Shown here in pieces: positions 1 to 64,000 of a DNA stretch of 64,000 nucleotides. The stretch is taken from contig OZ240215.1 of the NCBI GenBank assembly GCA_965197585.1, forward strand, positions 3,296,001 to 3,360,000, in the 5' to 3' direction. A program made the position numbers and the translations under genes. This stretch comes from Dehalococcoidia bacterium. Lineage in GTDB: Bacteria; Chloroflexota; Dehalococcoidia; Plut-88900. The notes below the pieces were generated by a model that saw only the letters and a program-made list of their open reading frames with translations, had not been told where the DNA came from and did not search any database. How positions within the stretch are numbered: position 1 is the stretch's first letter; every line of letters begins with the position of its first letter.

Positions 1-236
1 TCGACGTACGCGTTCTCTACGCCGGGTATGGACTCCACGGCCTCCGTGCACACCCCACCAATGCTCCCGGCCATGGGGCAGCCCTGGGCTGTGAGGGACA
101 TGGTGACCTTGACCTCGCTGTCGCTGATGTCGACGTCGTAGATCAGGCCCAGGTCCACAATGTTAATCATCGGGATCTCGGGGTCATAGATGTCGCTGAG
201 GGCTTCAAGAACGTCGTTCTCGGTTATGGTAGCCAT
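1..236 (-). CDS. DUF59/SufT/PaaD-like metal-sulfur cluster assembly protein (runs off window edge)
   Basis: Manual translation MATITENDVLEALSDIYDPEIPMINIVDLGLIYDV...MSLTAQGCPM; DPE..NIVDLGL and T..GCP motifs; GGAGGA upstream; not in ORF track. Confidence 0.85.
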   Translation of the reverse strand, partial: MATITENDVLEALSDIYDPEIPMINIVDLGLIYDVDISDSEVKVTMSLTAQGCPMAGSIGGVCTEAVESIPGVENAYV

Positions 237-279
237 ATCTCCTCCATTGGGGTCGTACAGGCAATTATAGCCTAATCGA

Positions 280-1086
280 CTACCCCTTCAAAGGCGGACC
301 AATTTTGTGCGCCTGGAACCTCAGCCTTCGGTAGTCGACCACCCACCTGACGCCGTCGAAGAGCGTGGGCCTCAACTCCTCCTCCACTGTGGCGAGAACG
401 GCGTTCTCAATATCATAGTCCAGACCGGCCAGGAACTCCGAACAGAACATCCGAATCCACTCCCTCAGCCCCTCCTCCCCCTCCTTCAGGGGCGTAGGTC
501 TGCTGAAGTGGTTGGCGAAGGACACTTCGAGGCCCCGCTGCTCCAGCAATGCAGAGTATTGCCCGATGGTCGGGAAATACCAGGGGTCTACCTCAGCCCG
601 CGGGTGCCCGAGCCTAGCTGTAAGGGCCCGTCGGAGGGCGGATACGACACTCTCGATGTTCCCCCTCCCCCCCATCTCCGCTACGATCCTGCCGCCGGGC
701 TTAAGGCAACCGGCAATCGAGTCCAGGACCTGCTCAGCCTCCTTGATCCAGTGGAGGGCGGCGTTGGAAAACACGGCGTTGAACCCTTCGGAGAAATGGA
801 AGTCTCTGGCGTCGGCGTGATGAAAGGCGAGGTCCGGGAAGTTCGCCTTGGCGATGCGCACCATGTCCGGGGAGTTGTCGATCCCGACCACCTCAGACCC
901 CGCCCGCGCTATCTCCGCCGCCAGATGCCCCGTTCCACACCCCAAGTCCAGGACGCGCTCTCCCGGCTGTGGGTCCAGCATCTCAACCAGGCTGGTGCCA
1001 TACTGCCAGATGTAGGAGTGGCTCTGTTGGTATTCGGGCGCGTCCCAGGCCTTGGCAGTGGGATGCCCTTCGCCGGATGATGCCAT
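280..1086 (-). CDS. class I SAM-dependent methyltransferase (Tam-like)
   Basis: VLDLGCGTG, FSNAALHW motifs. Confidence 0.85.
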   Translation of the reverse strand: MASSGEGHPTAKAWDAPEYQQSHSYIWQYGTSLVEMLDPQPGERVLDLGCGTGHLAAEIARAGSEVVGIDNSPDMVRIAKANFPDLAFHHADARDFHFSEGFNAVFSNAALHWIKEAEQVLDSIAGCLKPGGRIVAEMGGRGNIESVVSALRRALTARLGHPRAEVDPWYFPTIGQYSALLEQRGLEVSFANHFSRPTPLKEGEEGLREWIRMFCSEFLAGLDYDIENAVLATVEEELRPTLFDGVRWVVDYRRLRFQAHKIGPPLKG

Positions 1087-1116
1087 TGGAGGTCGGTGGG
1101 TCGACCCTTATGGGGC

Positions 1117-2184
1117 CTACCTGATGTCCTCGAAGACCATCTCGTCGTAGGGCGAGCCTTCTTCCCGGAGAGCGGTAAGAGTCGACTGCACCCGACGGCC
1201 CATGGTCCTGCCCAGCATGTGAATGAATCCAAACATGCCATTCATCACTTCTGCGGATGAAGATGAACCTTCGAAGAGGCGTCGGCGAGTTATTCGCAGA
1301 ACGTGCCGGTCGGGTTCCGGGGAAGTGAGCTCCGACTCATCGCCTGACATGTCCGACAGATACTTGGTGAAAAGGGCCAGACTGCCCGAGTCCCGTCCCT
1401 CGATGCCCAATTCCGCCAGAAGTTCCTTGCCGTACTGGAGTGCAACACCCTCGTAGGCTCGCTTGACCAGGTGCGCGGTGACCGGAGTGCCGATTACCTG
1501 CTGCAACCCGACCACCGCCTCCTCTATATAGCCCCTGCCGAAGTTTCGCAGGGCCTTGGAGCGGCGCTCGTCGGGCCAGACTTCAGGATCGAGCTTGGGG
1601 GCCCGTTCGGGATCATATTCGGGCATGGTCGAGTTGGGGTCGAACTGGAAGCGCTCTTCGTCCGTCAGGTCGTGGTCATACTCGTAGAAATAGCCTTCTG
1701 CGTAGGGCTCCCCGTCTCCAAAGGCCTTGGAGAGCACAAACCCGAGCCTGGGGTTGTTCAGACGCACGCCGTTGTACGGGTGCCAGCCGGCAAATATGGC
1801 GCGGCCCATGCGGGGAGGAATCGCCAGCCACGCGAGGCCCGCAGGCCCAAAAGGAGCGTTATATCGGATCCACGCCTTCTTCGGCGACTCCACAAACATC
1901 TCCATGTCTATCCCACCGAGCGCATTGGAGAAATAGTGATACTTGGCGGCTACTACGGCCCCAGGCTCCCTCTCCGGGTCTACGCCCAGCTTTTCAAGAC
2001 CCTGGAGGAAATATTCCTTCTGGTGGTTGTGCAGGACCGTCTCACGCCATTGGACTACGGTGTCGTCGCCCTGCTGGGAGTAGAGGATAGTCGTGATGGC
2101 GCCACCCCAGAGGCCGTATAGCTTGGAGATGAATTCGGCCTGCTTTTGAAGTGGCCACTCAGACGGGTTGGACTCGGGACTCAT
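1117..2184 (-). CDS. hypothetical protein
   Basis: 355-aa protein-like ORF with AAGGAGG RBS, directly after uvrB; no motif recognised. Confidence 0.7.
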   Translation of the reverse strand: MSPESNPSEWPLQKQAEFISKLYGLWGGAITTILYSQQGDDTVVQWRETVLHNHQKEYFLQGLEKLGVDPEREPGAVVAAKYHYFSNALGGIDMEMFVESPKKAWIRYNAPFGPAGLAWLAIPPRMGRAIFAGWHPYNGVRLNNPRLGFVLSKAFGDGEPYAEGYFYEYDHDLTDEERFQFDPNSTMPEYDPERAPKLDPEVWPDERRSKALRNFGRGYIEEAVVGLQQVIGTPVTAHLVKRAYEGVALQYGKELLAELGIEGRDSGSLALFTKYLSDMSGDESELTSPEPDRHVLRITRRRLFEGSSSSAEVMNGMFGFIHMLGRTMGRRVQSTLTALREEGSPYDEMVFEDIR

Positions 2185-2215
2185 ATAGATTGCCTCCTTG
2201 CGAATTTAGAACGGA

Positions 2216-4285
2216 TTATTTTCGGGGGCGCTTGGCCCGCTTGGCTTTGAAGGAACGTGTGCGGATACCCTCTTCGACCTTGGCATCCTCATCCAGTACC
2301 AGGGCTTTTCTCAGATCGAGAACCTGGTCCCGGAGAGCCGCGGCCTTTTCGAACTCCAGGTTACGGGCGGCCACTTTCATATGGGTCTCCAGCTCTTTGA
2401 CCAGACGCAGAAGCTCGCCCCGAGGCACTTCCTTGTTGATTGTGTACGTCGCTCGCTCCTCGGCGATAGCCTTGACGCGGTCGGTGATGTCCTTGATCTC
2501 CTTCTTTATGCCCTGGGGCTCAATGTTGTGCTCCTGGTTGTAGGCTGTCTGGATCTCCCGGCGGCGATAGGTCTCGTCGATTGCCTTCTGCATGGAATCG
2601 GTAACCCTGTCGGCGTACATTATGGCCCGGCCTTCAATGTGGCGCGCCGCCCGACCCATTGTCTGTACTAGCGCCCCCCAGGAGCGGAGATACCCCTCCT
2701 TGTCGGCGTCCAGGATGGCGACCAGGCTGACTTCGGGGAGGTCCAGGCCCTCGCGGAGCAGGTTGATTCCTACCACTACGTCGTATATGCCGAGCCGCAA
2801 GTCCCGGAGAATCTCGCTCCTCTGAAAAGTGTCGACTTCCGAGTGGAGGTAGTGGGTCTTGACGCCCATCTCAAGCAGGTAGTCGGCTAGCTCCTCGGCC
2901 ATGCGCTTGGTGAGGGTTGTGACCAGGACCCGCTCCTCCCGTGCGACGCGGGTCTTGATCTGGTGAATCAGGTCGTCTATCTGTCCTTCAGTGGGCTTAA
3001 TCTCAATTGTCGGGTCCACGAGGCCCGTGGGCCTGATGACCTGCTCTACGAACTGGCTGCTGTGTTCGTATTCATAGGGGCCGGGGGTCGCCGAGACGCA
3101 GATCATCTGGTTAATGTGCCGCTCGAACTCCGCAAAGTTGAGTGGTCGGTTGTCCAGCGCCGAGGGCAGACGGAACCCGAAGTCTACCAGCGTCTGCTTC
3201 CGGGCAATGTCTCCGTGGAACATGCCCCGGATCTGAGGGAGAGTCATGTGTGACTCGTCTATCAACATAAGGAAATCATCAGGGAAATAGTCGAGCAGTG
3301 TCCACGGCGTGCTGCCGGGTGCCCGCCGAGCCAGGGGCCGGGAGTAGTTCTCGATGCCGGAGCAATAGCCGGCCTCTCTGAGCATTTCCAGGTCGTAGTG
3401 GGTGCGCTGTTCGAGTCGGGCTGCCTCCAGGGGCCGGTCCTGGGACTTAAACCAGTCCACCTGGGCCTGGAGCTCTTCTTCGATGTCGCCGAAGGCTGCG
3501 TTAAGCTTTTCGGTGGAGGTGACGAAGTGCTTGGCCGGGTAGATGTCCACCCACTCCCTCGCCCCGAGAATCTCACCCGTCAGCGGGTCCACCTCCACGA
3601 TGCGCTCGATCTCGTCTCCCCAGAACTCTATTCGGATTGCTATCTCTTCGTAGGCCGGCTGGATTTCCAGGGTGTCGCCCCGGATGCGGAAGCGACCCCG
3701 GGTGAAGTCCATGTCGTTGCGCTCGTACTGCATGTCTACCAGGTGCCGCACCAGCTTGTTCCGGTTTCGCGTCTCGCCCTTGTGGATGTTGACGACGAAG
3801 GAGTGATATTCCGCCGGATCACCGAGACCGTATATGCAGGAAACCGAGGCCACTATCAGCACGTCCCGCCGGCTGAGCAACGACCTCGTGGCCGCATGCC
3901 TCAGCTTGTCGATCTCTTCGTTAATGTCTGCGTCTTTTTCTATGTAGAGGTCGTTACGGGGTATGTAGGCCTCTGGCTGGTAGTAGTCATAGTAGCTGAC
4001 GAAGTATTCGACCGGGTTGTCGGCGAAATACTCCTTGAACTCGGTGGCCAGCTGTGCCGCAAGGGTCTTGTTGGGGGCCATTACCAACGTAGGCCGCTGG
4101 ACCCGCTCCACAATGTTGGCCATGGTGAAGGTCTTGCCGCTGCCCGTCACTCCGAGCAAAGTCTGCGTCTTCATCCCCGACTCAAGCCCCGCGACAAGCT
4201 GGTCCACCGCGTGGGGCTGATCGCCCATCATGCGGAAGTCGGAGGTGATTTTGAACCTGTTTTCTACGGCTGTTGTGGTAGTCAA
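2216..4285 (-). CDS. uvrB: excinuclease ABC subunit B
   Basis: [26 protein letters not shown]-terminal UVR motif FEKAAALRD. Confidence 0.98.
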
Positions 4286-4340
4286 GGCGCGGTCATTCTA
4301 GGCGGTTCAGTCAGCGAATGTAAAGGTGAAGGCAGGGGCC

Positions 4341-5654
4341 CTACGCGAAGATGCCCGGTATGCCTTCCGGGGGCCGGGTCCCGATTGCCCCCTCAGCTTC
4401 CAGCGAGTCCGCATAGCTGGGTTCGACTCCGGCCAGCTCTTCAAGCACGTAGCGGTTATGCTCACCCATGAGAGGCGCAGATCTGATAAGCGTTCCGGGA
4501 GTCTTGGAGAGAAGGACCGGCGCTCCTGAGAATGGCATAGTTCCCGAGGCGGCATGTGGGGTGTCCCAGAAATATCCCCGCTTGTTGAGCTGCTCGTCCT
4601 CCACAACGTCCTGGTTCGTGTAGACCGCCGCCGCCGTGACCCCGGCCCCCTGGAGCCGGTGCATCAGGTCTTTGTAGTCCTCGTTCGCGGTCCATTCCGA
4701 GATATGTATGTCAATGTCGTCTTGGTGCTGCCACCGGCTTAGCTGGTCCTGGAACCGAGGGTCGGAACTCCAGTCAGGGTTCCCGGCAACCTCACACAGT
4801 GCGCCCCACTCTTCGTCGTTCGTTACCGCTATGGTTACCCAGTTGTCTTCGCCCTTGCACCTGTAAGCGTTGTGCGGAGCGTAGTAGGCGTGGTGATTCC
4901 CCATCCTGACTGGATGTTCCCCGGTTAGCTGATAACCGAGCAGCGCTTCCCCGATCAGGCTGGCTGCCGCTTCGTTCTGCGACAGGTCTATGAACTGCCC
5001 CTTGCCCGAGCGTCGCCGGTAGTACAGTGCCGTTAGAATAGCGGCAACCGCGTTTACGCCGGCGTTGGGGTCGGGATACGCTTCCCCGGACTTGTAAGGG
5101 ACAGGGCCCGGGTACCCCATCATGTTTGCATACCCCGCGGTCGGCTCAATGTTTGTACCGTAGCTAACGTGGTTGCGATGCGGGCCCGTGGCCCCGAATC
5201 CCGGCATCGTGACAAATATGATCGCCGGATTGAGCGGGCGTATCGAAGGATAGTCCAAGCCAAAGTTTCGCATCACTCTGGCGCTGTAGTTCTCCATTAC
5301 GACGTCAGCAATGGGTATAAGTCTCTTGGCCAGCTCACGGCAATCGTCGCGGGAAAGGTCCAGCGTGAGGCTCTTCTTGTTTCGATGATATTCGTTAAAA
5401 ATGCCGTATCGATTGTAGGGTTGGTCTCCGGGATCATTGTCAGGGTAAACGGAATGAGCAACCTTAGCGTAGTCCTTTGGGTCTTCCGGCGTCGGGACCT
5501 CTGCCGCCCCCCGACCGTATAACGACTCGATCTTGATTACCTCAGCCCCGAGGTCTGCTAGGAATCTCGCCCCGATCGGCCCCGACCACCCACTTGTGAA
5601 GTCCAGCACCCGGAGCCCTTCTAATGCACGCCCTTTATCTGCGGGATAGCTCAT
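4341..5654 (-). CDS. CoA-transferase family III (CaiB/BaiF)
   Basis: LEGLRVLD, LADLGAEVIKIE, RNKKSLTLDL, APLMGEHN. Confidence 0.92.
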   Translation of the reverse strand: MSYPADKGRALEGLRVLDFTSGWSGPIGARFLADLGAEVIKIESLYGRGAAEVPTPEDPKDYAKVAHSVYPDNDPGDQPYNRYGIFNEYHRNKKSLTLDLSRDDCRELAKRLIPIADVVMENYSARVMRNFGLDYPSIRPLNPAIIFVTMPGFGATGPHRNHVSYGTNIEPTAGYANMMGYPGPVPYKSGEAYPDPNAGVNAVAAILTALYYRRRSGKGQFIDLSQNEAAASLIGEALLGYQLTGEHPVRMGNHHAYYAPHNAYRCKGEDNWVTIAVTNDEEWGALCEVAGNPDWSSDPRFQDQLSRWQHQDDIDIHISEWTANEDYKDLMHRLQGAGVTAAAVYTNQDVVEDEQLNKRGYFWDTPHAASGTMPFSGAPVLLSKTPGTLIRSAPLMGEHNRYVLEELAGVEPSYADSLEAEGAIGTRPPEGIPGIFA

Positions 5655-5660
5655 AAGCCC

Positions 5661-6863
5661 TCAAATGATGTTGCGCTCTCGGAGGCGGACCAGTTCCTCT
5701 TTGCTTAATCCCATGTCACCACAGTAGACGTCCTCGTTGTGCTCACCCAGCAGCGGAGCCCGAGTAACTTGCCAGGGCGTCTCGTCCATCTTGAACGGGG
5801 CGCCGGCGTACAGTTGCCGACCCGCCAACGGGTGTTCCAGTGCGACCCAGTAGTCACGGGCACTCAACTGCACGTCCTCAAATAACCGCCCGAATGTGGG
5901 CACGTACGTGACTGGAATGCGGAGACTTTGACCTACGTCAACCACCTCGTCCATGGTGTGTTGCATAAGCCAGGCTTCCAAGATTTCGTTGTATTCCTCT
6001 TTATGGTCCCAACGCTGGTCCGCGGTGGAGAAGCGGGGATCGCCGATAAGGTCGGGCCGCTCCATTAGAAGGAAAAGGTTCTCGCTGTGATGGGGCATTA
6101 CGCTGCTTATGGACACCCACCCGTCCTTGCACGGGTACATGGTCAGCGGATGCCCCCCGACTGGATAGTCGTTCCCAGCTCGAATGTTCTTGGCTTGAAC
6201 ATGGGTCCAGGTCGTGATGGAGAACTCGTGGTAGTAGGCCATCGCCTCCATAGCGGACACGTCGACGTGCTGGCCTTGGCCGCTCGAATCACGCCAGTAA
6301 AGAGCGGACATCACCGCGTCGAAAGCGTGTATGCCTGCCGTGTATTCAGGCTGAAATCCTGCCCCGACCAACGGCTCTCGGTCTGCCTCACCCGTCTGGT
6401 GCATCTGCCCGGTGAGTGCATAGCCCACCATGGAGTTGCCCTTGTAGTTCTTGTACGGGCCGGTCTGACCGAAATACGAGATGGAAGCCAGCACGACTCC
6501 CGGGTTGATCGACTCCAGCACCTCGTAGCCGATTCCCTTGTCCTCCATTGTGCCCGGAGTGTAAGTCTCCACGACAACGTCAACGGACGGTATCAGTGTC
6601 TTGAGCGTCTCTGTGCCTGAAGTAGTGCCTAGATTTAGAGTTATGCTCTTTTTGTTCGTGTTCAGGTAAAGATATGTGGCGCTGGTTTCGGGATCTGGAA
6701 GATGGTCCAGAAATGGGCCCATCCTGCGGGAGATGTCCCCGCCTGCCGGGTCCTCGACCTTTATGACCTCCGCCCCCATGCAGCCGAAAAGCTTGGTGCA
6801 GTATCCCCCAGCGACACCCTCGCTCAGGTCCAGGACGCGAAGGCCTTCCAGGGCTCTGTCCAT
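5661..6863 (-). CDS. CoA-transferase family III (CaiB/BaiF)
   Basis: LEGLRVLDL, GAEVIKVE, NKKSITLNL, APLLGEHN. Confidence 0.92.
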   Translation of the reverse strand: MDRALEGLRVLDLSEGVAGGYCTKLFGCMGAEVIKVEDPAGGDISRRMGPFLDHLPDPETSATYLYLNTNKKSITLNLGTTSGTETLKTLIPSVDVVVETYTPGTMEDKGIGYEVLESINPGVVLASISYFGQTGPYKNYKGNSMVGYALTGQMHQTGEADREPLVGAGFQPEYTAGIHAFDAVMSALYWRDSSGQGQHVDVSAMEAMAYYHEFSITTWTHVQAKNIRAGNDYPVGGHPLTMYPCKDGWVSISSVMPHHSENLFLLMERPDLIGDPRFSTADQRWDHKEEYNEILEAWLMQHTMDEVVDVGQSLRIPVTYVPTFGRLFEDVQLSARDYWVALEHPLAGRQLYAGAPFKMDETPWQVTRAPLLGEHNEDVYCGDMGLSKEELVRLRERNII

Positions 6864-7333
6864 CAGTTCGCGCTTCCCGCTGCAGCGGGAATGCTCGCCT
6901 TCCCTACTATGACTTTTTCGCCAAGCTGGTTTTCGATCCAGGTGTCGAAATAGATGCGGTCGTCGGACTCGCCGTCTTTGGACTCTCGGACGATGGCTCG
7001 GATTTCGAGTGTATCGTCACCGCATACCATGTTCGTAAATGTCACCGACAGGAGGCCACCCTTGTCCCAACTCTCGCCTAGTTTGTCGTGGAATAGGGAC
7101 CAAATGTAGGGCATGGTCTGAACCCCAGCCGCAACTACGCCTCGAAAGCCGTATGACTGCGCCGTCTCCTCGTCGTTGTGTATGTTCTTCTTGTCCGTGG
7201 GCCGCCCCCCGACCTCCGTGCCCCGGTTCGTGTAGAAGAGCACTTCCTCTTTTGAGAGGATGCGGGTCACCGGCGGCAGTTCCATGCCGGGTGTGAAGTC
7301 TCTCGGATCGGTCCCTTGGCTGTTGATAGACAT
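6863..7333 (-). CDS. MaoC-like hotdog-fold dehydratase
   Basis: NIHND..A...GF.GVVA.G motif. Confidence 0.8.
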   Translation of the reverse strand: MSINSQGTDPRDFTPGMELPPVTRILSKEEVLFYTNRGTEVGGRPTDKKNIHNDEETAQSYGFRGVVAAGVQTMPYIWSLFHDKLGESWDKGGLLSVTFTNMVCGDDTLEIRAIVRESKDGESDDRIYFDTWIENQLGEKVIVGKASIPAAAGSAN

Positions 7334-7340
7334 GTTTAAC

Positions 7341-7736
7341 CTACAGATCTATAAGCAAGACGTTCTTGCTCTCGACTATTTTATTCCCGTCCTCGTCAAT
7401 CGTTTCCGATTCGATGATCAGGAAGTCCCGGCCCCTTCGGTTGTATTTGTCGCTGAACCTGCCCGTCACGGTCATCTGCTTACCGACCCTCGGCGGATTG
7501 AGATAGTGGTGCTCCGCCTTGGCATGAACCGCCTCTTTGGTAGTGAAATCTGAGATCCACAGAGGAACGTAGTCGCTGTCGGTAACGCAGGCCGGGGCTA
7601 TTTCATTGCCCGACGCATCTGTTTCAAGCGAGTCCTGGCCGATATTGCGCGCCGCAAAACGGGCCGCTTCCCGGGTGAGTACGTAGGTGTGAGGACGGCA
7701 TGTTTCGCCCACCTGGGCTTCTTCGAGGGGTCTCAT
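7341..7736 (-). CDS. hotdog-fold (MaoC-partner) protein
   Basis: VHAKAEHHYLNPPRVG...KYNRRGRDF; start moved to MRPLEE because the longer ORF overlaps tRNA-Gln. Confidence 0.65.
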   Translation of the reverse strand: MRPLEEAQVGETCRPHTYVLTREAARFAARNIGQDSLETDASGNEIAPACVTDSDYVPLWISDFTTKEAVHAKAEHHYLNPPRVGKQMTVTGRFSDKYNRRGRDFLIIESETIDEDGNKIVESKNVLLIDL

Positions 7737-7885
7737 GTTATAGCGGTGCGCCCTTCTCAAGTTGCATATCTGGAGGCCGGGCCAAATGCTAGCATCGCGG
7801 TGATGGTGCGTCAACGGGTGACTAGGGCCTGGATAGCGGGTTCGGGTTATAATCTCACCGGCCGCGCATAGGCAGCGGCCAAAGG

Positions 7886-7959
7886 TGCCGAGTGGTGTAG
7901 TGGTAGCACACGGGACTTTGAATCCCTTAGCCCAGGTTCGAGTCCTGGCTCGGCAGCCA
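7886..7959 (+). tRNA. tRNA-Gln(UUG)
   Basis: Acceptor stem TGCCGAG/CTCGGCA, anticodon loop CTTTGAA, GGTTCGAGTCC T-arm, encoded CCA; TATAAT upstream. Confidence 0.95.
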
Positions 7960-7971
7960 ATTGGTGCATAA

Positions 7972-8445
7972 CTAGGGTGTACCATTGCCATGTATTTCGG
8001 ATGCGCATTCCTGTTGGTGGGGTACTGATGTCCAAGGATTTATCACATCTATTCCACATCCTCTAAACCCACTCTCATCCCTGGTAGCAATTGATGCACC
8101 TGCGGACCGGGCTATAGCTGCGATCTGGCAGTCCGCTTGGCTTATCGGGAGTCCGGCGGCACGGCGGACGGATGCGATAAGGGCGTAGGTCCGAGCGGCC
8201 TCACTGTCAAAGGGAAGAATGCGATCTGCGAAGTCCCATTTGAACATCCCGTCAATTTGGACAAGCAACCTCTCTTGGCGGGTACCGGTTGGCAGGATTG
8301 CAATGCCATAACGCAATTCAGCTTCACTGATAGCCGTAACGTAAAGGCTGTCCGCAGGTTGACCAGCGACCCATGCGATCACCTGAGCGCTGGGTGTTGG
8401 ACGGATGATCTCCGAGATTACATTAGTATCAAGGATGATCATCAC
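7972..8445 (-). CDS. vapC: PIN-domain toxin (VapC/FitB-like)
   Basis: IILDTNVISE, ADCQIAAIA, ATRD, VINPW. Confidence 0.92.
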   Translation of the reverse strand: MMIILDTNVISEIIRPTPSAQVIAWVAGQPADSLYVTAISEAELRYGIAILPTGTRQERLLVQIDGMFKWDFADRILPFDSEAARTYALIASVRRAAGLPISQADCQIAAIARSAGASIATRDESGFRGCGIDVINPWTSVPHQQECASEIHGNGTP

Positions 8446-8452
8446 GGTGACG

Positions 8453-8704
8453 TCAGTCGAACCTTGGGGGTTCTCGCATTGCTTCCCTAGGCGGTATTTC
8501 TAGTTCGACTCCACCAAGAGGCTCGAATCGAGCCCGTATGGCCGCAGCTAGATTCTTAGGTAAAGGAGAGTCTGCGGTAAGGCCGGTTCGTAAGATGTTT
8601 CGGGCTTCCTGCTCCATGGAATTGCCGTTTTCGGCGGCCCTAATTCGAAGCCGTCGTTTTACGTCTTCGTCCAAGTTCCGGATCGTAATGCTGGCCACCA
8701 CCAC
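8453..8704 (-). CDS. RHH antitoxin (FitA/StbC-like)
   Basis: ASITIRNLDEDVKRRLRIRAAENGNSMEQEAR, directly upstream of PIN toxin. Confidence 0.9.
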   Translation of the reverse strand: MVVASITIRNLDEDVKRRLRIRAAENGNSMEQEARNILRTGLTADSPLPKNLAAAIRARFEPLGGVELEIPPREAMREPPRFD

Positions 8705-8802
8705 GCCTTCTTTCTAAGAGGATCGGTTGTATAGTAGCATGATTGCATTGCAATCACTACTGCTGGGTTAAAGTCAGCGTCTGGAGCCAGAGTGATCAGG
8801 AA

Positions 8803-9984
8803 CTAGTTGAATTTATAGACCCGGGCAGCGTTTTCGCAGACGATTTTTCGGACTACCTCTTCCGGCAGGTGCCCGAGCCCCTCTTGGATCGCCTTCCGGG
8901 AGTCGGGGAAGACCCCGTCCTGGTGCGGGTAGTCGGAACCCCACATGATGTTGTTGACTCCTATACGTTCGACTTGGTCCAGGGAAACGAGTTCCTCCTG
9001 GAACGTCGAATAACCCTGACGCCTCCAGTAGTCGGTAGGAGCATGAGGAAGCTCGAGATGGAAGAGGTGGTCTCTGTATTCGTTGTCAGTGCGCTCAAGC
9101 ACGTAGGGCAGCCACCCTATACCACACTCCCCTAGTACGAAGTTGAATCCCGGATATCTCTCGCAGGCGCCAGATAGAAGGACGCTCACCAGGAACTCCG
9201 CCCCTGATAGCTGAAACAGGATATACAGGAGGCCCGTGTCCACCCACTCGTACTTTTTCTGCTCCGCCGCGTTGGTCTTGGCATAGCTCAAGCCGATGCT
9301 GTGGAAGGAGATGGGCATTTCGCACTCGGCAGAGGTGTCCCAAAGCACGTCCCAGTCCTCGTGATAGATTGGCTCTATCATCTGGGATACGTTGATCTCC
9401 GCACCCTTCAGCCCCAACTCTGCCGCTCTCCTCAGCTGCAGCGCCGAGACCTGGGGGTCGTGGGACGTGATGCAGGCCAGACCAGCCAGCCTCTGTTCAT
9501 AACCCGTGACAAGCTCAGCGACGTACTCGTTGTATACGTCGTATATGGTTGTTAGGGTTTCCGCCTCGGGACCGGGGGTGGTGACCATGCCATCGCCTAA
9601 TCCGAGTACACCCCCGCCTATGCCGAGTATGCCGTAGATGACCTCGGCGTCAATTCCGTCGATGTCCTGGTCCTTAACGCGTAGCTCGGGGTCCGCTGGA
9701 TGATAGATGGCATTGGAGACCCCTTCGAAGAATCCCGCTTTCGCCATGCGGTCGAGGCGGACGTCTTCACCGGACACGTAGGCTTGGCCTACTTGAATGC
9801 CTGCGCTGCCGAAGCCTACGGCGCAGAACTCCCGGCCCTGTACGAACCAATAGTCGCCGCGGTCCAGCGTTTGGACGTTCGGCATGTGAGGTTTCTGAGA
9901 CTCGGGGGCCCGTGAAACGAACAGATCAGGGGGCAGCCAGTGCAAGTCCAGGTGTGTGTCTGCAGAAATAATCTTGTAGGCCAT
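8803..9984 (-). CDS. amidohydrolase-2 family protein
   Basis: ISADTH, ISFH, GECGIGW, MWGSDYPH. Confidence 0.9.
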   Translation of the reverse strand: MAYKIISADTHLDLHWLPPDLFVSRAPESQKPHMPNVQTLDRGDYWFVQGREFCAVGFGSAGIQVGQAYVSGEDVRLDRMAKAGFFEGVSNAIYHPADPELRVKDQDIDGIDAEVIYGILGIGGGVLGLGDGMVTTPGPEAETLTTIYDVYNEYVAELVTGYEQRLAGLACITSHDPQVSALQLRRAAELGLKGAEINVSQMIEPIYHEDWDVLWDTSAECEMPISFHSIGLSYAKTNAAEQKKYEWVDTGLLYILFQLSGAEFLVSVLLSGACERYPGFNFVLGECGIGWLPYVLERTDNEYRDHLFHLELPHAPTDYWRRQGYSTFQEELVSLDQVERIGVNNIMWGSDYPHQDGVFPDSRKAIQEGLGHLPEEVVRKIVCENAARVYKFN

Positions 9985-10030
9985 TATGGTTCCTTTCGGT
10001 CTTTTCCAATCGGCCCTTCAATGCCTGGGG

Positions 10031-10058
10031 CCAGGTTCGAGTCCTGGCTCCGCATCCA
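10031..10058 (+). repeat. degenerate copy of tRNA-Gln 3' end (att-like)
   Basis: 26/28 identical to 7932..7959. Confidence 0.8.
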
Positions 10059-10133
10059 ACCCCCACCGACAAACGAACGCAGTGAGCTTAAGCGCCTTCC
10101 GCCGGCTCCCACTTTTCGTTCACTACTTCCGCC

Positions 10134-11294
10134 CTAGTTGAACCTGTAGACCCGGGCCGCGTTTTCGCAAACGATTTTTCGGAGCACGTCTTCCGGCAAG
10201 TGCCCGAGCCCTTCCTGGATCGCCTTCCGGGAGTCTGGGAAGACTCCGTCCTGGTGAGGGTAGTCGGACCCCCACATGATGTTGTTGACACCTATACGTT
10301 CGACCTGGTCCAGCGAAACGAATTCCTGCTGGAACGTCGAATAGCCCTGCCGTTTCCAGTAGTCGGAAGGAGCTTGAGGAAGTCCTATATGGAAGAGGCG
10401 GTCCTTGTATTCGTTGTCAGTGCGTTCAAGGACGTAGGGCAGCCACCCGATCCCACACTCCCCTAATACGAAGTTGAATCCCGGATATTTCTCGCAGGCG
10501 CCCGATAGAAGGACGCTCACCAGGAACTCCGCCCCCGATAGCTGGAACAAGATATACAGGAGGCCAGTGTCCACCCACTCGTACCTTTCCCGCTCCGCCG
10601 CCTCGGGTTTCGCGTAATTGAGGCCCAGTGTATGGAAGGAGATGGGCATCTCGCACTCGGCGGCGGTGTCCCAGAGCACGTCCCAGTCCTCGTGATAGAT
10701 TGGCTTCCTCATCTGCGAAACGTTGACCTCTGCGCCTCTCAGTCCCAGCCCCGCCGCCCTCCGCAACTGCCGCGCCGAGACCTGGGGGTCGTAGGAGGTA
10801 ATGCAGGCTAGGCCAGCCATCCTCTGTTCATAACCCGTGACTAGCCCTGCAACGTATTCATTATAAATGTCGTATATGGTTGTGAGCGTTTCCGCCTCAG
10901 GCCCCGAGTCGATAAACATGCCTCCGCCGATTCCCAGAATGCCGTATATCACCTCCGCGTCAATCCCATCGATATTCTGGTCACTAACTCTGAGTTCGGG
11001 ATCTACAGGGTGATATATGCCCTCGGCCACCCCGTCGAAGAACCCGACCTCTGCCATCCGGTCCATATGGACCGATTCCCCCGGCGCATAGCCTTGGCCC
11101 TCGCGGACACCGGCGCTGTCGGACCCGACGGCGCAGAACTCGCTGCCCTGTACGAACCAATAGTTGCCGCGGTCCAGCGTTTGGACATTTGGCATGTGGG
11201 GTTTCTGCGCCTCGGGAGCCCGAGAGACGAACAGATCATGGGGCAGCCAGCGCAAGTCCATGTGTGTGTCTGCTGAGATAATCTCGTAAGCCAT
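10134..11294 (-). CDS. amidohydrolase-2 family protein (close tandem paralogue of 8803..9984)
   Basis: Same motifs; very similar protein and DNA. Confidence 0.9.
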   Translation of the reverse strand: MAYEIISADTHMDLRWLPHDLFVSRAPEAQKPHMPNVQTLDRGNYWFVQGSEFCAVGSDSAGVREGQGYAPGESVHMDRMAEVGFFDGVAEGIYHPVDPELRVSDQNIDGIDAEVIYGILGIGGGMFIDSGPEAETLTTIYDIYNEYVAGLVTGYEQRMAGLACITSYDPQVSARQLRRAAGLGLRGAEVNVSQMRKPIYHEDWDVLWDTAAECEMPISFHTLGLNYAKPEAAERERYEWVDTGLLYILFQLSGAEFLVSVLLSGACEKYPGFNFVLGECGIGWLPYVLERTDNEYKDRLFHIGLPQAPSDYWKRQGYSTFQQEFVSLDQVERIGVNNIMWGSDYPHQDGVFPDSRKAIQEGLGHLPEDVLRKIVCENAARVYRFN

Positions 11295-11375
11295 GACGAC
11301 TCCTTTCGGTTCCCTCCAGGCGGCCCGTCAATGCCTGGGCCCGACTATCTTATGACTTCGCTAAATCAAGGCCCA

Positions 11376-12152
11376 TCAATGGAAGCGTGGGTCTCTCTTC
11401 TCCCGGAAGGCAGCGATGGCCTCGCTATGTTCCGGTGTCGCCATCGACCGGACGAATATTTCCGCCTCGTGGCGGTCTATGGAATCGAAGTCCTGGGCGA
11501 TAGAGTTGTCCCGGAGCATCCGTTTGGTCTCTGCTAGCTGCCAGGCCGGGGCCTCAGCGATGGATTGAGCTAGCGCGACGGCTTGGTCCGACACCTCTTC
11601 TTTCGGATAGGTCTCCAGTACCAGGCCCATGTCCTTGGCCTCTTGGCCCGTGAAGAACCGGCCGGTTAACATAACTTCGTTGGCTCGCTGAAGCCCGACA
11701 AGACGAGGCAGCGTGTGCGTGCTCCCGAGCTCCGGCGTGAGCCCCAGCCGCACGAATCGGAATGACAGCTTGGCGTCCGGAGCGGCCAGCCGAATGTCGC
11801 AGAGTAGCGTACAGGTTATGCCAAGCCCGACCGCTACCCCGTTTATGGCAGCGATGGTGGGCTTCGACATGGATCGCAGAGTCAGATACCAGAGGTCGGA
11901 TTCCCGGCTTGAATCGCCATCGGGTGCCGAGAGCTGGCGCTCGAAATTCGATATGTCCGCCCCCGAGCAGAACGCCCGACCCGCTCCTGTGAGCACTATC
12001 GCACCCACCGAATCATCGGTCTCCCAGGCCTCCAACTGCTCACGGACCTCAATTCCCATCTCGGGGATCATGGCGTTTAGCCTATCGGGCCGGTTGAATG
12101 TGATTATTCCGACTCGACCCTTCTGCTCGGCAGTAATATATTCGTGGCTCAT
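11376..12152 (-). CDS. enoyl-CoA hydratase/isomerase family protein
   Basis: NRPDRLNA, AFCSGAD, KPTIAAINGVAVG, AFREKRDP. Confidence 0.93.
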   Translation of the reverse strand: MSHEYITAEQKGRVGIITFNRPDRLNAMIPEMGIEVREQLEAWETDDSVGAIVLTGAGRAFCSGADISNFERQLSAPDGDSSRESDLWYLTLRSMSKPTIAAINGVAVGLGITCTLLCDIRLAAPDAKLSFRFVRLGLTPELGSTHTLPRLVGLQRANEVMLTGRFFTGQEAKDMGLVLETYPKEEVSDQAVALAQSIAEAPAWQLAETKRMLRDNSIAQDFDSIDRHEAEIFVRSMATPEHSEAIAAFREKRDPRFH

Positions 12153-12314
12153 TGACTGACCTCCCGGATTTGGCCCGTGTTTCGCTTACACCGTCTCGAC
12201 GTCCGGTAGTATAAGGCAGGACGTTGCGTTGCGGGTCACGCTTTTCCCTCACTGCACTTGATTTTCCAAAGGCCTCTTAGTGCCGTGGCCCTTGTCGTTG
12301 TATAATCTCCCCGA

Positions 12315-12389
12315 TCCCCGATAGCTCAATGGTAGAGCGAGCGGCTGTTAACCGCTAGGTTGCAGGTTCGAGCCCTGCTCGGGGAGCCA
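12315..12389 (+). tRNA. tRNA-Asn(GUU)
   Basis: TCCCCGA/TCGGGGA stem, anticodon loop CTGTTAA, GGTTCGAGCCC, CCA; TATAAT at 12301. Confidence 0.96.
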
Positions 12390-12406
12390 ACCGCCTTCCA
12401 CGTGCC

Positions 12407-12673
12407 ATGTTCACCGTCTATGTGTTGCAAAGCTCGTCCACGCACAAGTTCTACACTGGACAAACTGGGGACTTGCAGCGCCGTCTTCTCGAGCATCAAT
12501 GCGGTTGTTCGACATATACAAAGGCCCGAGGCCCGTGGGTGTTGGTACACTCGGAAGACTGGGAGACGAGGAAGCAAGCAGTGGCCCGGGAGCGGTTCCT
12601 CAAGTCCGGGACTGGGCGGCACTGGCTCAAGCTCCATCTCAAAGGTAGAGCGAGTCCGCCCGAGGCGGATTAA
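12407..12673 (+). CDS. small stand-alone GIY-YIG nuclease
   Basis: VYVLQS..FYTGQT.DL.RRL.EH, YTKARGPW.LV, ARERFLKSG.GR. Confidence 0.9.
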   Translation: MFTVYVLQSSSTHKFYTGQTGDLQRRLLEHQCGCSTYTKARGPWVLVHSEDWETRKQAVARERFLKSGTGRHWLKLHLKGRASPPEAD

Positions 12674-12711
12674 CCGCTAGGTTGCAGGTTCGAGCCCTGC
12701 TCGGGGAGCCA
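12638..12711 (+). pseudogene. partial duplicate of tRNA-Asn with a 15-nt hairpin replacing part of the anticodon arm
   Basis: CTCAA.GGTAGAGCGAG + TCCGCCCGAGGCGGA + TTAACCGC...GGGGAGCCA; 3' part identical to the tRNA. Confidence 0.88.
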
Positions 12712-12753
12712 ACACCCTCGCCCCTTCCTCTTGTGATCCTTAAGCCCTAACGC

Positions 12754-12789
12754 AATCGCCCCCCGGGCCCCGTGACCCGGCGGGCGATT
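12754..12789. terminator. GC-rich hairpin between convergent transcription units
   Basis: AATCGCCC...GGGCGATT inverted repeat. Confidence 0.5.
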
Positions 12790-12814
12790 CTTCGATCTCT
12801 ATCTTCGTCCTGCT

Positions 12815-15800
12815 CTAGCCCGAGAAGTATAGAACAAGCACCGCCAGCACGTCGTCCTTGCTGATCTCGCCGTCGAAGTAGTCGCTTACCGCTCGGATAG
12901 CTTCACTTCTCTCTATGCTCTCGTTCCTGTTGGCATCGTACTCGCTTAGCAGTTCCATTTGAGCCACACCCGAGCTCGTTGCCGCCTGCGCACTCTTACC
13001 AGTCCCGACTGCATCGTCGTAGCTGACCGTGGCCCGCAGGAATATGCCCGCGTCACTCTCTCCCGGCGTGTAGCTCGCCGACGTAGCTCCCTGGATGTCC
13101 GTCCACCCTGTGGAGCCGTTACTCGACTTCGCCCATTGCCAGGTTGCTCCCGTGACCCCGCCGTCGGGGTCCGACAGAGTTGCCGTGATCTCACTCCCGA
13201 CCTCCGGCGTCCTTGTCGAAAGCGTTACCGTACCGTCATCGTCTTCTGCGACTGCGGCTGCCGTCACGGCATTCGCGCTCTTCCCGGGGCCCACCGAGTC
13301 TGTGTAGCTCGCCGTGGCCCGCAGGTAGCTGCCCACATTGGCGGTCGTCGCCGTGTAGCTGTTGGACGTAGCATTCAATATGAACACCCAGTTTGACGTG
13401 CCGTTGCGGGACATCTCCCATTGCCAAGTGACTCTCCTTACACCGCCGTCGGGATCGTCGATCCTAGCCGTCACAATGTCCCCGGCTGTCGGCATCGTCT
13501 CCGACAGGGTCACCCTTCCGTCGTCGTCCAGTGCCACCGCCGCCGTCGTGACCGCTTCGGCACTCTTGCCTGGCCCCGCTGCATCTGTGTAGCTCGCAGT
13601 CGCCCGCAGGTAGCTCCTCACATCCGCCGCCACGGTGGTATACGTGGACGAATTTGCTCCTATTATTGTTCTCCAGTTCGTCGTCCCGTTGGAGGAGAAG
13701 GCCCACGTCCACGTGACACCTGTTACTCTGCCGTCGGGGTCCGACAACACCGCCGTTACCCTCTCGCCTACCTCTGGGCTCGAAGGGGACAGGGTCACCG
13801 ACCCGTCGTCGTCCTCCGTCACCGCCGCTGCCGTGATGACCTCCGCGGTCTTGCCGGCGCCCGCGGCATCGTCATAGATAACCGTGGCCCGCAGGTATTT
13901 GCCCAGGACGCCCGCAGCAACCGTGTATGTCGCTGAATTGGCGCCGGCTATGCTCGTCCAGTTGCTCGTGCCGTTGGAGGAGGTCGCCCATTGCCAGGTT
14001 GCTCTCGTGACCCCGCCGTCGGGGTCCGTCAGCGTAGCAGTTACCGTTTCCCCGACCGTCGGCTCCGTCGGAGACAGCGCCACTACCCCGTCGTCGTCCT
14101 CCACTACAGCCGACGTGGTTACCGCCTCTGCGCTTTTGTCCGTGCCGTCTCCGTCATCATAGCTCGCCGTGGCCCGCAGGAAGGTACCCACGTCCGCCTC
14201 AGCTGCCGTGTAGGTTGACAACGTGGCCCCCGGTATGTCCAGCCAACCCGAGGTACTGCTCTCCGAACTGGCCCACTGCCAGGTCAGGTTTCTTATGTTT
14301 CCGTCCGGGTCCGTCAACCTCGCCGTAACACTGTCACCCACTGCCACCCGGTCCGCACTCAGCGTCACCCTGCCGTCGTCGTCCGCCAGCACCGCCGCAG
14401 TGGTTCTCGCACTGGCGCTCTTGCCCCCGCCCTCGGGGTCCGAGTAGTAGGCCGTCGCCTGCACGTAGTAGCCCCTGTCCTCCGCATCGAGGATGTAGCT
14501 ATCCGAGTTCGTCCCGGGGATCGGCGTCCACCCCGTCAACCCGGTCTCCGACCTCTCCCACTCCCAGCTTACGCTTGTCGGATCGCCATCGGGGTCCGTC
14601 AACTCGGCAGTGATCCGGGCCCCGATGGTGCCCCGCGTGGGCGTCAGCTTCACCTCTCCCTCTTCGTCGACGTTGTACACGTCTACCGTCACGTCCAACG
14701 CGTCCATCTCCCTGCCGGAGCGCGCCGTCACCGTCAGCTCGTATACGTTGTCCTTGTCCGAGTCCGCGGGGGACTCGAAGTTGGGCGTCGACCTGAAGGA
14801 CAGCGCCCCGCGGCTGTTTATCGAGAAGTCGGAGGCGTCGGTTCCGCTGAGCCTCCAGCTGACGTTGCCGGAATTCGGCCCCAGCGCCGAGTAGTCCGCC
14901 ACCCTGTCCCTGCCCTTCTCCGGGAAGCTGATGCTTCCGCGTCCCACCGCCACCAGCCCCGTCCTGGACAGCGTCGGCGTCTCGTCCACGTCTATCACGT
15001 CGATCGTCACCCTGATTGTATCGGACCTGCCGGACGGGTCCACGGCCCTGACGGTCACGCTGTACCTGTTCTTGGTCTCGAAGTCCAACTCAGTCCCGGC
15101 CGCCACGCTGATTTGGCCGGTGCCCCGGTCGATTGTGAAGTAGCGTGTGTCGCCGCCACTCAGCGAGTACTCCAATGTGTCGCGTGTACCATTAGAACAG
15201 TCTTGGGGATCGACATCGCAGTCCACGGCCGTAACTGTGTCGCCCACGATGTTGTCGATTGCATCGTTGGAGAGTACATCCTCCCGCACTTCTTTCGTGA
15301 CGCTAGCGCCTTCGAACTCCGGAGCTTCGTTGTTTCCATCCTCCATTTCTACAATGTTCGCAGTCGGTTCTGATGCGACCTTTTTACTGCCTTCCCCGTC
15401 TGAGTAGCTGGCCACGGCGGTTAAAGTTGCCCCAACGTCGGTATTACCCGTAATTACCTTCGGAGTGTAGCGAGATGAAGTGGCGCCAGAGATTAAGCAG
15501 TCTGTATCATTGTCGACGGCGCAGGTATTAGTTGGTAAGCTGTCCGGATTGACGTTTCTGTACCACTGCCAACGAACGCTTTTTTCCCTGTCCGGATCGC
15601 TCAGGCTGGCCGTCAGCGGCGTCCTGACCTCCGGCTCCGTGTGCGACAACCTCACCGTTCCTTTCTCTCCCACGTTCTCAACGGTTATCTTCACCTTCAC
15701 AGAAGCCGTATTGCCCGCCTCATCGGCGGCCTGCACCGTGACTTCGTACACGTTGTTGCGGCCCGAGTCCGTCGCCGCTTCGTAGTCCGGCCCGCTCTTG

Positions 15801-18800
15801 AAAGTTAGAGTGCCATTGTCGAGGTTGAAGTCGTCGGCGTCCGTCCCGGCCAGCGTCCAGGTAAGGGTGGCGTTGTTGGTGCCTGCAGTATTGGGAGCTG
15901 TATCTTTTTCAGGGTCGTCGGCCAAAAAGGCGATGCTCAAGCTTGTAGTGGCGGCATCGGCGACCGATTCCCTATTACTGGAAACAACCAGCTCGGAGTG
16001 TGTGAATCCCGAGTCGAGGTCCCCTCCGGATGTTCCGGTTATATTGGCGACCGGTAAGGTCAGCACCGGAAGTTCGTTCACATCTTTGACGTTGATGGTA
16101 ACGGTTATGAGGTCCCTTGACTCGGCGCCTGTTGTGTCGGATGGGTCTCTGGCGGTAACCGTGACGGTATAAGACTCCTTTGTCTCGTGGTCCAAGTCTG
16201 TATCACGCTTGACCTTTATCTGCCCCGTTCTCTGGTCTATTTCGAACGAGGCGACATCGGTGCCACCTAACTCATAGGTCAAATTTTCCGGCCTCCCCCT
16301 GTCCCCAATGTCCGTAGCCGCAACCGGGGCGCCCACGTTGGTCCCCGCTCTAGCATTCTCGTTTACTTCCCTTGTAGTGGTTTCCACATCATCGCCGGTC
16401 TCCGGGTCCTGGAATTCGGGCGGACCCGATTCCTTCCACTGCGTCGTGTTGTTCGAGACGACATAGGCGCTCTTGCCTCCGTCATGCGCGTCCGTGTAGG
16501 TCACCGTCGCCCGCAGGTACATCCCTGTATCGTCATTTTTCGGGGTGTAGGTTGCCTGGCTCGCACCCTGTATGTCTGTGAATCCCCCGCTCCTGGATGA
16601 AGACCTGGCCCATTGCCATGCATCGCCGGATACACCCTCGTCGAGGTCCGTAAGGGTAGCCGTTAGCCCGGCCTCCTCCCTCGGCTGCTGGCTCAAGGCA
16701 ACCTTACCCTTCTCGTCCACGTTAATGATGGCGATCGTTATGTCCTCAGTGTCGGTGTGGGCGGTATTGCCGTCACTCGCATTCACTATAACCGAGTACG
16801 CATTCTCATCCTCGTAGTCTGGAGATTCTCTGAACCTCAAAACGCCGCGGACAAGCGTGAACTCGTCTGCATCGGTCCCTGTCAAGGTCCACTCTATGCT
16901 CCTTCCCTCGGGGTCATCCGCCCTGTACGTAGCTACGGTGCCCCTGCCGTTCTCCGCGTAGTATATGTACACGTCTCCCGACGTGATTGACGGCGCGTCG
17001 TCCACGTCATCCACCACTATGGTCAGGGAATGGGTGTCCCTTGCCCCGCTGGGGTCCTCCGCTGTTACCGTAACCCTGTAGCTGGACCTCTTCTCGTGGT
17101 CTAGCACGGCCCTCGTTTTGATCTGCCCCGTATCCTGCTCAATCGAGAAGGCCGAATCGCCGCCGCTGATTGAATACGTCAAATCATCGTTGTCCGGGTC
17201 CTCTGCCCTCACCTCCCCATCGACATTCTCTCTCACCGGCTCGTTCTCGCGTATGGTCAGACTGGCCGGTGCCGCGGTGAACCTTGGGCTTTGATTCCCA
17301 CCGGACGGCCGATCATCAACACTGGCCTTACTGTCAACAGACAATGTCTGCCTTTCGCCCGTTCCGTCGGTGTAGGTGACACTCACCTCCAACGTCCTGT
17401 TTATATCTGCTGTCTTTGGGGTATAGGCATTGGCCCTGGACTCAACGTTGGTGCTTATTTTCCAAGTCCAGATCAGGTTGCTTATCGGTGTGTCGGGGTC
17501 CGTCAAAGTGGGAGTTATTCTGGTCCCCACCTGCGGGTACAGGTTGGACACGGTCAATAGCCCCGGTTCATCCTCATTCTCGACGTGTACGGTCACGTCC
17601 CGGGTTGTCTTATTGCCTCCCCTGTCCGTGACCTCCACCGTCACCTCGTACACGTTGTCCCGGTCCGAGTCCGTCGGCGCTTCGTAGTCCGGGGCCTCCC
17701 TGAAGGTCAGCCGGCCATGCTCGTCGGCGAGGTTGCCGATGGAGAACCTGGCCGCATCCCGGCCCGAGAGCGACCACTTCAGAGACGCAGGGTTATCGCC
17801 GTCCGGGTCTTCGGCCTCATAGCTGGACACCTCCGTGCCAATGGACGTGTTCTCATCATAATCTACCGAAGTGCTTCCCGCCGTGATTATCGGGGCTTCG
17901 TCCACGTCCGTAACCGTGATGGTCACGCCTATTTCGGCACTTCCACCGGACGGGTCCGTAGCCTTGACCGATACCGAGTGTGTGCTCCCGCCCGTAGCTT
18001 CGTAGTCCAGCGCAGCCTTCACCCTTATCTGCCCCGTCCCGCTGTCTATGTCGAAGTTTCTGTCGTCGGCGCCCGACAACACGTAGGTCAGGGTTTCCTG
18101 CCGTCCGTCGAAGCCCGGGTCCGTTGCCGTCACCGGCGCACCCACCACCGTCCCCGCCTCCGAGTTCTCCGCCACGCTCCTGGTTGTGCGCGTTATAACT
18201 TTCCCATTCTCATCCAGGAATCTGGGAGCTTTGTTGCTGGGGTCCGCCTGCACCGGGTTGACCGAGATGGCCTCGGCCGTCTTCTTGGGCTCGCACGGCT
18301 CGCAGTGACCGTCTTGGTAGGTCGCCGTCGCCCGGAGGTACATCCCCACGTCGTCTTCCGTCGGAGTGTAGGAGGGCTCCGTCCCCTCCACTTTCATCGT
18401 CGTGCTTGCATCGTCTTTGACGTCCGTCCAGCCCCCCGTCGCCCGAGTCGAACGCGACCATTGCCACGCTGTGTTGGCATCGCTGGTCAAGCCGATAGTG
18501 GTGACGGGGAAGGTGCGCGTGCCTGTGACCCGTGGGCCGTCCGCGTCCGTAAGCGTCGCAGTTATATCCACGCTCTCCTGGGGCTGCAGTGTGGAGAGAT
18601 CAACCTCTCCATCCTCATCCACGTTCGTCACCGACACCCTTATTGTCTTGGTGACGGGCCGAATAACAGGACGTAGGGATGCTCTGTTAGTGTCAGTAAT
18701 AAAGTCTGCATCGGTGTCCGTGGCCCGGATCGTCACCGCGTACATGTTGTTTGTGTCGGCGTCCACCGGGGCCTCGTAGTCCGGCGTATTGACGAACGTC

Positions 18801-19069
18801 AGCCGTCCCTCGCTGATTTCAAAGTCTCCGGCGTCGGTTCCCGACAGCGCGTTCCACGTCACGCCCTTCTCCTCGGGGTCCAAGGCCGTCAACACGATCA
18901 CCGCCCCGCTCTCCTCCTCCGGGTACTCGATGCAGTAGTCTTCGTCGCACCGCGCCTGCCCCTCCCCCAGCCCCCCGCTCATCAGAAACACCGCCACCGC
19001 CCCGGCCAACAACACCAGGCTCAGCGCCCCCCGCCCCACCCATCCTTTTAATATAGACGAATGCATCAT
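12815..19069 (-). CDS. giant secreted cadherin/Ig-repeat protein with C-terminal EF-hand/dockerin-like module
   Basis: N-terminal hydrophobic signal; many LDYE/PDYE, ATDPD, VTNVDE cadherin-like motifs; tandem ~87-aa L.DPDG..WQW..YLRATASY repeats; ends YDANRNESIERSE...LYFSG. Confidence 0.88.
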   Translation of the reverse strand: MMHSSILKGWVGRGALSLVLLAGAVAVFLMSGGLGEGQARCDEDYCIEYPEEESGAVIVLTALDPEEKGVTWNALSGTDAGDFEISEGRLTFVNTPDYEAPVDADTNNMYAVTIRATDTDADFITDTNRASLRPVIRPVTKTIRVSVTNVDEDGEVDLSTLQPQESVDITATLTDADGPRVTGTRTFPVTTIGLTSDANTAWQWSRSTRATGGWTDVKDDASTTMKVEGTEPSYTPTEDDVGMYLRATATYQDGHCEPCEPKKTAEAISVNPVQADPSNKAPRFLDENGKVITRTTRSVAENSEAGTVVGAPVTATDPGFDGRQETLTYVLSGADDRNFDIDSGTGQIRVKAALDYEATGGSTHSVSVKATDPSGGSAEIGVTITVTDVDEAPIITAGSTSVDYDENTSIGTEVSSYEAEDPDGDNPASLKWSLSGRDAARFSIGNLADEHGRLTFREAPDYEAPTDSDRDNVYEVTVEVTDRGGNKTTRDVTVHVENEDEPGLLTVSNLYPQVGTRITPTLTDPDTPISNLIWTWKISTNVESRANAYTPKTADINRTLEVSVTYTDGTGERQTLSVDSKASVDDRPSGGNQSPRFTAAPASLTIRENEPVRENVDGEVRAEDPDNDDLTYSISGGDSAFSIEQDTGQIKTRAVLDHEKRSSYRVTVTAEDPSGARDTHSLTIVVDDVDDAPSITSGDVYIYYAENGRGTVATYRADDPEGRSIEWTLTGTDADEFTLVRGVLRFRESPDYEDENAYSVIVNASDGNTAHTDTEDITIAIINVDEKGKVALSQQPREEAGLTATLTDLDEGVSGDAWQWARSSSRSGGFTDIQGASQATYTPKNDDTGMYLRATVTYTDAHDGGKSAYVVSNNTTQWKESGPPEFQDPETGDDVETTTREVNENARAGTNVGAPVAATDIGDRGRPENLTYELGGTDVASFEIDQRTGQIKVKRDTDLDHETKESYTVTVTARDPSDTTGAESRDLITVTINVKDVNELPVLTLPVANITGTSGGDLDSGFTHSELVVSSNRESVADAATTSLSIAFLADDPEKDTAPNTAGTNNATLTWTLAGTDADDFNLDNGTLTFKSGPDYEAATDSGRNNVYEVTVQAADEAGNTASVKVKITVENVGEKGTVRLSHTEPEVRTPLTASLSDPDREKSVRWQWYRNVNPDSLPTNTCAVDNDTDCLISGATSSRYTPKVITGNTDVGATLTAVASYSDGEGSKKVASEPTANIVEMEDGNNEAPEFEGASVTKEVREDVLSNDAIDNIVGDTVTAVDCDVDPQDCSNGTRDTLEYSLSGGDTRYFTIDRGTGQISVAAGTELDFETKNRYSVTVRAVDPSGRSDTIRVTIDVIDVDETPTLSRTGLVAVGRGSISFPEKGRDRVADYSALGPNSGNVSWRLSGTDASDFSINSRGALSFRSTPNFESPADSDKDNVYELTVTARSGREMDALDVTVDVYNVDEEGEVKLTPTRGTIGARITAELTDPDGDPTSVSWEWERSETGLTGWTPIPGTNSDSYILDAEDRGYYVQATAYYSDPEGGGKSASARTTAAVLADDDGRVTLSADRVAVGDSVTARLTDPDGNIRNLTWQWASSESSTSGWLDIPGATLSTYTAAEADVGTFLRATASYDDGDGTDKSAEAVTTSAVVEDDDGVVALSPTEPTVGETVTATLTDPDGGVTRATWQWATSSNGTSNWTSIAGANSATYTVAAGVLGKYLRATVIYDDAAGAGKTAEVITAAAVTEDDDGSVTLSPSSPEVGERVTAVLSDPDGRVTGVTWTWAFSSNGTTNWRTIIGANSSTYTTVAADVRSYLRATASYTDAAGPGKSAEAVTTAAVALDDDGRVTLSETMPTAGDIVTARIDDPDGGVRRVTWQWEMSRNGTSNWVFILNATSNSYTATTANVGSYLRATASYTDSVGPGKSANAVTAAAVAEDDDGTVTLSTRTPEVGSEITATLSDPDGGVTGATWQWAKSSNGSTGWTDIQGATSASYTPGESDAGIFLRATVSYDDAVGTGKSAQAATSSGVAQMELLSEYDANRNESIERSEAIRAVSDYFDGEISKDDVLAVLVLYFSG

Positions 19070-19227
19070 AGCTACACCTTGCTTACTTCTCTCATCCCGA
19101 GGCCCCGAGAATGGGATCCAGGACTTGCGCAGTAACCGCTCAGCCTGCCCTCCAATAGTTAGATAGGAACGCCGAGCCCAATAAAAAAACTACTTCATTC
19201 TTCGCACAAGTCTTAAACCTAATCCGA

Positions 19228-19256
19228 ATTCTCTCAATCACCAAAGCATATGTCAA
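19228..19256 (-). promoter_or_regulatory. putative sigma70 promoter of the giant cadherin gene
   Basis: TTGACA-17-GAGAAT on minus strand. Confidence 0.5.
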
Positions 19257-19283
19257 CTTATCCCCCCATCCGATGGGAGCCAG

Positions 19284-19477
19284 TCCGCCTTAGGCGGATC
19301 ATTCCTGCCCCCGAGCCGGAATCCATCCCCCTCCCCCCAGTACTGAATTAGAGGTCCACGTGCGTGCCCTGCACGCACGTGGACCTCTATTCTTATCTCC
19401 CCCTCTCCCTTGAAGGCCCTAAGGGTCGAAGATGCGCCTGTGGCGTGAGAGGGGGATCAAGGGGGTGAGGGTTCCCC
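19284..19477. repeat. cluster of palindromic repeats (15-nt hairpin, TCATTCC..GGAATC REP, 19-bp perfect hairpin, CCCTCTCCC..GAGAGGG REP)
   Basis: Read directly; homologous to 20311..20475, 38806..38855 and 60580..60609. Confidence 0.8.
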
Positions 19478-19746
19478 CGTGGGGCTGGGGCGGTGTCCCC
19501 CCAAAAGTGACACGAACCCCTTGACTGCATGCGCACACATGTACTATATTCACCCCCGGCTAGCTAGTCACACACCTAAACCCAAAGGAGGAACACACAA
19601 CCCAGGGGGAACACCAGCCCCGACTCACCCTGCCCCCTGCTTCCAGGCGATGGAAGGCCCAAAAACTTGTTCGGCAAGCCCTCTTCAGAGGCCCCTGCCG
19701 ATGCGCTTCCCATTATAGGATGCGTCTATCCCCGGCCCCTCGCGTG

Positions 19747-19830
19747 CCGGGTTCCCGGGTAGGTCTACCGGCCCCCGGGTTCCCGGGTAGGTCTACCGGC
19801 CCCCGGACTCCCGGGTAGGTCTACCGGCCC
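19747..19830. repeat. 28-bp tandem repeat x3
   Basis: CCGGGTTCCCGGGTAGGTCTACCGGCCC, third copy with 2 changes; no spacers. Confidence 0.9.
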
Positions 19831-20207
19831 CCCGGGCTAGCAAGGCCCTCGTGCCCTTGCTCTTCCCGCCGTCCCAGCCATCCGTCTCTATGACCGATGC
19901 ACTGGGACGCCGGTTATGTCCCCCGTCAGCGGTCCGGTCATGTGCCGCTCACGAATTGGGATCGGCCCCACACAACCCTGACCACAGCCGACAACGTGTG
20001 GGGATAATCCAGCCCGGCGCCGACGGCACGGCACAAACCCCCGGCCTGGTTTCTAGTCCCGGACCTTCCATCGCCTCCCCCCTCCCAACAAACAGAACCG
20101 AAACCCACAAACCCCACAATCGAAGATGGAACATCCGCCTCTGGAGGATCCGCCTCAGGAGGACTGAATAAAAACCCGGTGTGTCACTAATCTACCGAAC
20201 GAGCACA

Positions 20208-20475
20208 CTCCCTTGACGGGTCGCAGATGCGCCGAGGCGTGAGAGGCCTGGGGCCCTAGGCTCGCCGAGGAGGGTGAGGGTGATCCCCCTCCCCCTTCTC
20301 CTTATATCCCCCCCCAGTACCAAACTAGAGGGATACGCCTGCGCCCTCGCGCAGGCGTATCCCTCTGTTTATCTTTCCCCCTCTCCCTTGAAGGCCCTAA
20401 GGGTCGCAGATGTCGCAGATGCGCCCTTGGCGTGCGCCACCGGCGTGAGAGGGGGATCAAGGGGGTGAAGGTTCC
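20208..20475. repeat. composite palindromic repeats carrying 21-nt inserts and an 18-bp perfect hairpin
   Basis: Homologous to 19334..19477 and 38620..38798. Confidence 0.8.
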
Positions 20476-20749
20476 TATCCCCATCCCCCTTGTTTCCCTT
20501 GACTTACAGTGTTATCCTTCTCCCCGACGCTTTTCGGCGCATTTACACCCTACATACCCCACACGGGCCCTCCACTCCCTCGGGCCCCAGGACACCGCAA
20601 TTGCTCGACGTTTCGTTCGACCAATTCGTCCCTTCACCGGCCTTATCGGCCCCTAGTCCTGGAAGGAGCTAACTAACCCTGACCATCATGCCTACCACAT
20701 TGTCTCCACCCTATTCCCACATTGACACCCCCAATTGTGCAATAATTCT

Positions 20750-20780
20750 ATTGACACGACTCGAAAGGCGGTGCTAACAT
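20750..20780 (+). promoter_or_regulatory. putative sigma70 promoter flanked by two CAATTGTGCAA direct repeats
   Basis: TTGACA-18-TAACAT with TG extension; second TTGACA at 20722; CAATTGTGCAA at ~20732 and ~20787. Confidence 0.45.
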
Positions 20781-20856
20781 GCCCCGCAATTGTGCAAACA
20801 GCTATGGAAATGGTAATGTTGTCCCTGTCCCAAGACTCCACAAAGTGAGGCAGCTC

Positions 20857-23800
20857 ATGCTTAAGAGACCCTTCAAATCATTGATAGCCCGAATAGCCAT
20901 CGTCGCTCTCGCGCTGTCCCTCGTAGTCCCCTTCGTGCCTGCGGCCTTCGCCCAGGACGCGTCGTTCCCCTATGCGGAGGACCGCAATGACCCGGTGGCG
21001 ACCTTCACGGCGACCGATGCTGACGGAGACGCCATTGTCTGGTCGTTGAGCGGAGCGGATGCTGAACTCTTCACGATAGAGGGCGGCGTACTGGCATTCA
21101 AGAAGTCGCCTGACTACGAGAGTCCTGGAGACTCGGGATCTGACAACACCTACAACGTGACGTTGAACGCCTCCGGCGGCAGCCGTGACGTTGCCGTAAC
21201 GGTGACGAACGTGGACGAACCCGGTTCGGTGAGCCTGACTGACCTGCAGCCGCAGGCTGGAGAGCCTGTGGGAGCGTCGGCAAGTGACCAGGACGGGAGT
21301 CTGGACCAGACGACGTGGCAGTGGTCGAAGTCGATGGACGAGGCGGCGTGGAGTGACATCTCCGGGGCCAGTTCCCCGACGTACACGCCGGCGACTGAGG
21401 ACATAGGCTACTACCTGAGAGCAACGGCTTCCTACAGTGACGGTTTTGGCACTGGGCGAGACGATGCCAGTGCGGTTACGGCCTTTGCTGTGGAGGAGAG
21501 GCCGGTGGCCAACGCCCAGCCGGCGTTTGCCGATGATGAGACTGATACTCCGGACAGCAGTGAACAGACCCGTGCGGTGAGGGAGACGGCGAAGGGTGGC
21601 GACAGTGTAGGTAACGCAGTTACGGCGTCGGACTCCGATAACGACCCGCTGCTCTACAGCATGGACGGCACCCCGGTCGACCTCACTGGTATTTCCCCCA
21701 CCGAGAATGCGACAGGGGTTGATCCCGATGCTCTGTTCACGATTGACAGTAAGAGCGGGCAGATTTCGGTGAAGAGCGGTGCCAATACAGACTACCTGGA
21801 CCTTGAGAAGTACTTCACGACCGCGGCTGATGCGAATGCAGATCCGCCTGTGGAGCAGTCATTAGAATACATGGTCACTGTAACGGCTGAGGATCCGTCG
21901 GGTTCGATAGCCACGGTGACGGTGACGATCGAGGTCACGGCGGTGGACGAAGCGCCGGAAATTACACTGGTGACCGTTGGGTTGGGAATCGGCCAAACAG
22001 CTAGAATCTCCACACCCGGCCAAACCTTCGTGGTAAACACGCCGGAGCAGGACCCGTTGGATCTGGAGTCGCAAGCCGGCAGCGATGACGCCTTCTCCCA
22101 AGGTCTCCCGGTGTTCGATGCGGACGACCCTGAAGAAGCTACCGATCCTAATGTAGACAAGATAACCTGGACGATATCCGGGGTTGACGCCAAGCGCTTC
22201 CAGATAGCGAAGCTTGTTAATGCCGAAAACGGGGTTTCAGCTCCCAACGAGGGCTTCAACAGCAGCGCAGCGCTGCGGTGGTCCGCTGCGGACAGGAAAG
22301 GTCCCAGCTTCGAAGCTATGGACTCGGCTGATGGTGACAACGTGTACCTGGTGACGGTGACGGCCTTTGACGGCGTAGCCAGCAAGTCCCAGGACGTGAG
22401 CATCACGGTGAGGAACGTAGAAGAGGACGGGAGCATAAGCCTGTCGCAACTTGTGCCGCAGGAAGGCATAGCGGTAACAGCCCGTTTGAGCGACCCGGAC
22501 GGTGGCATAACGGGTGCCACGTGGCAGTGGTACAGAGGCGTTACGAATACTGCTGAATTGCCGGAAATAGATGACGCTGAAACTAACAAGTGCGACGCCG
22601 AACGTACTTCGAATTGCTGGATAGAGGGCGCGACATCGTCCACCTACACACCGAGGGCGGCTGACGCCACTGGTGGTCCCGATGACAGCGATAACAACCC
22701 GACAGCTCAGAAGCTGACGGTAGTGGCGAAATACACGGACGCCTACGTAACGGATGATGACACGCTAAATGACGACGGTACGGTAACACAGGGCACCTCA
22801 GACGACGTAGACGATGGCGACATGGTCATTGAGACATCGGCGCACGATGCGAGGGTGAGGCCGGACCAGAACGCCCAGCCTAGCTTTGGTGACGATGAGT
22901 CGGTGGACAGGAGCGTGGAGGAGAACGCCAAGAATGTCAGTGTTGGAGAGCCGGTGACGGCGACCGACGGCGACGACGACCCGCTGCTCTACACGCTTAG
23001 CGGAGATGACAGCGACAACTTCAAGGTGAACAACTCTGGGCAGATAGAAACTGCTAAGGCTTTGGACTTCGAGACGCAGTCTAGCTACAGCGTAATGGTG
23101 ACGGCGACCGACCCGTCCGGGGCCAATGACTCCATCGAGGTGAACATCACCGTAACCGACGCCGATGACCCCGCTACCATTTCGGCCGACGGGTCTGTTT
23201 CCTATGCGGAGGACCGCAATGACCCGGTGGCGACCTTCATGGCGACCGATGCTGACGGAGACGCCATCGTCTGGTCGTTGAGCGGAGCGGATGCGGAACT
23301 CTTCACGATAGAGGGCGGCGTGCTTGCGTTCAAGAAGTCGCCCAACTACGAAAGTGCTGGGGACGAGGGATCTGACAACACCTACAACGTGACGTTGAAC
23401 GCCTCCGGCGGCAGCCGTGACGTTGCCGTAACGGTGACGAACGTGGACGAACCCGGTTCGGTGAGCCTGACTGACCTGCAGCCGCAGGCTGGAGAGCCTG
23501 TGGGAGCGTCGGCAAGTGACCAGGACGGGAGTCTGGACCAGACGACGTGGCAGTGGTCGAAGTCGATGGACGAGGCGGCGTGGAGTGACATCTCCGGGGC
23601 CAGTTCCCCGACGTACACGCCGGCGACTGAGGACATAGGCTACTACCTGAGAGCAACGGCTTCCTACAGTGACGGTTTTGGCACTGGGCGAGACGATGCC
23701 AGTGCGGTTACGGCCTTTGCTGTGGAGGAGAGGCCGGTGGCCAACGCCCAGCCGGCGTTTGCCGATGATGAGACTGATACTCCGGACAGCAGTGAACAGA

Positions 23801-26346
23801 CCCGTGCGGTGAGGGAGACGGCGAAGGGTGGCGACAGTGTAGGTAACGCAGTTACGGCGTCGGACTCCGATAACGACCCGCTGCTCTACAGCATGGACGG
23901 CACCCCGGTCGACCTCACTGGTATTTCCCCCACCGAGAATGCGACAGGGGTTGATCCCGATGCTCTGTTCACGATTGACAGTAAGAGCGGGCAGATTTCG
24001 GTGAAGAGCGGTGCCAATACAGACTACCTGGACCTTGAGAAGTACTTCACGACCGCGGCTGATGCGAATGCAGATCCGCCTGTGGAGCAGTCATTAGAAT
24101 ACATGGTCACTGTAACGGCTGAGGATCCGTCGGGTTCGATAGCCACGGTGACGGTGACGATCGAGGTCACGGCGGTGGACGAAGCGCCGGAAATTACACT
24201 GGTGACCGTTGGGTTGGGAATCGGCCAAACAGCTACCATCACCACACCTGGGCAAACCTTCGTGGTAAACACGCCGGAGCAGGATCCGTTGGCTCTGCGG
24301 TCACAAGGCGAAACCACGGACCCCTTCTCCCAAGGTCTCCCGGTGTTCAATGCGAACGACCCGGAAAGTGAGACCCCAGAAGAGATAACGTGGTCGATAT
24401 CCGGGGATGACGCCAAGCGCTTCCAGATAGCGGAGCTTGATACCCCCAACACTGACTTCGACAGCAGCGCAGCGCTGCGTTGGGCCTCTGATGACGGGAA
24501 AGGTCCCAGCTTCGAAGCTATGGACTCGGCTGATGGTGACAACGTGTACCTGGTGACGGTGACGGCCTTTGACAGCGTTGCCAGCAAGTCTCAGGACGTG
24601 AGCATCACGGTGAGGAACGTAGAAGAGGACGGGAGCATAAGTCTGTCGCAGCTTGTGCCGCAGGAAGGCATAGCGGTAACAGCCCGTTTGAGCGACCCGG
24701 ACGGTGGCATAACGGGCGCCACGTGGCAGTGGTACAGAGGCGTTACGAATACTGCTGAATTGCCGGAAATAGATGACGCTGAAACTAACAAGTGCGACGC
24801 CGAACGTACTTCGAATTGCTGGATAGAGGGCGCGACATCGTCCACCTACACACCGAGGGCGGCTGATGCCACTGGTGGAGGTACTGATAACCCACCCACT
24901 GACCCCCAGAAGCTGACGGTGGTGGCGAAATACACGGACGCCTACGTAACGGACAGGTTCGGCGGTACTGATGGCACCGACCCGACCGACGCTGATGACC
25001 CCGCCAATCCTGACGGCACTGACGATGGTGACATGGTCATTGAGACATCGGCGCACGATGCCAGGGAGAGGCCGGACCAGAACGCCCAGCCTAGCTTTGG
25101 TGACGATGAGTCGGTGGACAGGAGCGTGGAGGAGAACGCCAAGAATGTCATAGTCGGAGAGCCGGTGACGGCGACCGACGGCGACGACGATCCGCTGCTC
25201 TACACGCTTAGCGGAGATGACAGCGACAACTTCAAGGTGAACAACTCTGGGCAGATAGAAACTGCTAAGGCTTTGGACTTCGAGACGCAGTCTAGCTACA
25301 GCGTAATGGTGACGGCGACCGACCCGTCCGGGGCCAATGACTCCATCACGGTGAACATCACCGTAACCGACGCCGATGACGGCGCAACCATTGAGGCCAA
25401 CGTGGCCCCAGAGTTCGACGGCGACACCGCAGACCGCAGTGTCCCAGAGGACGCCGAAGCCGGCGCCAACGTCGGCGGCCCCGTGGTCGCTACGGACGGC
25501 AACTCCGGTGACTCCGTGAGCTACGCCCTCAGCGGCGACGAAGCCGGCAGCTTCGCAATCTGGCCCAACGGCCAGATCACCGTAGCCGAAGGCGTCACCC
25601 TGGACTACGAGACCAGGAACGCCTACACCGTGGTCCTCACGGCCACCGATGGCTCGGGCGCAACCGACTCCATAACGGTCAACATCAGTGTGACCGACGT
25701 GGATGAGAACATCGCCCCCGCTTTCGCAGAAGAGAGCGCAACCCTCAGCGTGGTAGAAAACACCGGCGCTGGCAGCAACGTCGGTGACCCGGTGGTCGCC
25801 ACAGACGCCGATGAGGACGAGCTTACCTACGCCCTCAGCGGCGACGGTGCTGGCAGCTTCGAAATCTGGCCCAGCGGCCAGATCACCGTAGCCGAAGGCG
25901 CCAACCTGGACTACGAGTCCCAGACCAGCCACATGGTGACAGTCACCGCCAGCGACGGTAAAGGCGGCAGCGCCTCCATCGCCGTGACCATCAACGTCAG
26001 CAACGTAGGCCTGGATAACGCCTACGACGCGAACGACGATGGCGCAATCAGCAAGGACGAGGCAGTGACAGCCGTGAACGGCTACTTCCTGGACGAGATA
26101 ACCAGGGACGAGGCCCTCGTAGTCCTGGGCCTCTACTTCGCCGCCAATGGCGACGATGACGCCGCCACTGACGATGACGCCGCCACTGACGATGACGCCG
26201 CCACTGAAGACGACGCGGCCACCGAAGATGACGCCGCCTCCGAAGATGACGCCGCCGCTGACGATGACGCGGCCTCTGACGATGACGCCGCCTCTGACGA
26301 TGACGCCGCCGCCGATGACGCCGACTCCGGTGACACGGAAGCGTAG
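20857..26346 (+). CDS. giant secreted cadherin-repeat protein with ~2.2-kb internal duplication, dockerin-like module and Asp/Ala-rich tail
   Basis: Signal peptide MLKRPFK...PAAFAQ (start moved from 20779, which overlaps the -10); cadherin motifs; YDANDDGAISKDE...LYF; DDDAAT repeats. Confidence 0.88.
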   Translation: MLKRPFKSLIARIAIVALALSLVVPFVPAAFAQDASFPYAEDRNDPVATFTATDADGDAIVWSLSGADAELFTIEGGVLAFKKSPDYESPGDSGSDNTYNVTLNASGGSRDVAVTVTNVDEPGSVSLTDLQPQAGEPVGASASDQDGSLDQTTWQWSKSMDEAAWSDISGASSPTYTPATEDIGYYLRATASYSDGFGTGRDDASAVTAFAVEERPVANAQPAFADDETDTPDSSEQTRAVRETAKGGDSVGNAVTASDSDNDPLLYSMDGTPVDLTGISPTENATGVDPDALFTIDSKSGQISVKSGANTDYLDLEKYFTTAADANADPPVEQSLEYMVTVTAEDPSGSIATVTVTIEVTAVDEAPEITLVTVGLGIGQTARISTPGQTFVVNTPEQDPLDLESQAGSDDAFSQGLPVFDADDPEEATDPNVDKITWTISGVDAKRFQIAKLVNAENGVSAPNEGFNSSAALRWSAADRKGPSFEAMDSADGDNVYLVTVTAFDGVASKSQDVSITVRNVEEDGSISLSQLVPQEGIAVTARLSDPDGGITGATWQWYRGVTNTAELPEIDDAETNKCDAERTSNCWIEGATSSTYTPRAADATGGPDDSDNNPTAQKLTVVAKYTDAYVTDDDTLNDDGTVTQGTSDDVDDGDMVIETSAHDARVRPDQNAQPSFGDDESVDRSVEENAKNVSVGEPVTATDGDDDPLLYTLSGDDSDNFKVNNSGQIETAKALDFETQSSYSVMVTATDPSGANDSIEVNITVTDADDPATISADGSVSYAEDRNDPVATFMATDADGDAIVWSLSGADAELFTIEGGVLAFKKSPNYESAGDEGSDNTYNVTLNASGGSRDVAVTVTNVDEPGSVSLTDLQPQAGEPVGASASDQDGSLDQTTWQWSKSMDEAAWSDISGASSPTYTPATEDIGYYLRATASYSDGFGTGRDDASAVTAFAVEERPVANAQPAFADDETDTPDSSEQTRAVRETAKGGDSVGNAVTASDSDNDPLLYSMDGTPVDLTGISPTENATGVDPDALFTIDSKSGQISVKSGANTDYLDLEKYFTTAADANADPPVEQSLEYMVTVTAEDPSGSIATVTVTIEVTAVDEAPEITLVTVGLGIGQTATITTPGQTFVVNTPEQDPLALRSQGETTDPFSQGLPVFNANDPESETPEEITWSISGDDAKRFQIAELDTPNTDFDSSAALRWASDDGKGPSFEAMDSADGDNVYLVTVTAFDSVASKSQDVSITVRNVEEDGSISLSQLVPQEGIAVTARLSDPDGGITGATWQWYRGVTNTAELPEIDDAETNKCDAERTSNCWIEGATSSTYTPRAADATGGGTDNPPTDPQKLTVVAKYTDAYVTDRFGGTDGTDPTDADDPANPDGTDDGDMVIETSAHDARERPDQNAQPSFGDDESVDRSVEENAKNVIVGEPVTATDGDDDPLLYTLSGDDSDNFKVNNSGQIETAKALDFETQSSYSVMVTATDPSGANDSITVNITVTDADDGATIEANVAPEFDGDTADRSVPEDAEAGANVGGPVVATDGNSGDSVSYALSGDEAGSFAIWPNGQITVAEGVTLDYETRNAYTVVLTATDGSGATDSITVNISVTDVDENIAPAFAEESATLSVVENTGAGSNVGDPVVATDADEDELTYALSGDGAGSFEIWPSGQITVAEGANLDYESQTSHMVTVTASDGKGGSASIAVTINVSNVGLDNAYDANDDGAISKDEAVTAVNGYFLDEITRDEALVVLGLYFAANGDDDAATDDDAATDDDAATEDDAATEDDAASEDDAAADDDAASDDDAASDDDAAADDADSGDTEA
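20965..25380 (+). repeat. intragenic tandem duplication, initial offset 2232 bp
   Basis: CCTATGCGGAGGACCGCAAT at 20969 and 23201; long identical stretches. Confidence 0.92.
26152..26325 (+). repeat. 18-bp coding tandem repeat (DDDAAT-like, ~10 units)
   Basis: GACGATGACGCCGCCACT and variants. Confidence 0.9.
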
Positions 26347-26400
26347 AGGCGCACGCGGCAAATAGAGAGTAAGTAAAGAAAGCAAGAAGGAGTAAGGAAC

Positions 26401-28353
26401 TTGGTCAAGAAAGCGCTGATGCTGCTGGGAGTCCTCGCAATTGTCGGGGTCGCTGGCCTGTCGCTGTTGCTGCCGGATGCCGTGAGCGCAAGCGGGCACA
26501 GCGCGACCAGGTCCTTCGCAAACAATACCGTAATTACAGGCGCCGAGCTGGAGATTGAGATATCGGTCTCCGGCCTCGGCGGCTTCGGCCAGGTGCGGGA
26601 GACCCTCCCCGAAGGTTTCTCCTTCACCGGGTCTGACGAATCCGCCGTCGTGGACGGCCAGACCGTTAGCTTCACCGTCCTCAACAGCGAGGCAACCTTT
26701 AGCTACACCGTCACCGCCCCCGCCGCCACCGGGACCTACGAATTCTCCGGCTCAGTCCTCGACTCTGACAAGGAAGGGGAGGACACCGGCGGAGACTCCT
26801 CCATAGAAGTCACAGACCCACCCCTCGTGGCGGAGAGGTCCATATCCCGTTCCTCCGTCGGCTCCGGGGAACAGATCACCATAAGCATAGCCGCCTCCGG
26901 ATTCGGCGCCGCGGCATCCGTGGCTGAGAACGTACCCGCTGGACTCACCTACACGTTCAGCAGTCTCTCCTCCGCCGCCGTTAACATAGACGAAGGTAGC
27001 ATCAGATTCACCCTCCTCGGCGAGGATAGCTTCAGCTACACCCTTACCGCCGGAGACCCGGGTGACTACACTATCTCTGGTACGATCACAGATTTGGACA
27101 GGGTAAGCTTAGACATCACCGGCGACGACAGCATAACCGTTTCCGCCGCCGTGCCTGCTACCGCTGACCGGTCCTTCGGCGCCGCCTTCGCAGAACCCGA
27201 AGGTGAAGTCGTTGTGACCATCGCGGCCGCCGGCTACGGGGCCGCCGCCCGGATCGTGGAAACCCTCCCTGAGGGCTTCACCTACGTGAACACAGACCTC
27301 CCCGGCGGTGCCACAGGCGCCGACGGGCAGTCGGTCACCTTCGTCATTCTCGGCGAAGACAGCTTCACCTACACCGTCATCGCCCCCGCTGACACGGGCG
27401 CCTATGCCTTCAGTGGCTCGCTGACTGATATCGACAAGAACGAAATCCCCATCGGAGGCACAACCGACTTGAAAGTTGGTGCTCCTCCGGCTTTCCCGGA
27501 GTCTGAGATGGGGATAAGAGAAATCGCCGAGAACACCGATGCGGGCGTCGACATCGGTGATCCGGTAGCGGCCGAGTCGACGGTCGGGGCACTGACATAC
27601 GAAATAACAGGTGATGATGCCCCAGACTTCGACATCGACACAGCCACTGGTCAATTGAAGACCAAATCCGCCCTTGACTACGAGACCAAGGCCAGCTACT
27701 CCGTCAGTGTAACCGCCACCGATGAACTCGGGAGTACGGCTTCCCTAGAAGTGACTGTTCAGGTCACCAATGTGTACGAGGGCATCATGATCACGGACAG
27801 CGGTGTCCGCGAAATCAACGAAAATACGCCCTTCGGCGTACGCATCGGCGACCCGATTGACGCCACTTCCGCCGATGGTAGCTCCTTGACCTTCGAGATC
27901 ACCAGCGCCGCCGCAGACACCTTCGACATCGAACCCGACACCGGTCAGTTGAGGACTAAGGGCGACCTGGACTTCGAGACCAGAGCCAGCTACTCGCTCC
28001 AGGTAACCATCACCGACGAGTACGGCGAGAGTGCCTCCCTGGTAGTAACCATCAAGGTCCTCGACCGTGATGAGTACGTCGAACCGACGGCCACACCTGA
28101 ACCTACAGCGGTGCCGCCCACGGCAGTGCCTCCCACGGCAGTACCGCCGACGGCCACTTCGGTGCCGCCCACGGCCACTTCAGTACCGCCCACAGCAGCA
28201 CCCGAACCGACAGTGGCGCCTGAGCCCACGGCCGTCCCTGAACCAGAGGATGAAGGTGGATTCCCGGTCTGGGCCATCATAGTGATAGTCCTGGCGGTAA
28301 TAGCGGGCGTAGCCATCATCGGGTTCGTCATCTACCGCAGACGCCAAGCGTAA
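26401..28353 (+). CDS. membrane-anchored surface protein: signal peptide, 3 tandem ~108-aa beta-rich modules, 2 cadherin domains, Pro/Thr linker, C-terminal TM helix + RRR
   Basis: Repeats RS...ETLPEGF...F..LGEDSF.YT..A..G.Y.FSG..D.D; PTAVP repeats; GGFPVWAIIVIV...YRRRQA. Confidence 0.85.
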   Translation: MVKKALMLLGVLAIVGVAGLSLLLPDAVSASGHSATRSFANNTVITGAELEIEISVSGLGGFGQVRETLPEGFSFTGSDESAVVDGQTVSFTVLNSEATFSYTVTAPAATGTYEFSGSVLDSDKEGEDTGGDSSIEVTDPPLVAERSISRSSVGSGEQITISIAASGFGAAASVAENVPAGLTYTFSSLSSAAVNIDEGSIRFTLLGEDSFSYTLTAGDPGDYTISGTITDLDRVSLDITGDDSITVSAAVPATADRSFGAAFAEPEGEVVVTIAAAGYGAAARIVETLPEGFTYVNTDLPGGATGADGQSVTFVILGEDSFTYTVIAPADTGAYAFSGSLTDIDKNEIPIGGTTDLKVGAPPAFPESEMGIREIAENTDAGVDIGDPVAAESTVGALTYEITGDDAPDFDIDTATGQLKTKSALDYETKASYSVSVTATDELGSTASLEVTVQVTNVYEGIMITDSGVREINENTPFGVRIGDPIDATSADGSSLTFEITSAAADTFDIEPDTGQLRTKGDLDFETRASYSLQVTITDEYGESASLVVTIKVLDRDEYVEPTATPEPTAVPPTAVPPTAVPPTATSVPPTATSVPPTAAPEPTVAPEPTAVPEPEDEGGFPVWAIIVIVLAVIAGVAIIGFVIYRRRQA

Positions 28354-28404
28354 ACCGGGGCTAAGAACCCGCTGCGCAAGTAGGCAGCACAAAGTAGAGT
28401 AAAA

Positions 28405-28446
28405 TCCGCCCCCAGGGGTCACAACCCTTGGGGGCGGAGACTTTTT
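28405..28446 (+). terminator. intrinsic terminator
   Basis: TCCGCCCCCAGGGG...CCCTTGGGGGCGGA + T-run; similar to 34217..34254. Confidence 0.75.
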
Positions 28447-28494
28447 AGGTCGGATGTGTAGAGATTGTTGCTTTCTTAAGTTTGGAGAAATCAC

Positions 28495-28797
28495 ATGCGT
28501 CTTACCTCTAAGGAGATGGATCGACTCACAATCTTCACCGCAGCCGAGCTCGCTCGGCGGCGGCGGCAGAGAGGCTTAAAACTAAACTACCCGGAGGCCG
28601 TAGCCCTCATATGCGACGAGCTTCTCGAAGATGGCCGCGAAGGTAAAACCTACGAAGAGGTTATGACACACGCGATCAATATTCTCTCCACTGATGACGT
28701 CCTGGACGGCGTCCCTGACTTGGTAACCCCCATCCGCCTCGAGGTCACCTTCGACGATGGGAACAAGCTCATATATGTGGAAAACCCCATCAGATAG
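28495..28797 (+). CDS. ureA: urease gamma subunit homologue
   Basis: MRLTSKE..RL, RRR.RGLKLNYPEAVA, EVTF.DG.KL...NPI. Confidence 0.92.
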   Translation: MRLTSKEMDRLTIFTAAELARRRRQRGLKLNYPEAVALICDELLEDGREGKTYEEVMTHAINILSTDDVLDGVPDLVTPIRLEVTFDDGNKLIYVENPIR

Positions 28798-28810
28798 GAG
28801 GACGATACCG

Positions 28811-29182
28811 ATGAAACCGGGCGAGGTCATTCCAGCCGAAAGTGCCATACAGATAAATGAGGGCCGAGAAGTTATCGCTATTTCTGTAACCAACACCTCG
28901 GACCATGCCGTCCAAGTCACGTCCCACTATCACTTCTTCGAAGCCAATAAACGGTTGCAGTTTGATCGGACTGCAGCCTATGGAAAACGACTCGACGTGC
29001 CTTCGGGCGCTGCAGTCCGATGGCAACCGGGGGAAACCAGGAGAGTCCGGCTGATAGACATCGGGGGAAAACGAAGAGTGTTCGGTTTCCAGGGGCTGGT
29101 TAACGGCCGACTAACTGACGAGCAACGCGGTGAGGCCCTACACCGGGCCCGAGACCGCGGCTTTCTGGACCAGGAGAGTTAA
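28811..29182 (+). CDS. ureB: urease beta subunit homologue
   Basis: MKPGE, VQVTSHYHFFEAN, AYGKRLDVPSG.AVR; start at MKPGE after AGGAGG. Confidence 0.92.
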   Translation: MKPGEVIPAESAIQINEGREVIAISVTNTSDHAVQVTSHYHFFEANKRLQFDRTAAYGKRLDVPSGAAVRWQPGETRRVRLIDIGGKRRVFGFQGLVNGRLTDEQRGEALHRARDRGFLDQES

Positions 29183-29184
29183 CC

Positions 29185-30861
29185 ATGTCTGTTGAGATCA
29201 CGAGAGCTGAATATGACTCCCTATATGGACCCACCACTGGTGATCGTATCCGACTGGGTGACACTGATCTCCTCTTGGAAGTGGAGGCTGACCACACCTC
29301 CTACGGCAACGAAATAACTCACGGTTGGGGAAAGAATAGTCGCACCGGCATGATGCACGCCTACCAGACCCCTGGGGACAGCGAGCTAGACAGCATCATA
29401 GTTGGTTCCGTCATCGTCGATCCCGTGTTAGGTATCTTCAAGGGCGACATCGGCATCAAGGATGGCCTCATCGCAGGAATCGGGCGGGCTGGGAACCCAG
29501 ACATCATGGATGGCGTTGACCTTGTGCTGGGCCCGAACACCAACGTTCTCCCTGCCGCCGGCCTCATAGCTACTCCTGGAGGCGTAGATAGCCACGTCCA
29601 CATCTACGACAACCCTAAACTCATGGAGACCGCCATAAGTTCCGGTATTACCACCTTCATAGGCGCAGGGCTGAATCACAACGGCGACTTCACCATTCAC
29701 AAGTACTTCGAGGCCTTTGAGGAGATCCCCATAAACCTGGGAGTCCAGGGCCGAGGCGCTGCCAGTCACCCCTCCCCAATAGAGCGCAACATAGAAGCCG
29801 GCGCCTGCGGCATGAAGATCCATGAAGACGAGGGTGCCTATCCCTATGTGATAGATCTCTGCCTGCAGGTTGCCGAGCAATATGATGTCTCCGTTGCCCT
29901 CCACACCGACGGCCTGCAGGAGTCCATGCAAGTCATGGACACCATAGAGGCCATCGGAGGTAGAGCGCTCCACGCCTACCATGTAGAAGGTGTAGGCGGA
30001 GGCCACGCCCCGGATCTCCTCAAGTTGGCCGGTGTTGAAAACATAATGACCTCCTCTACAACGCCCACCATCCCTTACACGGCCGGGACTTATCAGGAAC
30101 ATTTTCCGATGACAGCCTTGGTCCACGGACTTACGCCCCACCTGCCCACAGACGTTGCTGCCCTTGAAGCCAGGGTCCGTCGCGAGACCATGGCCGCCGA
30201 GGACGTACTCCACGATATGGGAGCCGTTCCCATCATCAACTCGGACTCACAAGGTATGGGCCGTATAGGGGAAGTAGTTACAAGAACATGGCAGCTCGCT
30301 CACAAGATGAAGCGGGAGCGGGGAGCAGCCAACCCCCACAACGACAATGACCGCATCCTTCAATACCTCGCCAAAATCACAATTAACCCCGCCATTACTC
30401 ACGGCATTTCGGACTACGTCGGCTCCTTGGAGAAGGGGAAGCTGGCCGACATCGTCCTTTGGAACCCCCGTTTCTTTGGGGTGAAACCCGAGACAGTAAT
30501 CAAAGGCGGCTTTGTTACGTGGGGGACGCGTGGAGAAGGCAACGCTTCGATATCTAACTGTGAGCCGGTGATATACGGCCCTGCTTTCGGAGCGATGGGT
30601 CGCGCCGCCGGGAGGTTGAGCGTCTTTTTCGTATCCCAGGCCTCATTGGACAATGGCTTGTCGGAGCGCCTGGGCAGCCGGCGGCAGCTTCTGCCCGTTA
30701 AGAACGTTCGTAGTGCATCTAAAAGAAAGATGGTTCGTAACAAACTTAATCCCGAGATCGAAATAGATCCCAGGACCTCCCGTGTCCTGGTCAACAGACA
30801 GGAGGCCATCTCAGAAGCAATTAGAGAGGTTCCTCTAAACCGCCTTTACGTAATCACATGA
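29185..30861 (+). CDS. ureC: urease alpha subunit homologue with divergent substrate pocket
   Basis: YGPTTGD, DSHVH, KIHED, HVEGVGGGHAPD, SDSQGMGR, TINPA; flap and ATT loop altered. Confidence 0.85.
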   Translation: MSVEITRAEYDSLYGPTTGDRIRLGDTDLLLEVEADHTSYGNEITHGWGKNSRTGMMHAYQTPGDSELDSIIVGSVIVDPVLGIFKGDIGIKDGLIAGIGRAGNPDIMDGVDLVLGPNTNVLPAAGLIATPGGVDSHVHIYDNPKLMETAISSGITTFIGAGLNHNGDFTIHKYFEAFEEIPINLGVQGRGAASHPSPIERNIEAGACGMKIHEDEGAYPYVIDLCLQVAEQYDVSVALHTDGLQESMQVMDTIEAIGGRALHAYHVEGVGGGHAPDLLKLAGVENIMTSSTTPTIPYTAGTYQEHFPMTALVHGLTPHLPTDVAALEARVRRETMAAEDVLHDMGAVPIINSDSQGMGRIGEVVTRTWQLAHKMKRERGAANPHNDNDRILQYLAKITINPAITHGISDYVGSLEKGKLADIVLWNPRFFGVKPETVIKGGFVTWGTRGEGNASISNCEPVIYGPAFGAMGRAAGRLSVFFVSQASLDNGLSERLGSRRQLLPVKNVRSASKRKMVRNKLNPEIEIDPRTSRVLVNRQEAISEAIREVPLNRLYVIT

Positions 30862-30966
30862 CAGGCGTGCGGTTCGGGATAGTGTCCCCTCTTGGCTCAC
30901 TCGAACAGTCTTGCCCCTTGCCAATGGCTTAATGAATTTGGTTTTAAATCAGTTGCAATTGCATGA

Positions 30967-33900
30967 CTTGGATACGCGCAAGGGCTGGTTGAGGCAAAGA
31001 AATTTGCGAGAGATTTCGACGAGAACGACACCGGCTTGGTGTTCCAGTTCGCAGCTACCGACCCGGAAGGCCAGCCGATTAGATGGGAGCTGCCGGGAGA
31101 TGACGCTGCCGATTTCTACATTACGGAAGGTGCACTTTCATTTAGTGTCACTCCTGATTACGAAAACCCGGCTGACAAGAACCGCGACAACATATACCAG
31201 GTAACGGTAGAGGCCAGAGACCCCGGATTTAACGTAGCCCCCGCCGACGTGACCGTTACAGTGCTCAATGTGGACGAACGGGGTACGGTAACCCTTTCCA
31301 CCCAGACTCCTCAAGAGGAAGTCGGTCTGAGTGCTGAACTTTCTGACCCTGACGGTATCACCACCCAGGCTCAGTGGCAGTGGTCCCGCTCCTCCGACGG
31401 CTTGAACGGTTGGACGAACATCAGTGGCGCCGCGACAAGAAATTACACTCCCGTAGAAGCCGATGTCGGCGGCTACCTTCGTGCCGCGGCCACCTATGAG
31501 GATGCCCAGAGCGTAGACGTGGAAAAAACTGCCCACGGAATATCGGCCAACCCGGTTTTGGCCAAACCCTACATAAACCAGGCCCCAGAGTTCCTTGACG
31601 AGGAACCCACAAGAACTGTGAACGAAAATGCGGCTGCCGACGCCCCAGTGGGTGACCCTGTTGCAGCCGAAGACCCCGACGACGATCCCTTGACCTACGC
31701 CCTCAGCGGCACCGATGCAGGTTCCTTCGGCATCGATGACAGCACCGGCCAGATTTCGGTGCCCGCCGAAACCTCTTTGGACTTCGAGACCAAGAGTAGC
31801 TATTCCGTCACCGTTACAGCCACCGACCCCTCAGGCGAAAGCGATAGCGTCGACATGACCATTACCGTCATGGACGTGAACGAACCACCGGATGTGACAG
31901 AGGGCGAAACGGACCTTGAGCACGCTGAACATGGCACTGATGCTGTTGAGCAATTTGTAGCAGTAGACCCCGAAGGCCAGGACGTTAGTTGGAGACTCTC
32001 GGGTGACGATGCCAACGACTTTGACATTACGGGCGGAGCCCTTACCTTCAACTCCTCGCCTGACTTCGAAAACCCGGCCGACCGGGGTTCCGACAATGTC
32101 TACAACATGACGGTAGGAGCTAGCGACACTGGTGGAAGGCTCACCGAGGTAGATGTAACCGTTACCGTTACCAACGTGGACGAGCCGGGCACGGTCACGC
32201 TCTCGTCTGACCAGCCTGAGGAGGGCGTCCGTATCTCCGCCGATTTGGCGGACCCCGACTACATAGATGGCACTAAAGTTTGGCAGTGGTCCTGGTCCTC
32301 CGACGGCACCACCGATTGGATCGATATCCCCAACGCCACCGGCGGCATCTACACCCCGAATGTGACGGTTGTGGGCCTCTACTTGCAGGCCACAGCCACC
32401 TACAATGACCGTGAAAGTGCCCTAACTACCAGGACTGCTAGCAGGGCTACTGCGAACCCCGTCCTGGCTGCGGGCGAAGTCAACTCAGCGCCCCGCTTCC
32501 TGGATAGATCTCCGGAAAGGTTCGTGAACGAAAACGCCGCGGCAAATGCCCCCGTCGGTGATCCTGTCGCTGCCGAGGACGAAGACAGCGACACCCTGAC
32601 CTACTCCATGACTGGTACAGACGCTGATTCCTTCGACATTGACGTGGATACCGATCAGATCTCGGTAGCCGAAGGCACCGCCTTTGACTACGAAAGTACC
32701 ATCAGCTACAGCGTCACCGTAGAGGCCACCGACCCGGACGGTGATAGCGACAGCGTAGACGTCGCCATAATGGTCAATGACGTGGATGAGCCCCCCTCAT
32801 TCACCGTGGACAACACCGAGCTTGAGTACGCCGAGAACGGTGCTGGTTCCGTTACAACGTTCACCGCTACCGATCCTGAAGGTGGAGACATCGGATGGGG
32901 CCTTTCCGACGACGATGCTGACCTCTTCTCCATTGACGACGGAGCGCTCAGCTTCGCCTCCTCGCCTGACTTCGAGAGCCCCGCAGACGAAGACACTGAC
33001 AACGTCTACAACCTAACCATCGGAGCCAGTGACGCCGAAGGCAACCTCACTGAGGTGGATGTTACCGTCACCGTCACCAATGTGGACGAAGCAGGTACAG
33101 TCACCCTGTCGTTGCTCGAGCCTGAAGAGGAAGTCCGCATCACAGCCACCCTGGCCGATCCTGATGGCATTGCCTCCAACATCAGGTGGCAGTGGGCACG
33201 TTCCTCCGACGGCTCTACCGCCTGGGTGGACATTGATGAAGCCACTTCCGGTATATACACCCCCGTTCCCGCGGACGCCGACCACTACCTGCGTGCTACC
33301 GCCAACTACTAAGACAGAGAGAGCGCTACGGTTACAAAGACCGTGGCCGCTGCAACCGATGAACCGGTTGTGGGCATACCGCACATCAACCGGGGCCCTG
33401 AGTTCGTTGACCAGGATCCGACCGACAGGACCGTGAACGAAAATTCGGCTGAGGCGGCCCTCGTTGGGAATCCTGTCGAAGCCGTGGATGCCGACAACGA
33501 TGTGTTGGTTTACACCATCAGCGGTGATGACGCAGGCTCGTTCGATGTAATCACAGCAACCGGTCAGATCACGGTTGGCGCCGGGACATCCCTGGACTTC
33601 GAAACACGGACAAGCTACATGGTCACCCTTACTGTCTCTGACCCGTCCGGGGCCTCAGACACCATAGATGTCGACGTCGAAGTAACTAATGTCGACGAAC
33701 CCCCGACAATCGACCTGACCGTACCTGGCCCCGAAAGAGAGGACGCTGTATTCCAGGAGAACAGCACCAGCCCCGTGGCCAGCTACACCGTTGGTGGGCA
33801 AACCGAAGGCTTCGAGTGGAGCTTGTCGGGTATCGACGCTGGTAACTTCTCCATCAGCAACAGCGGGGTGCTCACATTCAACTCGCCTCCCGACTATGAG

Positions 33901-34158
33901 AACCCCACAGACAATGACAGGAACAACGAGTACCTGATCAGCGTCAACGCAACAGACAGCGATGGTAAGACTGGGACCACTGCCGTAACCGTAACCGACG
34001 TCAACGATACCGGTGAAGCAGCGGTTGGCAGGTACGACCAGAACGACGACGGGACGATAGACAGGGAAGAAGCTCTCAGAGCCATAAGAGACTACTTCGA
34101 CGACATCATAACCAAGGACCAGGTGCTGACTGTCATCATGCGGTACTTTATCGGCTAA
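30967..34158 (+). pseudogene. cadherin-repeat protein with dockerin-like C-terminus, broken by in-frame stops
   Basis: ORFs 31036..33312 and 33343..34158 share one frame, separated by TAA in ANY*DRES (cf. ATYNDRES earlier in the gene); upstream in-frame TGA at 30964; no intact signal peptide. Confidence 0.75.
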
Positions 34159-34216
34159 TGTAGTCCACCCCTGCTTGACCATGCGTAGTTAAGCAAGGTA
34201 AACAGAGCTAATAGAA

Positions 34217-34254
34217 CCGCCCCCAGGGATCACTCCCTAGGGGCGGCGACTTTT
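34217..34254 (+). terminator. intrinsic terminator
   Basis: CCGCCCCCAGGGA...TCCCTAGGGGCGG + TTTT. Confidence 0.7.
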
Positions 34255-34395
34255 GGGGCGCAAACAGGAATGAGTGGAGTCCGGGTTCCAAGGCAGGAAG
34301 TATCCCGGGATAGGCATCAATACCGTGGCTCCTACACGAGACCACGCAGAGTCAATCCCGCACACATCCGCCTTGGGATGCCGGAAAAAGGGAGA

Positions 34396-34470
34396 TGGAG
34401 CCAGCGAAGGGAATCGAACCCTTGGCCTGCGGTTTACGAAACCGCTGCTCTACCGCTGAGCTACGCTGGC
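34396..34470 (-). tRNA. tRNA-Thr(CGU)
   Basis: Reverse complement GCCAGCG...GCGGT-TTCGTAA-ACCGC...GGTTCGATTCC..CGCTGGC TCCA. Confidence 0.95.
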
Positions 34471-34633
34471 TTCAAATGTGGACCTATATGCCCGGACAAC
34501 CCCTATTATCGACAGGAACGTGCCCTTTGTAAATCAGGTGAACCCATGGGCCCGACCAGGCTGGACATTCTCAAAGGCGAGGCTATAATTAGTCCCAACG
34601 ACCCCGTGTCGGCATCACCCGACTGGAGACATC

Positions 34634-34825
34634 ATGGATCGGATACCTGCAAGCATACTACTACCCTTAATGGCGGGGATTTTTGTCCTGGTTGTCGGGG
34701 GAGGATTGGGCGTCATCTTCACCCTCGCCGGTGAGAATGGCACCATAATAATTGGACTGGCTATCGTAATCCTTTCTCCCGTCGTGGCAGGCCTACTGGT
34801 CAGAAAACGTAGCTCTAAAACATAA
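34634..34825 (+). CDS. small two-TM membrane protein
   Basis: GGAG RBS, two hydrophobic helices, basic tail. Confidence 0.65.
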   Translation: MDRIPASILLPLMAGIFVLVVGGGLGVIFTLAGENGTIIIGLAIVILSPVVAGLLVRKRSSKT

Positions 34826-34852
34826 TCTGCCTGCCCAAGACGTTTCATCTAT

Positions 34853-34888
34853 TGGTGAGAGCGACTCCCGCTCTCACCATTGTTTTTT
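34853..34888 (+). terminator. intrinsic terminator
   Basis: TGGTGAGAGCG/CGCTCTCACCA 11-bp stem + T-run. Confidence 0.75.
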
Positions 34889-34971
34889 GGGCGACGAATC
34901 GGCACTAGCTTGCGCTACTGGGAAACGAGACGGTAGTATGCCCACGACGCCCGCCTTTCAAGGAGGTCCCC

Positions 34972-36183
34972 ATGTCCCGCCTCGTAATCACCAACTGCCA
35001 TCTTATTGATGCCCTCTCTGACCACGCCCAGCCCGACGCCAGCGTCGCCATCGAAGACGGCCTGATTACCCGCATCGAGACCAATAACGCCAAGATTGAT
35101 GCGGATGGAGGCCGGGTAATCGATGCCCGAGGTGGCTGGCTTCTCCCGGGCCTCTGGGACGTACACGTGCACCTCATGTTTCCGGATCCCCCACCCAAGA
35201 CCATCCCCCACCGCGTCGTCAAATATGGCAAGAATGCTATGGAGGGCCTCACCGAAAGCGGAGTAACCGGCATCCGCAGCGGCGGAATCGAAAACTGGAT
35301 AGACGTGGCCTGGCGGGACGCCTTCGCCTCTGGACAGTACCTTGGCCCTCGCATCTTCGCTTCCGGCTATTTCCTCACTACCACCGGCGGACATGCTACC
35401 CGCTGGCCCTTCTCTCAGCAGTGTGACGGCCCCGAGGACTTCGTGCTCGCCGTTAGACAGCAGATAGACAACGACGTAGATCACATTAAACTCAACCTCT
35501 CCGGCGGCATCATGGGCCCCGACTGGGACCGCCACTGGCACAGCTTCTTCCTCCCTGATGAACTGACGGCCACCTACCAGGTCTGCCATCAGCGCGGCAT
35601 GAAGGTCATGTCCCACGCCGCCAACCCCGATGCCGTCAAGAGTGCCGTCCGCAACAACACCTGGACCGTTGAGCACGGCTATATCATGGATGACGAATGC
35701 ATCGACATGATGAAGGACAAGGGCACCATCTACGTTCCCACCCTGGGGATCAGTCACCTCACTCCTCGGCAGGCGACCAACGAATGGGAGCAGGAGTATC
35801 TGGAGATAAAGCAGATCTCATCCGAGATGCTGGCCCGCGCCGACGCCGCTGTCGAAGAGCACGCCAAGTGGTTCAAAACGGCCCTCGACTCCGGCGTCAA
35901 GATGGCTCTGGGCTCCGATCTGGGCCCCGTGAAGGACGCTGTGCACCTGGAGATGGCCCTCTGGGTCAGGGACGGCTCCACGCCCATGCAGGCCATCAAG
36001 GCGGCTACCGCGATGTCTGCCCTCACCTGCGGCGTCGATGACAAGCTCGGCACCGTAGAGGTCGGCAAGATCGCCGACCTCATAGTCGTCGGTGCCGACC
36101 CCCTGGAAAACATCGACAACATGCGGCAGCTCCAAATGGTCTTCAAGGACGGCCGTCTGGTCGCCGATAAGGCTTCCGGATAA
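34972..36183 (+). CDS. metal-dependent amidohydrolase (amidohydrolase-1 family)
   Basis: PGLWDVHVH, TGGH, IK, VEHG, GSD, GKIADLIVV. Confidence 0.9.
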   Translation: MSRLVITNCHLIDALSDHAQPDASVAIEDGLITRIETNNAKIDADGGRVIDARGGWLLPGLWDVHVHLMFPDPPPKTIPHRVVKYGKNAMEGLTESGVTGIRSGGIENWIDVAWRDAFASGQYLGPRIFASGYFLTTTGGHATRWPFSQQCDGPEDFVLAVRQQIDNDVDHIKLNLSGGIMGPDWDRHWHSFFLPDELTATYQVCHQRGMKVMSHAANPDAVKSAVRNNTWTVEHGYIMDDECIDMMKDKGTIYVPTLGISHLTPRQATNEWEQEYLEIKQISSEMLARADAAVEEHAKWFKTALDSGVKMALGSDLGPVKDAVHLEMALWVRDGSTPMQAIKAATAMSALTCGVDDKLGTVEVGKIADLIVVGADPLENIDNMRQLQMVFKDGRLVADKASG

Positions 36184-36213
36184 GCCTCCACAGTCCCAAA
36201 AGGAGCGTCCCTC

Positions 36214-37350
36214 ATGCCCGCCGAGTCCACTCCATCAGTTTATGCCGACCTCGGAGTGAAGCGCGTCATATGCGCCCGCAGCAGTTCCACCGTTCTCGGT
36301 GGTTCCATCCTGAGTCCCACCGTTCGGGCGGCAATGGAGGAGGCCAACCGCATATACGTCGGAATGCCTGAACTCCTCGACCGGGCAGGGGAGTCGATAG
36401 CCGAAATGATCGGTGCCGAGGCAGCCTACCCGACCCCAGGTTGTTTCGCGGCCATAACCCTGGGCGTATCCGGCGTAATGACCGGCGGCGCCCCTGACCT
36501 GGTCGCCCGCCTCCCCGACACCTCCGGCCTGAAGAACGAGTTCCTTATCCAGAAGTGCGCCCGCTACCAATATGATCGCAGCGTCACCGTCTCCGGCGCC
36601 CGCATGATCGAGGTCGGGGATGATGCGCAGACCACTCCCAACCAGCTGGCCCAGGCCATACGCCCGAGCACCGGGGGAATCGTCTATGCCGCCCACCAGG
36701 AGGGCGAACCTGGCATACTGCCTCTCTCGGAGGTTGTGGCCATCGCCAAGGACGCTGGTGTTGCCGTCATCGTCGATGCTGCCTACCAGGTATATCCCCT
36801 CGAAAGGATCACTGAGCTCGTCAACAGCGGCGCCGATCTTATCTGTTTCAGCTCCAAGTACATGGGCGGACCAAACTCCGCAGGTTTCCTCTGTGGGAAT
36901 AGCGAAGCAGTCGAGGCCGCAGCCCTCAATGGTTTCATGGCATTCGAGACCGAGAAGAACCGTAATATGGGCCGGGGCTACAAGATAGACCGTCAGGAGG
37001 TCGTGGCCACCGTAGCCGTGTTGAGAGAGTGGCTGGAAATGGACCACTCTGCCAGGCTGACCGACCAGGACCGCAAATTTCAGGTCGTCGCCGAGGGTCT
37101 CGCCAGCCTTCTCCATGTCGAGATAGAGCAGGGCTGGTACGATCGCTATTGCTCGATGGAAATGAAGATCACCCTCGACGAAGAGGCCTTGGGCCGCACC
37201 GCAGCCTCCGTGGAACAAGCCATGAGGGAGGGAGACCCGAGCATCTGGCTCTGGCTTGAAGGCACCGCCCTAAAACTCGGCGTCGACACTCTCCTCCCCG
37301 GCGAAGAAAACATCCTCGCCCGCCGCCTCCGCGAAGAACTCACCCTTTAG
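36214..37350 (+). CDS. SelA-like/DgaE-like PLP-dependent enzyme
   Basis: Y..LGVKRVI, VIVDAA, FSSSKYMGGP PLP-lysine motif. Confidence 0.75.
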   Translation: MPAESTPSVYADLGVKRVICARSSSTVLGGSILSPTVRAAMEEANRIYVGMPELLDRAGESIAEMIGAEAAYPTPGCFAAITLGVSGVMTGGAPDLVARLPDTSGLKNEFLIQKCARYQYDRSVTVSGARMIEVGDDAQTTPNQLAQAIRPSTGGIVYAAHQEGEPGILPLSEVVAIAKDAGVAVIVDAAYQVYPLERITELVNSGADLICFSSKYMGGPNSAGFLCGNSEAVEAAALNGFMAFETEKNRNMGRGYKIDRQEVVATVAVLREWLEMDHSARLTDQDRKFQVVAEGLASLLHVEIEQGWYDRYCSMEMKITLDEEALGRTAASVEQAMREGDPSIWLWLEGTALKLGVDTLLPGEENILARRLREELTL

Positions 37351-37463
37351 CCGTCTGTCCCATCGCCTCTCACTGTGAGACATTTGGCAAACTCGCTCAC
37401 ATACCTTGGGTGAGGTGTCCTGTCCCCTCTCCCTCGATGTGACCTTTGCATAACTGTCATTCC

Positions 37464-38519
37464 TGTAAGTGTTAGGTAATTCGTTGACAGATTGGTATAA
37501 GAGGCCAACACCAATCTGGAGGCGAGAATGCGAGACAATAGCAAGGACCTCACCCTTGAGCGGAACTACATTCAGAAGTGGCGGTTCCTCATCCATGAGT
37601 ATCAACTGGTCAAGGCAGGGAAGCATCCCCGTTTCCGCTTCGCCCAGGACTTCTACTCCTTCCACGGCACTAGCCGTCAGACCTTCGCCAAGTACTACAA
37701 CCGGTTCCTCCTTTCCCCCTCCGACAACGCCTTCCTCCCCCGTAAGCGGGGTCCCGGGTGGAAGTCCCGCCGCACCCTGCCCTACATTGAGCAGAAGGTC
37801 ATCAACGAGCGCCTTAACGGTACCAACCGTTACGAGATCTATGCCATACTCAAACCCATCCTTAAACACAACACCCCTAAGCCCTCCACCATCTACGCCA
37901 TCACCAGACGCCACGGTTTCAATAGGCTCACAAAGCCGATGCAGCAGTCGAAGCGCAAGATCATCAAGACCCGGGCAGGAGAGCTGGGCCACCTGGACAG
38001 CCACTACCTCAGCCGGGATACCATCGTGGGCACCAAGCACCGCTACTACCTGGTGGGCCTCATCGACGCCTACACCCGTCTGGCCTGGGCCGAAGTGGTC
38101 GGAGACATCAAGAGTCTCTCCGTTATGTTTGCTACTCTGAAGTCCATCAATTTCCTTAACGTGGAGTACGGCATCCAATTCGAGGCCATCCTCACCGACA
38201 ACGGCCCCGAGATGGCCTCCCCAAGGAACACCGAGGGCCACCCCATGGAACGGATGCTCAATGAGCTGGGCATAAAGCACCGCTACACCCGCCCTTATAG
38301 GCCCCAGACCAACGGGAAGATAGAGCGGTTCTGGAGAACCTTGAACGAGGACCTGCTGGAGGGGACAACCTTCGAATCGGTCTCGGAACTGAAGGACGAG
38401 CTTCAGCAATACCTGATCTACTACAATACTCAGAGACCCCACCAGGCAATGGACGGAAAGACCCCTTTGGAGACCCTTAAATCCACCTAATTCTGTCAAC
38501 GAATTACCTGACATCCACA
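37464..38519 (+). mobile_element. IS481-family insertion sequence, 1056 bp
   Basis: TGT...ACA ends, inverted repeats sharing AGGTAATTCGTTGACAGA, ATTCC target duplication at 37459..37463 and 38520..38524. Confidence 0.9.
37528..38490 (+). CDS. DDE (rve) transposase, IS481 family
   Basis: GHLD, IDAYTR, LTDNGPE, RPYRPQTNGKIERF, YNTQRPH. Confidence 0.92.
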   Translation: MRDNSKDLTLERNYIQKWRFLIHEYQLVKAGKHPRFRFAQDFYSFHGTSRQTFAKYYNRFLLSPSDNAFLPRKRGPGWKSRRTLPYIEQKVINERLNGTNRYEIYAILKPILKHNTPKPSTIYAITRRHGFNRLTKPMQQSKRKIIKTRAGELGHLDSHYLSRDTIVGTKHRYYLVGLIDAYTRLAWAEVVGDIKSLSVMFATLKSINFLNVEYGIQFEAILTDNGPEMASPRNTEGHPMERMLNELGIKHRYTRPYRPQTNGKIERFWRTLNEDLLEGTTFESVSELKDELQQYLIYYNTQRPHQAMDGKTPLETLKST

Positions 38520-38604
38520 ATTCCGAGACTCCGCGAGGAATCTGGGGCGAGGGGCTCAGGATTGGATAACATGTCTCGTATTGCCAATATGTTCCAGCAT
38601 AGGG

Positions 38605-38855
38605 AGTTACGCAAAGGCCTCTCGATGGGTCGTAGATGCGCCGAGGCGTGAGAGGGCTAGGGCCGTAGGCTCGCTGAGGAGAGTGAGGGTGAGCCGGGTT
38701 CCGAAAGAGCAGTTACGCAAAGGTCTCTTAATGGGTGGCAGATGCGCCGAGGCGTGAGAGGGCTAGGGCCATAGGCTCGCTGAGGAGAGTGAGGGTGACC
38801 CCCCTTCATTCCGGCCTCCGAGCCGGTCGAAGATGTGCCGAGGCGTGAATCCATC
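38605..38855. repeat. two tandem ~90-bp composite repeats plus a REP with a 21-nt insert
   Basis: 38605..38692 vs 38711..38798 near-identical; 38806..38855 vs 60581..60609. Confidence 0.85.
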
Positions 38856-38861
38856 CTCCCC

Positions 38862-39968
38862 CTACCCCCCGTTCAGCGAAAACCCGTATATCCGCGCCGC
38901 ATTTTCCCCGACTATCTTCCTCTTGTCCCCCTCCGAGAGTCCCCCGAACGTGCGCTCGATCACCTCTTGGGAATAGGGGAATGTACCCTCGTCGTGGGGG
39001 TAGTCGCTGCCCCATAGGAGGCAATCAGCCCCGGTCAGCGAGATGTTCAGCAGGGCCGGGAGGTCGTCCCCGAAGGTGAGCCCGCCTTGCCGCTTGAAAT
39101 ACTCGCTGGGCCGCATTTCCAGGGTGGGCCGGATCCACATGTGCTTCTTTTCCGCCTGCTCGTCCAGTGCGTAGAGAAGCCATGCCAGCCACCCCGCCCC
39201 GCACTCCGCCACCACAAACCGGATCCCGGGGTGCCGTTCCAATACCCCCGAGCATATCAGGTCCGTTATCGGCTCCTGCACCTGCGACATTCCGCACACC
39301 AGCCACTTGATGAACCCGCCATTCTCTTCTTCCCCTATGTTGTCGGGGAACGGATCATAGTCGACGGCCCGTGCATGAAGGCTCAACGCCATCCCCGAGT
39401 CCTCGATAGTCTGCCAGAGCGGCTCGTACTCGGGCTGGTTGTAGGGCAGCCTGCTCACCAGGGCCGGTATCGCTGCCACCTTGAACCCCAGACTGGCCAA
39501 CCTCTTTATCTCCTCAATTGCCCTGGGAATGTCGATAACCGGGACCACCCCCACCGGCGCGAACCGGTCTCCCTGGGGTCGGAAATGGTCTATTACCCAG
39601 TTGTTGTAGGGTTGGGCAACGGCCATCTGGTAGTCGGGGTCTGGGGAACTGAAGATCCACAGGGTGTAGTCCGGGTATATGACTTCGGCGCTGACACCGT
39701 CCCGCTCTATCTCGGAGACGCGCCGCTCCAGGTTGCGGCCTCCCCACTCTTCGTGCCGGAACTCCTTCTCTCTATCCTCCTCGGTCAGCCGAGCCTCGGC
39801 CAGGTCCAGCCTACGAGCCTTCCGCCCCTCCACTACCCGGTACGTCCCGCCGTTTCGCTGCTCTATGTGTGGCGTCCTGTGCCGGAACTTCGGCGCCACC
39901 AACTCCGTGTAGAGCTCGGGAGGCTCCGCTACGTGTGAATCCGCCGATATGATCTTATACCCTGCCAT
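38862..39968 (-). CDS. amidohydrolase-2 family protein
   Basis: ISADSH, ECGAGW, WGSDYPHDEGTFP. Confidence 0.9.
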   Translation of the reverse strand: MAGYKIISADSHVAEPPELYTELVAPKFRHRTPHIEQRNGGTYRVVEGRKARRLDLAEARLTEEDREKEFRHEEWGGRNLERRVSEIERDGVSAEVIYPDYTLWIFSSPDPDYQMAVAQPYNNWVIDHFRPQGDRFAPVGVVPVIDIPRAIEEIKRLASLGFKVAAIPALVSRLPYNQPEYEPLWQTIEDSGMALSLHARAVDYDPFPDNIGEEENGGFIKWLVCGMSQVQEPITDLICSGVLERHPGIRFVVAECGAGWLAWLLYALDEQAEKKHMWIRPTLEMRPSEYFKRQGGLTFGDDLPALLNISLTGADCLLWGSDYPHDEGTFPYSQEVIERTFGGLSEGDKRKIVGENAARIYGFSLNGG

Positions 39969-40035
39969 GATGCGCCTCCCTGGTACTATTCGGATGTCCG
40001 GTCCCGGGAACCCTTACACTAGCCCCTTGGCGGCT

Positions 40036-41166
40036 CTAATGGCCGTTGGTTGGGAACCCGTAGAGCTTCGCCGCATTCTCCGATACGATTTTCGCCTTGT
40101 CCTCTTCGGGTACGCCTTCAAACATTCGCGCAATGACTTCCTGCGAGTGAGGGAAGGTTCCTTCGTCGTGTGGATAGTCGCTACCCCACATCAGTGACCC
40201 CACCCCTGCAATTTCCCGGGTAATTATCCCCACGATGTCGTCGGAGAAGGTGGAGTATCCCTGCCGCTTGAAGTACTCGCTCGGCAGTAGTTCTAGCTGG
40301 GGTACTTCCCACATGTGCCGACGGTGATGGTTGTCGTCCATCTGCACCAGCAGCCACGGTATCCACCCGATACCCGCCTCTGCAAGCACAAACTTCAAGT
40401 CCGGGTGCCTTGCGCACGCCCCACCTGCTATCAACTGGACCATCGGGTACATCGCCTCGGTCATCCCGAGCACCTGCCCAAGCTGGTCGGACCCGGGTGT
40501 CGCTACGTTCGGCTCCTTGGAGGGGGTTCCACCCTTGGGGCCACCGCTGAACACGTGGAAAGCCAACGGCACGCCCAGTTCGGCTGCATTGGCCCAGAAC
40601 GGCTCGTATGCGGGCATGTTGTACGGTACGAGAGGCATCGACACGGGCAACGAGAATGACCGGTACCCGAGTCCACCCGCCCGCTTCGCCTCGTTTATCC
40701 CGTCCTGGATGTCTATCACCGGGATCTGGGCGGAACATACAAACTTGTCGGGATGTCCCCCGAATATCTCGTGGTGCCAATCGTTGTACACCTGGGCTAG
40801 GGCTAATTGGTACCCGGGGTCCGGCGACGCATACAGTTTGAACACCGCCTGTGGATATACCACCTCCGCAACGACCCCGTCTTCCACTTGGTCCGCCAGG
40901 CGTGTCGGAATGTGCGTGCCGCCTTCACGGTGCTGCACCCGGCCCAGTGCCTCCCCGTCCCTCCAGTACCGACGCATGTCGTCCTCACTGAGCGGGTGCG
41001 GCGCCTCCATGGGCGATGGCCTCTGGCCGTCGTATACCAGGTACCGCTTCCCGTCGATTACCTCCTCGTGAGGAGCGCGGGCACGGTATTCGGCTGGCAG
41101 CCGATCATATATTTCCTCAGGCTCGTTCGAGTGAGAATCCGCCGAGATGATTGCTAGCTCCGGCAT
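40036..41166 (-). CDS. amidohydrolase-2 family protein
   Basis: MPELAIISADSH after AAGGAG RBS (track ORF over-extended); WGSDYPHDEG. Confidence 0.9.
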   Translation of the reverse strand: MPELAIISADSHSNEPEEIYDRLPAEYRARAPHEEVIDGKRYLVYDGQRPSPMEAPHPLSEDDMRRYWRDGEALGRVQHREGGTHIPTRLADQVEDGVVAEVVYPQAVFKLYASPDPGYQLALAQVYNDWHHEIFGGHPDKFVCSAQIPVIDIQDGINEAKRAGGLGYRSFSLPVSMPLVPYNMPAYEPFWANAAELGVPLAFHVFSGGPKGGTPSKEPNVATPGSDQLGQVLGMTEAMYPMVQLIAGGACARHPDLKFVLAEAGIGWIPWLLVQMDDNHHRRHMWEVPQLELLPSEYFKRQGYSTFSDDIVGIITREIAGVGSLMWGSDYPHDEGTFPHSQEVIARMFEGVPEEDKAKIVSENAAKLYGFPTNGH

Positions 41167-41177
41167 CAGGGTCTCCT

Positions 41178-42278
41178 TTAGCTCACCGGGAACCGGTACA
41201 GGTCCGCGGCGTTCTGAAACACTACTTTGCGCTTGATGTCCTTCGAATACCCTTCGAAAATCCGGTCGATGACCTCCGCCGAGTGGGGGAATGTCCCCTC
41301 GTCGTGGGGATAGTCGCTGCCCCAGAGCAACGCAGTCTCGCCGATGTAGTCCAGCGTTGCTAAGGCCACGGGGTCGTCTCCGAAGGTCGCATGACCCTGC
41401 CGTTTGAAATAGTCGCTCGGGTTCAACTCCAGCTTCGGCTCGACCCACATGTGCTTGCGCTGGTACTGCTCGTCCAGCGCATACAGCACCCATGCCAGCC
41501 ACCCCGCCCCACACTCCACCACCACGAAGTCCAGCCCCGGGTGCCGCATCGGCACCCCTGATGCCAGCATATGGGAAACCGGCTCTATACCCTCGGCCAT
41601 GCTGATGATCATGTATGGCAGGAATCCGTTGTCATCGTCCTCTTCGCCGACTTTATCCGGCAGGTGGTCTTCCGTTCCCGTGTTGAAGTGCAGGCTGAAT
41701 ACCAGCCCGGTCTCCTCCAACGCCTTCCACAGCGGCTCGTACACCTTCCGGTTGTAAGGCTGATTCTTGATGCCGATGGGACTGCTAACCAGCTTAAACC
41801 CCAGCTCGGCAAGCCTGTAGGCCTCCTTTACCGCTGCCGGAACGTCCAGGGTCGGCAGGATCGCGGCAGGAGCTAACCGGTCCGGACGACTCCCGAAAAG
41901 CTCATGGATCCAGTCATTGTAAGTCTGGGCCACGGTCATCTGGAATTCGGTGTCCGGAGTCCCGAGGTAGGTGAGTAGGTCGTTGCAGTAGATCACCTCT
42001 CCTGCCACGGTGTCCCTGTCCTGGTCCTTCAGCCTGCGCTTGATGTCCCGTCCTTGCGTCGGGTCGTCTCGCCACTCCCGGTTCATGTCGTCTTCGTCCA
42101 CCCGGCTCTCCGCAATGTCGTACCTGCGAGGCTTACGCCCCTCCACGATCTGATATTCACCACCGTTGATGACTTCCGTGTGGGGCAGCCGCTCCCGGAA
42201 GGGGGCCGGGACCCTCATCTTGAATTCCTCACTCTCCTGCACGTGGGAATCGGCGGATATGAAACGCAAATCAGCCAT
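41178..42278 (-). CDS. amidohydrolase-2 family protein
   Basis: MADLRFISADSH after GAGGAGG; WGSDYPHDEG. Confidence 0.9.
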   Translation of the reverse strand: MADLRFISADSHVQESEEFKMRVPAPFRERLPHTEVINGGEYQIVEGRKPRRYDIAESRVDEDDMNREWRDDPTQGRDIKRRLKDQDRDTVAGEVIYCNDLLTYLGTPDTEFQMTVAQTYNDWIHELFGSRPDRLAPAAILPTLDVPAAVKEAYRLAELGFKLVSSPIGIKNQPYNRKVYEPLWKALEETGLVFSLHFNTGTEDHLPDKVGEEDDDNGFLPYMIISMAEGIEPVSHMLASGVPMRHPGLDFVVVECGAGWLAWVLYALDEQYQRKHMWVEPKLELNPSDYFKRQGHATFGDDPVALATLDYIGETALLWGSDYPHDEGTFPHSAEVIDRIFEGYSKDIKRKVVFQNAADLYRFPVS

Positions 42279-42369
42279 CTTTACCTCCTCATTACATGAG
42301 GCCCGCAAGCCTCACGTGAACGCGCCAATGGACGGAATACCCCGGTTAGCTCAGACATCTTCGTCTGGT

Positions 42370-43470
42370 CTAGCTCACCGGGAACCCGTACAGTTCCGCA
42401 GCATTCTGGAATACTACTTTGCGCTTGATGTCCTCCGAATACCCTTCGAATATCCGGTCGATTACCTCGTTCGAGTGTGGGAATGTGCCTTCGTCGTGCG
42501 GGTAGTCGCTGCCCCAGAGCAACGCCTTCTCCCCGATGTAGTCCAGCGTCGCCAGCGCCACCGGGTCATCCCCGAAGGTCGCATGGCCCTGCCTCTTGAA
42601 GTAATCGCTCGGGTCTAGCTCCAGCTTCGGCTCGACCCACATGTGCTTCCGCTGGTACTGCTCGTCCAGCGCATACAGAACCCACGCCAACCACCCCGCC
42701 CCGCACTCCACCACAACGAAGTCCAGCCCCGGGTGCCGCATCGGCACCCCCGACGCCAGCATGTGCGATACGGGCTCAATCCCTTCCGCCATGCTGATGA
42801 TCATATAGGGCAGGAATCCGTTGTCGTCGTCCTCCTCGCCCACGTGGTCCGGCAGGTGGTCCTCCGTGCCTGTGTTGAAGTGCAGGCTGAATACCAGCCC
42901 GGTCTCCTCCAGCACATCCCACAGCGGTTCGTACACCTTGCGGTTGTATGGCTGGTTCTTGATGCCGATGGGGCTGCTGACCACCTTGAACCCCATATTC
43001 GCCAGCCTGTAGGCTTCTTCCACCGCTGAGGGAACGTCTAGCGTCGGCAGGATGGCCGCTGGGGCGAACCGGTCGGGGTGCTCTCCGAATATTTCGTGCA
43101 CCCAGTCATTGTATGTGCGGGCGACCGTCATCTGGTACTCCGTGTCGGGAGACCCGAGATACGTCAGAAGAGCGTTGCAATAGATAACCTCACCCACCAC
43201 GCTGTCCCGGGTCTGGTCCGAGAGCCGCCGATTGATGTTTCGCCCCCCATCCGGGTCCTCTCGGAAATTGCGGTTCAGATCATCCTCATTGATTCGGCTC
43301 TCGGCCACATCAAATCGCCTGGGCTTCCGCCCTTCGACTATCTCGTACTCCCCCCCATCGATGATCTCCTTGTGCGGAAGCCGCTCCCGATAGTGGGCCG
43401 GAATCCTCAGCGTGAATTCATCGGACTCCTGCACGTGGGAATCCGCGGAGATGAATTGCAAATTTGCCAT
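42370..43470 (-). CDS. amidohydrolase-2 family protein (close paralogue of 41178..42278)
   Basis: MANLQFISADSH after AGGAGG; near-identical C-terminal half. Confidence 0.9.
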   Translation of the reverse strand: MANLQFISADSHVQESDEFTLRIPAHYRERLPHKEIIDGGEYEIVEGRKPRRFDVAESRINEDDLNRNFREDPDGGRNINRRLSDQTRDSVVGEVIYCNALLTYLGSPDTEYQMTVARTYNDWVHEIFGEHPDRFAPAAILPTLDVPSAVEEAYRLANMGFKVVSSPIGIKNQPYNRKVYEPLWDVLEETGLVFSLHFNTGTEDHLPDHVGEEDDDNGFLPYMIISMAEGIEPVSHMLASGVPMRHPGLDFVVVECGAGWLAWVLYALDEQYQRKHMWVEPKLELDPSDYFKRQGHATFGDDPVALATLDYIGEKALLWGSDYPHDEGTFPHSNEVIDRIFEGYSEDIKRKVVFQNAAELYGFPVS

Positions 43471-43551
43471 CTCGCCCTCCTGGCTAAAACAGACGCTCTG
43501 CCTTGATATGGAATGCCCCAAAATGGGGGGATTTACCTATTGGATAGGGTG

Positions 43552-43579
43552 ATTGTACTACCCGCGTAGGCAGTGTCAA
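43552..43579 (-). promoter_or_regulatory. putative sigma70 promoter of the amidohydrolase cluster
   Basis: TTGACA-16-TACAAT on minus strand. Confidence 0.5.
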
Positions 43580-43683
43580 ATTAGTGGTCTAAAGAAGGGA
43601 ATCACTCTTAATGAATGAGTGATTATGAACGGGAGGTCACGAATCGACTGGACGCAATAAACTCTCTGTGACGGGAGACAGAA

Positions 43684-44184
43684 CTATTCGAGTCTAGGTT
43701 GTACCATTACCGGTGACTCGTAGCCTTCATCTATCGGGAGATTCTTCTGACGAGCGGCTTGCGTTGCTAACCGATCGCAACGCTCGTTGTAGCGGTTACC
43801 GGCGTGCCCTCGTACCCAGCGGAACTCAACTTCGTGCTCTGAACAGAGGTCAAGGAGGCGCTCCCATAAATCTGGATTGACGGCCCGGTCCTTCTTGTTG
43901 CGCATCCAACCTTTGGCTCGCCAGCGCTCCACCCACCCCTTTTCTATGGCATCGACGACGTAACGGGAATCACTGTAGAGAATTACGACGTAGCTCTGTT
44001 TTAGAGTCTGAAGGGCCTTTATCGGCCCCATCAGTTCCATGCGGTTGTTGGTCGTGAGGCGGTATCCTCCACTGAGTTCCTTGCGCTGTTCACCGAATTG
44101 CAGCACTACTCCATAACCACCGCGCCCGGGGTTGCCAATACAGGCGCCGTCGGTGTGAATAGTAACCTGAGGTTTTGCGGTCAT
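43684..44184 (-). CDS. rnhA: ribonuclease HI
   Basis: TDGACIGNPG.GG, TTNNRMEL, SDSRYV, WVRGHAG..NERCD; start at MTAKP. Confidence 0.95.
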   Translation of the reverse strand: MTAKPQVTIHTDGACIGNPGRGGYGVVLQFGEQRKELSGGYRLTTNNRMELMGPIKALQTLKQSYVVILYSDSRYVVDAIEKGWVERWRAKGWMRNKKDRAVNPDLWERLLDLCSEHEVEFRWVRGHAGNRYNERCDRLATQAARQKNLPIDEGYESPVMVQPRLE

Positions 44185-44194
44185 AGTAGAAACC

Positions 44195-44944
44195 CTATGG
44201 CCAAGTCTTCCCGAAGTCGTTCCGCAGCAGCACCTTGCCCGTAAACGAAGCGTCCTGCTGTGCCAACCATAGCGTCGAGGCCACCACAACCTCGGCAGGC
44301 TCTATAACCAGCCCCCGAGGATTGTTCTCCGGGTCCCAGTTGCGCGTCATGTAGGAAGTCACCAGCCCTGGACTCATCGCGTTTACCGCTATGTTGCAGG
44401 GCTTCAGGTCCTCGGCCATGTTCAGGCTGAACCGGTCCAGCGCCGCCTTGGACGCCCCGTAAACAATGTGGTTGGGTTCGCTCCAATTAGCGTTCCTTGA
44501 ACTGATGTTGATGATGTTTCCCTGCCGCCGTTCGAGCATTGTCGGAACAATGTATTTGCACATAAGGAACGGCCCGCGCACGTTCACAGTCATCACCCGG
44601 TCGAAGTCATCCACCGACATATCGACTATCGAACCCCTAACCGACAGGCCCGCATTGTTGATCAGCACGTCCACCGCCCCAATCTCCGAGCGCACCCTAT
44701 CGATCGTCGACTTCACGTCGGCTTCCACGGCGACGTCGCACGCAATCGCGTGCGCCCTCCCCCCCGACGCCTTAATCCGCTTGACCGTCTCTTCCAGGGA
44801 GCCTTGCCACTCGCCCGTGTTCGGGGCCAGGGTCCGGGCGGTGGCAACAACAATCGCCCCCTCCGCCGCAAACCCATAGGCCAAAGCCTCCCCCACCCCG
44901 CGGCTCGCGCCAGTAATCAGTACAACCTTGTCTTTAAGGGTCAT
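44195..44944 (-). CDS. SDR family oxidoreductase
   Basis: TGASRGVG, NNAG, YGASK. Confidence 0.92.
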   Translation of the reverse strand: MTLKDKVVLITGASRGVGEALAYGFAAEGAIVVATARTLAPNTGEWQGSLEETVKRIKASGGRAHAIACDVAVEADVKSTIDRVRSEIGAVDVLINNAGLSVRGSIVDMSVDDFDRVMTVNVRGPFLMCKYIVPTMLERRQGNIINISSRNANWSEPNHIVYGASKAALDRFSLNMAEDLKPCNIAVNAMSPGLVTSYMTRNWDPENNPRGLVIEPAEVVVASTLWLAQQDASFTGKVLLRNDFGKTWP

Positions 44945-45002
44945 GGGGATTCCTTTGGGTGGATCAAAAGGTTAAGTCAGGGACTGTCGGAGGACGGGGG
45001 CG

Positions 45003-45338
45003 TTAAATTAAGAGTTGGCTCGAAGCCCCTCCACCCCCGACCCGCAACTCACCGGCGTCGGCGCAAACATGAACAATCGGGGAAGAGGCCAGCATCGGGT
45101 GCAGCATGTCTTCGAAGCGCCTGCGGTCGCTGTGTCCCGCCCATCGCTGCCAGTCCTGAACACTGCGCCACGTACTTACCACTATCAATGTCGCGTGGTT
45201 GCTCACGTCCACAAGTGTCTCGCCGGAAATATATCCGGTCTGCCGGGTTGCCATCGCCCTCATTTCCACAAGAATGTCCAGAGACCGGGCCTCGCTGCCC
45301 GGCAGCACGTGGCGCTCTATGACAATCTTAGCTTGCAT
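45003..45338 (-). CDS. ABM-domain (antibiotic biosynthesis monooxygenase-like) protein
   Basis: A..Q.GYISGETL, VVSTW.S..DW..W. Confidence 0.75.
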   Translation of the reverse strand: MQAKIVIERHVLPGSEARSLDILVEMRAMATRQTGYISGETLVDVSNHATLIVVSTWRSVQDWQRWAGHSDRRRFEDMLHPMLASSPIVHVCADAGELRVGGGGASSQLLI

Positions 45339-45518
45339 CGCACCTTCTAGCCGGTGGTCGCCGCACCCGGCTTCGCATCAGACCTACATGGTCTACACGC
45401 ACTTCTACGCGCTAAAACTTACCCGCACGGGGTGCCGCCTGTCAATCCGACTCCCCTTGCCCATGATTGCATTACCATCGTAAAGTGATAATCTTTTCCC
45501 TACCTATATTCCAACTCT

Positions 45519-46550
45519 ATGCGGGAGCCAATCGATATGAAAGTAAACGCCCACCTCGATACCAACAAACTCTCGGAAATCTCTGAACAAGCCGCCCGCG
45601 CCGAGGCCCTCGGCTTCGACTCCCTCGCCCTCGCCGAACTCACCCTCGACCCCTTCCTCTGCTCTCTCCTGGCTGCGGAGCACACCCGAAACGCCGGCAT
45701 CAAGACCGCCATCGCCGTCGCCTTTCCCCGCAGCCCCATGACCACGGCCTACATGGCCTGGAACATTCAACAGCTGGCAGGCGGTAGATTCGAACTGGGT
45801 CTTGGCACTCAGGTCAAGGGCCACAACGAAAGGCGTTTCAGTACCCCCTGGGTCTCCCCCGGCCCCCGACTCAAGGAGTACATCGCCTCTCTCAGGGCCG
45901 TATGGGACACGTGGCAGAACGGTACGCCGTTAAACTTCCGCGGTAAGTTCTACAACTTGACCCTGATGATCCCCGTCTTCGACCCCGGCCCCATCCCCCA
46001 GCCCCGCATCCCCATCTCCATTTCCGCCGTGAACAAATACATGCTCGGCTTGGGTGGAGAAGTTGCCGACGGCATTCAACTGCACAGCTTCTGCACCCCC
46101 AAATACGTCCACGAGGTTGTGTTGCCCACGGTCGAAGAGGGCGCTAAGAAGGCCGGCCGTTCCCTGCAGGACGTGGCTGTTACCGGAGGCTGCTTCATTG
46201 TCGCCGAGACCCCCGGCCAAGACCTCGACGCCCAAGTCGCCGCCGTGCGTCAGCGCATCGCCTTCTACGCATCAACCCGCACCTACAAGCCCGTGATGGA
46301 CGTCCACGGCTGGGGAGACGTGACCCTGGAGCTGCACGGGCTTTCTCTCAAGGGCATGTGGCGAGAAATGACCGCCCTCATTACCGACGAGATGCTCGAC
46401 GCCTTCGCCATATTCGGCTCCTACGACGCCCTTCCAGGCCTCATAGAGAAGCGGTACGGCGGATGGGCCTCCAGCGTGGACCTGGGCCTCCCGGACGGGC
46501 CCGACGATGGCGGGAAGCAGGCTATAGAGAAAATAAAGCTGATTGCCTAG
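45519..46550 (+). CDS. LLM-class (probably F420-dependent) oxidoreductase
   Basis: AEALGFD, IAVAFPRSP, GRFELGLGTQVKGHNERRF, FYASTRTY; alternative start 45537. Confidence 0.88.
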   Translation: MREPIDMKVNAHLDTNKLSEISEQAARAEALGFDSLALAELTLDPFLCSLLAAEHTRNAGIKTAIAVAFPRSPMTTAYMAWNIQQLAGGRFELGLGTQVKGHNERRFSTPWVSPGPRLKEYIASLRAVWDTWQNGTPLNFRGKFYNLTLMIPVFDPGPIPQPRIPISISAVNKYMLGLGGEVADGIQLHSFCTPKYVHEVVLPTVEEGAKKAGRSLQDVAVTGGCFIVAETPGQDLDAQVAAVRQRIAFYASTRTYKPVMDVHGWGDVTLELHGLSLKGMWREMTALITDEMLDAFAIFGSYDALPGLIEKRYGGWASSVDLGLPDGPDDGGKQAIEKIKLIA

Positions 46551-46560
46551 TAGCGCCCCC

Positions 46561-47001
46561 CTACGAGAATATCTCCAGCAGCCGCTTCCTCCGGTAGCCA
46601 AAAATCCTTCGCAGCTCCCTCGCCATGAATAGATGTTCGACCGGCCACCCGAACGGCACCCGATAGTCGACGTGGTCGGTCACCAGCGTGCCCTCGGGAG
46701 TCTCCTCGAAAGTGTGCCGATGCAGCCAATATCGATACGGCCCGCCAACCTGGAAGTCGCAGAACTCGTAAGGAGGGGCCCACACCGAGATTTTGCTCTT
46801 CCACTTGAACGGCACCCGGTATAGGCTGATCCTGTAATCTATAATGGTCCCGAGCCCCATCTCTATCGGCGTCGGCGTCACTATCGAAAACCTGACCCAC
46901 GGTGGCGTTAGGAGGTTCAGGTTCTCGGCAGAGGCTAAGAAGTGGAAAACCGGCTCCCGAGCGTGGGGCAGCAGCAACTCTTCGTGGTATTGGTAGGGCA
47001 T
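46561..47001 (-). CDS. SRPBCC/START-like protein
   Basis: VF.F....NL..LTPPW, F.D.Q..GPY..W.H.H.F. Confidence 0.8.
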   Translation of the reverse strand: MPYQYHEELLLPHAREPVFHFLASAENLNLLTPPWVRFSIVTPTPIEMGLGTIIDYRISLYRVPFKWKSKISVWAPPYEFCDFQVGGPYRYWLHRHTFEETPEGTLVTDHVDYRVPFGWPVEHLFMARELRRIFGYRRKRLLEIFS

Positions 47002-47136
47002 GAGGCTTGTACCGGCGAAAACTGTAGGCTTTCGCACGGTTCGTTATATTACATTGGCCGGTTAAGCAACGGATAGGCCCCGATTCCCTCCCACCTTCAC
47101 TCCTTCAGGGCCCTTAGCAATGATTGGGGGATAACG

Positions 47137-48282
47137 ATGATGAAGATTCTCGACAGCGACATGCACGTCCACGAGCCTTGGGACATCTGGCTCAACTACA
47201 TCTCCCCCGAGTTCCGGGATCGAGCCCCCGTCGGCGCCACCAAAGATCCGATGGACATGAACACCCTCGTAGACGGCAAGCCCATAGGCTTCGCTCAGGA
47301 GACCGGCGTAAATGACAACCGGGAAGAGCAAATTCACCGAGAGGTCGAGAAACTCCAGTCCGAGAGGCTCCCCGAGGGCATCGCCAGTGGCTTCGACGCC
47401 GCCTCCCAGGTCCATGCTATGGACGTTGAGGGCCTCACCGGGGCCGTACTGCTCCCGACCCGCGGCCTCGCCGTCGCCGCCGTAGATTTCAACGACCGGG
47501 CCTTCGCCTCCGCCGTGTCCCGGGGCTACAACGACTGGCTTTATGACTTCTGTTCCCGGGGCCCCGGCAGGCTCTATGGCGCCGCCATGATTACCCTGGA
47601 GGACGTGGACGACGCCATAGCCGAGATCAAGCGCTCCCGCAAAGACCTTGCCTTCAAGGGCGTCTTCGCCCGGCCCAATCCCCTGCGCGACCGTAATTGG
47701 CACGATGATGTCTACGATCCCCTCTGGGAAGTCTGCCAGGACCTGGATGTGCCCATGATCTTCCACGAAGGGTTCCGCAGCAATCTTCCCCAGGCCATGG
47801 CCGAGAGATTCCTCCAGGAGCAGGACAAGGTCTGGACCATGGCCCACGTCGCCTGCCACCCCATCGAGCAGATGTACGCCTGCCTCTGCATGTGTGTCGG
47901 CGGCGTCTTCGAGCGGTTTCCCAAGCTCAGGGTTGGTTTCCTTGAAGGAAACGCCAGCTGGATACCCTTCTGGCTCTGGCGCATGGACGAGCACTACGAA
48001 CTGAGGCGCAATTGGACCGAGGGCTACATCTCCATGGCCCCCAGCGAGTACTTTAAGCGCCAGGGCTACGTCTCCATCGACGCCGACGAAAAGCCCGCCG
48101 CTTACGCCGTAGACTGGGCGGGTGACGAGAACTTCGTCTTCTCCACCGACTACCCCCACACCGACTCCAAATACCCCCACGCCGTCGAGGAGTTCCTCAA
48201 ACTCCCCATCCCCGACGAATCCAAGCGCAAGATCCTCTGGGACAACTGCGCCCGCCTCTACGGCATGATAAACGGCGCTTAG
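47137..48282 (+). CDS. amidohydrolase-2 family protein
   Basis: DSDMHVHEP, FHEG, FLEG, FSTDYPH, DNCARLY. Confidence 0.9.
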   Translation: MMKILDSDMHVHEPWDIWLNYISPEFRDRAPVGATKDPMDMNTLVDGKPIGFAQETGVNDNREEQIHREVEKLQSERLPEGIASGFDAASQVHAMDVEGLTGAVLLPTRGLAVAAVDFNDRAFASAVSRGYNDWLYDFCSRGPGRLYGAAMITLEDVDDAIAEIKRSRKDLAFKGVFARPNPLRDRNWHDDVYDPLWEVCQDLDVPMIFHEGFRSNLPQAMAERFLQEQDKVWTMAHVACHPIEQMYACLCMCVGGVFERFPKLRVGFLEGNASWIPFWLWRMDEHYELRRNWTEGYISMAPSEYFKRQGYVSIDADEKPAAYAVDWAGDENFVFSTDYPHTDSKYPHAVEEFLKLPIPDESKRKILWDNCARLYGMINGA

Positions 48283-48324
48283 CTCACCGTCCCGTCTAGC
48301 CTGACAACCTACCCCCTTACCCCT

Positions 48325-48527
48325 CGTCATTCCTGCGGAGGCAGGAACCTAGGGGTGGGCCCCGGGGATGGGCATCCTGTCCCCTCTCCCTCAACGATAC
48401 CTTTGCATAGCCTGTGTTGGAGGGGCGTGGGGCCGCTCGTGCTGAGGCTCTCGAAGTATGAGCGGGGGGGGGTGTTAGGCGATCTGGATGGAACAACAAG
48501 TACGATCTGCAGTTACACAAAGGCCCC
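48325..48527. repeat. REP-type palindrome plus degenerate MITE with the same TIR family as 37439..38621
   Basis: CGTCATTCCTGCGGAGGCAGGAACC; CCTGTCCCCTCTCCC then GATACCTTTGCATAGC (48396) ... AGTTACACAAAGGCCCC (48511..48527). Confidence 0.6.
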
Positions 48528-48612
48528 TCGAGGATCCCCAGATGCTCCAAAGCATGAGAGGTCTTGAGCTTACCCCGAGTGCCACCCAATGAGGTGCGAG
48601 CGTTTCACCCCC

Positions 48613-49455
48613 CTACAACACCTGCCACACCCGCTTCCCCTCCAACCTCACAATCTGCCCTAAACCCGGGGCCGGGAAGTGCCCCGCTGCCACCTTCAAC
48701 CCCTTCTCCTCCACCATCTTCATCACCGACTCCCGAGTCTCACGCGCCACGTCGTGGTCGCAGTCTGCAATGACCTTCCATCCAGTCTCTTGGACTTGCT
48801 TCGGGTGGTGCGCCACGTCCCCTAAAACCAGCCCCTGCTCGCCCTGAGACGAGATCAGCAGGCTCATGTGGCCCGGAGTATGGCCGGGGGTGTGAATCGC
48901 AGTAATTTCGTCGGTTATCACCCACTCCTTACCCGACACTAGCTCCAGCTTCCCCATCTCGTAAAGCGGCTCGACGGTGGACGCTTCGTAAAAGTATTTC
49001 TCCTTGGCCTCCGGCTCGTTCCTGAAGAACTCCCAGTCGATCTCGTGGGCCACGTACCTGGCCTTGGGAAACAGGACAGCCGGCACCCCACCATTCCGAG
49101 ATACGTTCCAACCCGTGTGATCGAAGTGCAGATGCGTCATAAACACCATGTCCACGTCCCCCGCATCTACTTTGTTCGCTTTCATCTCATTAAACAGGCT
49201 GCCCCACTCCCCTCCGACGCCCTCGGTCTCCACATCTCCCATCCCTGTGTCCACCATTATCGTCTGCCCCCCTGACCGGATCAGGAAAGACCCCAGGTTG
49301 GTCGAGAACTCGGGCTCCGCCTCGGGCGACACGCAACCGCACCCCCACGTCCGGGTCACCTCGTCCCCGTACATATCCCGCACCGCGCCATCCATGTGCC
49401 CGTCCGATAGCGACAGGACCGTAACATTGCCGATTGTCAGTGTATTGCCAGCCAA
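48613..49455 (-). CDS. MBL-fold metallo-hydrolase
   Basis: VDTG, THLHFDHTGW, TPGHTPGH, GD, H; TTG start after GGAGGAG. Confidence 0.9.
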   Translation of the reverse strand: MAGNTLTIGNVTVLSLSDGHMDGAVRDMYGDEVTRTWGCGCVSPEAEPEFSTNLGSFLIRSGGQTIMVDTGMGDVETEGVGGEWGSLFNEMKANKVDAGDVDMVFMTHLHFDHTGWNVSRNGGVPAVLFPKARYVAHEIDWEFFRNEPEAKEKYFYEASTVEPLYEMGKLELVSGKEWVITDEITAIHTPGHTPGHMSLLISSQGEQGLVLGDVAHHPKQVQETGWKVIADCDHDVARETRESVMKMVEEKGLKVAAGHFPAPGLGQIVRLEGKRVWQVL

Positions 49456-49738
49456 GGTATCTCCTCCAATATCGCGGTTAGTAGCAGCCCCCGCCCCCCA
49501 TCTCCCTCGCCCCGCCATTTAACCCCGCACCCACCCGTTTGTCGAGTGGGTGTGACACAAGCCCCTTGCCCCGGCCCCACCCCATGTACTACCTTTACCC
49601 CCTATGGAAAAACCCTTCAATACTCCCCTGTGGGCTGCACCGTCCTTCCCCATCGAGGGATGCCCCCGCCGCAAAAATTCCCCCGGATCAATCAAACAGG
49701 CACGATTTTTGACTGAATCAATCAAATAAGGAGAAATA

Positions 49739-50548
49739 ATGCGGACCAAAGAGCTGGGTAATACGGGTGTCGAGATACCGGAGATCGGGCTGGGGACCTC
49801 CCAGTACAACGGAGGCCTCGAGCCCTTGGTCCGCGGTATTGAAGCCGGCGCCAATCTCCTTGACACTGCAGAACGCTACGGCACCGAAGAGGTGGTAGGC
49901 GAAGCAGTCCGCGGTCGCCGCGACTCCGTGTTAGTCGCGACGAAGGTCTCGGGTGCCAACGTCAAGTACGACCAGGTCATTGATGCCGCCAACCAGAGTC
50001 TTGCAAGGCTTGGAGTCGACTGCATCGATCTCTACCAGGTCCACTGGCAGGACCCCAACGTCCCCATCAAGGAGACCATGAGTGCCATGGAAGCGTTGGT
50101 CGACGAAGGGAAGGTGAAGTACATCGGCGTCAGCAACTACACCGCCGACCAGATGAAGGAGGCCCAGGACTGCCTGAAGAGCAATCGCATCGTCTCCAAC
50201 CAGGTCCTATACAACCTCGCCGATCGGGAGATTGAGGACGAGGTGCTGCCCTATTGCCAGGAGAACGGGATCACCGTGCTGGCCTTCAGCCCCTTGGCCC
50301 AGGGTCGGCTCGCGTCCCTGTCCTTTTTCTGGCGCACCAAGGCCATGAACGCCCTCAGGCGGATAGCCGGGGAGTTGGGCAAGACCAGCGCCCAGGTGGC
50401 CCTCAACTGGTGCATCTCCAAGCAGAACGTAGTCCCGATACCCAAGTCCAGTCAGGAAGCCCGCGTCCTCGAGTTCTGCGCTGCCTCCGGCTGGAACCTC
50501 ACCCCCGACCAGATAGCAGAACTGGACCGCCTCTTCGTCCGCTACTAG
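49739..50548 (+). CDS. aldo/keto reductase
   Basis: IGLGT, DTAERYG, IDLYQVHW, IGVSN, PIPKS. Confidence 0.93.
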   Translation: MRTKELGNTGVEIPEIGLGTSQYNGGLEPLVRGIEAGANLLDTAERYGTEEVVGEAVRGRRDSVLVATKVSGANVKYDQVIDAANQSLARLGVDCIDLYQVHWQDPNVPIKETMSAMEALVDEGKVKYIGVSNYTADQMKEAQDCLKSNRIVSNQVLYNLADREIEDEVLPYCQENGITVLAFSPLAQGRLASLSFFWRTKAMNALRRIAGELGKTSAQVALNWCISKQNVVPIPKSSQEARVLEFCAASGWNLTPDQIAELDRLFVRY

Positions 50549-50593
50549 TCCTAAATCGGGACAACAGCTCGATTAGCCGCCGGACTCCTTCCC

Positions 50594-52216
50594 TTACTCT
50601 GACTCACCACCGGGATTTGGCCCCGAAGGGCTCGACCCACCCGGCATCACTGAGCGCAGCCGGGACCCGTACCGCCTGATGAGTATCACGGCTGCGCCCA
50701 TTGCCAGGATAACCGGGCTGAATATCCCCACCCAGATAAGCACAGCCAGTGCCACCTTTCCTACCGCCGACAGTGCCCTGATCGCCGTCTTCGCCGTCTC
50801 CCCCACATCCCATCCACCCACCGCGAACCCCTCGACCTCGGTGACATGAACTGTAAAGGAGTCGGTTGAGCTGATCCGGCCCACGTCGCTCATCGCACTT
50901 ACCGTCACTACGACTTCGTACGGCCTGGGCCTGAAGTCCGAGTACTCGTGGGACACTGCAATGCGGCTTTCCTCATCTTCGATACTGCCCGTTACCGTCG
51001 GAGACCCGTCCCCGAACTCCCACTGGTATTCGAAGTCCCGCAGTTCCGCCGGCCGGGTGAACCGCGCAACGTAGTCGACCTCGTCTCCTTCTTCAACCGT
51101 CTGGCTCTCTCCGGCAAACACGTCGATAGTCGGGACCTCCCGCACCGTCGCCTCCATGGAGGCCGACCCTTCCGCTAACCCCTCCTCACCGGCTCCCGTC
51201 AGGTCAACTCTGACGATGTATGGAGAATCTCGATCATCTTCATACGTGTGTGTTACCGTCGCCGTCAGCCGTGTCCCGTCGGGCCTGAGAGTGCTTCCAG
51301 CCCCTGCAGCCGACGTCCCGTCCCCGAAATCCCACACGAATGAGAACTCTTCTATACCCGGCGGCGCCCTGAAGGATGCGCGGAACCGGCCGTTCTCACC
51401 CACCCTCAGCGATGCGTCTGGCCCCGGGTCAACTTCGATCTGCACCGGAGAGACCTTTAGGTTCACCTCGATAAGCGAGAATGCTGATGTCTGACTCAGG
51501 TAGTTGATCCTTCCCTGCATCCCTTCGATCCGCTCCTCCAGCGCCGAAAGCTCCTTCTCGACAAGCAGAGCATCCTCAATCGTCCCAGATTGCTCCAGGA
51601 ACGATAGGAGCCTGTCCCTCGTTGCCCTGAGGCTCACCAACCTCGATTCAATGTCTACATACTCATCCGTTACGTCCTGGCTCGTAATCTCCCGAGATTC
51701 CACTTCAAGGGCCAGCGCCTCGATCCTGTTGAAAGCGTCCTGCAGCGACCCCGCCGGCACCCGAATGGCGATTGACCCGCTATGCTGAGAAACCCGGTTG
51801 GATCCAACCACCCAGCCACCGAGATCAATGGAGACATCCGTGATCTGCGACAACGCATCCGCCACGTCGTCCACCACCAGTGACATACGTCCTGTGTGGA
51901 CGATGATGCGGTTCTGGGCGAATGAAGTCAGTTGTACTGTAACGTCGGTTTTTTCGGCAGAGGCACTGTCGATGTCCATGGCGTCGTCGAATTCCGCTGC
52001 TGCCCACTGCATAGCCTCCTCATCCATCATCATTAGAGGCATCGCGGTTGGCTCGGCCATAATCGCTACTTGGTTGGACTCTTTGGTCGTGTCAAATGAC
52101 CCCTCAGGGTCCGATAAGGACGCCCCGGAGTCCGATGCCCCGCAAGCTGAGGCAAAAGCCACAACTATCGTTGCTGCTATGACCAATAGCGTCCAGGCCA
52201 ATCGCTTTATCTTCAA
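50594..52216 (-). CDS. DUF4349-like lipoprotein with two PKD domains and C-terminal TM
   Basis: Lipobox-like ASAC; IRVPA, QDVTDEYVD; WDFGDG and WEFGDG. Confidence 0.78.
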   Translation of the reverse strand: MKIKRLAWTLLVIAATIVVAFASACGASDSGASLSDPEGSFDTTKESNQVAIMAEPTAMPLMMMDEEAMQWAAAEFDDAMDIDSASAEKTDVTVQLTSFAQNRIIVHTGRMSLVVDDVADALSQITDVSIDLGGWVVGSNRVSQHSGSIAIRVPAGSLQDAFNRIEALALEVESREITSQDVTDEYVDIESRLVSLRATRDRLLSFLEQSGTIEDALLVEKELSALEERIEGMQGRINYLSQTSAFSLIEVNLKVSPVQIEVDPGPDASLRVGENGRFRASFRAPPGIEEFSFVWDFGDGTSAAGAGSTLRPDGTRLTATVTHTYEDDRDSPYIVRVDLTGAGEEGLAEGSASMEATVREVPTIDVFAGESQTVEEGDEVDYVARFTRPAELRDFEYQWEFGDGSPTVTGSIEDEESRIAVSHEYSDFRPRPYEVVVTVSAMSDVGRISSTDSFTVHVTEVEGFAVGGWDVGETAKTAIRALSAVGKVALAVLIWVGIFSPVILAMGAAVILIRRYGSRLRSVMPGGSSPSGPNPGGESE

Positions 52217-52518
52217 AACTCGCCTCCAGCCATATTCTCCCTGTCCCTAATCATATAACGATAACGTTGCCCAAAATGTTCCATTCCGCCTTACCCTAAG
52301 CCTTTCCTGATACCCTTGAGCATACTTCAGGCTCATCGAAAAGGGACGGCAAAGCAGTGCCACCCATCAATAACGCGCCGTTTATATATGAGGCTCTACT
52401 CCGTTTATGTAAGTGAAAGACTATCGGGGTTGTCGCTCAACAGGCCTCGCCTTCCAGGCATTTGACTCGCTATAATCTCGGGAGCAAGCCTTCTTGTGCC
52501 TGAATCGTATCGCTTTGC

Positions 52519-52547
52519 TTGACATCGAATCTGCAAAATGCTAACTT
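52519..52547 (+). promoter_or_regulatory. sigma70 promoter of T-box leader
   Basis: TTGACA-17-TAACTT with TGn extension. Confidence 0.6.
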
Positions 52548-52569
52548 TCACTGACAAATTTAAAAGTGA

Positions 52570-52810
52570 AAGGCTGAGAAGAGGAGTAGTAGGAATACCG
52601 AAAACCTCTAGAGAGCCGGGGTAAGGTGAAAGCCCGGCGGTCGTAGGTTTCCGAACTCGCCTCAGAGCTGCCAATCCGAAAGCCGTATGTCGGCAAGTAA
52701 TTTTGGCCGGTTGACAACCGTTACAGGTCCTGAGATCTTCTGGCGTGCCGGGAGATGAAGAAGGGTGGTACCGCGGATTCTCCGCCCCTTTAGGGGTGGG
52801 GATTTTTTTT
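52570..52810 (+). promoter_or_regulatory. T-box riboswitch, probable Leu (CUC) specifier
   Basis: AGTA, AGAGA and GGTGAAA stem-I motifs, GAA-CTC at 52653..52658, T-box AAGGGTGGTACCGCG at 52761, terminator hairpin + T-run. Confidence 0.92.
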
Positions 52811-52883
52811 ACCCGACACAGGAAATTGAAGATAGGCGAGTTGCCGGCGGCCCGAACCCAGGGCCCCGAGTTAGTGATCGGAA

Positions 52884-54578
52884 ATGAAACTGAACGGCTC
52901 TCAAATTGTATTGGAATGCCTCAAAGCCGAGGGCGTCGACGTGATGTTCGGCCTTCCCGGAGGGGCAATTTTACCCTTCTACCAAACCCTCCCCGAGTAC
53001 CCCGATATCCGCCACATCCTCGTCCGGCACGAGCAGGGTGCAGCAATGGCCGCGGACGGCTACGCCCGGTCCACAGGCAAGGTGGGCGTTTGCGTGGCCA
53101 CTTCGGGGCCCGGCGCCACTAACCTTGTAACCGGGATCATGACCGCACAGATGGACTCCGCGCCAATAGTCGCAATCACCGGGCAGGTGCCCCGGGCCAT
53201 GATCGGCAAGGACGCCTTCCAGGAATCGGACGTTACGGGCATCACCCTGCCTATAACCAAGCACAACTACCTCGTCATGGACACCAACGCTCTGCCCATG
53301 ACTATCAAGAAAGCCTTCCACCTGGCCCGAACCGGGCGCCCGGGGCCCGTGCTGGTGGACATCCCCAAGGATGTCCAGACCGAAGAAGTGGAGTTCCACG
53401 GCTATCCTGAGACTGCGGTGCTCCCCACATACAATCCCGGCTCGGACCTCAAAGCTGCTGACCTCAAACGTGCCGCGGAGATGATAAAAGCCGCTAAGAA
53501 GCCGATTATCATAGCGGGACGGGGCGTTAACATCTCTGGTGCCCACGCCCAGCTTCTGGAGCTTGCGGAGAAGGCTCAAATTCCTGTCATAACCACCCTC
53601 CTGGGCCTCGGCTCGATACCCGGTAGCCACCTGCTGAACGTGGGTATGCCCGGAATGCACGGTGTTGCCTGGGCCAGCATGGCCATTGACGAGGCAGACC
53701 TGCTCATCGGCATCGGCATGAGGTTCGACGACCGGGTCACTGGAAACGTAAACCTCTTCGCGCCCAGGGCCAAAAAGATACACATCGACATCGATGAGTC
53801 CGAAGTTGCTAAGAACGTAGTCGTGGACCTCGCCCTCGTATCCGACGTGAAGGAAGTCCTCAACGAGCTCAACCCTCTGGTGGAGCGCACTATTCACGCC
53901 GAGTGGGTCGGACAGATCGACGAGTGGCGCCGGACCCACCCATCCTTGACAATAAGGGAAACCAATGATCTTCTACCCCAACACGTCCTGTCTGATCTGA
54001 ACCGGGAGACCGCTGGCGAAGCGGTCATAGTTACGGGTGTGGGGCAGCATCAGATGTGGGCCGCACAGCACTTTGTATCCGACAAACCGGGCAGGTTCAT
54101 CACCTCCGGAGGCGCTGGGACGATGGGATACGAGGTCCCTGCTGCTATGGGCGCCCAGGTGGGCAACCCCGACAGAGTAGTCTGGTCTATCTGCGGCGAT
54201 GGCGGCTTCCAGATGACAATGTCGGAAGTGCTGACCATGGTCCAGAACAAAATTCCCGTCAAGCTGGCCATAATGAACAACGGTTTCCACGGCATGGTGC
54301 GGCAGTGGCAGGAGCTCTTTTACAACAAGAGCTACGTAGCCACCGAGGTCCATGCCCCGGACTTCGTCAAACTTGCAGACGCCTTCGGGTGCATGGGACT
54401 GAGAGTGACCGAGAAGGACCAGGTGGTTCCCGCAATCCGAGAGGCCACTGCCCACAATGGCCCGGTAATCGTCGACTTCGTGGTCCCGGTGGAGGAGAAC
54501 GTATACCCGTTCATACCCCCCGGCGGCTCCGTCGGCTCGATGGTAGAAGACCCGAACGTCAGCCAGGCCATGGGATAG
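52884..54578 (+). CDS. ilvB: acetolactate synthase large subunit
   Basis: RHEQGA, TSGPGATN, GVGQHQMW, GDGGFQM. Confidence 0.97.
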   Translation: MKLNGSQIVLECLKAEGVDVMFGLPGGAILPFYQTLPEYPDIRHILVRHEQGAAMAADGYARSTGKVGVCVATSGPGATNLVTGIMTAQMDSAPIVAITGQVPRAMIGKDAFQESDVTGITLPITKHNYLVMDTNALPMTIKKAFHLARTGRPGPVLVDIPKDVQTEEVEFHGYPETAVLPTYNPGSDLKAADLKRAAEMIKAAKKPIIIAGRGVNISGAHAQLLELAEKAQIPVITTLLGLGSIPGSHLLNVGMPGMHGVAWASMAIDEADLLIGIGMRFDDRVTGNVNLFAPRAKKIHIDIDESEVAKNVVVDLALVSDVKEVLNELNPLVERTIHAEWVGQIDEWRRTHPSLTIRETNDLLPQHVLSDLNRETAGEAVIVTGVGQHQMWAAQHFVSDKPGRFITSGGAGTMGYEVPAAMGAQVGNPDRVVWSICGDGGFQMTMSEVLTMVQNKIPVKLAIMNNGFHGMVRQWQELFYNKSYVATEVHAPDFVKLADAFGCMGLRVTEKDQVVPAIREATAHNGPVIVDFVVPVEENVYPFIPPGGSVGSMVEDPNVSQAMG

Positions 54579-54590
54579 AAACCGCTAGCT

Positions 54591-55136
54591 ATGGCACAAC
54601 CTAGACATATACTAGTGGCGTTGGTGGAAGACAAGCCCGGAGTCCTGAATAGGGTTTCGGGGTTGTTTCGCCGCCGCGGCTTCAACATCGCCAGCCTTGC
54701 CGTAGGCCACAGTGAAACGCCTAAACTGTCCCGCATGACCATCGTGGTTGAGGGTGGGGAGGGTGTCCGCATACAGGCCGCCCGGCAGCTCCGCAAGATA
54801 GTAGGGGTCATGGAAGTAAAGGACATCACCGGGTCTCAGACCGTGGCCCGGGAGCTTGCATTGATCAAGCTGAGGGCATTGGCCAGAGACCGGAACGACA
54901 TAATTAACGTCATTGGCATTTTTCGGGCCGACATCATCGACGTGGACGTCGACACAATGGTCATCCAGGCAACTGGAGACGCCGACAAAATAGAGGCACT
55001 GCATTCCATGCTCTTGCCCTTCGGCGTGCTGGAGATGATGCGGACCGGCGAGGTCGCAATGATTCGTGGGGCAGCCGGGCGGCGGGGAGACGGCGTCGAA
55101 GAGGCCGTCGTTTACGAGGATATAGGAGGAGTATAA
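54591..55136 (+). CDS. ilvN: acetolactate synthase small subunit
   Basis: [22 protein letters not shown]. Confidence 0.96.
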
Positions 55137-55140
55137 CGAC

Positions 55141-56148
55141 ATGGCAATCAATGCAAAGGTATATTACGACGTAGACGCCGACATCTCAGCCCTCGAAGGC
55201 AAGACCATCGGCGTGATCGGCTATGGCAGCCAGGGCCACGCCCACTCTCTGAACCTGAAGGACAGTGGCTGCAACGTCATGGTCGGCCTGTACCAGGGTA
55301 GCAAGAGTTGGGAGAAGGCCGAACAGGCCGGTCTCCGGGTCGCCGAGGTGGCCGACGTGGCCAAAGAGGCCGACATTTTGATGATGACTATCCCCGACGA
55401 ACGTCAGGGCGGCGTCTTCACTGACCACATCGCCGAGAGTCTGAAGTCGGGGCAGACCTTGATGTTCGCCCACGGGTTCAACATTCACTACAAGGAGGTA
55501 GTGCCGCCTTCCTACGTGGACGTGAGCATGATCGCCCCCAAGGCCCCCGGCCACCGGCTCCGGGAGCTCTACTCGGAGGGAGTCGGCGTGCCCGCTCTCA
55601 TCGCTATCCATCAGGATGCCAGCGGCAGTGCTAGGGAAGTCGCGCTGGCATACGGCAAGGGCTTGGGTTGCACCAAGGCCGGTGTGCTGGAGACCACCTT
55701 CAAGGAGGAGACTGAGACCGACCTCTTCGGCGAGCAGAGTGTCCTCTGCGGTGGCGTCACTTCACTGATCAAGTCCGCCTTTGATATCCTCGTCGATGCC
55801 GGCTACCAACCCGAGGTCGCCTATTTCGAATGCCTCCACGAGGTCAAGCTCATCGTAGACCTGATCTATCAGGGTGGCCTTGAGTACATGCGCTACTCGG
55901 TTAGCGACACCGCCGAGTACGGGGACTACTCCCGCGGCGGACGGATTATCGACGATCACGTACGTGCATCAATGAAGAAGGTCCTGACCGAGATACAGGA
56001 CGGCACTTTCGCCAGGGAGTGGATTGCCGAAAATCGGGAAGGACGCACGAACTTCGACGCCATGCGTAAGAAGGACAAGACCCACACGGTTGAGGTGGTA
56101 GGCCGAGAGTTGCGGGAGATGATGTCCTTCCTTAACAAGCCGACCTAA
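55141..56148 (+). CDS. ilvC: ketol-acid reductoisomerase
   Basis: [24 protein letters not shown]. Confidence 0.97.
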
Positions 56149-56202
56149 GGTCGGCGCTAGGGGGTTCGTCTTCTACCAGACCGGTACATTGGGAGGTTCG
56201 AG

Positions 56203-57741
56203 ATGGAAAAAGTAATGATATTCGATACCACGCTCAGGGACGGAGAGCAGGCGCCCGGCGCTACCCTGAACGTAGATGAAAAGGTAGAGATAGCCCACCA
56301 GTTGAACAAGCTGGGTGTGGATGTGATAGAGGCGGGGTTTCCCTACAGCTCGCCGGGCGACTTCGAGGCGGTGAGCAGGGTCGCCAGGGAGGTGAAGGGA
56401 CAGATCGTTGCAGGATTGGCCCACGCCCACGCCAAGGCCATCGACACCTGTTACGAGGCCGTTCGCAACGCTGAGAATCCCCGAGTCCACGTATTTCTCT
56501 CCAGCTCCGACGTTCACCTCATGTACCAGCTCAAGAAGAACCATGAAGAGATTCTGGAGTTGGCCACCGAGATGGTGGGCCGGGCCGCAGGCTACCTCAG
56601 CGATGTCGAGTTCTCTCCCATGGATGCCACCCGAACGGATCGAGAATACCTCTACAGGATTCTCGAATCGGTCATCAATGCCGGTGCGACCACCGTTAAC
56701 ATTCCCGACACCGTCGGCTATACCACCCCCGAGGAGTTCTACGAACTCATCTCCGGCGTCTTTAACAACGTCCCCAACATCCATAAGGCGATGGTGAGTG
56801 TCCACTGCCACAATGACCTGGGCTTGGGCGTCGCCAACAGCATAGCCGCGATCCGGGCCGGGGCGAGACAGGTGGAGTGCACCATCAACGGGATCGGTGA
56901 GAGAGCGGGTAACGCCTCCCTCGAAGAGATCGTCATGGCCATCCGTACCCGGAACGACCTGTACGACATCACCACCGGCATCGACTCTACACAGATCTAC
57001 CGGACCAGCCGGTTAGTCAGTGACCTGACGGGACTGCCGGTGCAGCCCAACAAGGCCGTGGTTGGGGCCAACGCATTCAGGCACGAGTCCGGCATACACC
57101 AGGACGGAATCCTGAAGAATCCCATCACTTACGAAATCATGACACCCACATCCGTGGGAGTGCCCCAGACCACCCTCTATTTGGGCAAGCTCAGCGGTAG
57201 ACACGCGCTGAAGAACCGGCTGGAACATCTCGGCTACACTCTGACCGACGATGAGCTCCGCAAGACCTTCCAGGCATTCAAAGACGTCGCCGACAAGAAG
57301 AAAGAGGTCACCGACCGTGACCTTGAGGCCCTGATGGGTGAAGAACGCCGCACCATCAACGAGACCTATCATTTAGAGCACGTCCAGGTAGCTTGTGGTG
57401 ACCACGAAGTACCCACCGCCACCGTGATGCTCAGGGGTCCCGAGGGACACACCTCCACCGATGCAGCCGTCGGCACGGGCCCTGTGGACGCGGTCTACAA
57501 GGCGATTAACCGCATAATAGACGTGCCCAACGAGCTCACTGAGTTCAGCATCAAGTCCGTTACCGAGGGCATAGATGCCCTGGGCGAGGTCACCATCAGG
57601 ATTGAGAGCGAGAACCAGTCCTTCATAGGCAGGGGCGCCCACACGGATATCATCGTGGCCAGCGCCAAGGCCTACATGAACGCTCTCAACCGGATGATCG
57701 CCACTCGGGAGGAGGCTAAGGAAACGGTGGCGGTAGGCTAG
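56203..57741 (+). CDS. leuA: 2-isopropylmalate synthase
   Basis: DTTLRDGEQ, HCHNDLG, GIGERAGNA, HESGIHQDG. Confidence 0.96.
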   Translation: MEKVMIFDTTLRDGEQAPGATLNVDEKVEIAHQLNKLGVDVIEAGFPYSSPGDFEAVSRVAREVKGQIVAGLAHAHAKAIDTCYEAVRNAENPRVHVFLSSSDVHLMYQLKKNHEEILELATEMVGRAAGYLSDVEFSPMDATRTDREYLYRILESVINAGATTVNIPDTVGYTTPEEFYELISGVFNNVPNIHKAMVSVHCHNDLGLGVANSIAAIRAGARQVECTINGIGERAGNASLEEIVMAIRTRNDLYDITTGIDSTQIYRTSRLVSDLTGLPVQPNKAVVGANAFRHESGIHQDGILKNPITYEIMTPTSVGVPQTTLYLGKLSGRHALKNRLEHLGYTLTDDELRKTFQAFKDVADKKKEVTDRDLEALMGEERRTINETYHLEHVQVACGDHEVPTATVMLRGPEGHTSTDAAVGTGPVDAVYKAINRIIDVPNELTEFSIKSVTEGIDALGEVTIRIESENQSFIGRGAHTDIIVASAKAYMNALNRMIATREEAKETVAVG

Positions 57742-57851
57742 GGCTGTTATAGTCCTGAGCGCACTTCCCTGAACTGGGCCCCGAGACACAGTCATCGTCA
57801 GACGACCTGCGCCCGCGGCGCCCATACTTCGATCCTATTGAAGAGACAAGC

Positions 57852-58949
57852 ATGGCTAAAGCAAACATAGCAGTAATACCGGGGGACGGAATCGGGCCCG
57901 AGGTTATGGAGCAGGGTGTCCGCGTCCTCCGTGCCGTCGAATCCCGGTTCGGACACGAGTTCAGCTTGGAATACGGCATTGTTGGTGGCCGCGCCATAGA
58001 CGAATGTGGCACGGCCCTGCCCGCCGAAACATTGAAGACCTGCAAGAAGAGCGACGCAGTCCTGTTCGGAGCCGTTGGAGGTCCGAAGTGGGATGACCCC
58101 AAGGCTGCCGTCCGCCCCGAGCAGGGTCTCTTGGCCCTGCGCAAGAAGCTCAACCTGTTCGCCAACATCCGTCCTGTGAAGGTCTACCCCCAGCTCCGGG
58201 ACTCGACCCCCTTGAAACCCGAACGCCTGGACAGTGTGGACATGGTTGTGATCAGGGAGCTTACGGGTGGCCTCTATTTCGGCAAACCGAAAAGGCAGTG
58301 GACTACCAGCAAGGGCCGAAGGGCCGTGGACTCGATGTCCTACTCCGAACACGAGATCCGGCGCATAGTGCGCGTCGGCTTCGAGATGGCTCGGGGGCGG
58401 CGGCGTAAGAAGCTCACTTCCGTAGACAAGGCCAACGTGCTGGAGTCCTCCCGGCTCTGGCGTCAAATCGTGCTGGAAATGGCACCCTCCTACCCGGACG
58501 TAGAACTAGACCACCTTTTGGTAGACACCTGTGCAATGCACTTAATCCGCCAGCCCTCCCGCTTCGATGTCATAGTCACCGAAAACACCTTTGGAGACAT
58601 ACTTACGGACGAGACTGCCGTCCTATCCGGGTCTATGGGAATGCTCCCTTCGGCGAGCTTGAACATGGAGGAATCGGATAAGGCTGCGGTGGGCGTCTAC
58701 GAACCGTGCCACGGGTCGGCGCCCGACATCGTTGGACAGAACAAGGCCAATCCTTGCGGAATGGTTCTCAGCGTTGCAATGATGCTTAGGCACTCGTTGG
58801 GCCTTGATGAAGAGGCCCAAACTATTGAAAACGCGGTCGAGCGAGTGTTGGAAGAGGGATACCGTACACCTGACATCGCCGAGGATGGAACGGAGACTAC
58901 GGGCACTGTTGAAATGGGAGCTCTCATAGCTGAGAAGGTGGCAGGTTAG
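57852..58949 (+). CDS. leuB: 3-isopropylmalate dehydrogenase
   Basis: PGDGIGPEV, RELTGGLYFG, FGDILTDE, HGSAPDI. Confidence 0.96.
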   Translation: MAKANIAVIPGDGIGPEVMEQGVRVLRAVESRFGHEFSLEYGIVGGRAIDECGTALPAETLKTCKKSDAVLFGAVGGPKWDDPKAAVRPEQGLLALRKKLNLFANIRPVKVYPQLRDSTPLKPERLDSVDMVVIRELTGGLYFGKPKRQWTTSKGRRAVDSMSYSEHEIRRIVRVGFEMARGRRRKKLTSVDKANVLESSRLWRQIVLEMAPSYPDVELDHLLVDTCAMHLIRQPSRFDVIVTENTFGDILTDETAVLSGSMGMLPSASLNMEESDKAAVGVYEPCHGSAPDIVGQNKANPCGMVLSVAMMLRHSLGLDEEAQTIENAVERVLEEGYRTPDIAEDGTETTGTVEMGALIAEKVAG

Positions 58950-58962
58950 GAACGAAGTCTAA

Positions 58963-60567
58963 ATGGCTACCACGGCAAAGCAACTCACGCTCTACGACAC
59001 AACCCTGCGGGACGGCACCCAGATGGAGGGCATCTCCCTATCGGTGGAGGACAAGCTCAAGATTACGCGTATGCTGGACAAGCTGGGCGTGGACTTCATC
59101 GAAGGCGGTTGGCCCGGGTCTAACCCCAAGGACGCCGAATTCTTCGAAAGAGCTCGGGACTTGGACCTCCAGAATGCCACTATCGTCGCTTTCGGGGCAA
59201 CACGCCGGGCCAACATTAGCGTGGACAAGGACCCTCAGATAGAGGCTCTGCTCCAAGCCGAGACCGAGGTGATCACCCTGGTCGGCAAGAGCTCCGCACT
59301 TCACGTCCGCTCCATCCTGGAGACCACTCCTGAAGAGAACCTGGACATGATCGCCGACTCCATCCGCTACCTTCGTGACAAGGGACGGCGCGTCATCTTC
59401 GATGCAGAGCACTTCTTCGACGGCTTCAGTGAAGACCCTGACTATGCCATAGAGACTATAAAGGCCGCCCACGAAGCCGGCGCTGAGTGCGCCGTTCTCT
59501 GTGATACCAACGGGGGCCGGCTTCCATCTGAGATAGGGGACATAATCCATCAGGTTCGGGAGGCCACCGACGCAAAGCTCGGCATCCACGCCCACAACGA
59601 TGCCGAAATGGCCGTCGCCAATAGCATCGCCGCAGTAAACGAAGGTGTAGTCCAGGTGCAGGGCACCATCAACGGCTATGGAGAGCGGTGCGGAAACGCT
59701 AACCTCGTCTCCATCATTGGCAACTTGAAGATCAAGATGGGAATCGACTGCATATCAGATGAGCAGTTGTCCCGCCTGACGGAAGTTTCCCGCTATGCCA
59801 GCGAACTGGTAAACCTTCCCCCCGACCACCATCAGCCCTATGTCGGGATGAGCGCTTTCAGCCACAAGGGCGGAATGCATGTGGCTGCGGTGAACAAGCT
59901 GGAGGAGAGCTATCAACACGTGCCGCCTGATCTGGTCGGTAACAACAAAAGGGTTGTTGTATCGGAGCTCTCAGGGAGAGGCAACATAGCTTATAAGGTG
60001 CAGGAGCTGGGTATCGACGTTGAACTCGGGGCGGAAGGTACCCGAGAAGTGCTGGGCCGGATCAAAGACCTGGAGAGCAAGGGCTTTCAGTACGAAGGCG
60101 CCGAGGCTTCCTTTGAGCTTCTCGTCAGACGGGCTCACAGCAGCTACAAGCCCCCCTTTGAGCTTGTCGACTTCATGGTGCTTGTCGAAAACAGCCGACG
60201 CTCCCCGAGTATGACCCAGGACGCCGAGCCCCACCTGCTCGCTGAAGCAATGGTAAAGGTGAAGGTAGGAGAAGAGACCATCCACACCGCCGCCGAGGGC
60301 AACGGCCCGGTGAACGCGCTCGACCTTGCTCTTAGAAAGGCGTTGCAGCAATTCTACCCGCGGGTCTCGGTAGTCGAGCTATCGGACTACAAGGTGCGGA
60401 TCGTAGATGAAACCTCAGGAAGTTCGAGCAGTATCCGGGTGCTCATCGAGTCAACGGACGGGACGCGACAGTGGCGGACTGTTGGAAGTTCTACCAACGT
60501 CATAGAGGCAAGCTGGTTGGCCATGGCAGACAGCCTGGAATTCTGGCTCATTAAAAACCAGGACTAA
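58963..60567 (+). CDS. cimA: citramalate synthase
   Basis: DTTLRDGTQ, GGWPGSNPKD, DAEHFFDG, HKGGMH. Confidence 0.92.
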   Translation: MATTAKQLTLYDTTLRDGTQMEGISLSVEDKLKITRMLDKLGVDFIEGGWPGSNPKDAEFFERARDLDLQNATIVAFGATRRANISVDKDPQIEALLQAETEVITLVGKSSALHVRSILETTPEENLDMIADSIRYLRDKGRRVIFDAEHFFDGFSEDPDYAIETIKAAHEAGAECAVLCDTNGGRLPSEIGDIIHQVREATDAKLGIHAHNDAEMAVANSIAAVNEGVVQVQGTINGYGERCGNANLVSIIGNLKIKMGIDCISDEQLSRLTEVSRYASELVNLPPDHHQPYVGMSAFSHKGGMHVAAVNKLEESYQHVPPDLVGNNKRVVVSELSGRGNIAYKVQELGIDVELGAEGTREVLGRIKDLESKGFQYEGAEASFELLVRRAHSSYKPPFELVDFMVLVENSRRSPSMTQDAEPHLLAEAMVKVKVGEETIHTAAEGNGPVNALDLALRKALQQFYPRVSVVELSDYKVRIVDETSGSSSSIRVLIESTDGTRQWRTVGSSTNVIEASWLAMADSLEFWLIKNQD

Positions 60568-60579
60568 AGCGCCAACTTG

Positions 60580-60609
60580 GTCATTCCGGCCTCCGAGCCG
60601 GAATCCATC
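60580..60609. repeat. GTCATTCC-type REP palindrome (uninterrupted copy)
   Basis: GTCATTCCGGCCTCCGAGCCGGAATCCATC. Confidence 0.8.
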
Positions 60610-60685
60610 CCCAACTGACCCACGAGCGATCGACTATAGCCCCCAATAGTTTCGCCGGTGGTAATTCCCCCAAGCGATGGGGCGC

Positions 60686-61123
60686 TTATCCCTCTATTGC
60701 CACTTCCTCTTCCGTGATCTCTCCTTCAACTATGTGGAAGGCACGGATTTCCGGGTTGTCCGGCTCTCTTAGGGAAACTAGGAAATAAAGGACATCCGGC
60801 CAAATGGTCTGTTTCTCGCCGGTAGTCTCATCCTCATAGGTGGCAAGTCGTACGTCGGTAGGCGAGGGGTACGCCTCGCTGAACGTATGTGAGTGGTAGA
60901 AGCCCTGGATCTCCCACCCCTCGGCATCCACCTCCTCGAAAACTCGGAACTGGGCTTCCGGGTCCATGACGTATTTTACCGGGCTGGGTTCAGCGTTTCG
61001 AACTTGGTAGACCCGATTGACCTTGCCGTTCGCTCCTGCCAAGATTCCGCAGCATTCGTTGGGCGCATCCGCCTTAGCGTGGGCGATCATCTCGTTGGCG
61101 TGCTGCCTGCTGAGTCTAAACAA
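60686..61123 (-). CDS. JAB/MPN (Mec-like) metallopeptidase
   Basis: PNECCG, YHSHT...YPS.TD JAMM motif. Confidence 0.9.
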   Translation of the reverse strand: MFRLSRQHANEMIAHAKADAPNECCGILAGANGKVNRVYQVRNAEPSPVKYVMDPEAQFRVFEEVDAEGWEIQGFYHSHTFSEAYPSPTDVRLATYEDETTGEKQTIWPDVLYFLVSLREPDNPEIRAFHIVEGEITEEEVAIEG

Positions 61124-61147
61124 TGGATTCCTGTCTGCTTTCTTTCG

Positions 61148-62197
61148 CTAACGTGTAACCGCCATGGTGCCTTTGGGTGCATCTACTATCTGTCCTATCA
61201 CCCTTGCCCCGACCACTCCATGCTCGACCAATGCTGCCATCAACCTACCGGCCTTTTCTTCCGACACGGAAATTAGCAGTCCCCCGGAGGTCTGCGCATC
61301 CGCCAACAATACCTTTAACGGGTCGGGTATTTCTGCTTCCCAGACCACGCTGTCCCTCAACGAGTCCAAGTTCCGGAGCGTGCCGCCGGGGGCTATCCCC
61401 TGCTCGGCCAGGGCACGGGCCCCGGGAATAAGCGGCACGTCGTTCAGCACAATCCGGGCCCCGACCCCGCTTCCCTCCACCATCTCACGTAAGTGCCCAA
61501 GAAGCCCGAAACCCGTGATGTCCGTGCAAGCGTTCACCCCGACCCCAACCATCGCCTCCGATGCGCCTTTGTTCAACTCTGCCATCAGCTCGACGACGCT
61601 GCGCTCCGTGTCTGCGTCGGACTTTCCGGCCTTCAGGGCGGTGGTAATGATTCCGGTGCCGATGGGCTTGGTCAGCACCAACCGGTCTCCCGGTCGGGCG
61701 TCCGCGTTGGTGATCTGCTCTCCGGGCCTCACTAATCCTGTAACGGCGATGCCGTATTTTGGCTCGACGTCATCGATGGTGTGGCCGCCGGCAATAATGG
61801 CTCCCGCCTCAGTCATCTTGTCGGCCCCGCCTTTGAGGATGCTGCCAAGGATGTCTTTGGGAAGGCCTATGGGGAAACCCACTATGTTGAGCCCCATAAG
61901 CGGCGTGGCGCCCATGGCATAGATGTCGCTCAGGGAGTTGGCTGCAGCTATGGCCCCGAACCAGTAAGGATCGTCAACGATGGGAGGGAAGAAGTCGACA
62001 CTCTGGACCAAGGCTATGGAATCGTTCAGCCTGTAAACAGCAGAGTCATCCGACGTGCCCGATCCCACGATAAGGTTCGGGTCGTCTATTTTGGGGAGGC
62101 TCTTCAGGACCTGGACCAGGTCCTCGGGGCTGAATTTGGAAGCTCAGCCCGCGCAGTGAGCGAGTTCGGTGAGTCTAATCTCTTTGACTTCTGCCAA
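61148..62197 (-). CDS. selD: selenophosphate synthetase, selenoprotein (Sec at codon 18)
   Basis: Frame extends to TTG at 62197: MAEVKEIRLTELAHCAG-UGA-ASKFSPEDL; DDSAVY, DFFPP, ANSLSDIYAMG, DAQTSGGLL. Confidence 0.95.
62106..62124 (-). promoter_or_regulatory. candidate bacterial SECIS hairpin
   Basis: AGGACCTG-GTC-CAGGTCCT begins 19 nt 3' of the in-frame UGA (62144..62146). Confidence 0.7.
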
Positions 62198-62287
62198 TGC
62201 CTTAACCTGGATTCATAACGTGGGCTGCAAGGAAAATATAATTCGTGTCCTGCATGTATGGAACAAAGACCATACGCCGTGGGCGCA

Positions 62288-62644
62288 TCAGTACAAGAGG
62301 GCGTGGGTTGGCGCCAATCTCTGTCCAACTGGGTCTACCGCAAGGAGCAGTATTTCCAGTGTCACAGCCCCGAGCAAGGGCGCTGCCTCCTCCGTTCCGA
62401 ATATAACGGGAGATACTGCAGACGCCCCATTGATCGTGATCCGCAATTCACCAATGTCTAGCTCTTCGCGGTGGCCGTCGGCCATTTCGAATATCCCCTT
62501 CCTGGTTGGGGATATGCCCAGCTCATTCAGCACGTCGATAGGAAACATGGTGTAGGTGGCCGCGGTATCTACAGTAGCCTCAATCTCCCGCGAACGTCTG
62601 TTGTCGAGAGAGGAAATTCGTAAAGGACAGCTAAATACGCCCAT
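62288..62644 (-). CDS. clan AA retropepsin-like aspartyl protease
   Basis: ATVDTAATYT, F.MADG, LLGAVTLE. Confidence 0.82.
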   Translation of the reverse strand: MGVFSCPLRISSLDNRRSREIEATVDTAATYTMFPIDVLNELGISPTRKGIFEMADGHREELDIGELRITINGASAVSPVIFGTEEAAPLLGAVTLEILLLAVDPVGQRLAPTHALLY

Positions 62645-62685
62645 AAGGGGAGTTTAGCACACGGTCACTTTGGGAAGTGGGCAAA

Positions 62686-63180
62686 CTACCCGTTTACAGG
62701 CCCGCCGCCCTCGCCGGTGAACTTCCAGGCGTTCTCGCCTACCCCCGTGACTCGCCACCTAGGCATAACGTATTCGGCGTCTTCCGAGCGCTCGAACACG
62801 ACCTCCACGGGATTGCCGATGGCTACGGCGTCTTCATCGTCCACCAGAACGCCCACGATTCTCGTAAGCGAACCGTCGGGGTTGCCGCAGTCGGGCAGGT
62901 CGATGACGGCGGTTATGTAGGGAACGGCGTTGACGAAGGGTGCGAGGATGGGCTGAACCACAACGTTGTAGCTGTAAATCACGCCCGTGCCCTTGGCCTG
63001 ATGCCAACCCAGGTCCATGGAAGTGCAACCGGGACAGGCGGGAAAGGGCGGGAAGAACTTGTGGCCGCAATCGTTACAAAGGCGTACCAGGAGTCGGTCT
63101 TCCTTAGTGCCGTCCCACCACTCTTTGGTGTCGGGGTCGGGCTTGACGTTGATGAGGGAATAGTCGATGGGTCCGGGCAT
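62686..63180 (-). CDS. Zn-ribbon/OB-fold protein (DUF35/ChsH2-like)
   Basis: CNDCG..FFPP..CPGC, G.G.IYSY; adjacent to thiolase. Confidence 0.9.
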   Translation of the reverse strand: MPGPIDYSLINVKPDPDTKEWWDGTKEDRLLVRLCNDCGHKFFPPFPACPGCTSMDLGWHQAKGTGVIYSYNVVVQPILAPFVNAVPYITAVIDLPDCGNPDGSLTRIVGVLVDDEDAVAIGNPVEVVFERSEDAEYVMPRWRVTGVGENAWKFTGEGGGPVNG

Positions 63181-63186
63181 GGGAGC

Positions 63187-64000
63187 CTACCTCCTAATGA
63201 TCATGGCGCTGCTCTCGGTCTCCGTGCCCCAGGCGAGACACGCGGCGATCTCAGCCTTCTTCAGCTGGCGGCAACCCTTGTTTCGGTCATAAGTGTGCTT
63301 TCCCTCCCGCCAACCGGGGCACGAGTCGTCGGTACGATGTCTTAGCTGGCGGACATTCTCGATGACCATCGCTATGCCGTGCGTGTAGCCTTCGGACAGG
63401 TGCCCTCCCGAGAGATTGGACGGCAGCTTACCGTCGATCTGAAGAGTGCCTCCCTCTACGAAGGGCCCGATCTCGCCCTCAGGCGCGAAGCCGTAACCTT
63501 CCAGCAGGATAAGGGATGTAAATGTGAAGGCGTCATAAGCAGATACAAAGTCGATGTCGTCGTGCGTGACGCCCGACATGCCAAAGAGCCGCTTTCGCCC
63601 GTAGTTCGCGCCCACGTAGTGGATCTTTTCCCTGTTCCACCTGTAGGACGCGTCCGGCGTCTGTGTGCGGGCGGTGCCGCCCATGATGAAGACCGGGGGT
63701 TGCTTCAGGTTATAGGCCCACTCCCTCGGCGCGACGATGATGGCTGCAGCTACGTCGGTCTCCAGGCAGCAGTCGAATAGGCGGAAAGGTTTGGCCACCC
63801 AGCGGCCTTTCAGATAATCGTCCATAGTCAGGGGGCGGTCATAGAAAATGGACTTCGGGTTGAGGTTGGCGTGCCTGCGGTGAGCTACGGCCACCTCACC
63901 TAGATGCCGGGAGGTGAGCCCATAGTCGTGCATGTATCTCATGCACGTGAGCCCGTGGTGCTGGGCGGGAGTTGTGAAGCCCCACGCATCCCACATGTCT
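63187..64000 (-). CDS. SCP-x/Ltp2-type thiolase family protein (5' end outside window)
   Basis: DCCLETD, YDAFT, N.SGGHLSEGY.HG. Confidence 0.88.
   Translation of the reverse strand, partial: DMWDAWGFTTPAQHHGLTCMRYMHDYGLTSRHLGEVAVAHRRHANLNPKSIFYDRPLTMDDYLKGRWVAKPFRLFDCCLETDVAAAIIVAPREWAYNLKQPPVFIMGGTARTQTPDASYRWNREKIHYVGANYGRKRLFGMSGVTHDDIDFVSAYDAFTFTSLILLEGYGFAPEGEIGPFVEGGTLQIDGKLPSNLSGGHLSEGYTHGIAMVIENVRQLRHRTDDSCPGWREGKHTYDRNKGCRQLKKAEIAACLAWGTETESSAMIIRR

Follow-up and report, generated by a model that had tools for sequence, protein, structure and literature searches.

In the 64,000-nucleotide stretch of DNA analyzed here (the window), secreted cadherin-repeat proteins carry a short C-terminal tail, and the gene behind one of them encodes a membrane-anchored protein with three beta-sandwich modules. 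Co-occurrence and a fixed gene order in related genomes support a functional coupling of tail and module, and the translated sequences support the architecture of a membrane-anchored receptor with tagged secreted cargo. The two parts are probably a new docking pair, analogous to cohesin and dockerin, in which binding of the tail to the module would anchor exoproteins to the cell.

The genome that was scanned is that of a Dehalococcoidia bacterium and consists of 3,429,519 bases in a single contig (92% complete). Three tails and three modules were identified by profile scans as the complement of the whole genome, all inside 21 kb. The features of this region are listed in Table 1.

Table 1. Tail-bearing proteins, module protein and their parts in the window
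Feature	Positions	Strand	Basis or remark
Giant cadherin-repeat protein 1, 2084 aa, predicted secreted	12815..19069	-	translation, Pfam
Tail 1	12824..12940	-	EF-hand loop and two helices ending YF; then SG and stop codon
Giant cadherin-repeat protein 2, 1855 aa, predicted secreted	20779..26346	+	translation, Pfam
Tail 2, copy directly 5' of the module gene	26023..26139	+	translation, profile
Acidic low-complexity extension behind tail 2	26140..26346	+	~ten 18-nt units, DDAA[TS] type
Module protein, 650 aa, membrane-anchored; proposed receptor and stalk	26401..28353	+	translation, Pfam
Three tandem beta-sandwich modules, 110-111 aa each	26491..27486	+	profile, model
Two cadherin domains, ~residues 365-560 of module protein	27493..28080	+	Pfam Cadherin; approximate boundaries
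Pro/Thr-rich linker (stalk) of module protein	28093..28245	+	sequence inspection; approximate boundaries
C-terminal TM helix, then RRRQA and stop codon, of module protein	28261..28353	+	sequence inspection
Third cadherin protein with a tail, broken remnant	31036..34158	+	no signal peptide, in-frame TAA
In-frame TAA in remnant	33310..33312	+	translation
Tail 3, on remnant	34033..34149	+	translation, profile

The translation of giant protein 1 begins with a hydrophobic N-terminal signal segment and ends with the tail, and Cadherin (232 bits) and SCAB-Ig-like repeats were identified in it using Pfam. Giant protein 2 possesses a Sec-type signal peptide, a Pfam Cadherin score of 163 bits, and an internal tandem duplication of ~2.2 kb with copies that are 94–96% identical. 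The reading frame of the remnant begins right behind the urease alpha gene, and Pfam Cadherin scores of 103 and 56.6 bits were obtained for its two pieces. Because the in-frame TAA interrupts this frame, tail 3 is carried by an ORF of 271 residues (33343..34158). Repeated Cadherin domains (PF00028) above threshold are present in the giants, in the module protein, and in the pieces of the remnant. The sequence-only reading had described three large cadherin proteins, each ending in the same tail. All three tails were found at the positions given for them, but the intact tail-bearing giants number only two (2084 and 1855 residues), the third protein being a broken remnant. The tail is terminal in giant 1 and in the remnant but not in giant 2, where an acidic repeat of 69 residues, built of 18-nt units, comes after it. 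The lack of a conventional anchor was correctly read: LPxTG is absent from the sequences of all three tail-bearing proteins, and a C-terminal transmembrane helix is absent from the translations of both giants. That the giants have neither of these anchors counts for the docking explanation.

The tail of ~45 residues is composed of a canonical EF-hand loop and a two-helix hairpin with both helices ending in YF, a description made earlier from the letters alone and now in agreement with the alignment and the model. In an alignment of the three window tails, 15 of 45 positions are invariant. Positions 1, 3, 5, 6, 8, and 12 of the canonical 12-residue Ca loop are occupied by D, N/D, D/N, G, I, and E, respectively, for the pattern D-x-N/D-x-D/N-G-x-I-x-x-x-E with a helix next. 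Among 56 tails the I is invariant, and the D and E are conserved at 90% or above. When the whole genome, translated in six frames, was scanned with the profile of the three tails, exactly these three were recovered with E-values of 4e-28 to 5e-26; there is no fourth tail in that scan, the next match having an E of 0.94. Tail 2 was modelled together with 55 relatives, and the model (pLDDT 93.5) contains the loop followed by helices at residues 19–30 and 36–48. Two other roles for the tail were considered and rejected. A membrane anchor would require a longer hydrophobic stretch than the tail has, and the model shows the tail as an amphipathic hairpin. A sortase signal would require an LPxTG motif and a sortase, and neither was found in the tail-bearing proteins and the 92%-complete genome, respectively.

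Against Pfam EF-hand_1/5/6/7, the window tails score 14–20 bits, under the cut-offs of 25–30. The 56-tail profile aligns to the EF loops of solved proteins such as hippocalcin, ALG-2, and calmodulin (E 2.5e-9 and weaker), and the best 60 solved-structure matches listed for it are all canonical EF-hand proteins, with no dockerin among them. The type I dockerin (PF00404) consists of two tandem Ca-binding segments of ~22 residues, a duplicated F-hand. The tail lacks the duplicated Ca loop of the dockerin type: the D-x-N-x-D ligand positions occur in the first segment only, and the turn of 5 residues ahead of the second helix has none of them. The Dockerin_1 model gives no match to the three window tails at E ≤ 10 and touches 4 of the 56 tails weakly (best E 1.3e-5). 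A probability of 0.3% was obtained with hhalign for the tail profile against the genome's own dockerin-like repeat. Foldseek with the tail model returned nothing at E ≤ 0.001. The maximum Z in the VIA comparison was 4.1, with the dockerins 2ozn_B (Z 3.7) and 2vn5_B (Z 3.2) among many tied helical hairpins.

The tail therefore resembles an EF-hand in its canonical 12-residue loop followed by a helix but differs in being extracellular, in having a single loop with no entering helix, and in its conserved second helix ending in YF. EF-hands usually work in pairs, and no such pair is present within one tail. The single loop favors an alternative in which the tail acts on itself as a Ca-dependent dimer or oligomer of the giants, or binds another component of the envelope, and in which the co-expressed module protein, a surface stalk or adhesin, makes no contact with the tail. 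Pairing within one chain could occur in the 27 of 173 tail proteins that contain at least two copies. We consider this alternative possible but doubtful, and the properties of the module protein bear on it in both directions.

The gene for the module protein begins 54 bp past the end of giant 2. Its product is ordered as a signal peptide, three modules that begin immediately behind it, two cadherin domains, a Pro/Thr stalk, and a transmembrane anchor. The spacing, the three modules, the Pro/Thr linker, and the membrane segment with RRR had all been recognized in the sequence-only reading, but the two cadherin domains were overlooked. The Pfam scores are 88.5 bits for Cadherin, in 2 stretches, and 35 bits for a BatD/DUF11-like match against the BatD cut-off of 24.1. 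The presence of these cadherin domains is in keeping with an adhesin that acts independently of the tail. The three window modules (26491..26823, 26824..27153, and 27154..27486) are 37–41% identical in pairs, and the genome contains no further module, the next match of the module profile having an E of 0.42. No enzyme or transporter domain was detected in the module protein using Pfam; beta-sandwiches, a stalk, and a transmembrane helix make up the whole. At 20 loci in other genomes, 18 of the 24 module-bearing frames close with a PT linker, a transmembrane helix, and basic residues, as determined with a hydropathy window. The relatives carry 1–4 modules per receptor, at the distal end. In the smallest receptors (235–333 residues), the module is the sole folded ectodomain, and self-action of the tail leaves such minimal proteins, a module on a stalk and nothing else, unexplained.

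At the level of sequence, the modules are remote relatives of DUF11 and BatD (PF01345 and PF13584). DUF11 is matched by 26 of 41 single modules (best E 1.8e-6) and BatD by 10 of 41. Pfam Cohesin (PF00963) matches none of the 41 at E ≤ 1, and hhalign of the module profile against the genome's own cohesin ORF gave a probability of 0.6%. The cohesin fold is a nine-stranded flattened beta-sandwich (jelly-roll). The model of the module has a pLDDT of 95.1 and 11 strands by DSSP. The comparison with cohesin and dockerin structures that had been suggested gave tied results. The best VIA match of the module is the cohesin of Clostridium perfringens GH84C (2w1n_A; Z 12.3, rmsd 2.5, 109 aligned), and 9 more cohesin or cohesin-like entries appear at Z 9.4–11.7. 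However, the CLIPPER adhesin domain 9ifr (Z 12.2) and the Ig-like domains of pilin and antigen I/II (~11) tie with cohesin within about 1 Z, and the tail does not exceed the Z given above. The top Foldseek match of the module is 9ifr (E 3e-6), with 8 rows of 7 cohesin entries among the matches listed to rank 39. Because of these ties, the module fold does not point to cohesin in particular; a common Ig-like fold, as in adhesins and stalks, would also suit a module protein that never meets the tail. What stands of the cohesin-dockerin-like system proposed earlier is the coupling, the architecture, and a cohesin atop the fold list, but not an identity of either part at the sequence level.

The coupling has strong support across genomes, where the suggested check by genome-wide co-occurrence mostly found the two parts together. 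With a threshold of E ≤ 1e-5 for presence of the module in a genome, 37 of 401 Dehalococcoidia genomes contain both tail and module, 7 the tail only, 2 the module only, and 355 neither. The genomes with both span at least eight families, and presence within families is patchy; in family f6, both parts are found in 14 of 25 genomes and the tail only in one more. This 2 × 2 table overstates independence because most of the co-occurring genomes are relatives. Among 301 genomes sampled across the phylum, the same 2 contain the tail and strong module matches, and weak module matches (E ~1e-6 to 1e-7) occur in two others. Search with the 3-row tail alignment yielded 12 named related loci, 2 of them with a module directly downstream. 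All 12 are from Dehalococcoidia MAGs, consistent with the Chloroflexota lineage assigned earlier.

Gene order provides the second line of evidence. In the Dehalococcoidia survey, a tail match ends 97–355 bp (median 154) 5' of 45 of the 59 module arrays, on the same strand; this gap takes in the signal peptide of the receptor, and several tail and module frames overlap. The adjacency could in part be that of an inherited operon. Taken further, the tail-bearing protein and the module protein might be functionally unlinked surface proteins whose genes form an ancient operon that has been passed down and copied as a unit. The pair-bearing genomes are indeed mostly from a small number of related families, and a common gene order is usual among kin. 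An unlinked operon is nevertheless the least probable of the explanations considered, since the upstream gene swaps its cargo domains yet keeps the tail at the junction. The pair is found 2–3 times per genome with diverged sequences, module and tail are fused in a single frame in one genome (G246) and in 3 of 173 library proteins, and presence and absence of both parts agree inside patchy families such as f6. Self-action of the tail likewise does not account for the joint gain and loss of both parts across at least eight families, or for the position of the module gene directly behind the tail.

The distribution of tails also contains observations that suit self-action. In the class survey, 73 of 118 tails do not adjoin a module. 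It had been asked whether tails are common in genomes that lack the module; most tail-positive genomes (37 of 44) have it, but in 7 of the 44 no module was detected at E ≤ 1e-5, some of these with divergent tails. Two such genomes, G100 and G260, are near-complete in 1–2 contigs and carry tails of a divergent subtype. No module match was found in G100 even at E ≤ 1, and G260 has no credible module, with one match of E 0.146 within the same limit and 13 tail genes in ~50 kb.

Cadherin repeats (E ≤ 1e-5) are present in 17 of 18 proteins encoded upstream of modules. The cargo at this position includes one glucose/sorbosone dehydrogenase, one protein with a PPDK_N-like domain, one with an SWM repeat, and one Peripla_BP_2 solute-binding protein without cadherin. 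The view that the cargo is adhesive rather than enzymatic is in line with the cadherin giants of the window but not with the dehydrogenase and the solute-binding protein of the relatives.

Beyond this class survey, the tail family comprises 1986 cluster representatives (50% identity) at E ≤ 0.001, and none of the curated models tested covers it beyond sub-threshold EF-hand matches. Of 202 full-length copies of the tail, 132 are located at the very C-terminal end of their protein, a preference that would also be expected of an export or maturation signal whose neighbor, the module protein, is an accessory for secretion, folding, or processing and not an anchor. The tight and partly overlapping gene pair, which suggests co-translation, could be read in the same way. 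This explanation is improbable. Tails are also placed internally, in tandem, and right behind signal peptides, the last in two library proteins that look, on inspection of their sequences by eye, like trypsin-type proteases. Against it are also the 69 residues beyond the tail in giant 2, the ordinary N-terminal signal peptides on the tail-bearing proteins, and a module protein without an enzyme or transporter domain.

The reading that we favor on balance is a two-gene, non-covalent system of surface anchoring that would work as cohesin and dockerin do through binding of tail to module, with both parts built from different sequence families. Secreted proteins carry the tail, with its one Ca-binding EF-hand loop and two-helix hairpin, as a tag; the tagged cargo is the two giant cadherin-repeat adhesins in the window and, in relatives, enzymes and a solute-binding protein as well. 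The gene directly 3' encodes a type I membrane protein, the proposed receptor, with a signal peptide, 1–4 DUF11-like modules, a Pro/Thr stalk, a transmembrane helix, and a short basic segment in the cytoplasm. The anatomy of the domains, their exclusive co-occurrence, the gene order, the variety of cargo, the fusions, and the folds, modelled with high confidence, are observed here. The Ca-loaded tail would then dock on the module, where we infer that the two touch, that Ca is needed, and in what ratio they bind. Through such docking, the adhesins would be held above the membrane on the stalk. A single complex prediction for the three-module region with one Ca and the tail, made without controls, gave a value of 0.00 against a mark of 0.32, which speaks neither for nor against docking.

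No match to a sortase or to a PBP transpeptidase was found in the search of this single-contig, 92%-complete genome. Because neither gene was detected, the bacterium probably has no wall for protein attachment. A genuine Pfam Cohesin (51 bits) is encoded elsewhere in the genome, outside the window, on a lipoprotein-like ORF, and its upstream neighbor is a protein with a dockerin-like repeat at its end. The cohesin ORF lies directly 3' of that protein, and the known docking pair therefore has the same gene order here as tail and module. Across the genus, the positions of the three modules and three orthogroups of the tail are conserved, and 5 of the 8 pair-carrying genomes of the genus have as many tails as modules. 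A more specific version, which is unlikely in full, is that wall-less Dehalococcoidia hold their exoproteins with a Ca-dependent, non-homologous pair in which each scaffold module of the genus captures one tail type, for an assembly of three adhesins on a single stalk.

The proposed pair resembles cohesin and dockerin in that secreted cargo of various kinds ends in a small Ca-loop-plus-helix tag, that a cell-anchored protein carries 1–4 beta-sandwich modules, and that the partner genes adjoin. It differs in the single Ca loop of a ~45-residue tail, where dockerin is a duplicated F-hand, and in a cargo of mostly adhesins rather than glycoside hydrolases; binding of the tail to the module is proposed here. 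Cohesin-dockerin pairs outside the cellulosome include the Clostridium perfringens GH84 complex (2w1n, 2ozn) and the Archaeoglobus fulgidus cohesin 2xdh. The modules also match the DUF11/BatD repeat domains weakly in sequence and, in fold, the Ig-like stalk domains of the CLIPPER/pilin type in fibrillar adhesins, of which 9ifr is the top Foldseek hit. However, domains of these types are known as passive stalk repeats within one long adhesin, whereas the modules are placed distally on a short membrane-anchored protein that is usually encoded behind a tail-bearing gene. SlaB of the Sulfolobales is a membrane-anchored stalk protein that holds the S-layer. As in SlaB, N-terminal beta-sandwiches, a stalk, and a C-terminal transmembrane helix would hold a large secreted protein in an organism without peptidoglycan; the partner recognition element of SlaB systems is not known to be an EF-hand tail.

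A literature search found no work that combines dockerin, cohesin, cadherin, and Chloroflexi. Among the matches listed for dockerin and Chloroflexi, the titles and abstracts concern lignocellulose, CAZymes, and unrelated surveys, and the word dockerin is absent among the best matches listed for Chloroflexota, Dehalococcoidia, or SAR202. Cadherin-repeat proteins have been reported as enriched in sponge-associated MAGs (PMC8163846). The manner in which such adhesins are fixed to the cell may be relevant to host association.

Should tail and module indeed bind each other, the pair would be a second, independently evolved tag-and-receptor system besides cohesin-dockerin, the single well-studied example. 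Since the tail family has 1986 clusters, which none of the curated models tested covers beyond sub-threshold EF-hand matches, a function for the tail would annotate many metagenomic proteins. A small, Ca-switchable docking pair, if true, would also lend itself to use as a component in protein display. For the bacteria themselves, docking of this kind would explain how megadalton-scale adhesins, enzymes, and binding proteins are retained at the surface without a cell wall or sortase.

The link between the tail (an EF-hand loop followed by a two-helix hairpin, ~45 aa) and the module (a beta-sandwich unit of ~110 aa), in both co-occurrence and gene order, is the strongest result of the analysis. 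Among 61 relatives, the tail and module profiles match the same 11 genomes, and one further genome has a weak module match only. The genome-wide co-occurrence expected from the sequence-only reading was observed across 401 Dehalococcoidia genomes: 37 contain both parts, 7 the tail only, 2 the module only, and 355 neither. The Fisher p-value of this table is given no weight because the relatives are not independent. Genomes with both parts belong to at least eight families, with a patchy presence inside families; in family f6 both parts are found in 14 of 25 genomes and the tail only in one fragmented genome. Of 301 genomes sampled across the phylum, the same two contain tail and strong module matches, and two more have weak module matches.

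A same-strand tail match ends 97–355 bp (median 154) upstream of the module array in 45 of 59 arrays. The intervening gap is mostly the module protein's own signal peptide, and several of the frames overlap. Of the other 14 arrays, two are weak matches (G033, G149), two are stop-containing fragments (G302, G326), and four are second putative receptors within a cluster (two in G122, one in G286, and one on contig C139 of G333). Two more come from short G333 contigs, one is the module-tail fusion of G246, one follows an ORF whose tail scores only 17 bits (G184), and the last two are those of G059 and G377. A module followed directly by a tail within one frame is found in G246 and also in three of the 173 library proteins.

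Tails also occur away from modules. In the class survey, 73 of 118 tails do not adjoin a module; many have one no more than about 15 kb away, as is the case in the window. The seven tail-positive genomes without a module are two with partial matches (G072, G308), three fragmented assemblies, and the near-complete G100 and G260. Thirteen paralogous one-strand genes (740–1720 aa) occupy ~50 kb of G260 (C1:2150000-2205000, L096-L098), each with a divergent C-terminal tail of the pattern YDADGDGxIsQSE…KAYAAS. No credible module was found in G260 (sole match, E 0.146), and none was found in G100 at E <= 1. The tails of both genomes belong to the divergent subtype with the KAYAAS end and may have a different partner or no partner.

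The features of the window are collected in the table below.

Tail-bearing and module-bearing features of the window
Feature	Coordinates	Strand	Description
Giant 1	12815..19069	minus	intact, secreted, cadherin-repeat; 2084 aa; Pfam Cadherin 232 bits
Giant 2	20779..26346	plus	intact, secreted, cadherin-repeat; 1855 aa; Pfam Cadherin 163 bits
Module protein	26401..28353	plus	signal peptide, three modules, two cadherin domains, Pro/Thr linker, TM helix + RRRQA (order from translation)
Tail 3	34033..34149		on gene remnant

The tail described initially as an EF-hand-like loop with two helices ending in YF is borne out by alignment and by a structural model. It consists of a canonical loop, D-x-N/D-x-D/N-G-x-I-x-x-x-E, and two helices, each with a YF end; the model, built with 55 relatives, has a pLDDT of 93.5 and places the helices at residues 19–30 and 36–48. 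Tails 1–3 are invariant at 15 of 45 positions. When the complete 3.43-Mb contig was scanned in six frames, the three-tail profile matched these three only, at E 4e-28 to 5e-26; the runner-up had an E of 0.94. Pfam gives the window tails EF-hand matches, all sub-threshold, and no dockerin match; among 56 relatives, EF-hand_6 touches 47 and Dockerin_1 touches 4 (best E 1.3e-5). In a profile search of solved structures, the loop alone aligns, with classical EF-hand proteins, and fold searches with the tail model (Foldseek, VIA) returned nothing informative, the hairpin being very short. A search of 1.84 billion library proteins gave 1986 cluster representatives of the family at E <= 0.001, of which 238 pass E <= 1e-10. 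Tail positions were counted in a sample of 173 matched proteins, many of them contig-end fragments: 132 of the 202 full-length copies end no more than 8 residues from the C-terminus, 45 begin in the first 120 residues, and 25 are elsewhere. More than one copy is present in 27 of the 173 proteins, and some copies directly follow the signal peptides of trypsin-type protease look-alikes, as judged by eye from the sequence. EF-hands mostly occur in pairs, so the functional unit may be a dimer of tails.

The sequence-only reading assigned the same tail to three large cadherin proteins. The tail is present on all three, but the third gene is a remnant, and only two giants are intact. Both have a hydrophobic N-terminal signal segment and, as proposed, neither a C-terminal TM helix nor an LPxTG motif when the translations are read and the motif is looked for. 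The remnant frame lacks a signal peptide, begins just past the urease alpha gene, and is broken by a TAA at 33310..33312. The urease gamma, beta, and alpha genes (28495-30861) separate the module protein from the remnant, which starts only 175 bp after the end of ureC; this arrangement suggests that an insertion or rearrangement took away the 5' part of the third adhesin gene.

The giant 2 gene has a ~2.2-kb internal tandem duplication (20956-25311; copies about 20956-23100 and 23188-25311) at 94–96% identity, either recent or homogenised. Past tail 2, about ten 18-nt repeat units (26151-26346) code for an acidic extension of the DDAA[TS] type; in relatives of this module-adjacent type, the protein likewise extends beyond the tail. 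The C-terminal third of giant 1 (12941-15400, minus) holds about nine successive repeats of ~95 aa with a conserved T-W-Q-W…LRATA-Y-D motif. This repeat matches SCAB-Ig/AIR9-like domains in Pfam and is interspersed with cadherin domains in all giants. The 1.7-kb gap between the divergent giant genes (19070-20778) has neither a convincing ORF nor a Pfam match. A similar peptide (…RPLGPSRERG…) in its minus-strand translations near 19393-19536 and 20302-20484 hints at a repeated element; a repeat search at a 60-nt minimum length found none.

The module protein starts 54 bp past the end of giant 2. Its three modules, Pro/Thr linker, and TM segment with RRR were described correctly in the sequence-only reading, which overlooked the two cadherin domains (Pfam 88.5 bits). 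The modules are 110–111 aa each with 37–41% pairwise identity, and by the module profile the whole genome has no further copy. Judged with a simple hydropathy window, the C-terminal end consists of a PT linker, a TM helix, and basic residues in 18 of the 24 module-bearing frames from 20 loci in other genomes. The proteins contain 1 to 4 modules, and the smallest (235–333 aa) have nothing besides the module outside the membrane. The tail is kept while the upstream cargo differs. Cadherin repeats occur in 17 of 18 upstream proteins (E <= 1e-5); glucose/sorbosone dehydrogenase, PPDK_N-like, and SWM repeat domains appear in one protein each, and one tail protein is a Peripla_BP_2 solute-binding protein wholly without cadherin. 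Enrichment of cadherin genes in sponge-associated MAGs is mentioned in one report (PMC8163846).

The module model is an all-beta sandwich (pLDDT 95.1). VIA ranks the Clostridium perfringens GH84C cohesin 2w1n_A first (Z 12.3, rmsd 2.5, 109 residues), in a tie that includes a CLIPPER adhesin domain at Z 12.2, another C. perfringens cohesin (2vo8_A) at Z 11.7, and a series of Ig-like domains from pilins and antigen I/II at around Z 11. Cohesin or cohesin-like entries account for eight more matches, at Z 9.4–10.0. Foldseek ranks the CLIPPER domain first, and among the matches listed to rank 39, eight rows represent seven cohesin entries. The predicted fold is thus compatible with cohesin yet does not single it out. 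Against Pfam, 26 of 41 modules have remote DUF11 matches, 10 match BatD, and none matches Cohesin.

A true Pfam Cohesin (51.2 bits) is encoded elsewhere in the source genome (L101:1858-3802 = G000:C1:2195357-2197301) by a lipoprotein-like ORF of 171 aa that has a VVSGC lipobox. The gene directly upstream of it encodes a 473-aa HExxH protein with a single C-terminal dockerin-like repeat (Dockerin_1 19.7 bits, below cut-off), and this docking pair of canonical type therefore shares its gene order with the tail and module. Comparison by hhalign detected no kinship of this cohesin with the module (0.6%) or of the dockerin-like repeat with the tail (0.3%).

The proposed cohesin-dockerin-like system holds in its arrangement, with a tag on varied cargo, tandem beta-sandwich modules on an anchored protein that would act as receptors, and adjacent cognate genes, but neither part is cohesin or dockerin by sequence: both fail the sequence tests for the two families, and the duplicated Ca segment that defines dockerins is absent from the tail. 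By this analogy, the tail and module would form a system built from other families that functions like cohesin-dockerin anchoring. Docking of the tail on the module is slightly favoured. A bolder reading would pair the three modules one-to-one with the three conserved tail types of the genus, because the genus conserves both the module positions and three tail orthogroups, and the tail and module counts are equal in some genomes. The counts agree in G000, G001, G004, and G007 (3 of each) and in G003 (7 of each), and are unequal in G005, G006, and G008. No description of such a system was found in the literature searched at the title and abstract level.

Dehalococcoidia are described as lacking peptidoglycan. 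In the single-contig, 92%-complete source genome, no match was found for a sortase or a PBP transpeptidase, and a single Mur-ligase-type match (Mur_ligase_M) is present; this combination fits a cell without peptidoglycan. In such a cell, a membrane-borne protein receptor would be a sensible means to hold secreted proteins.
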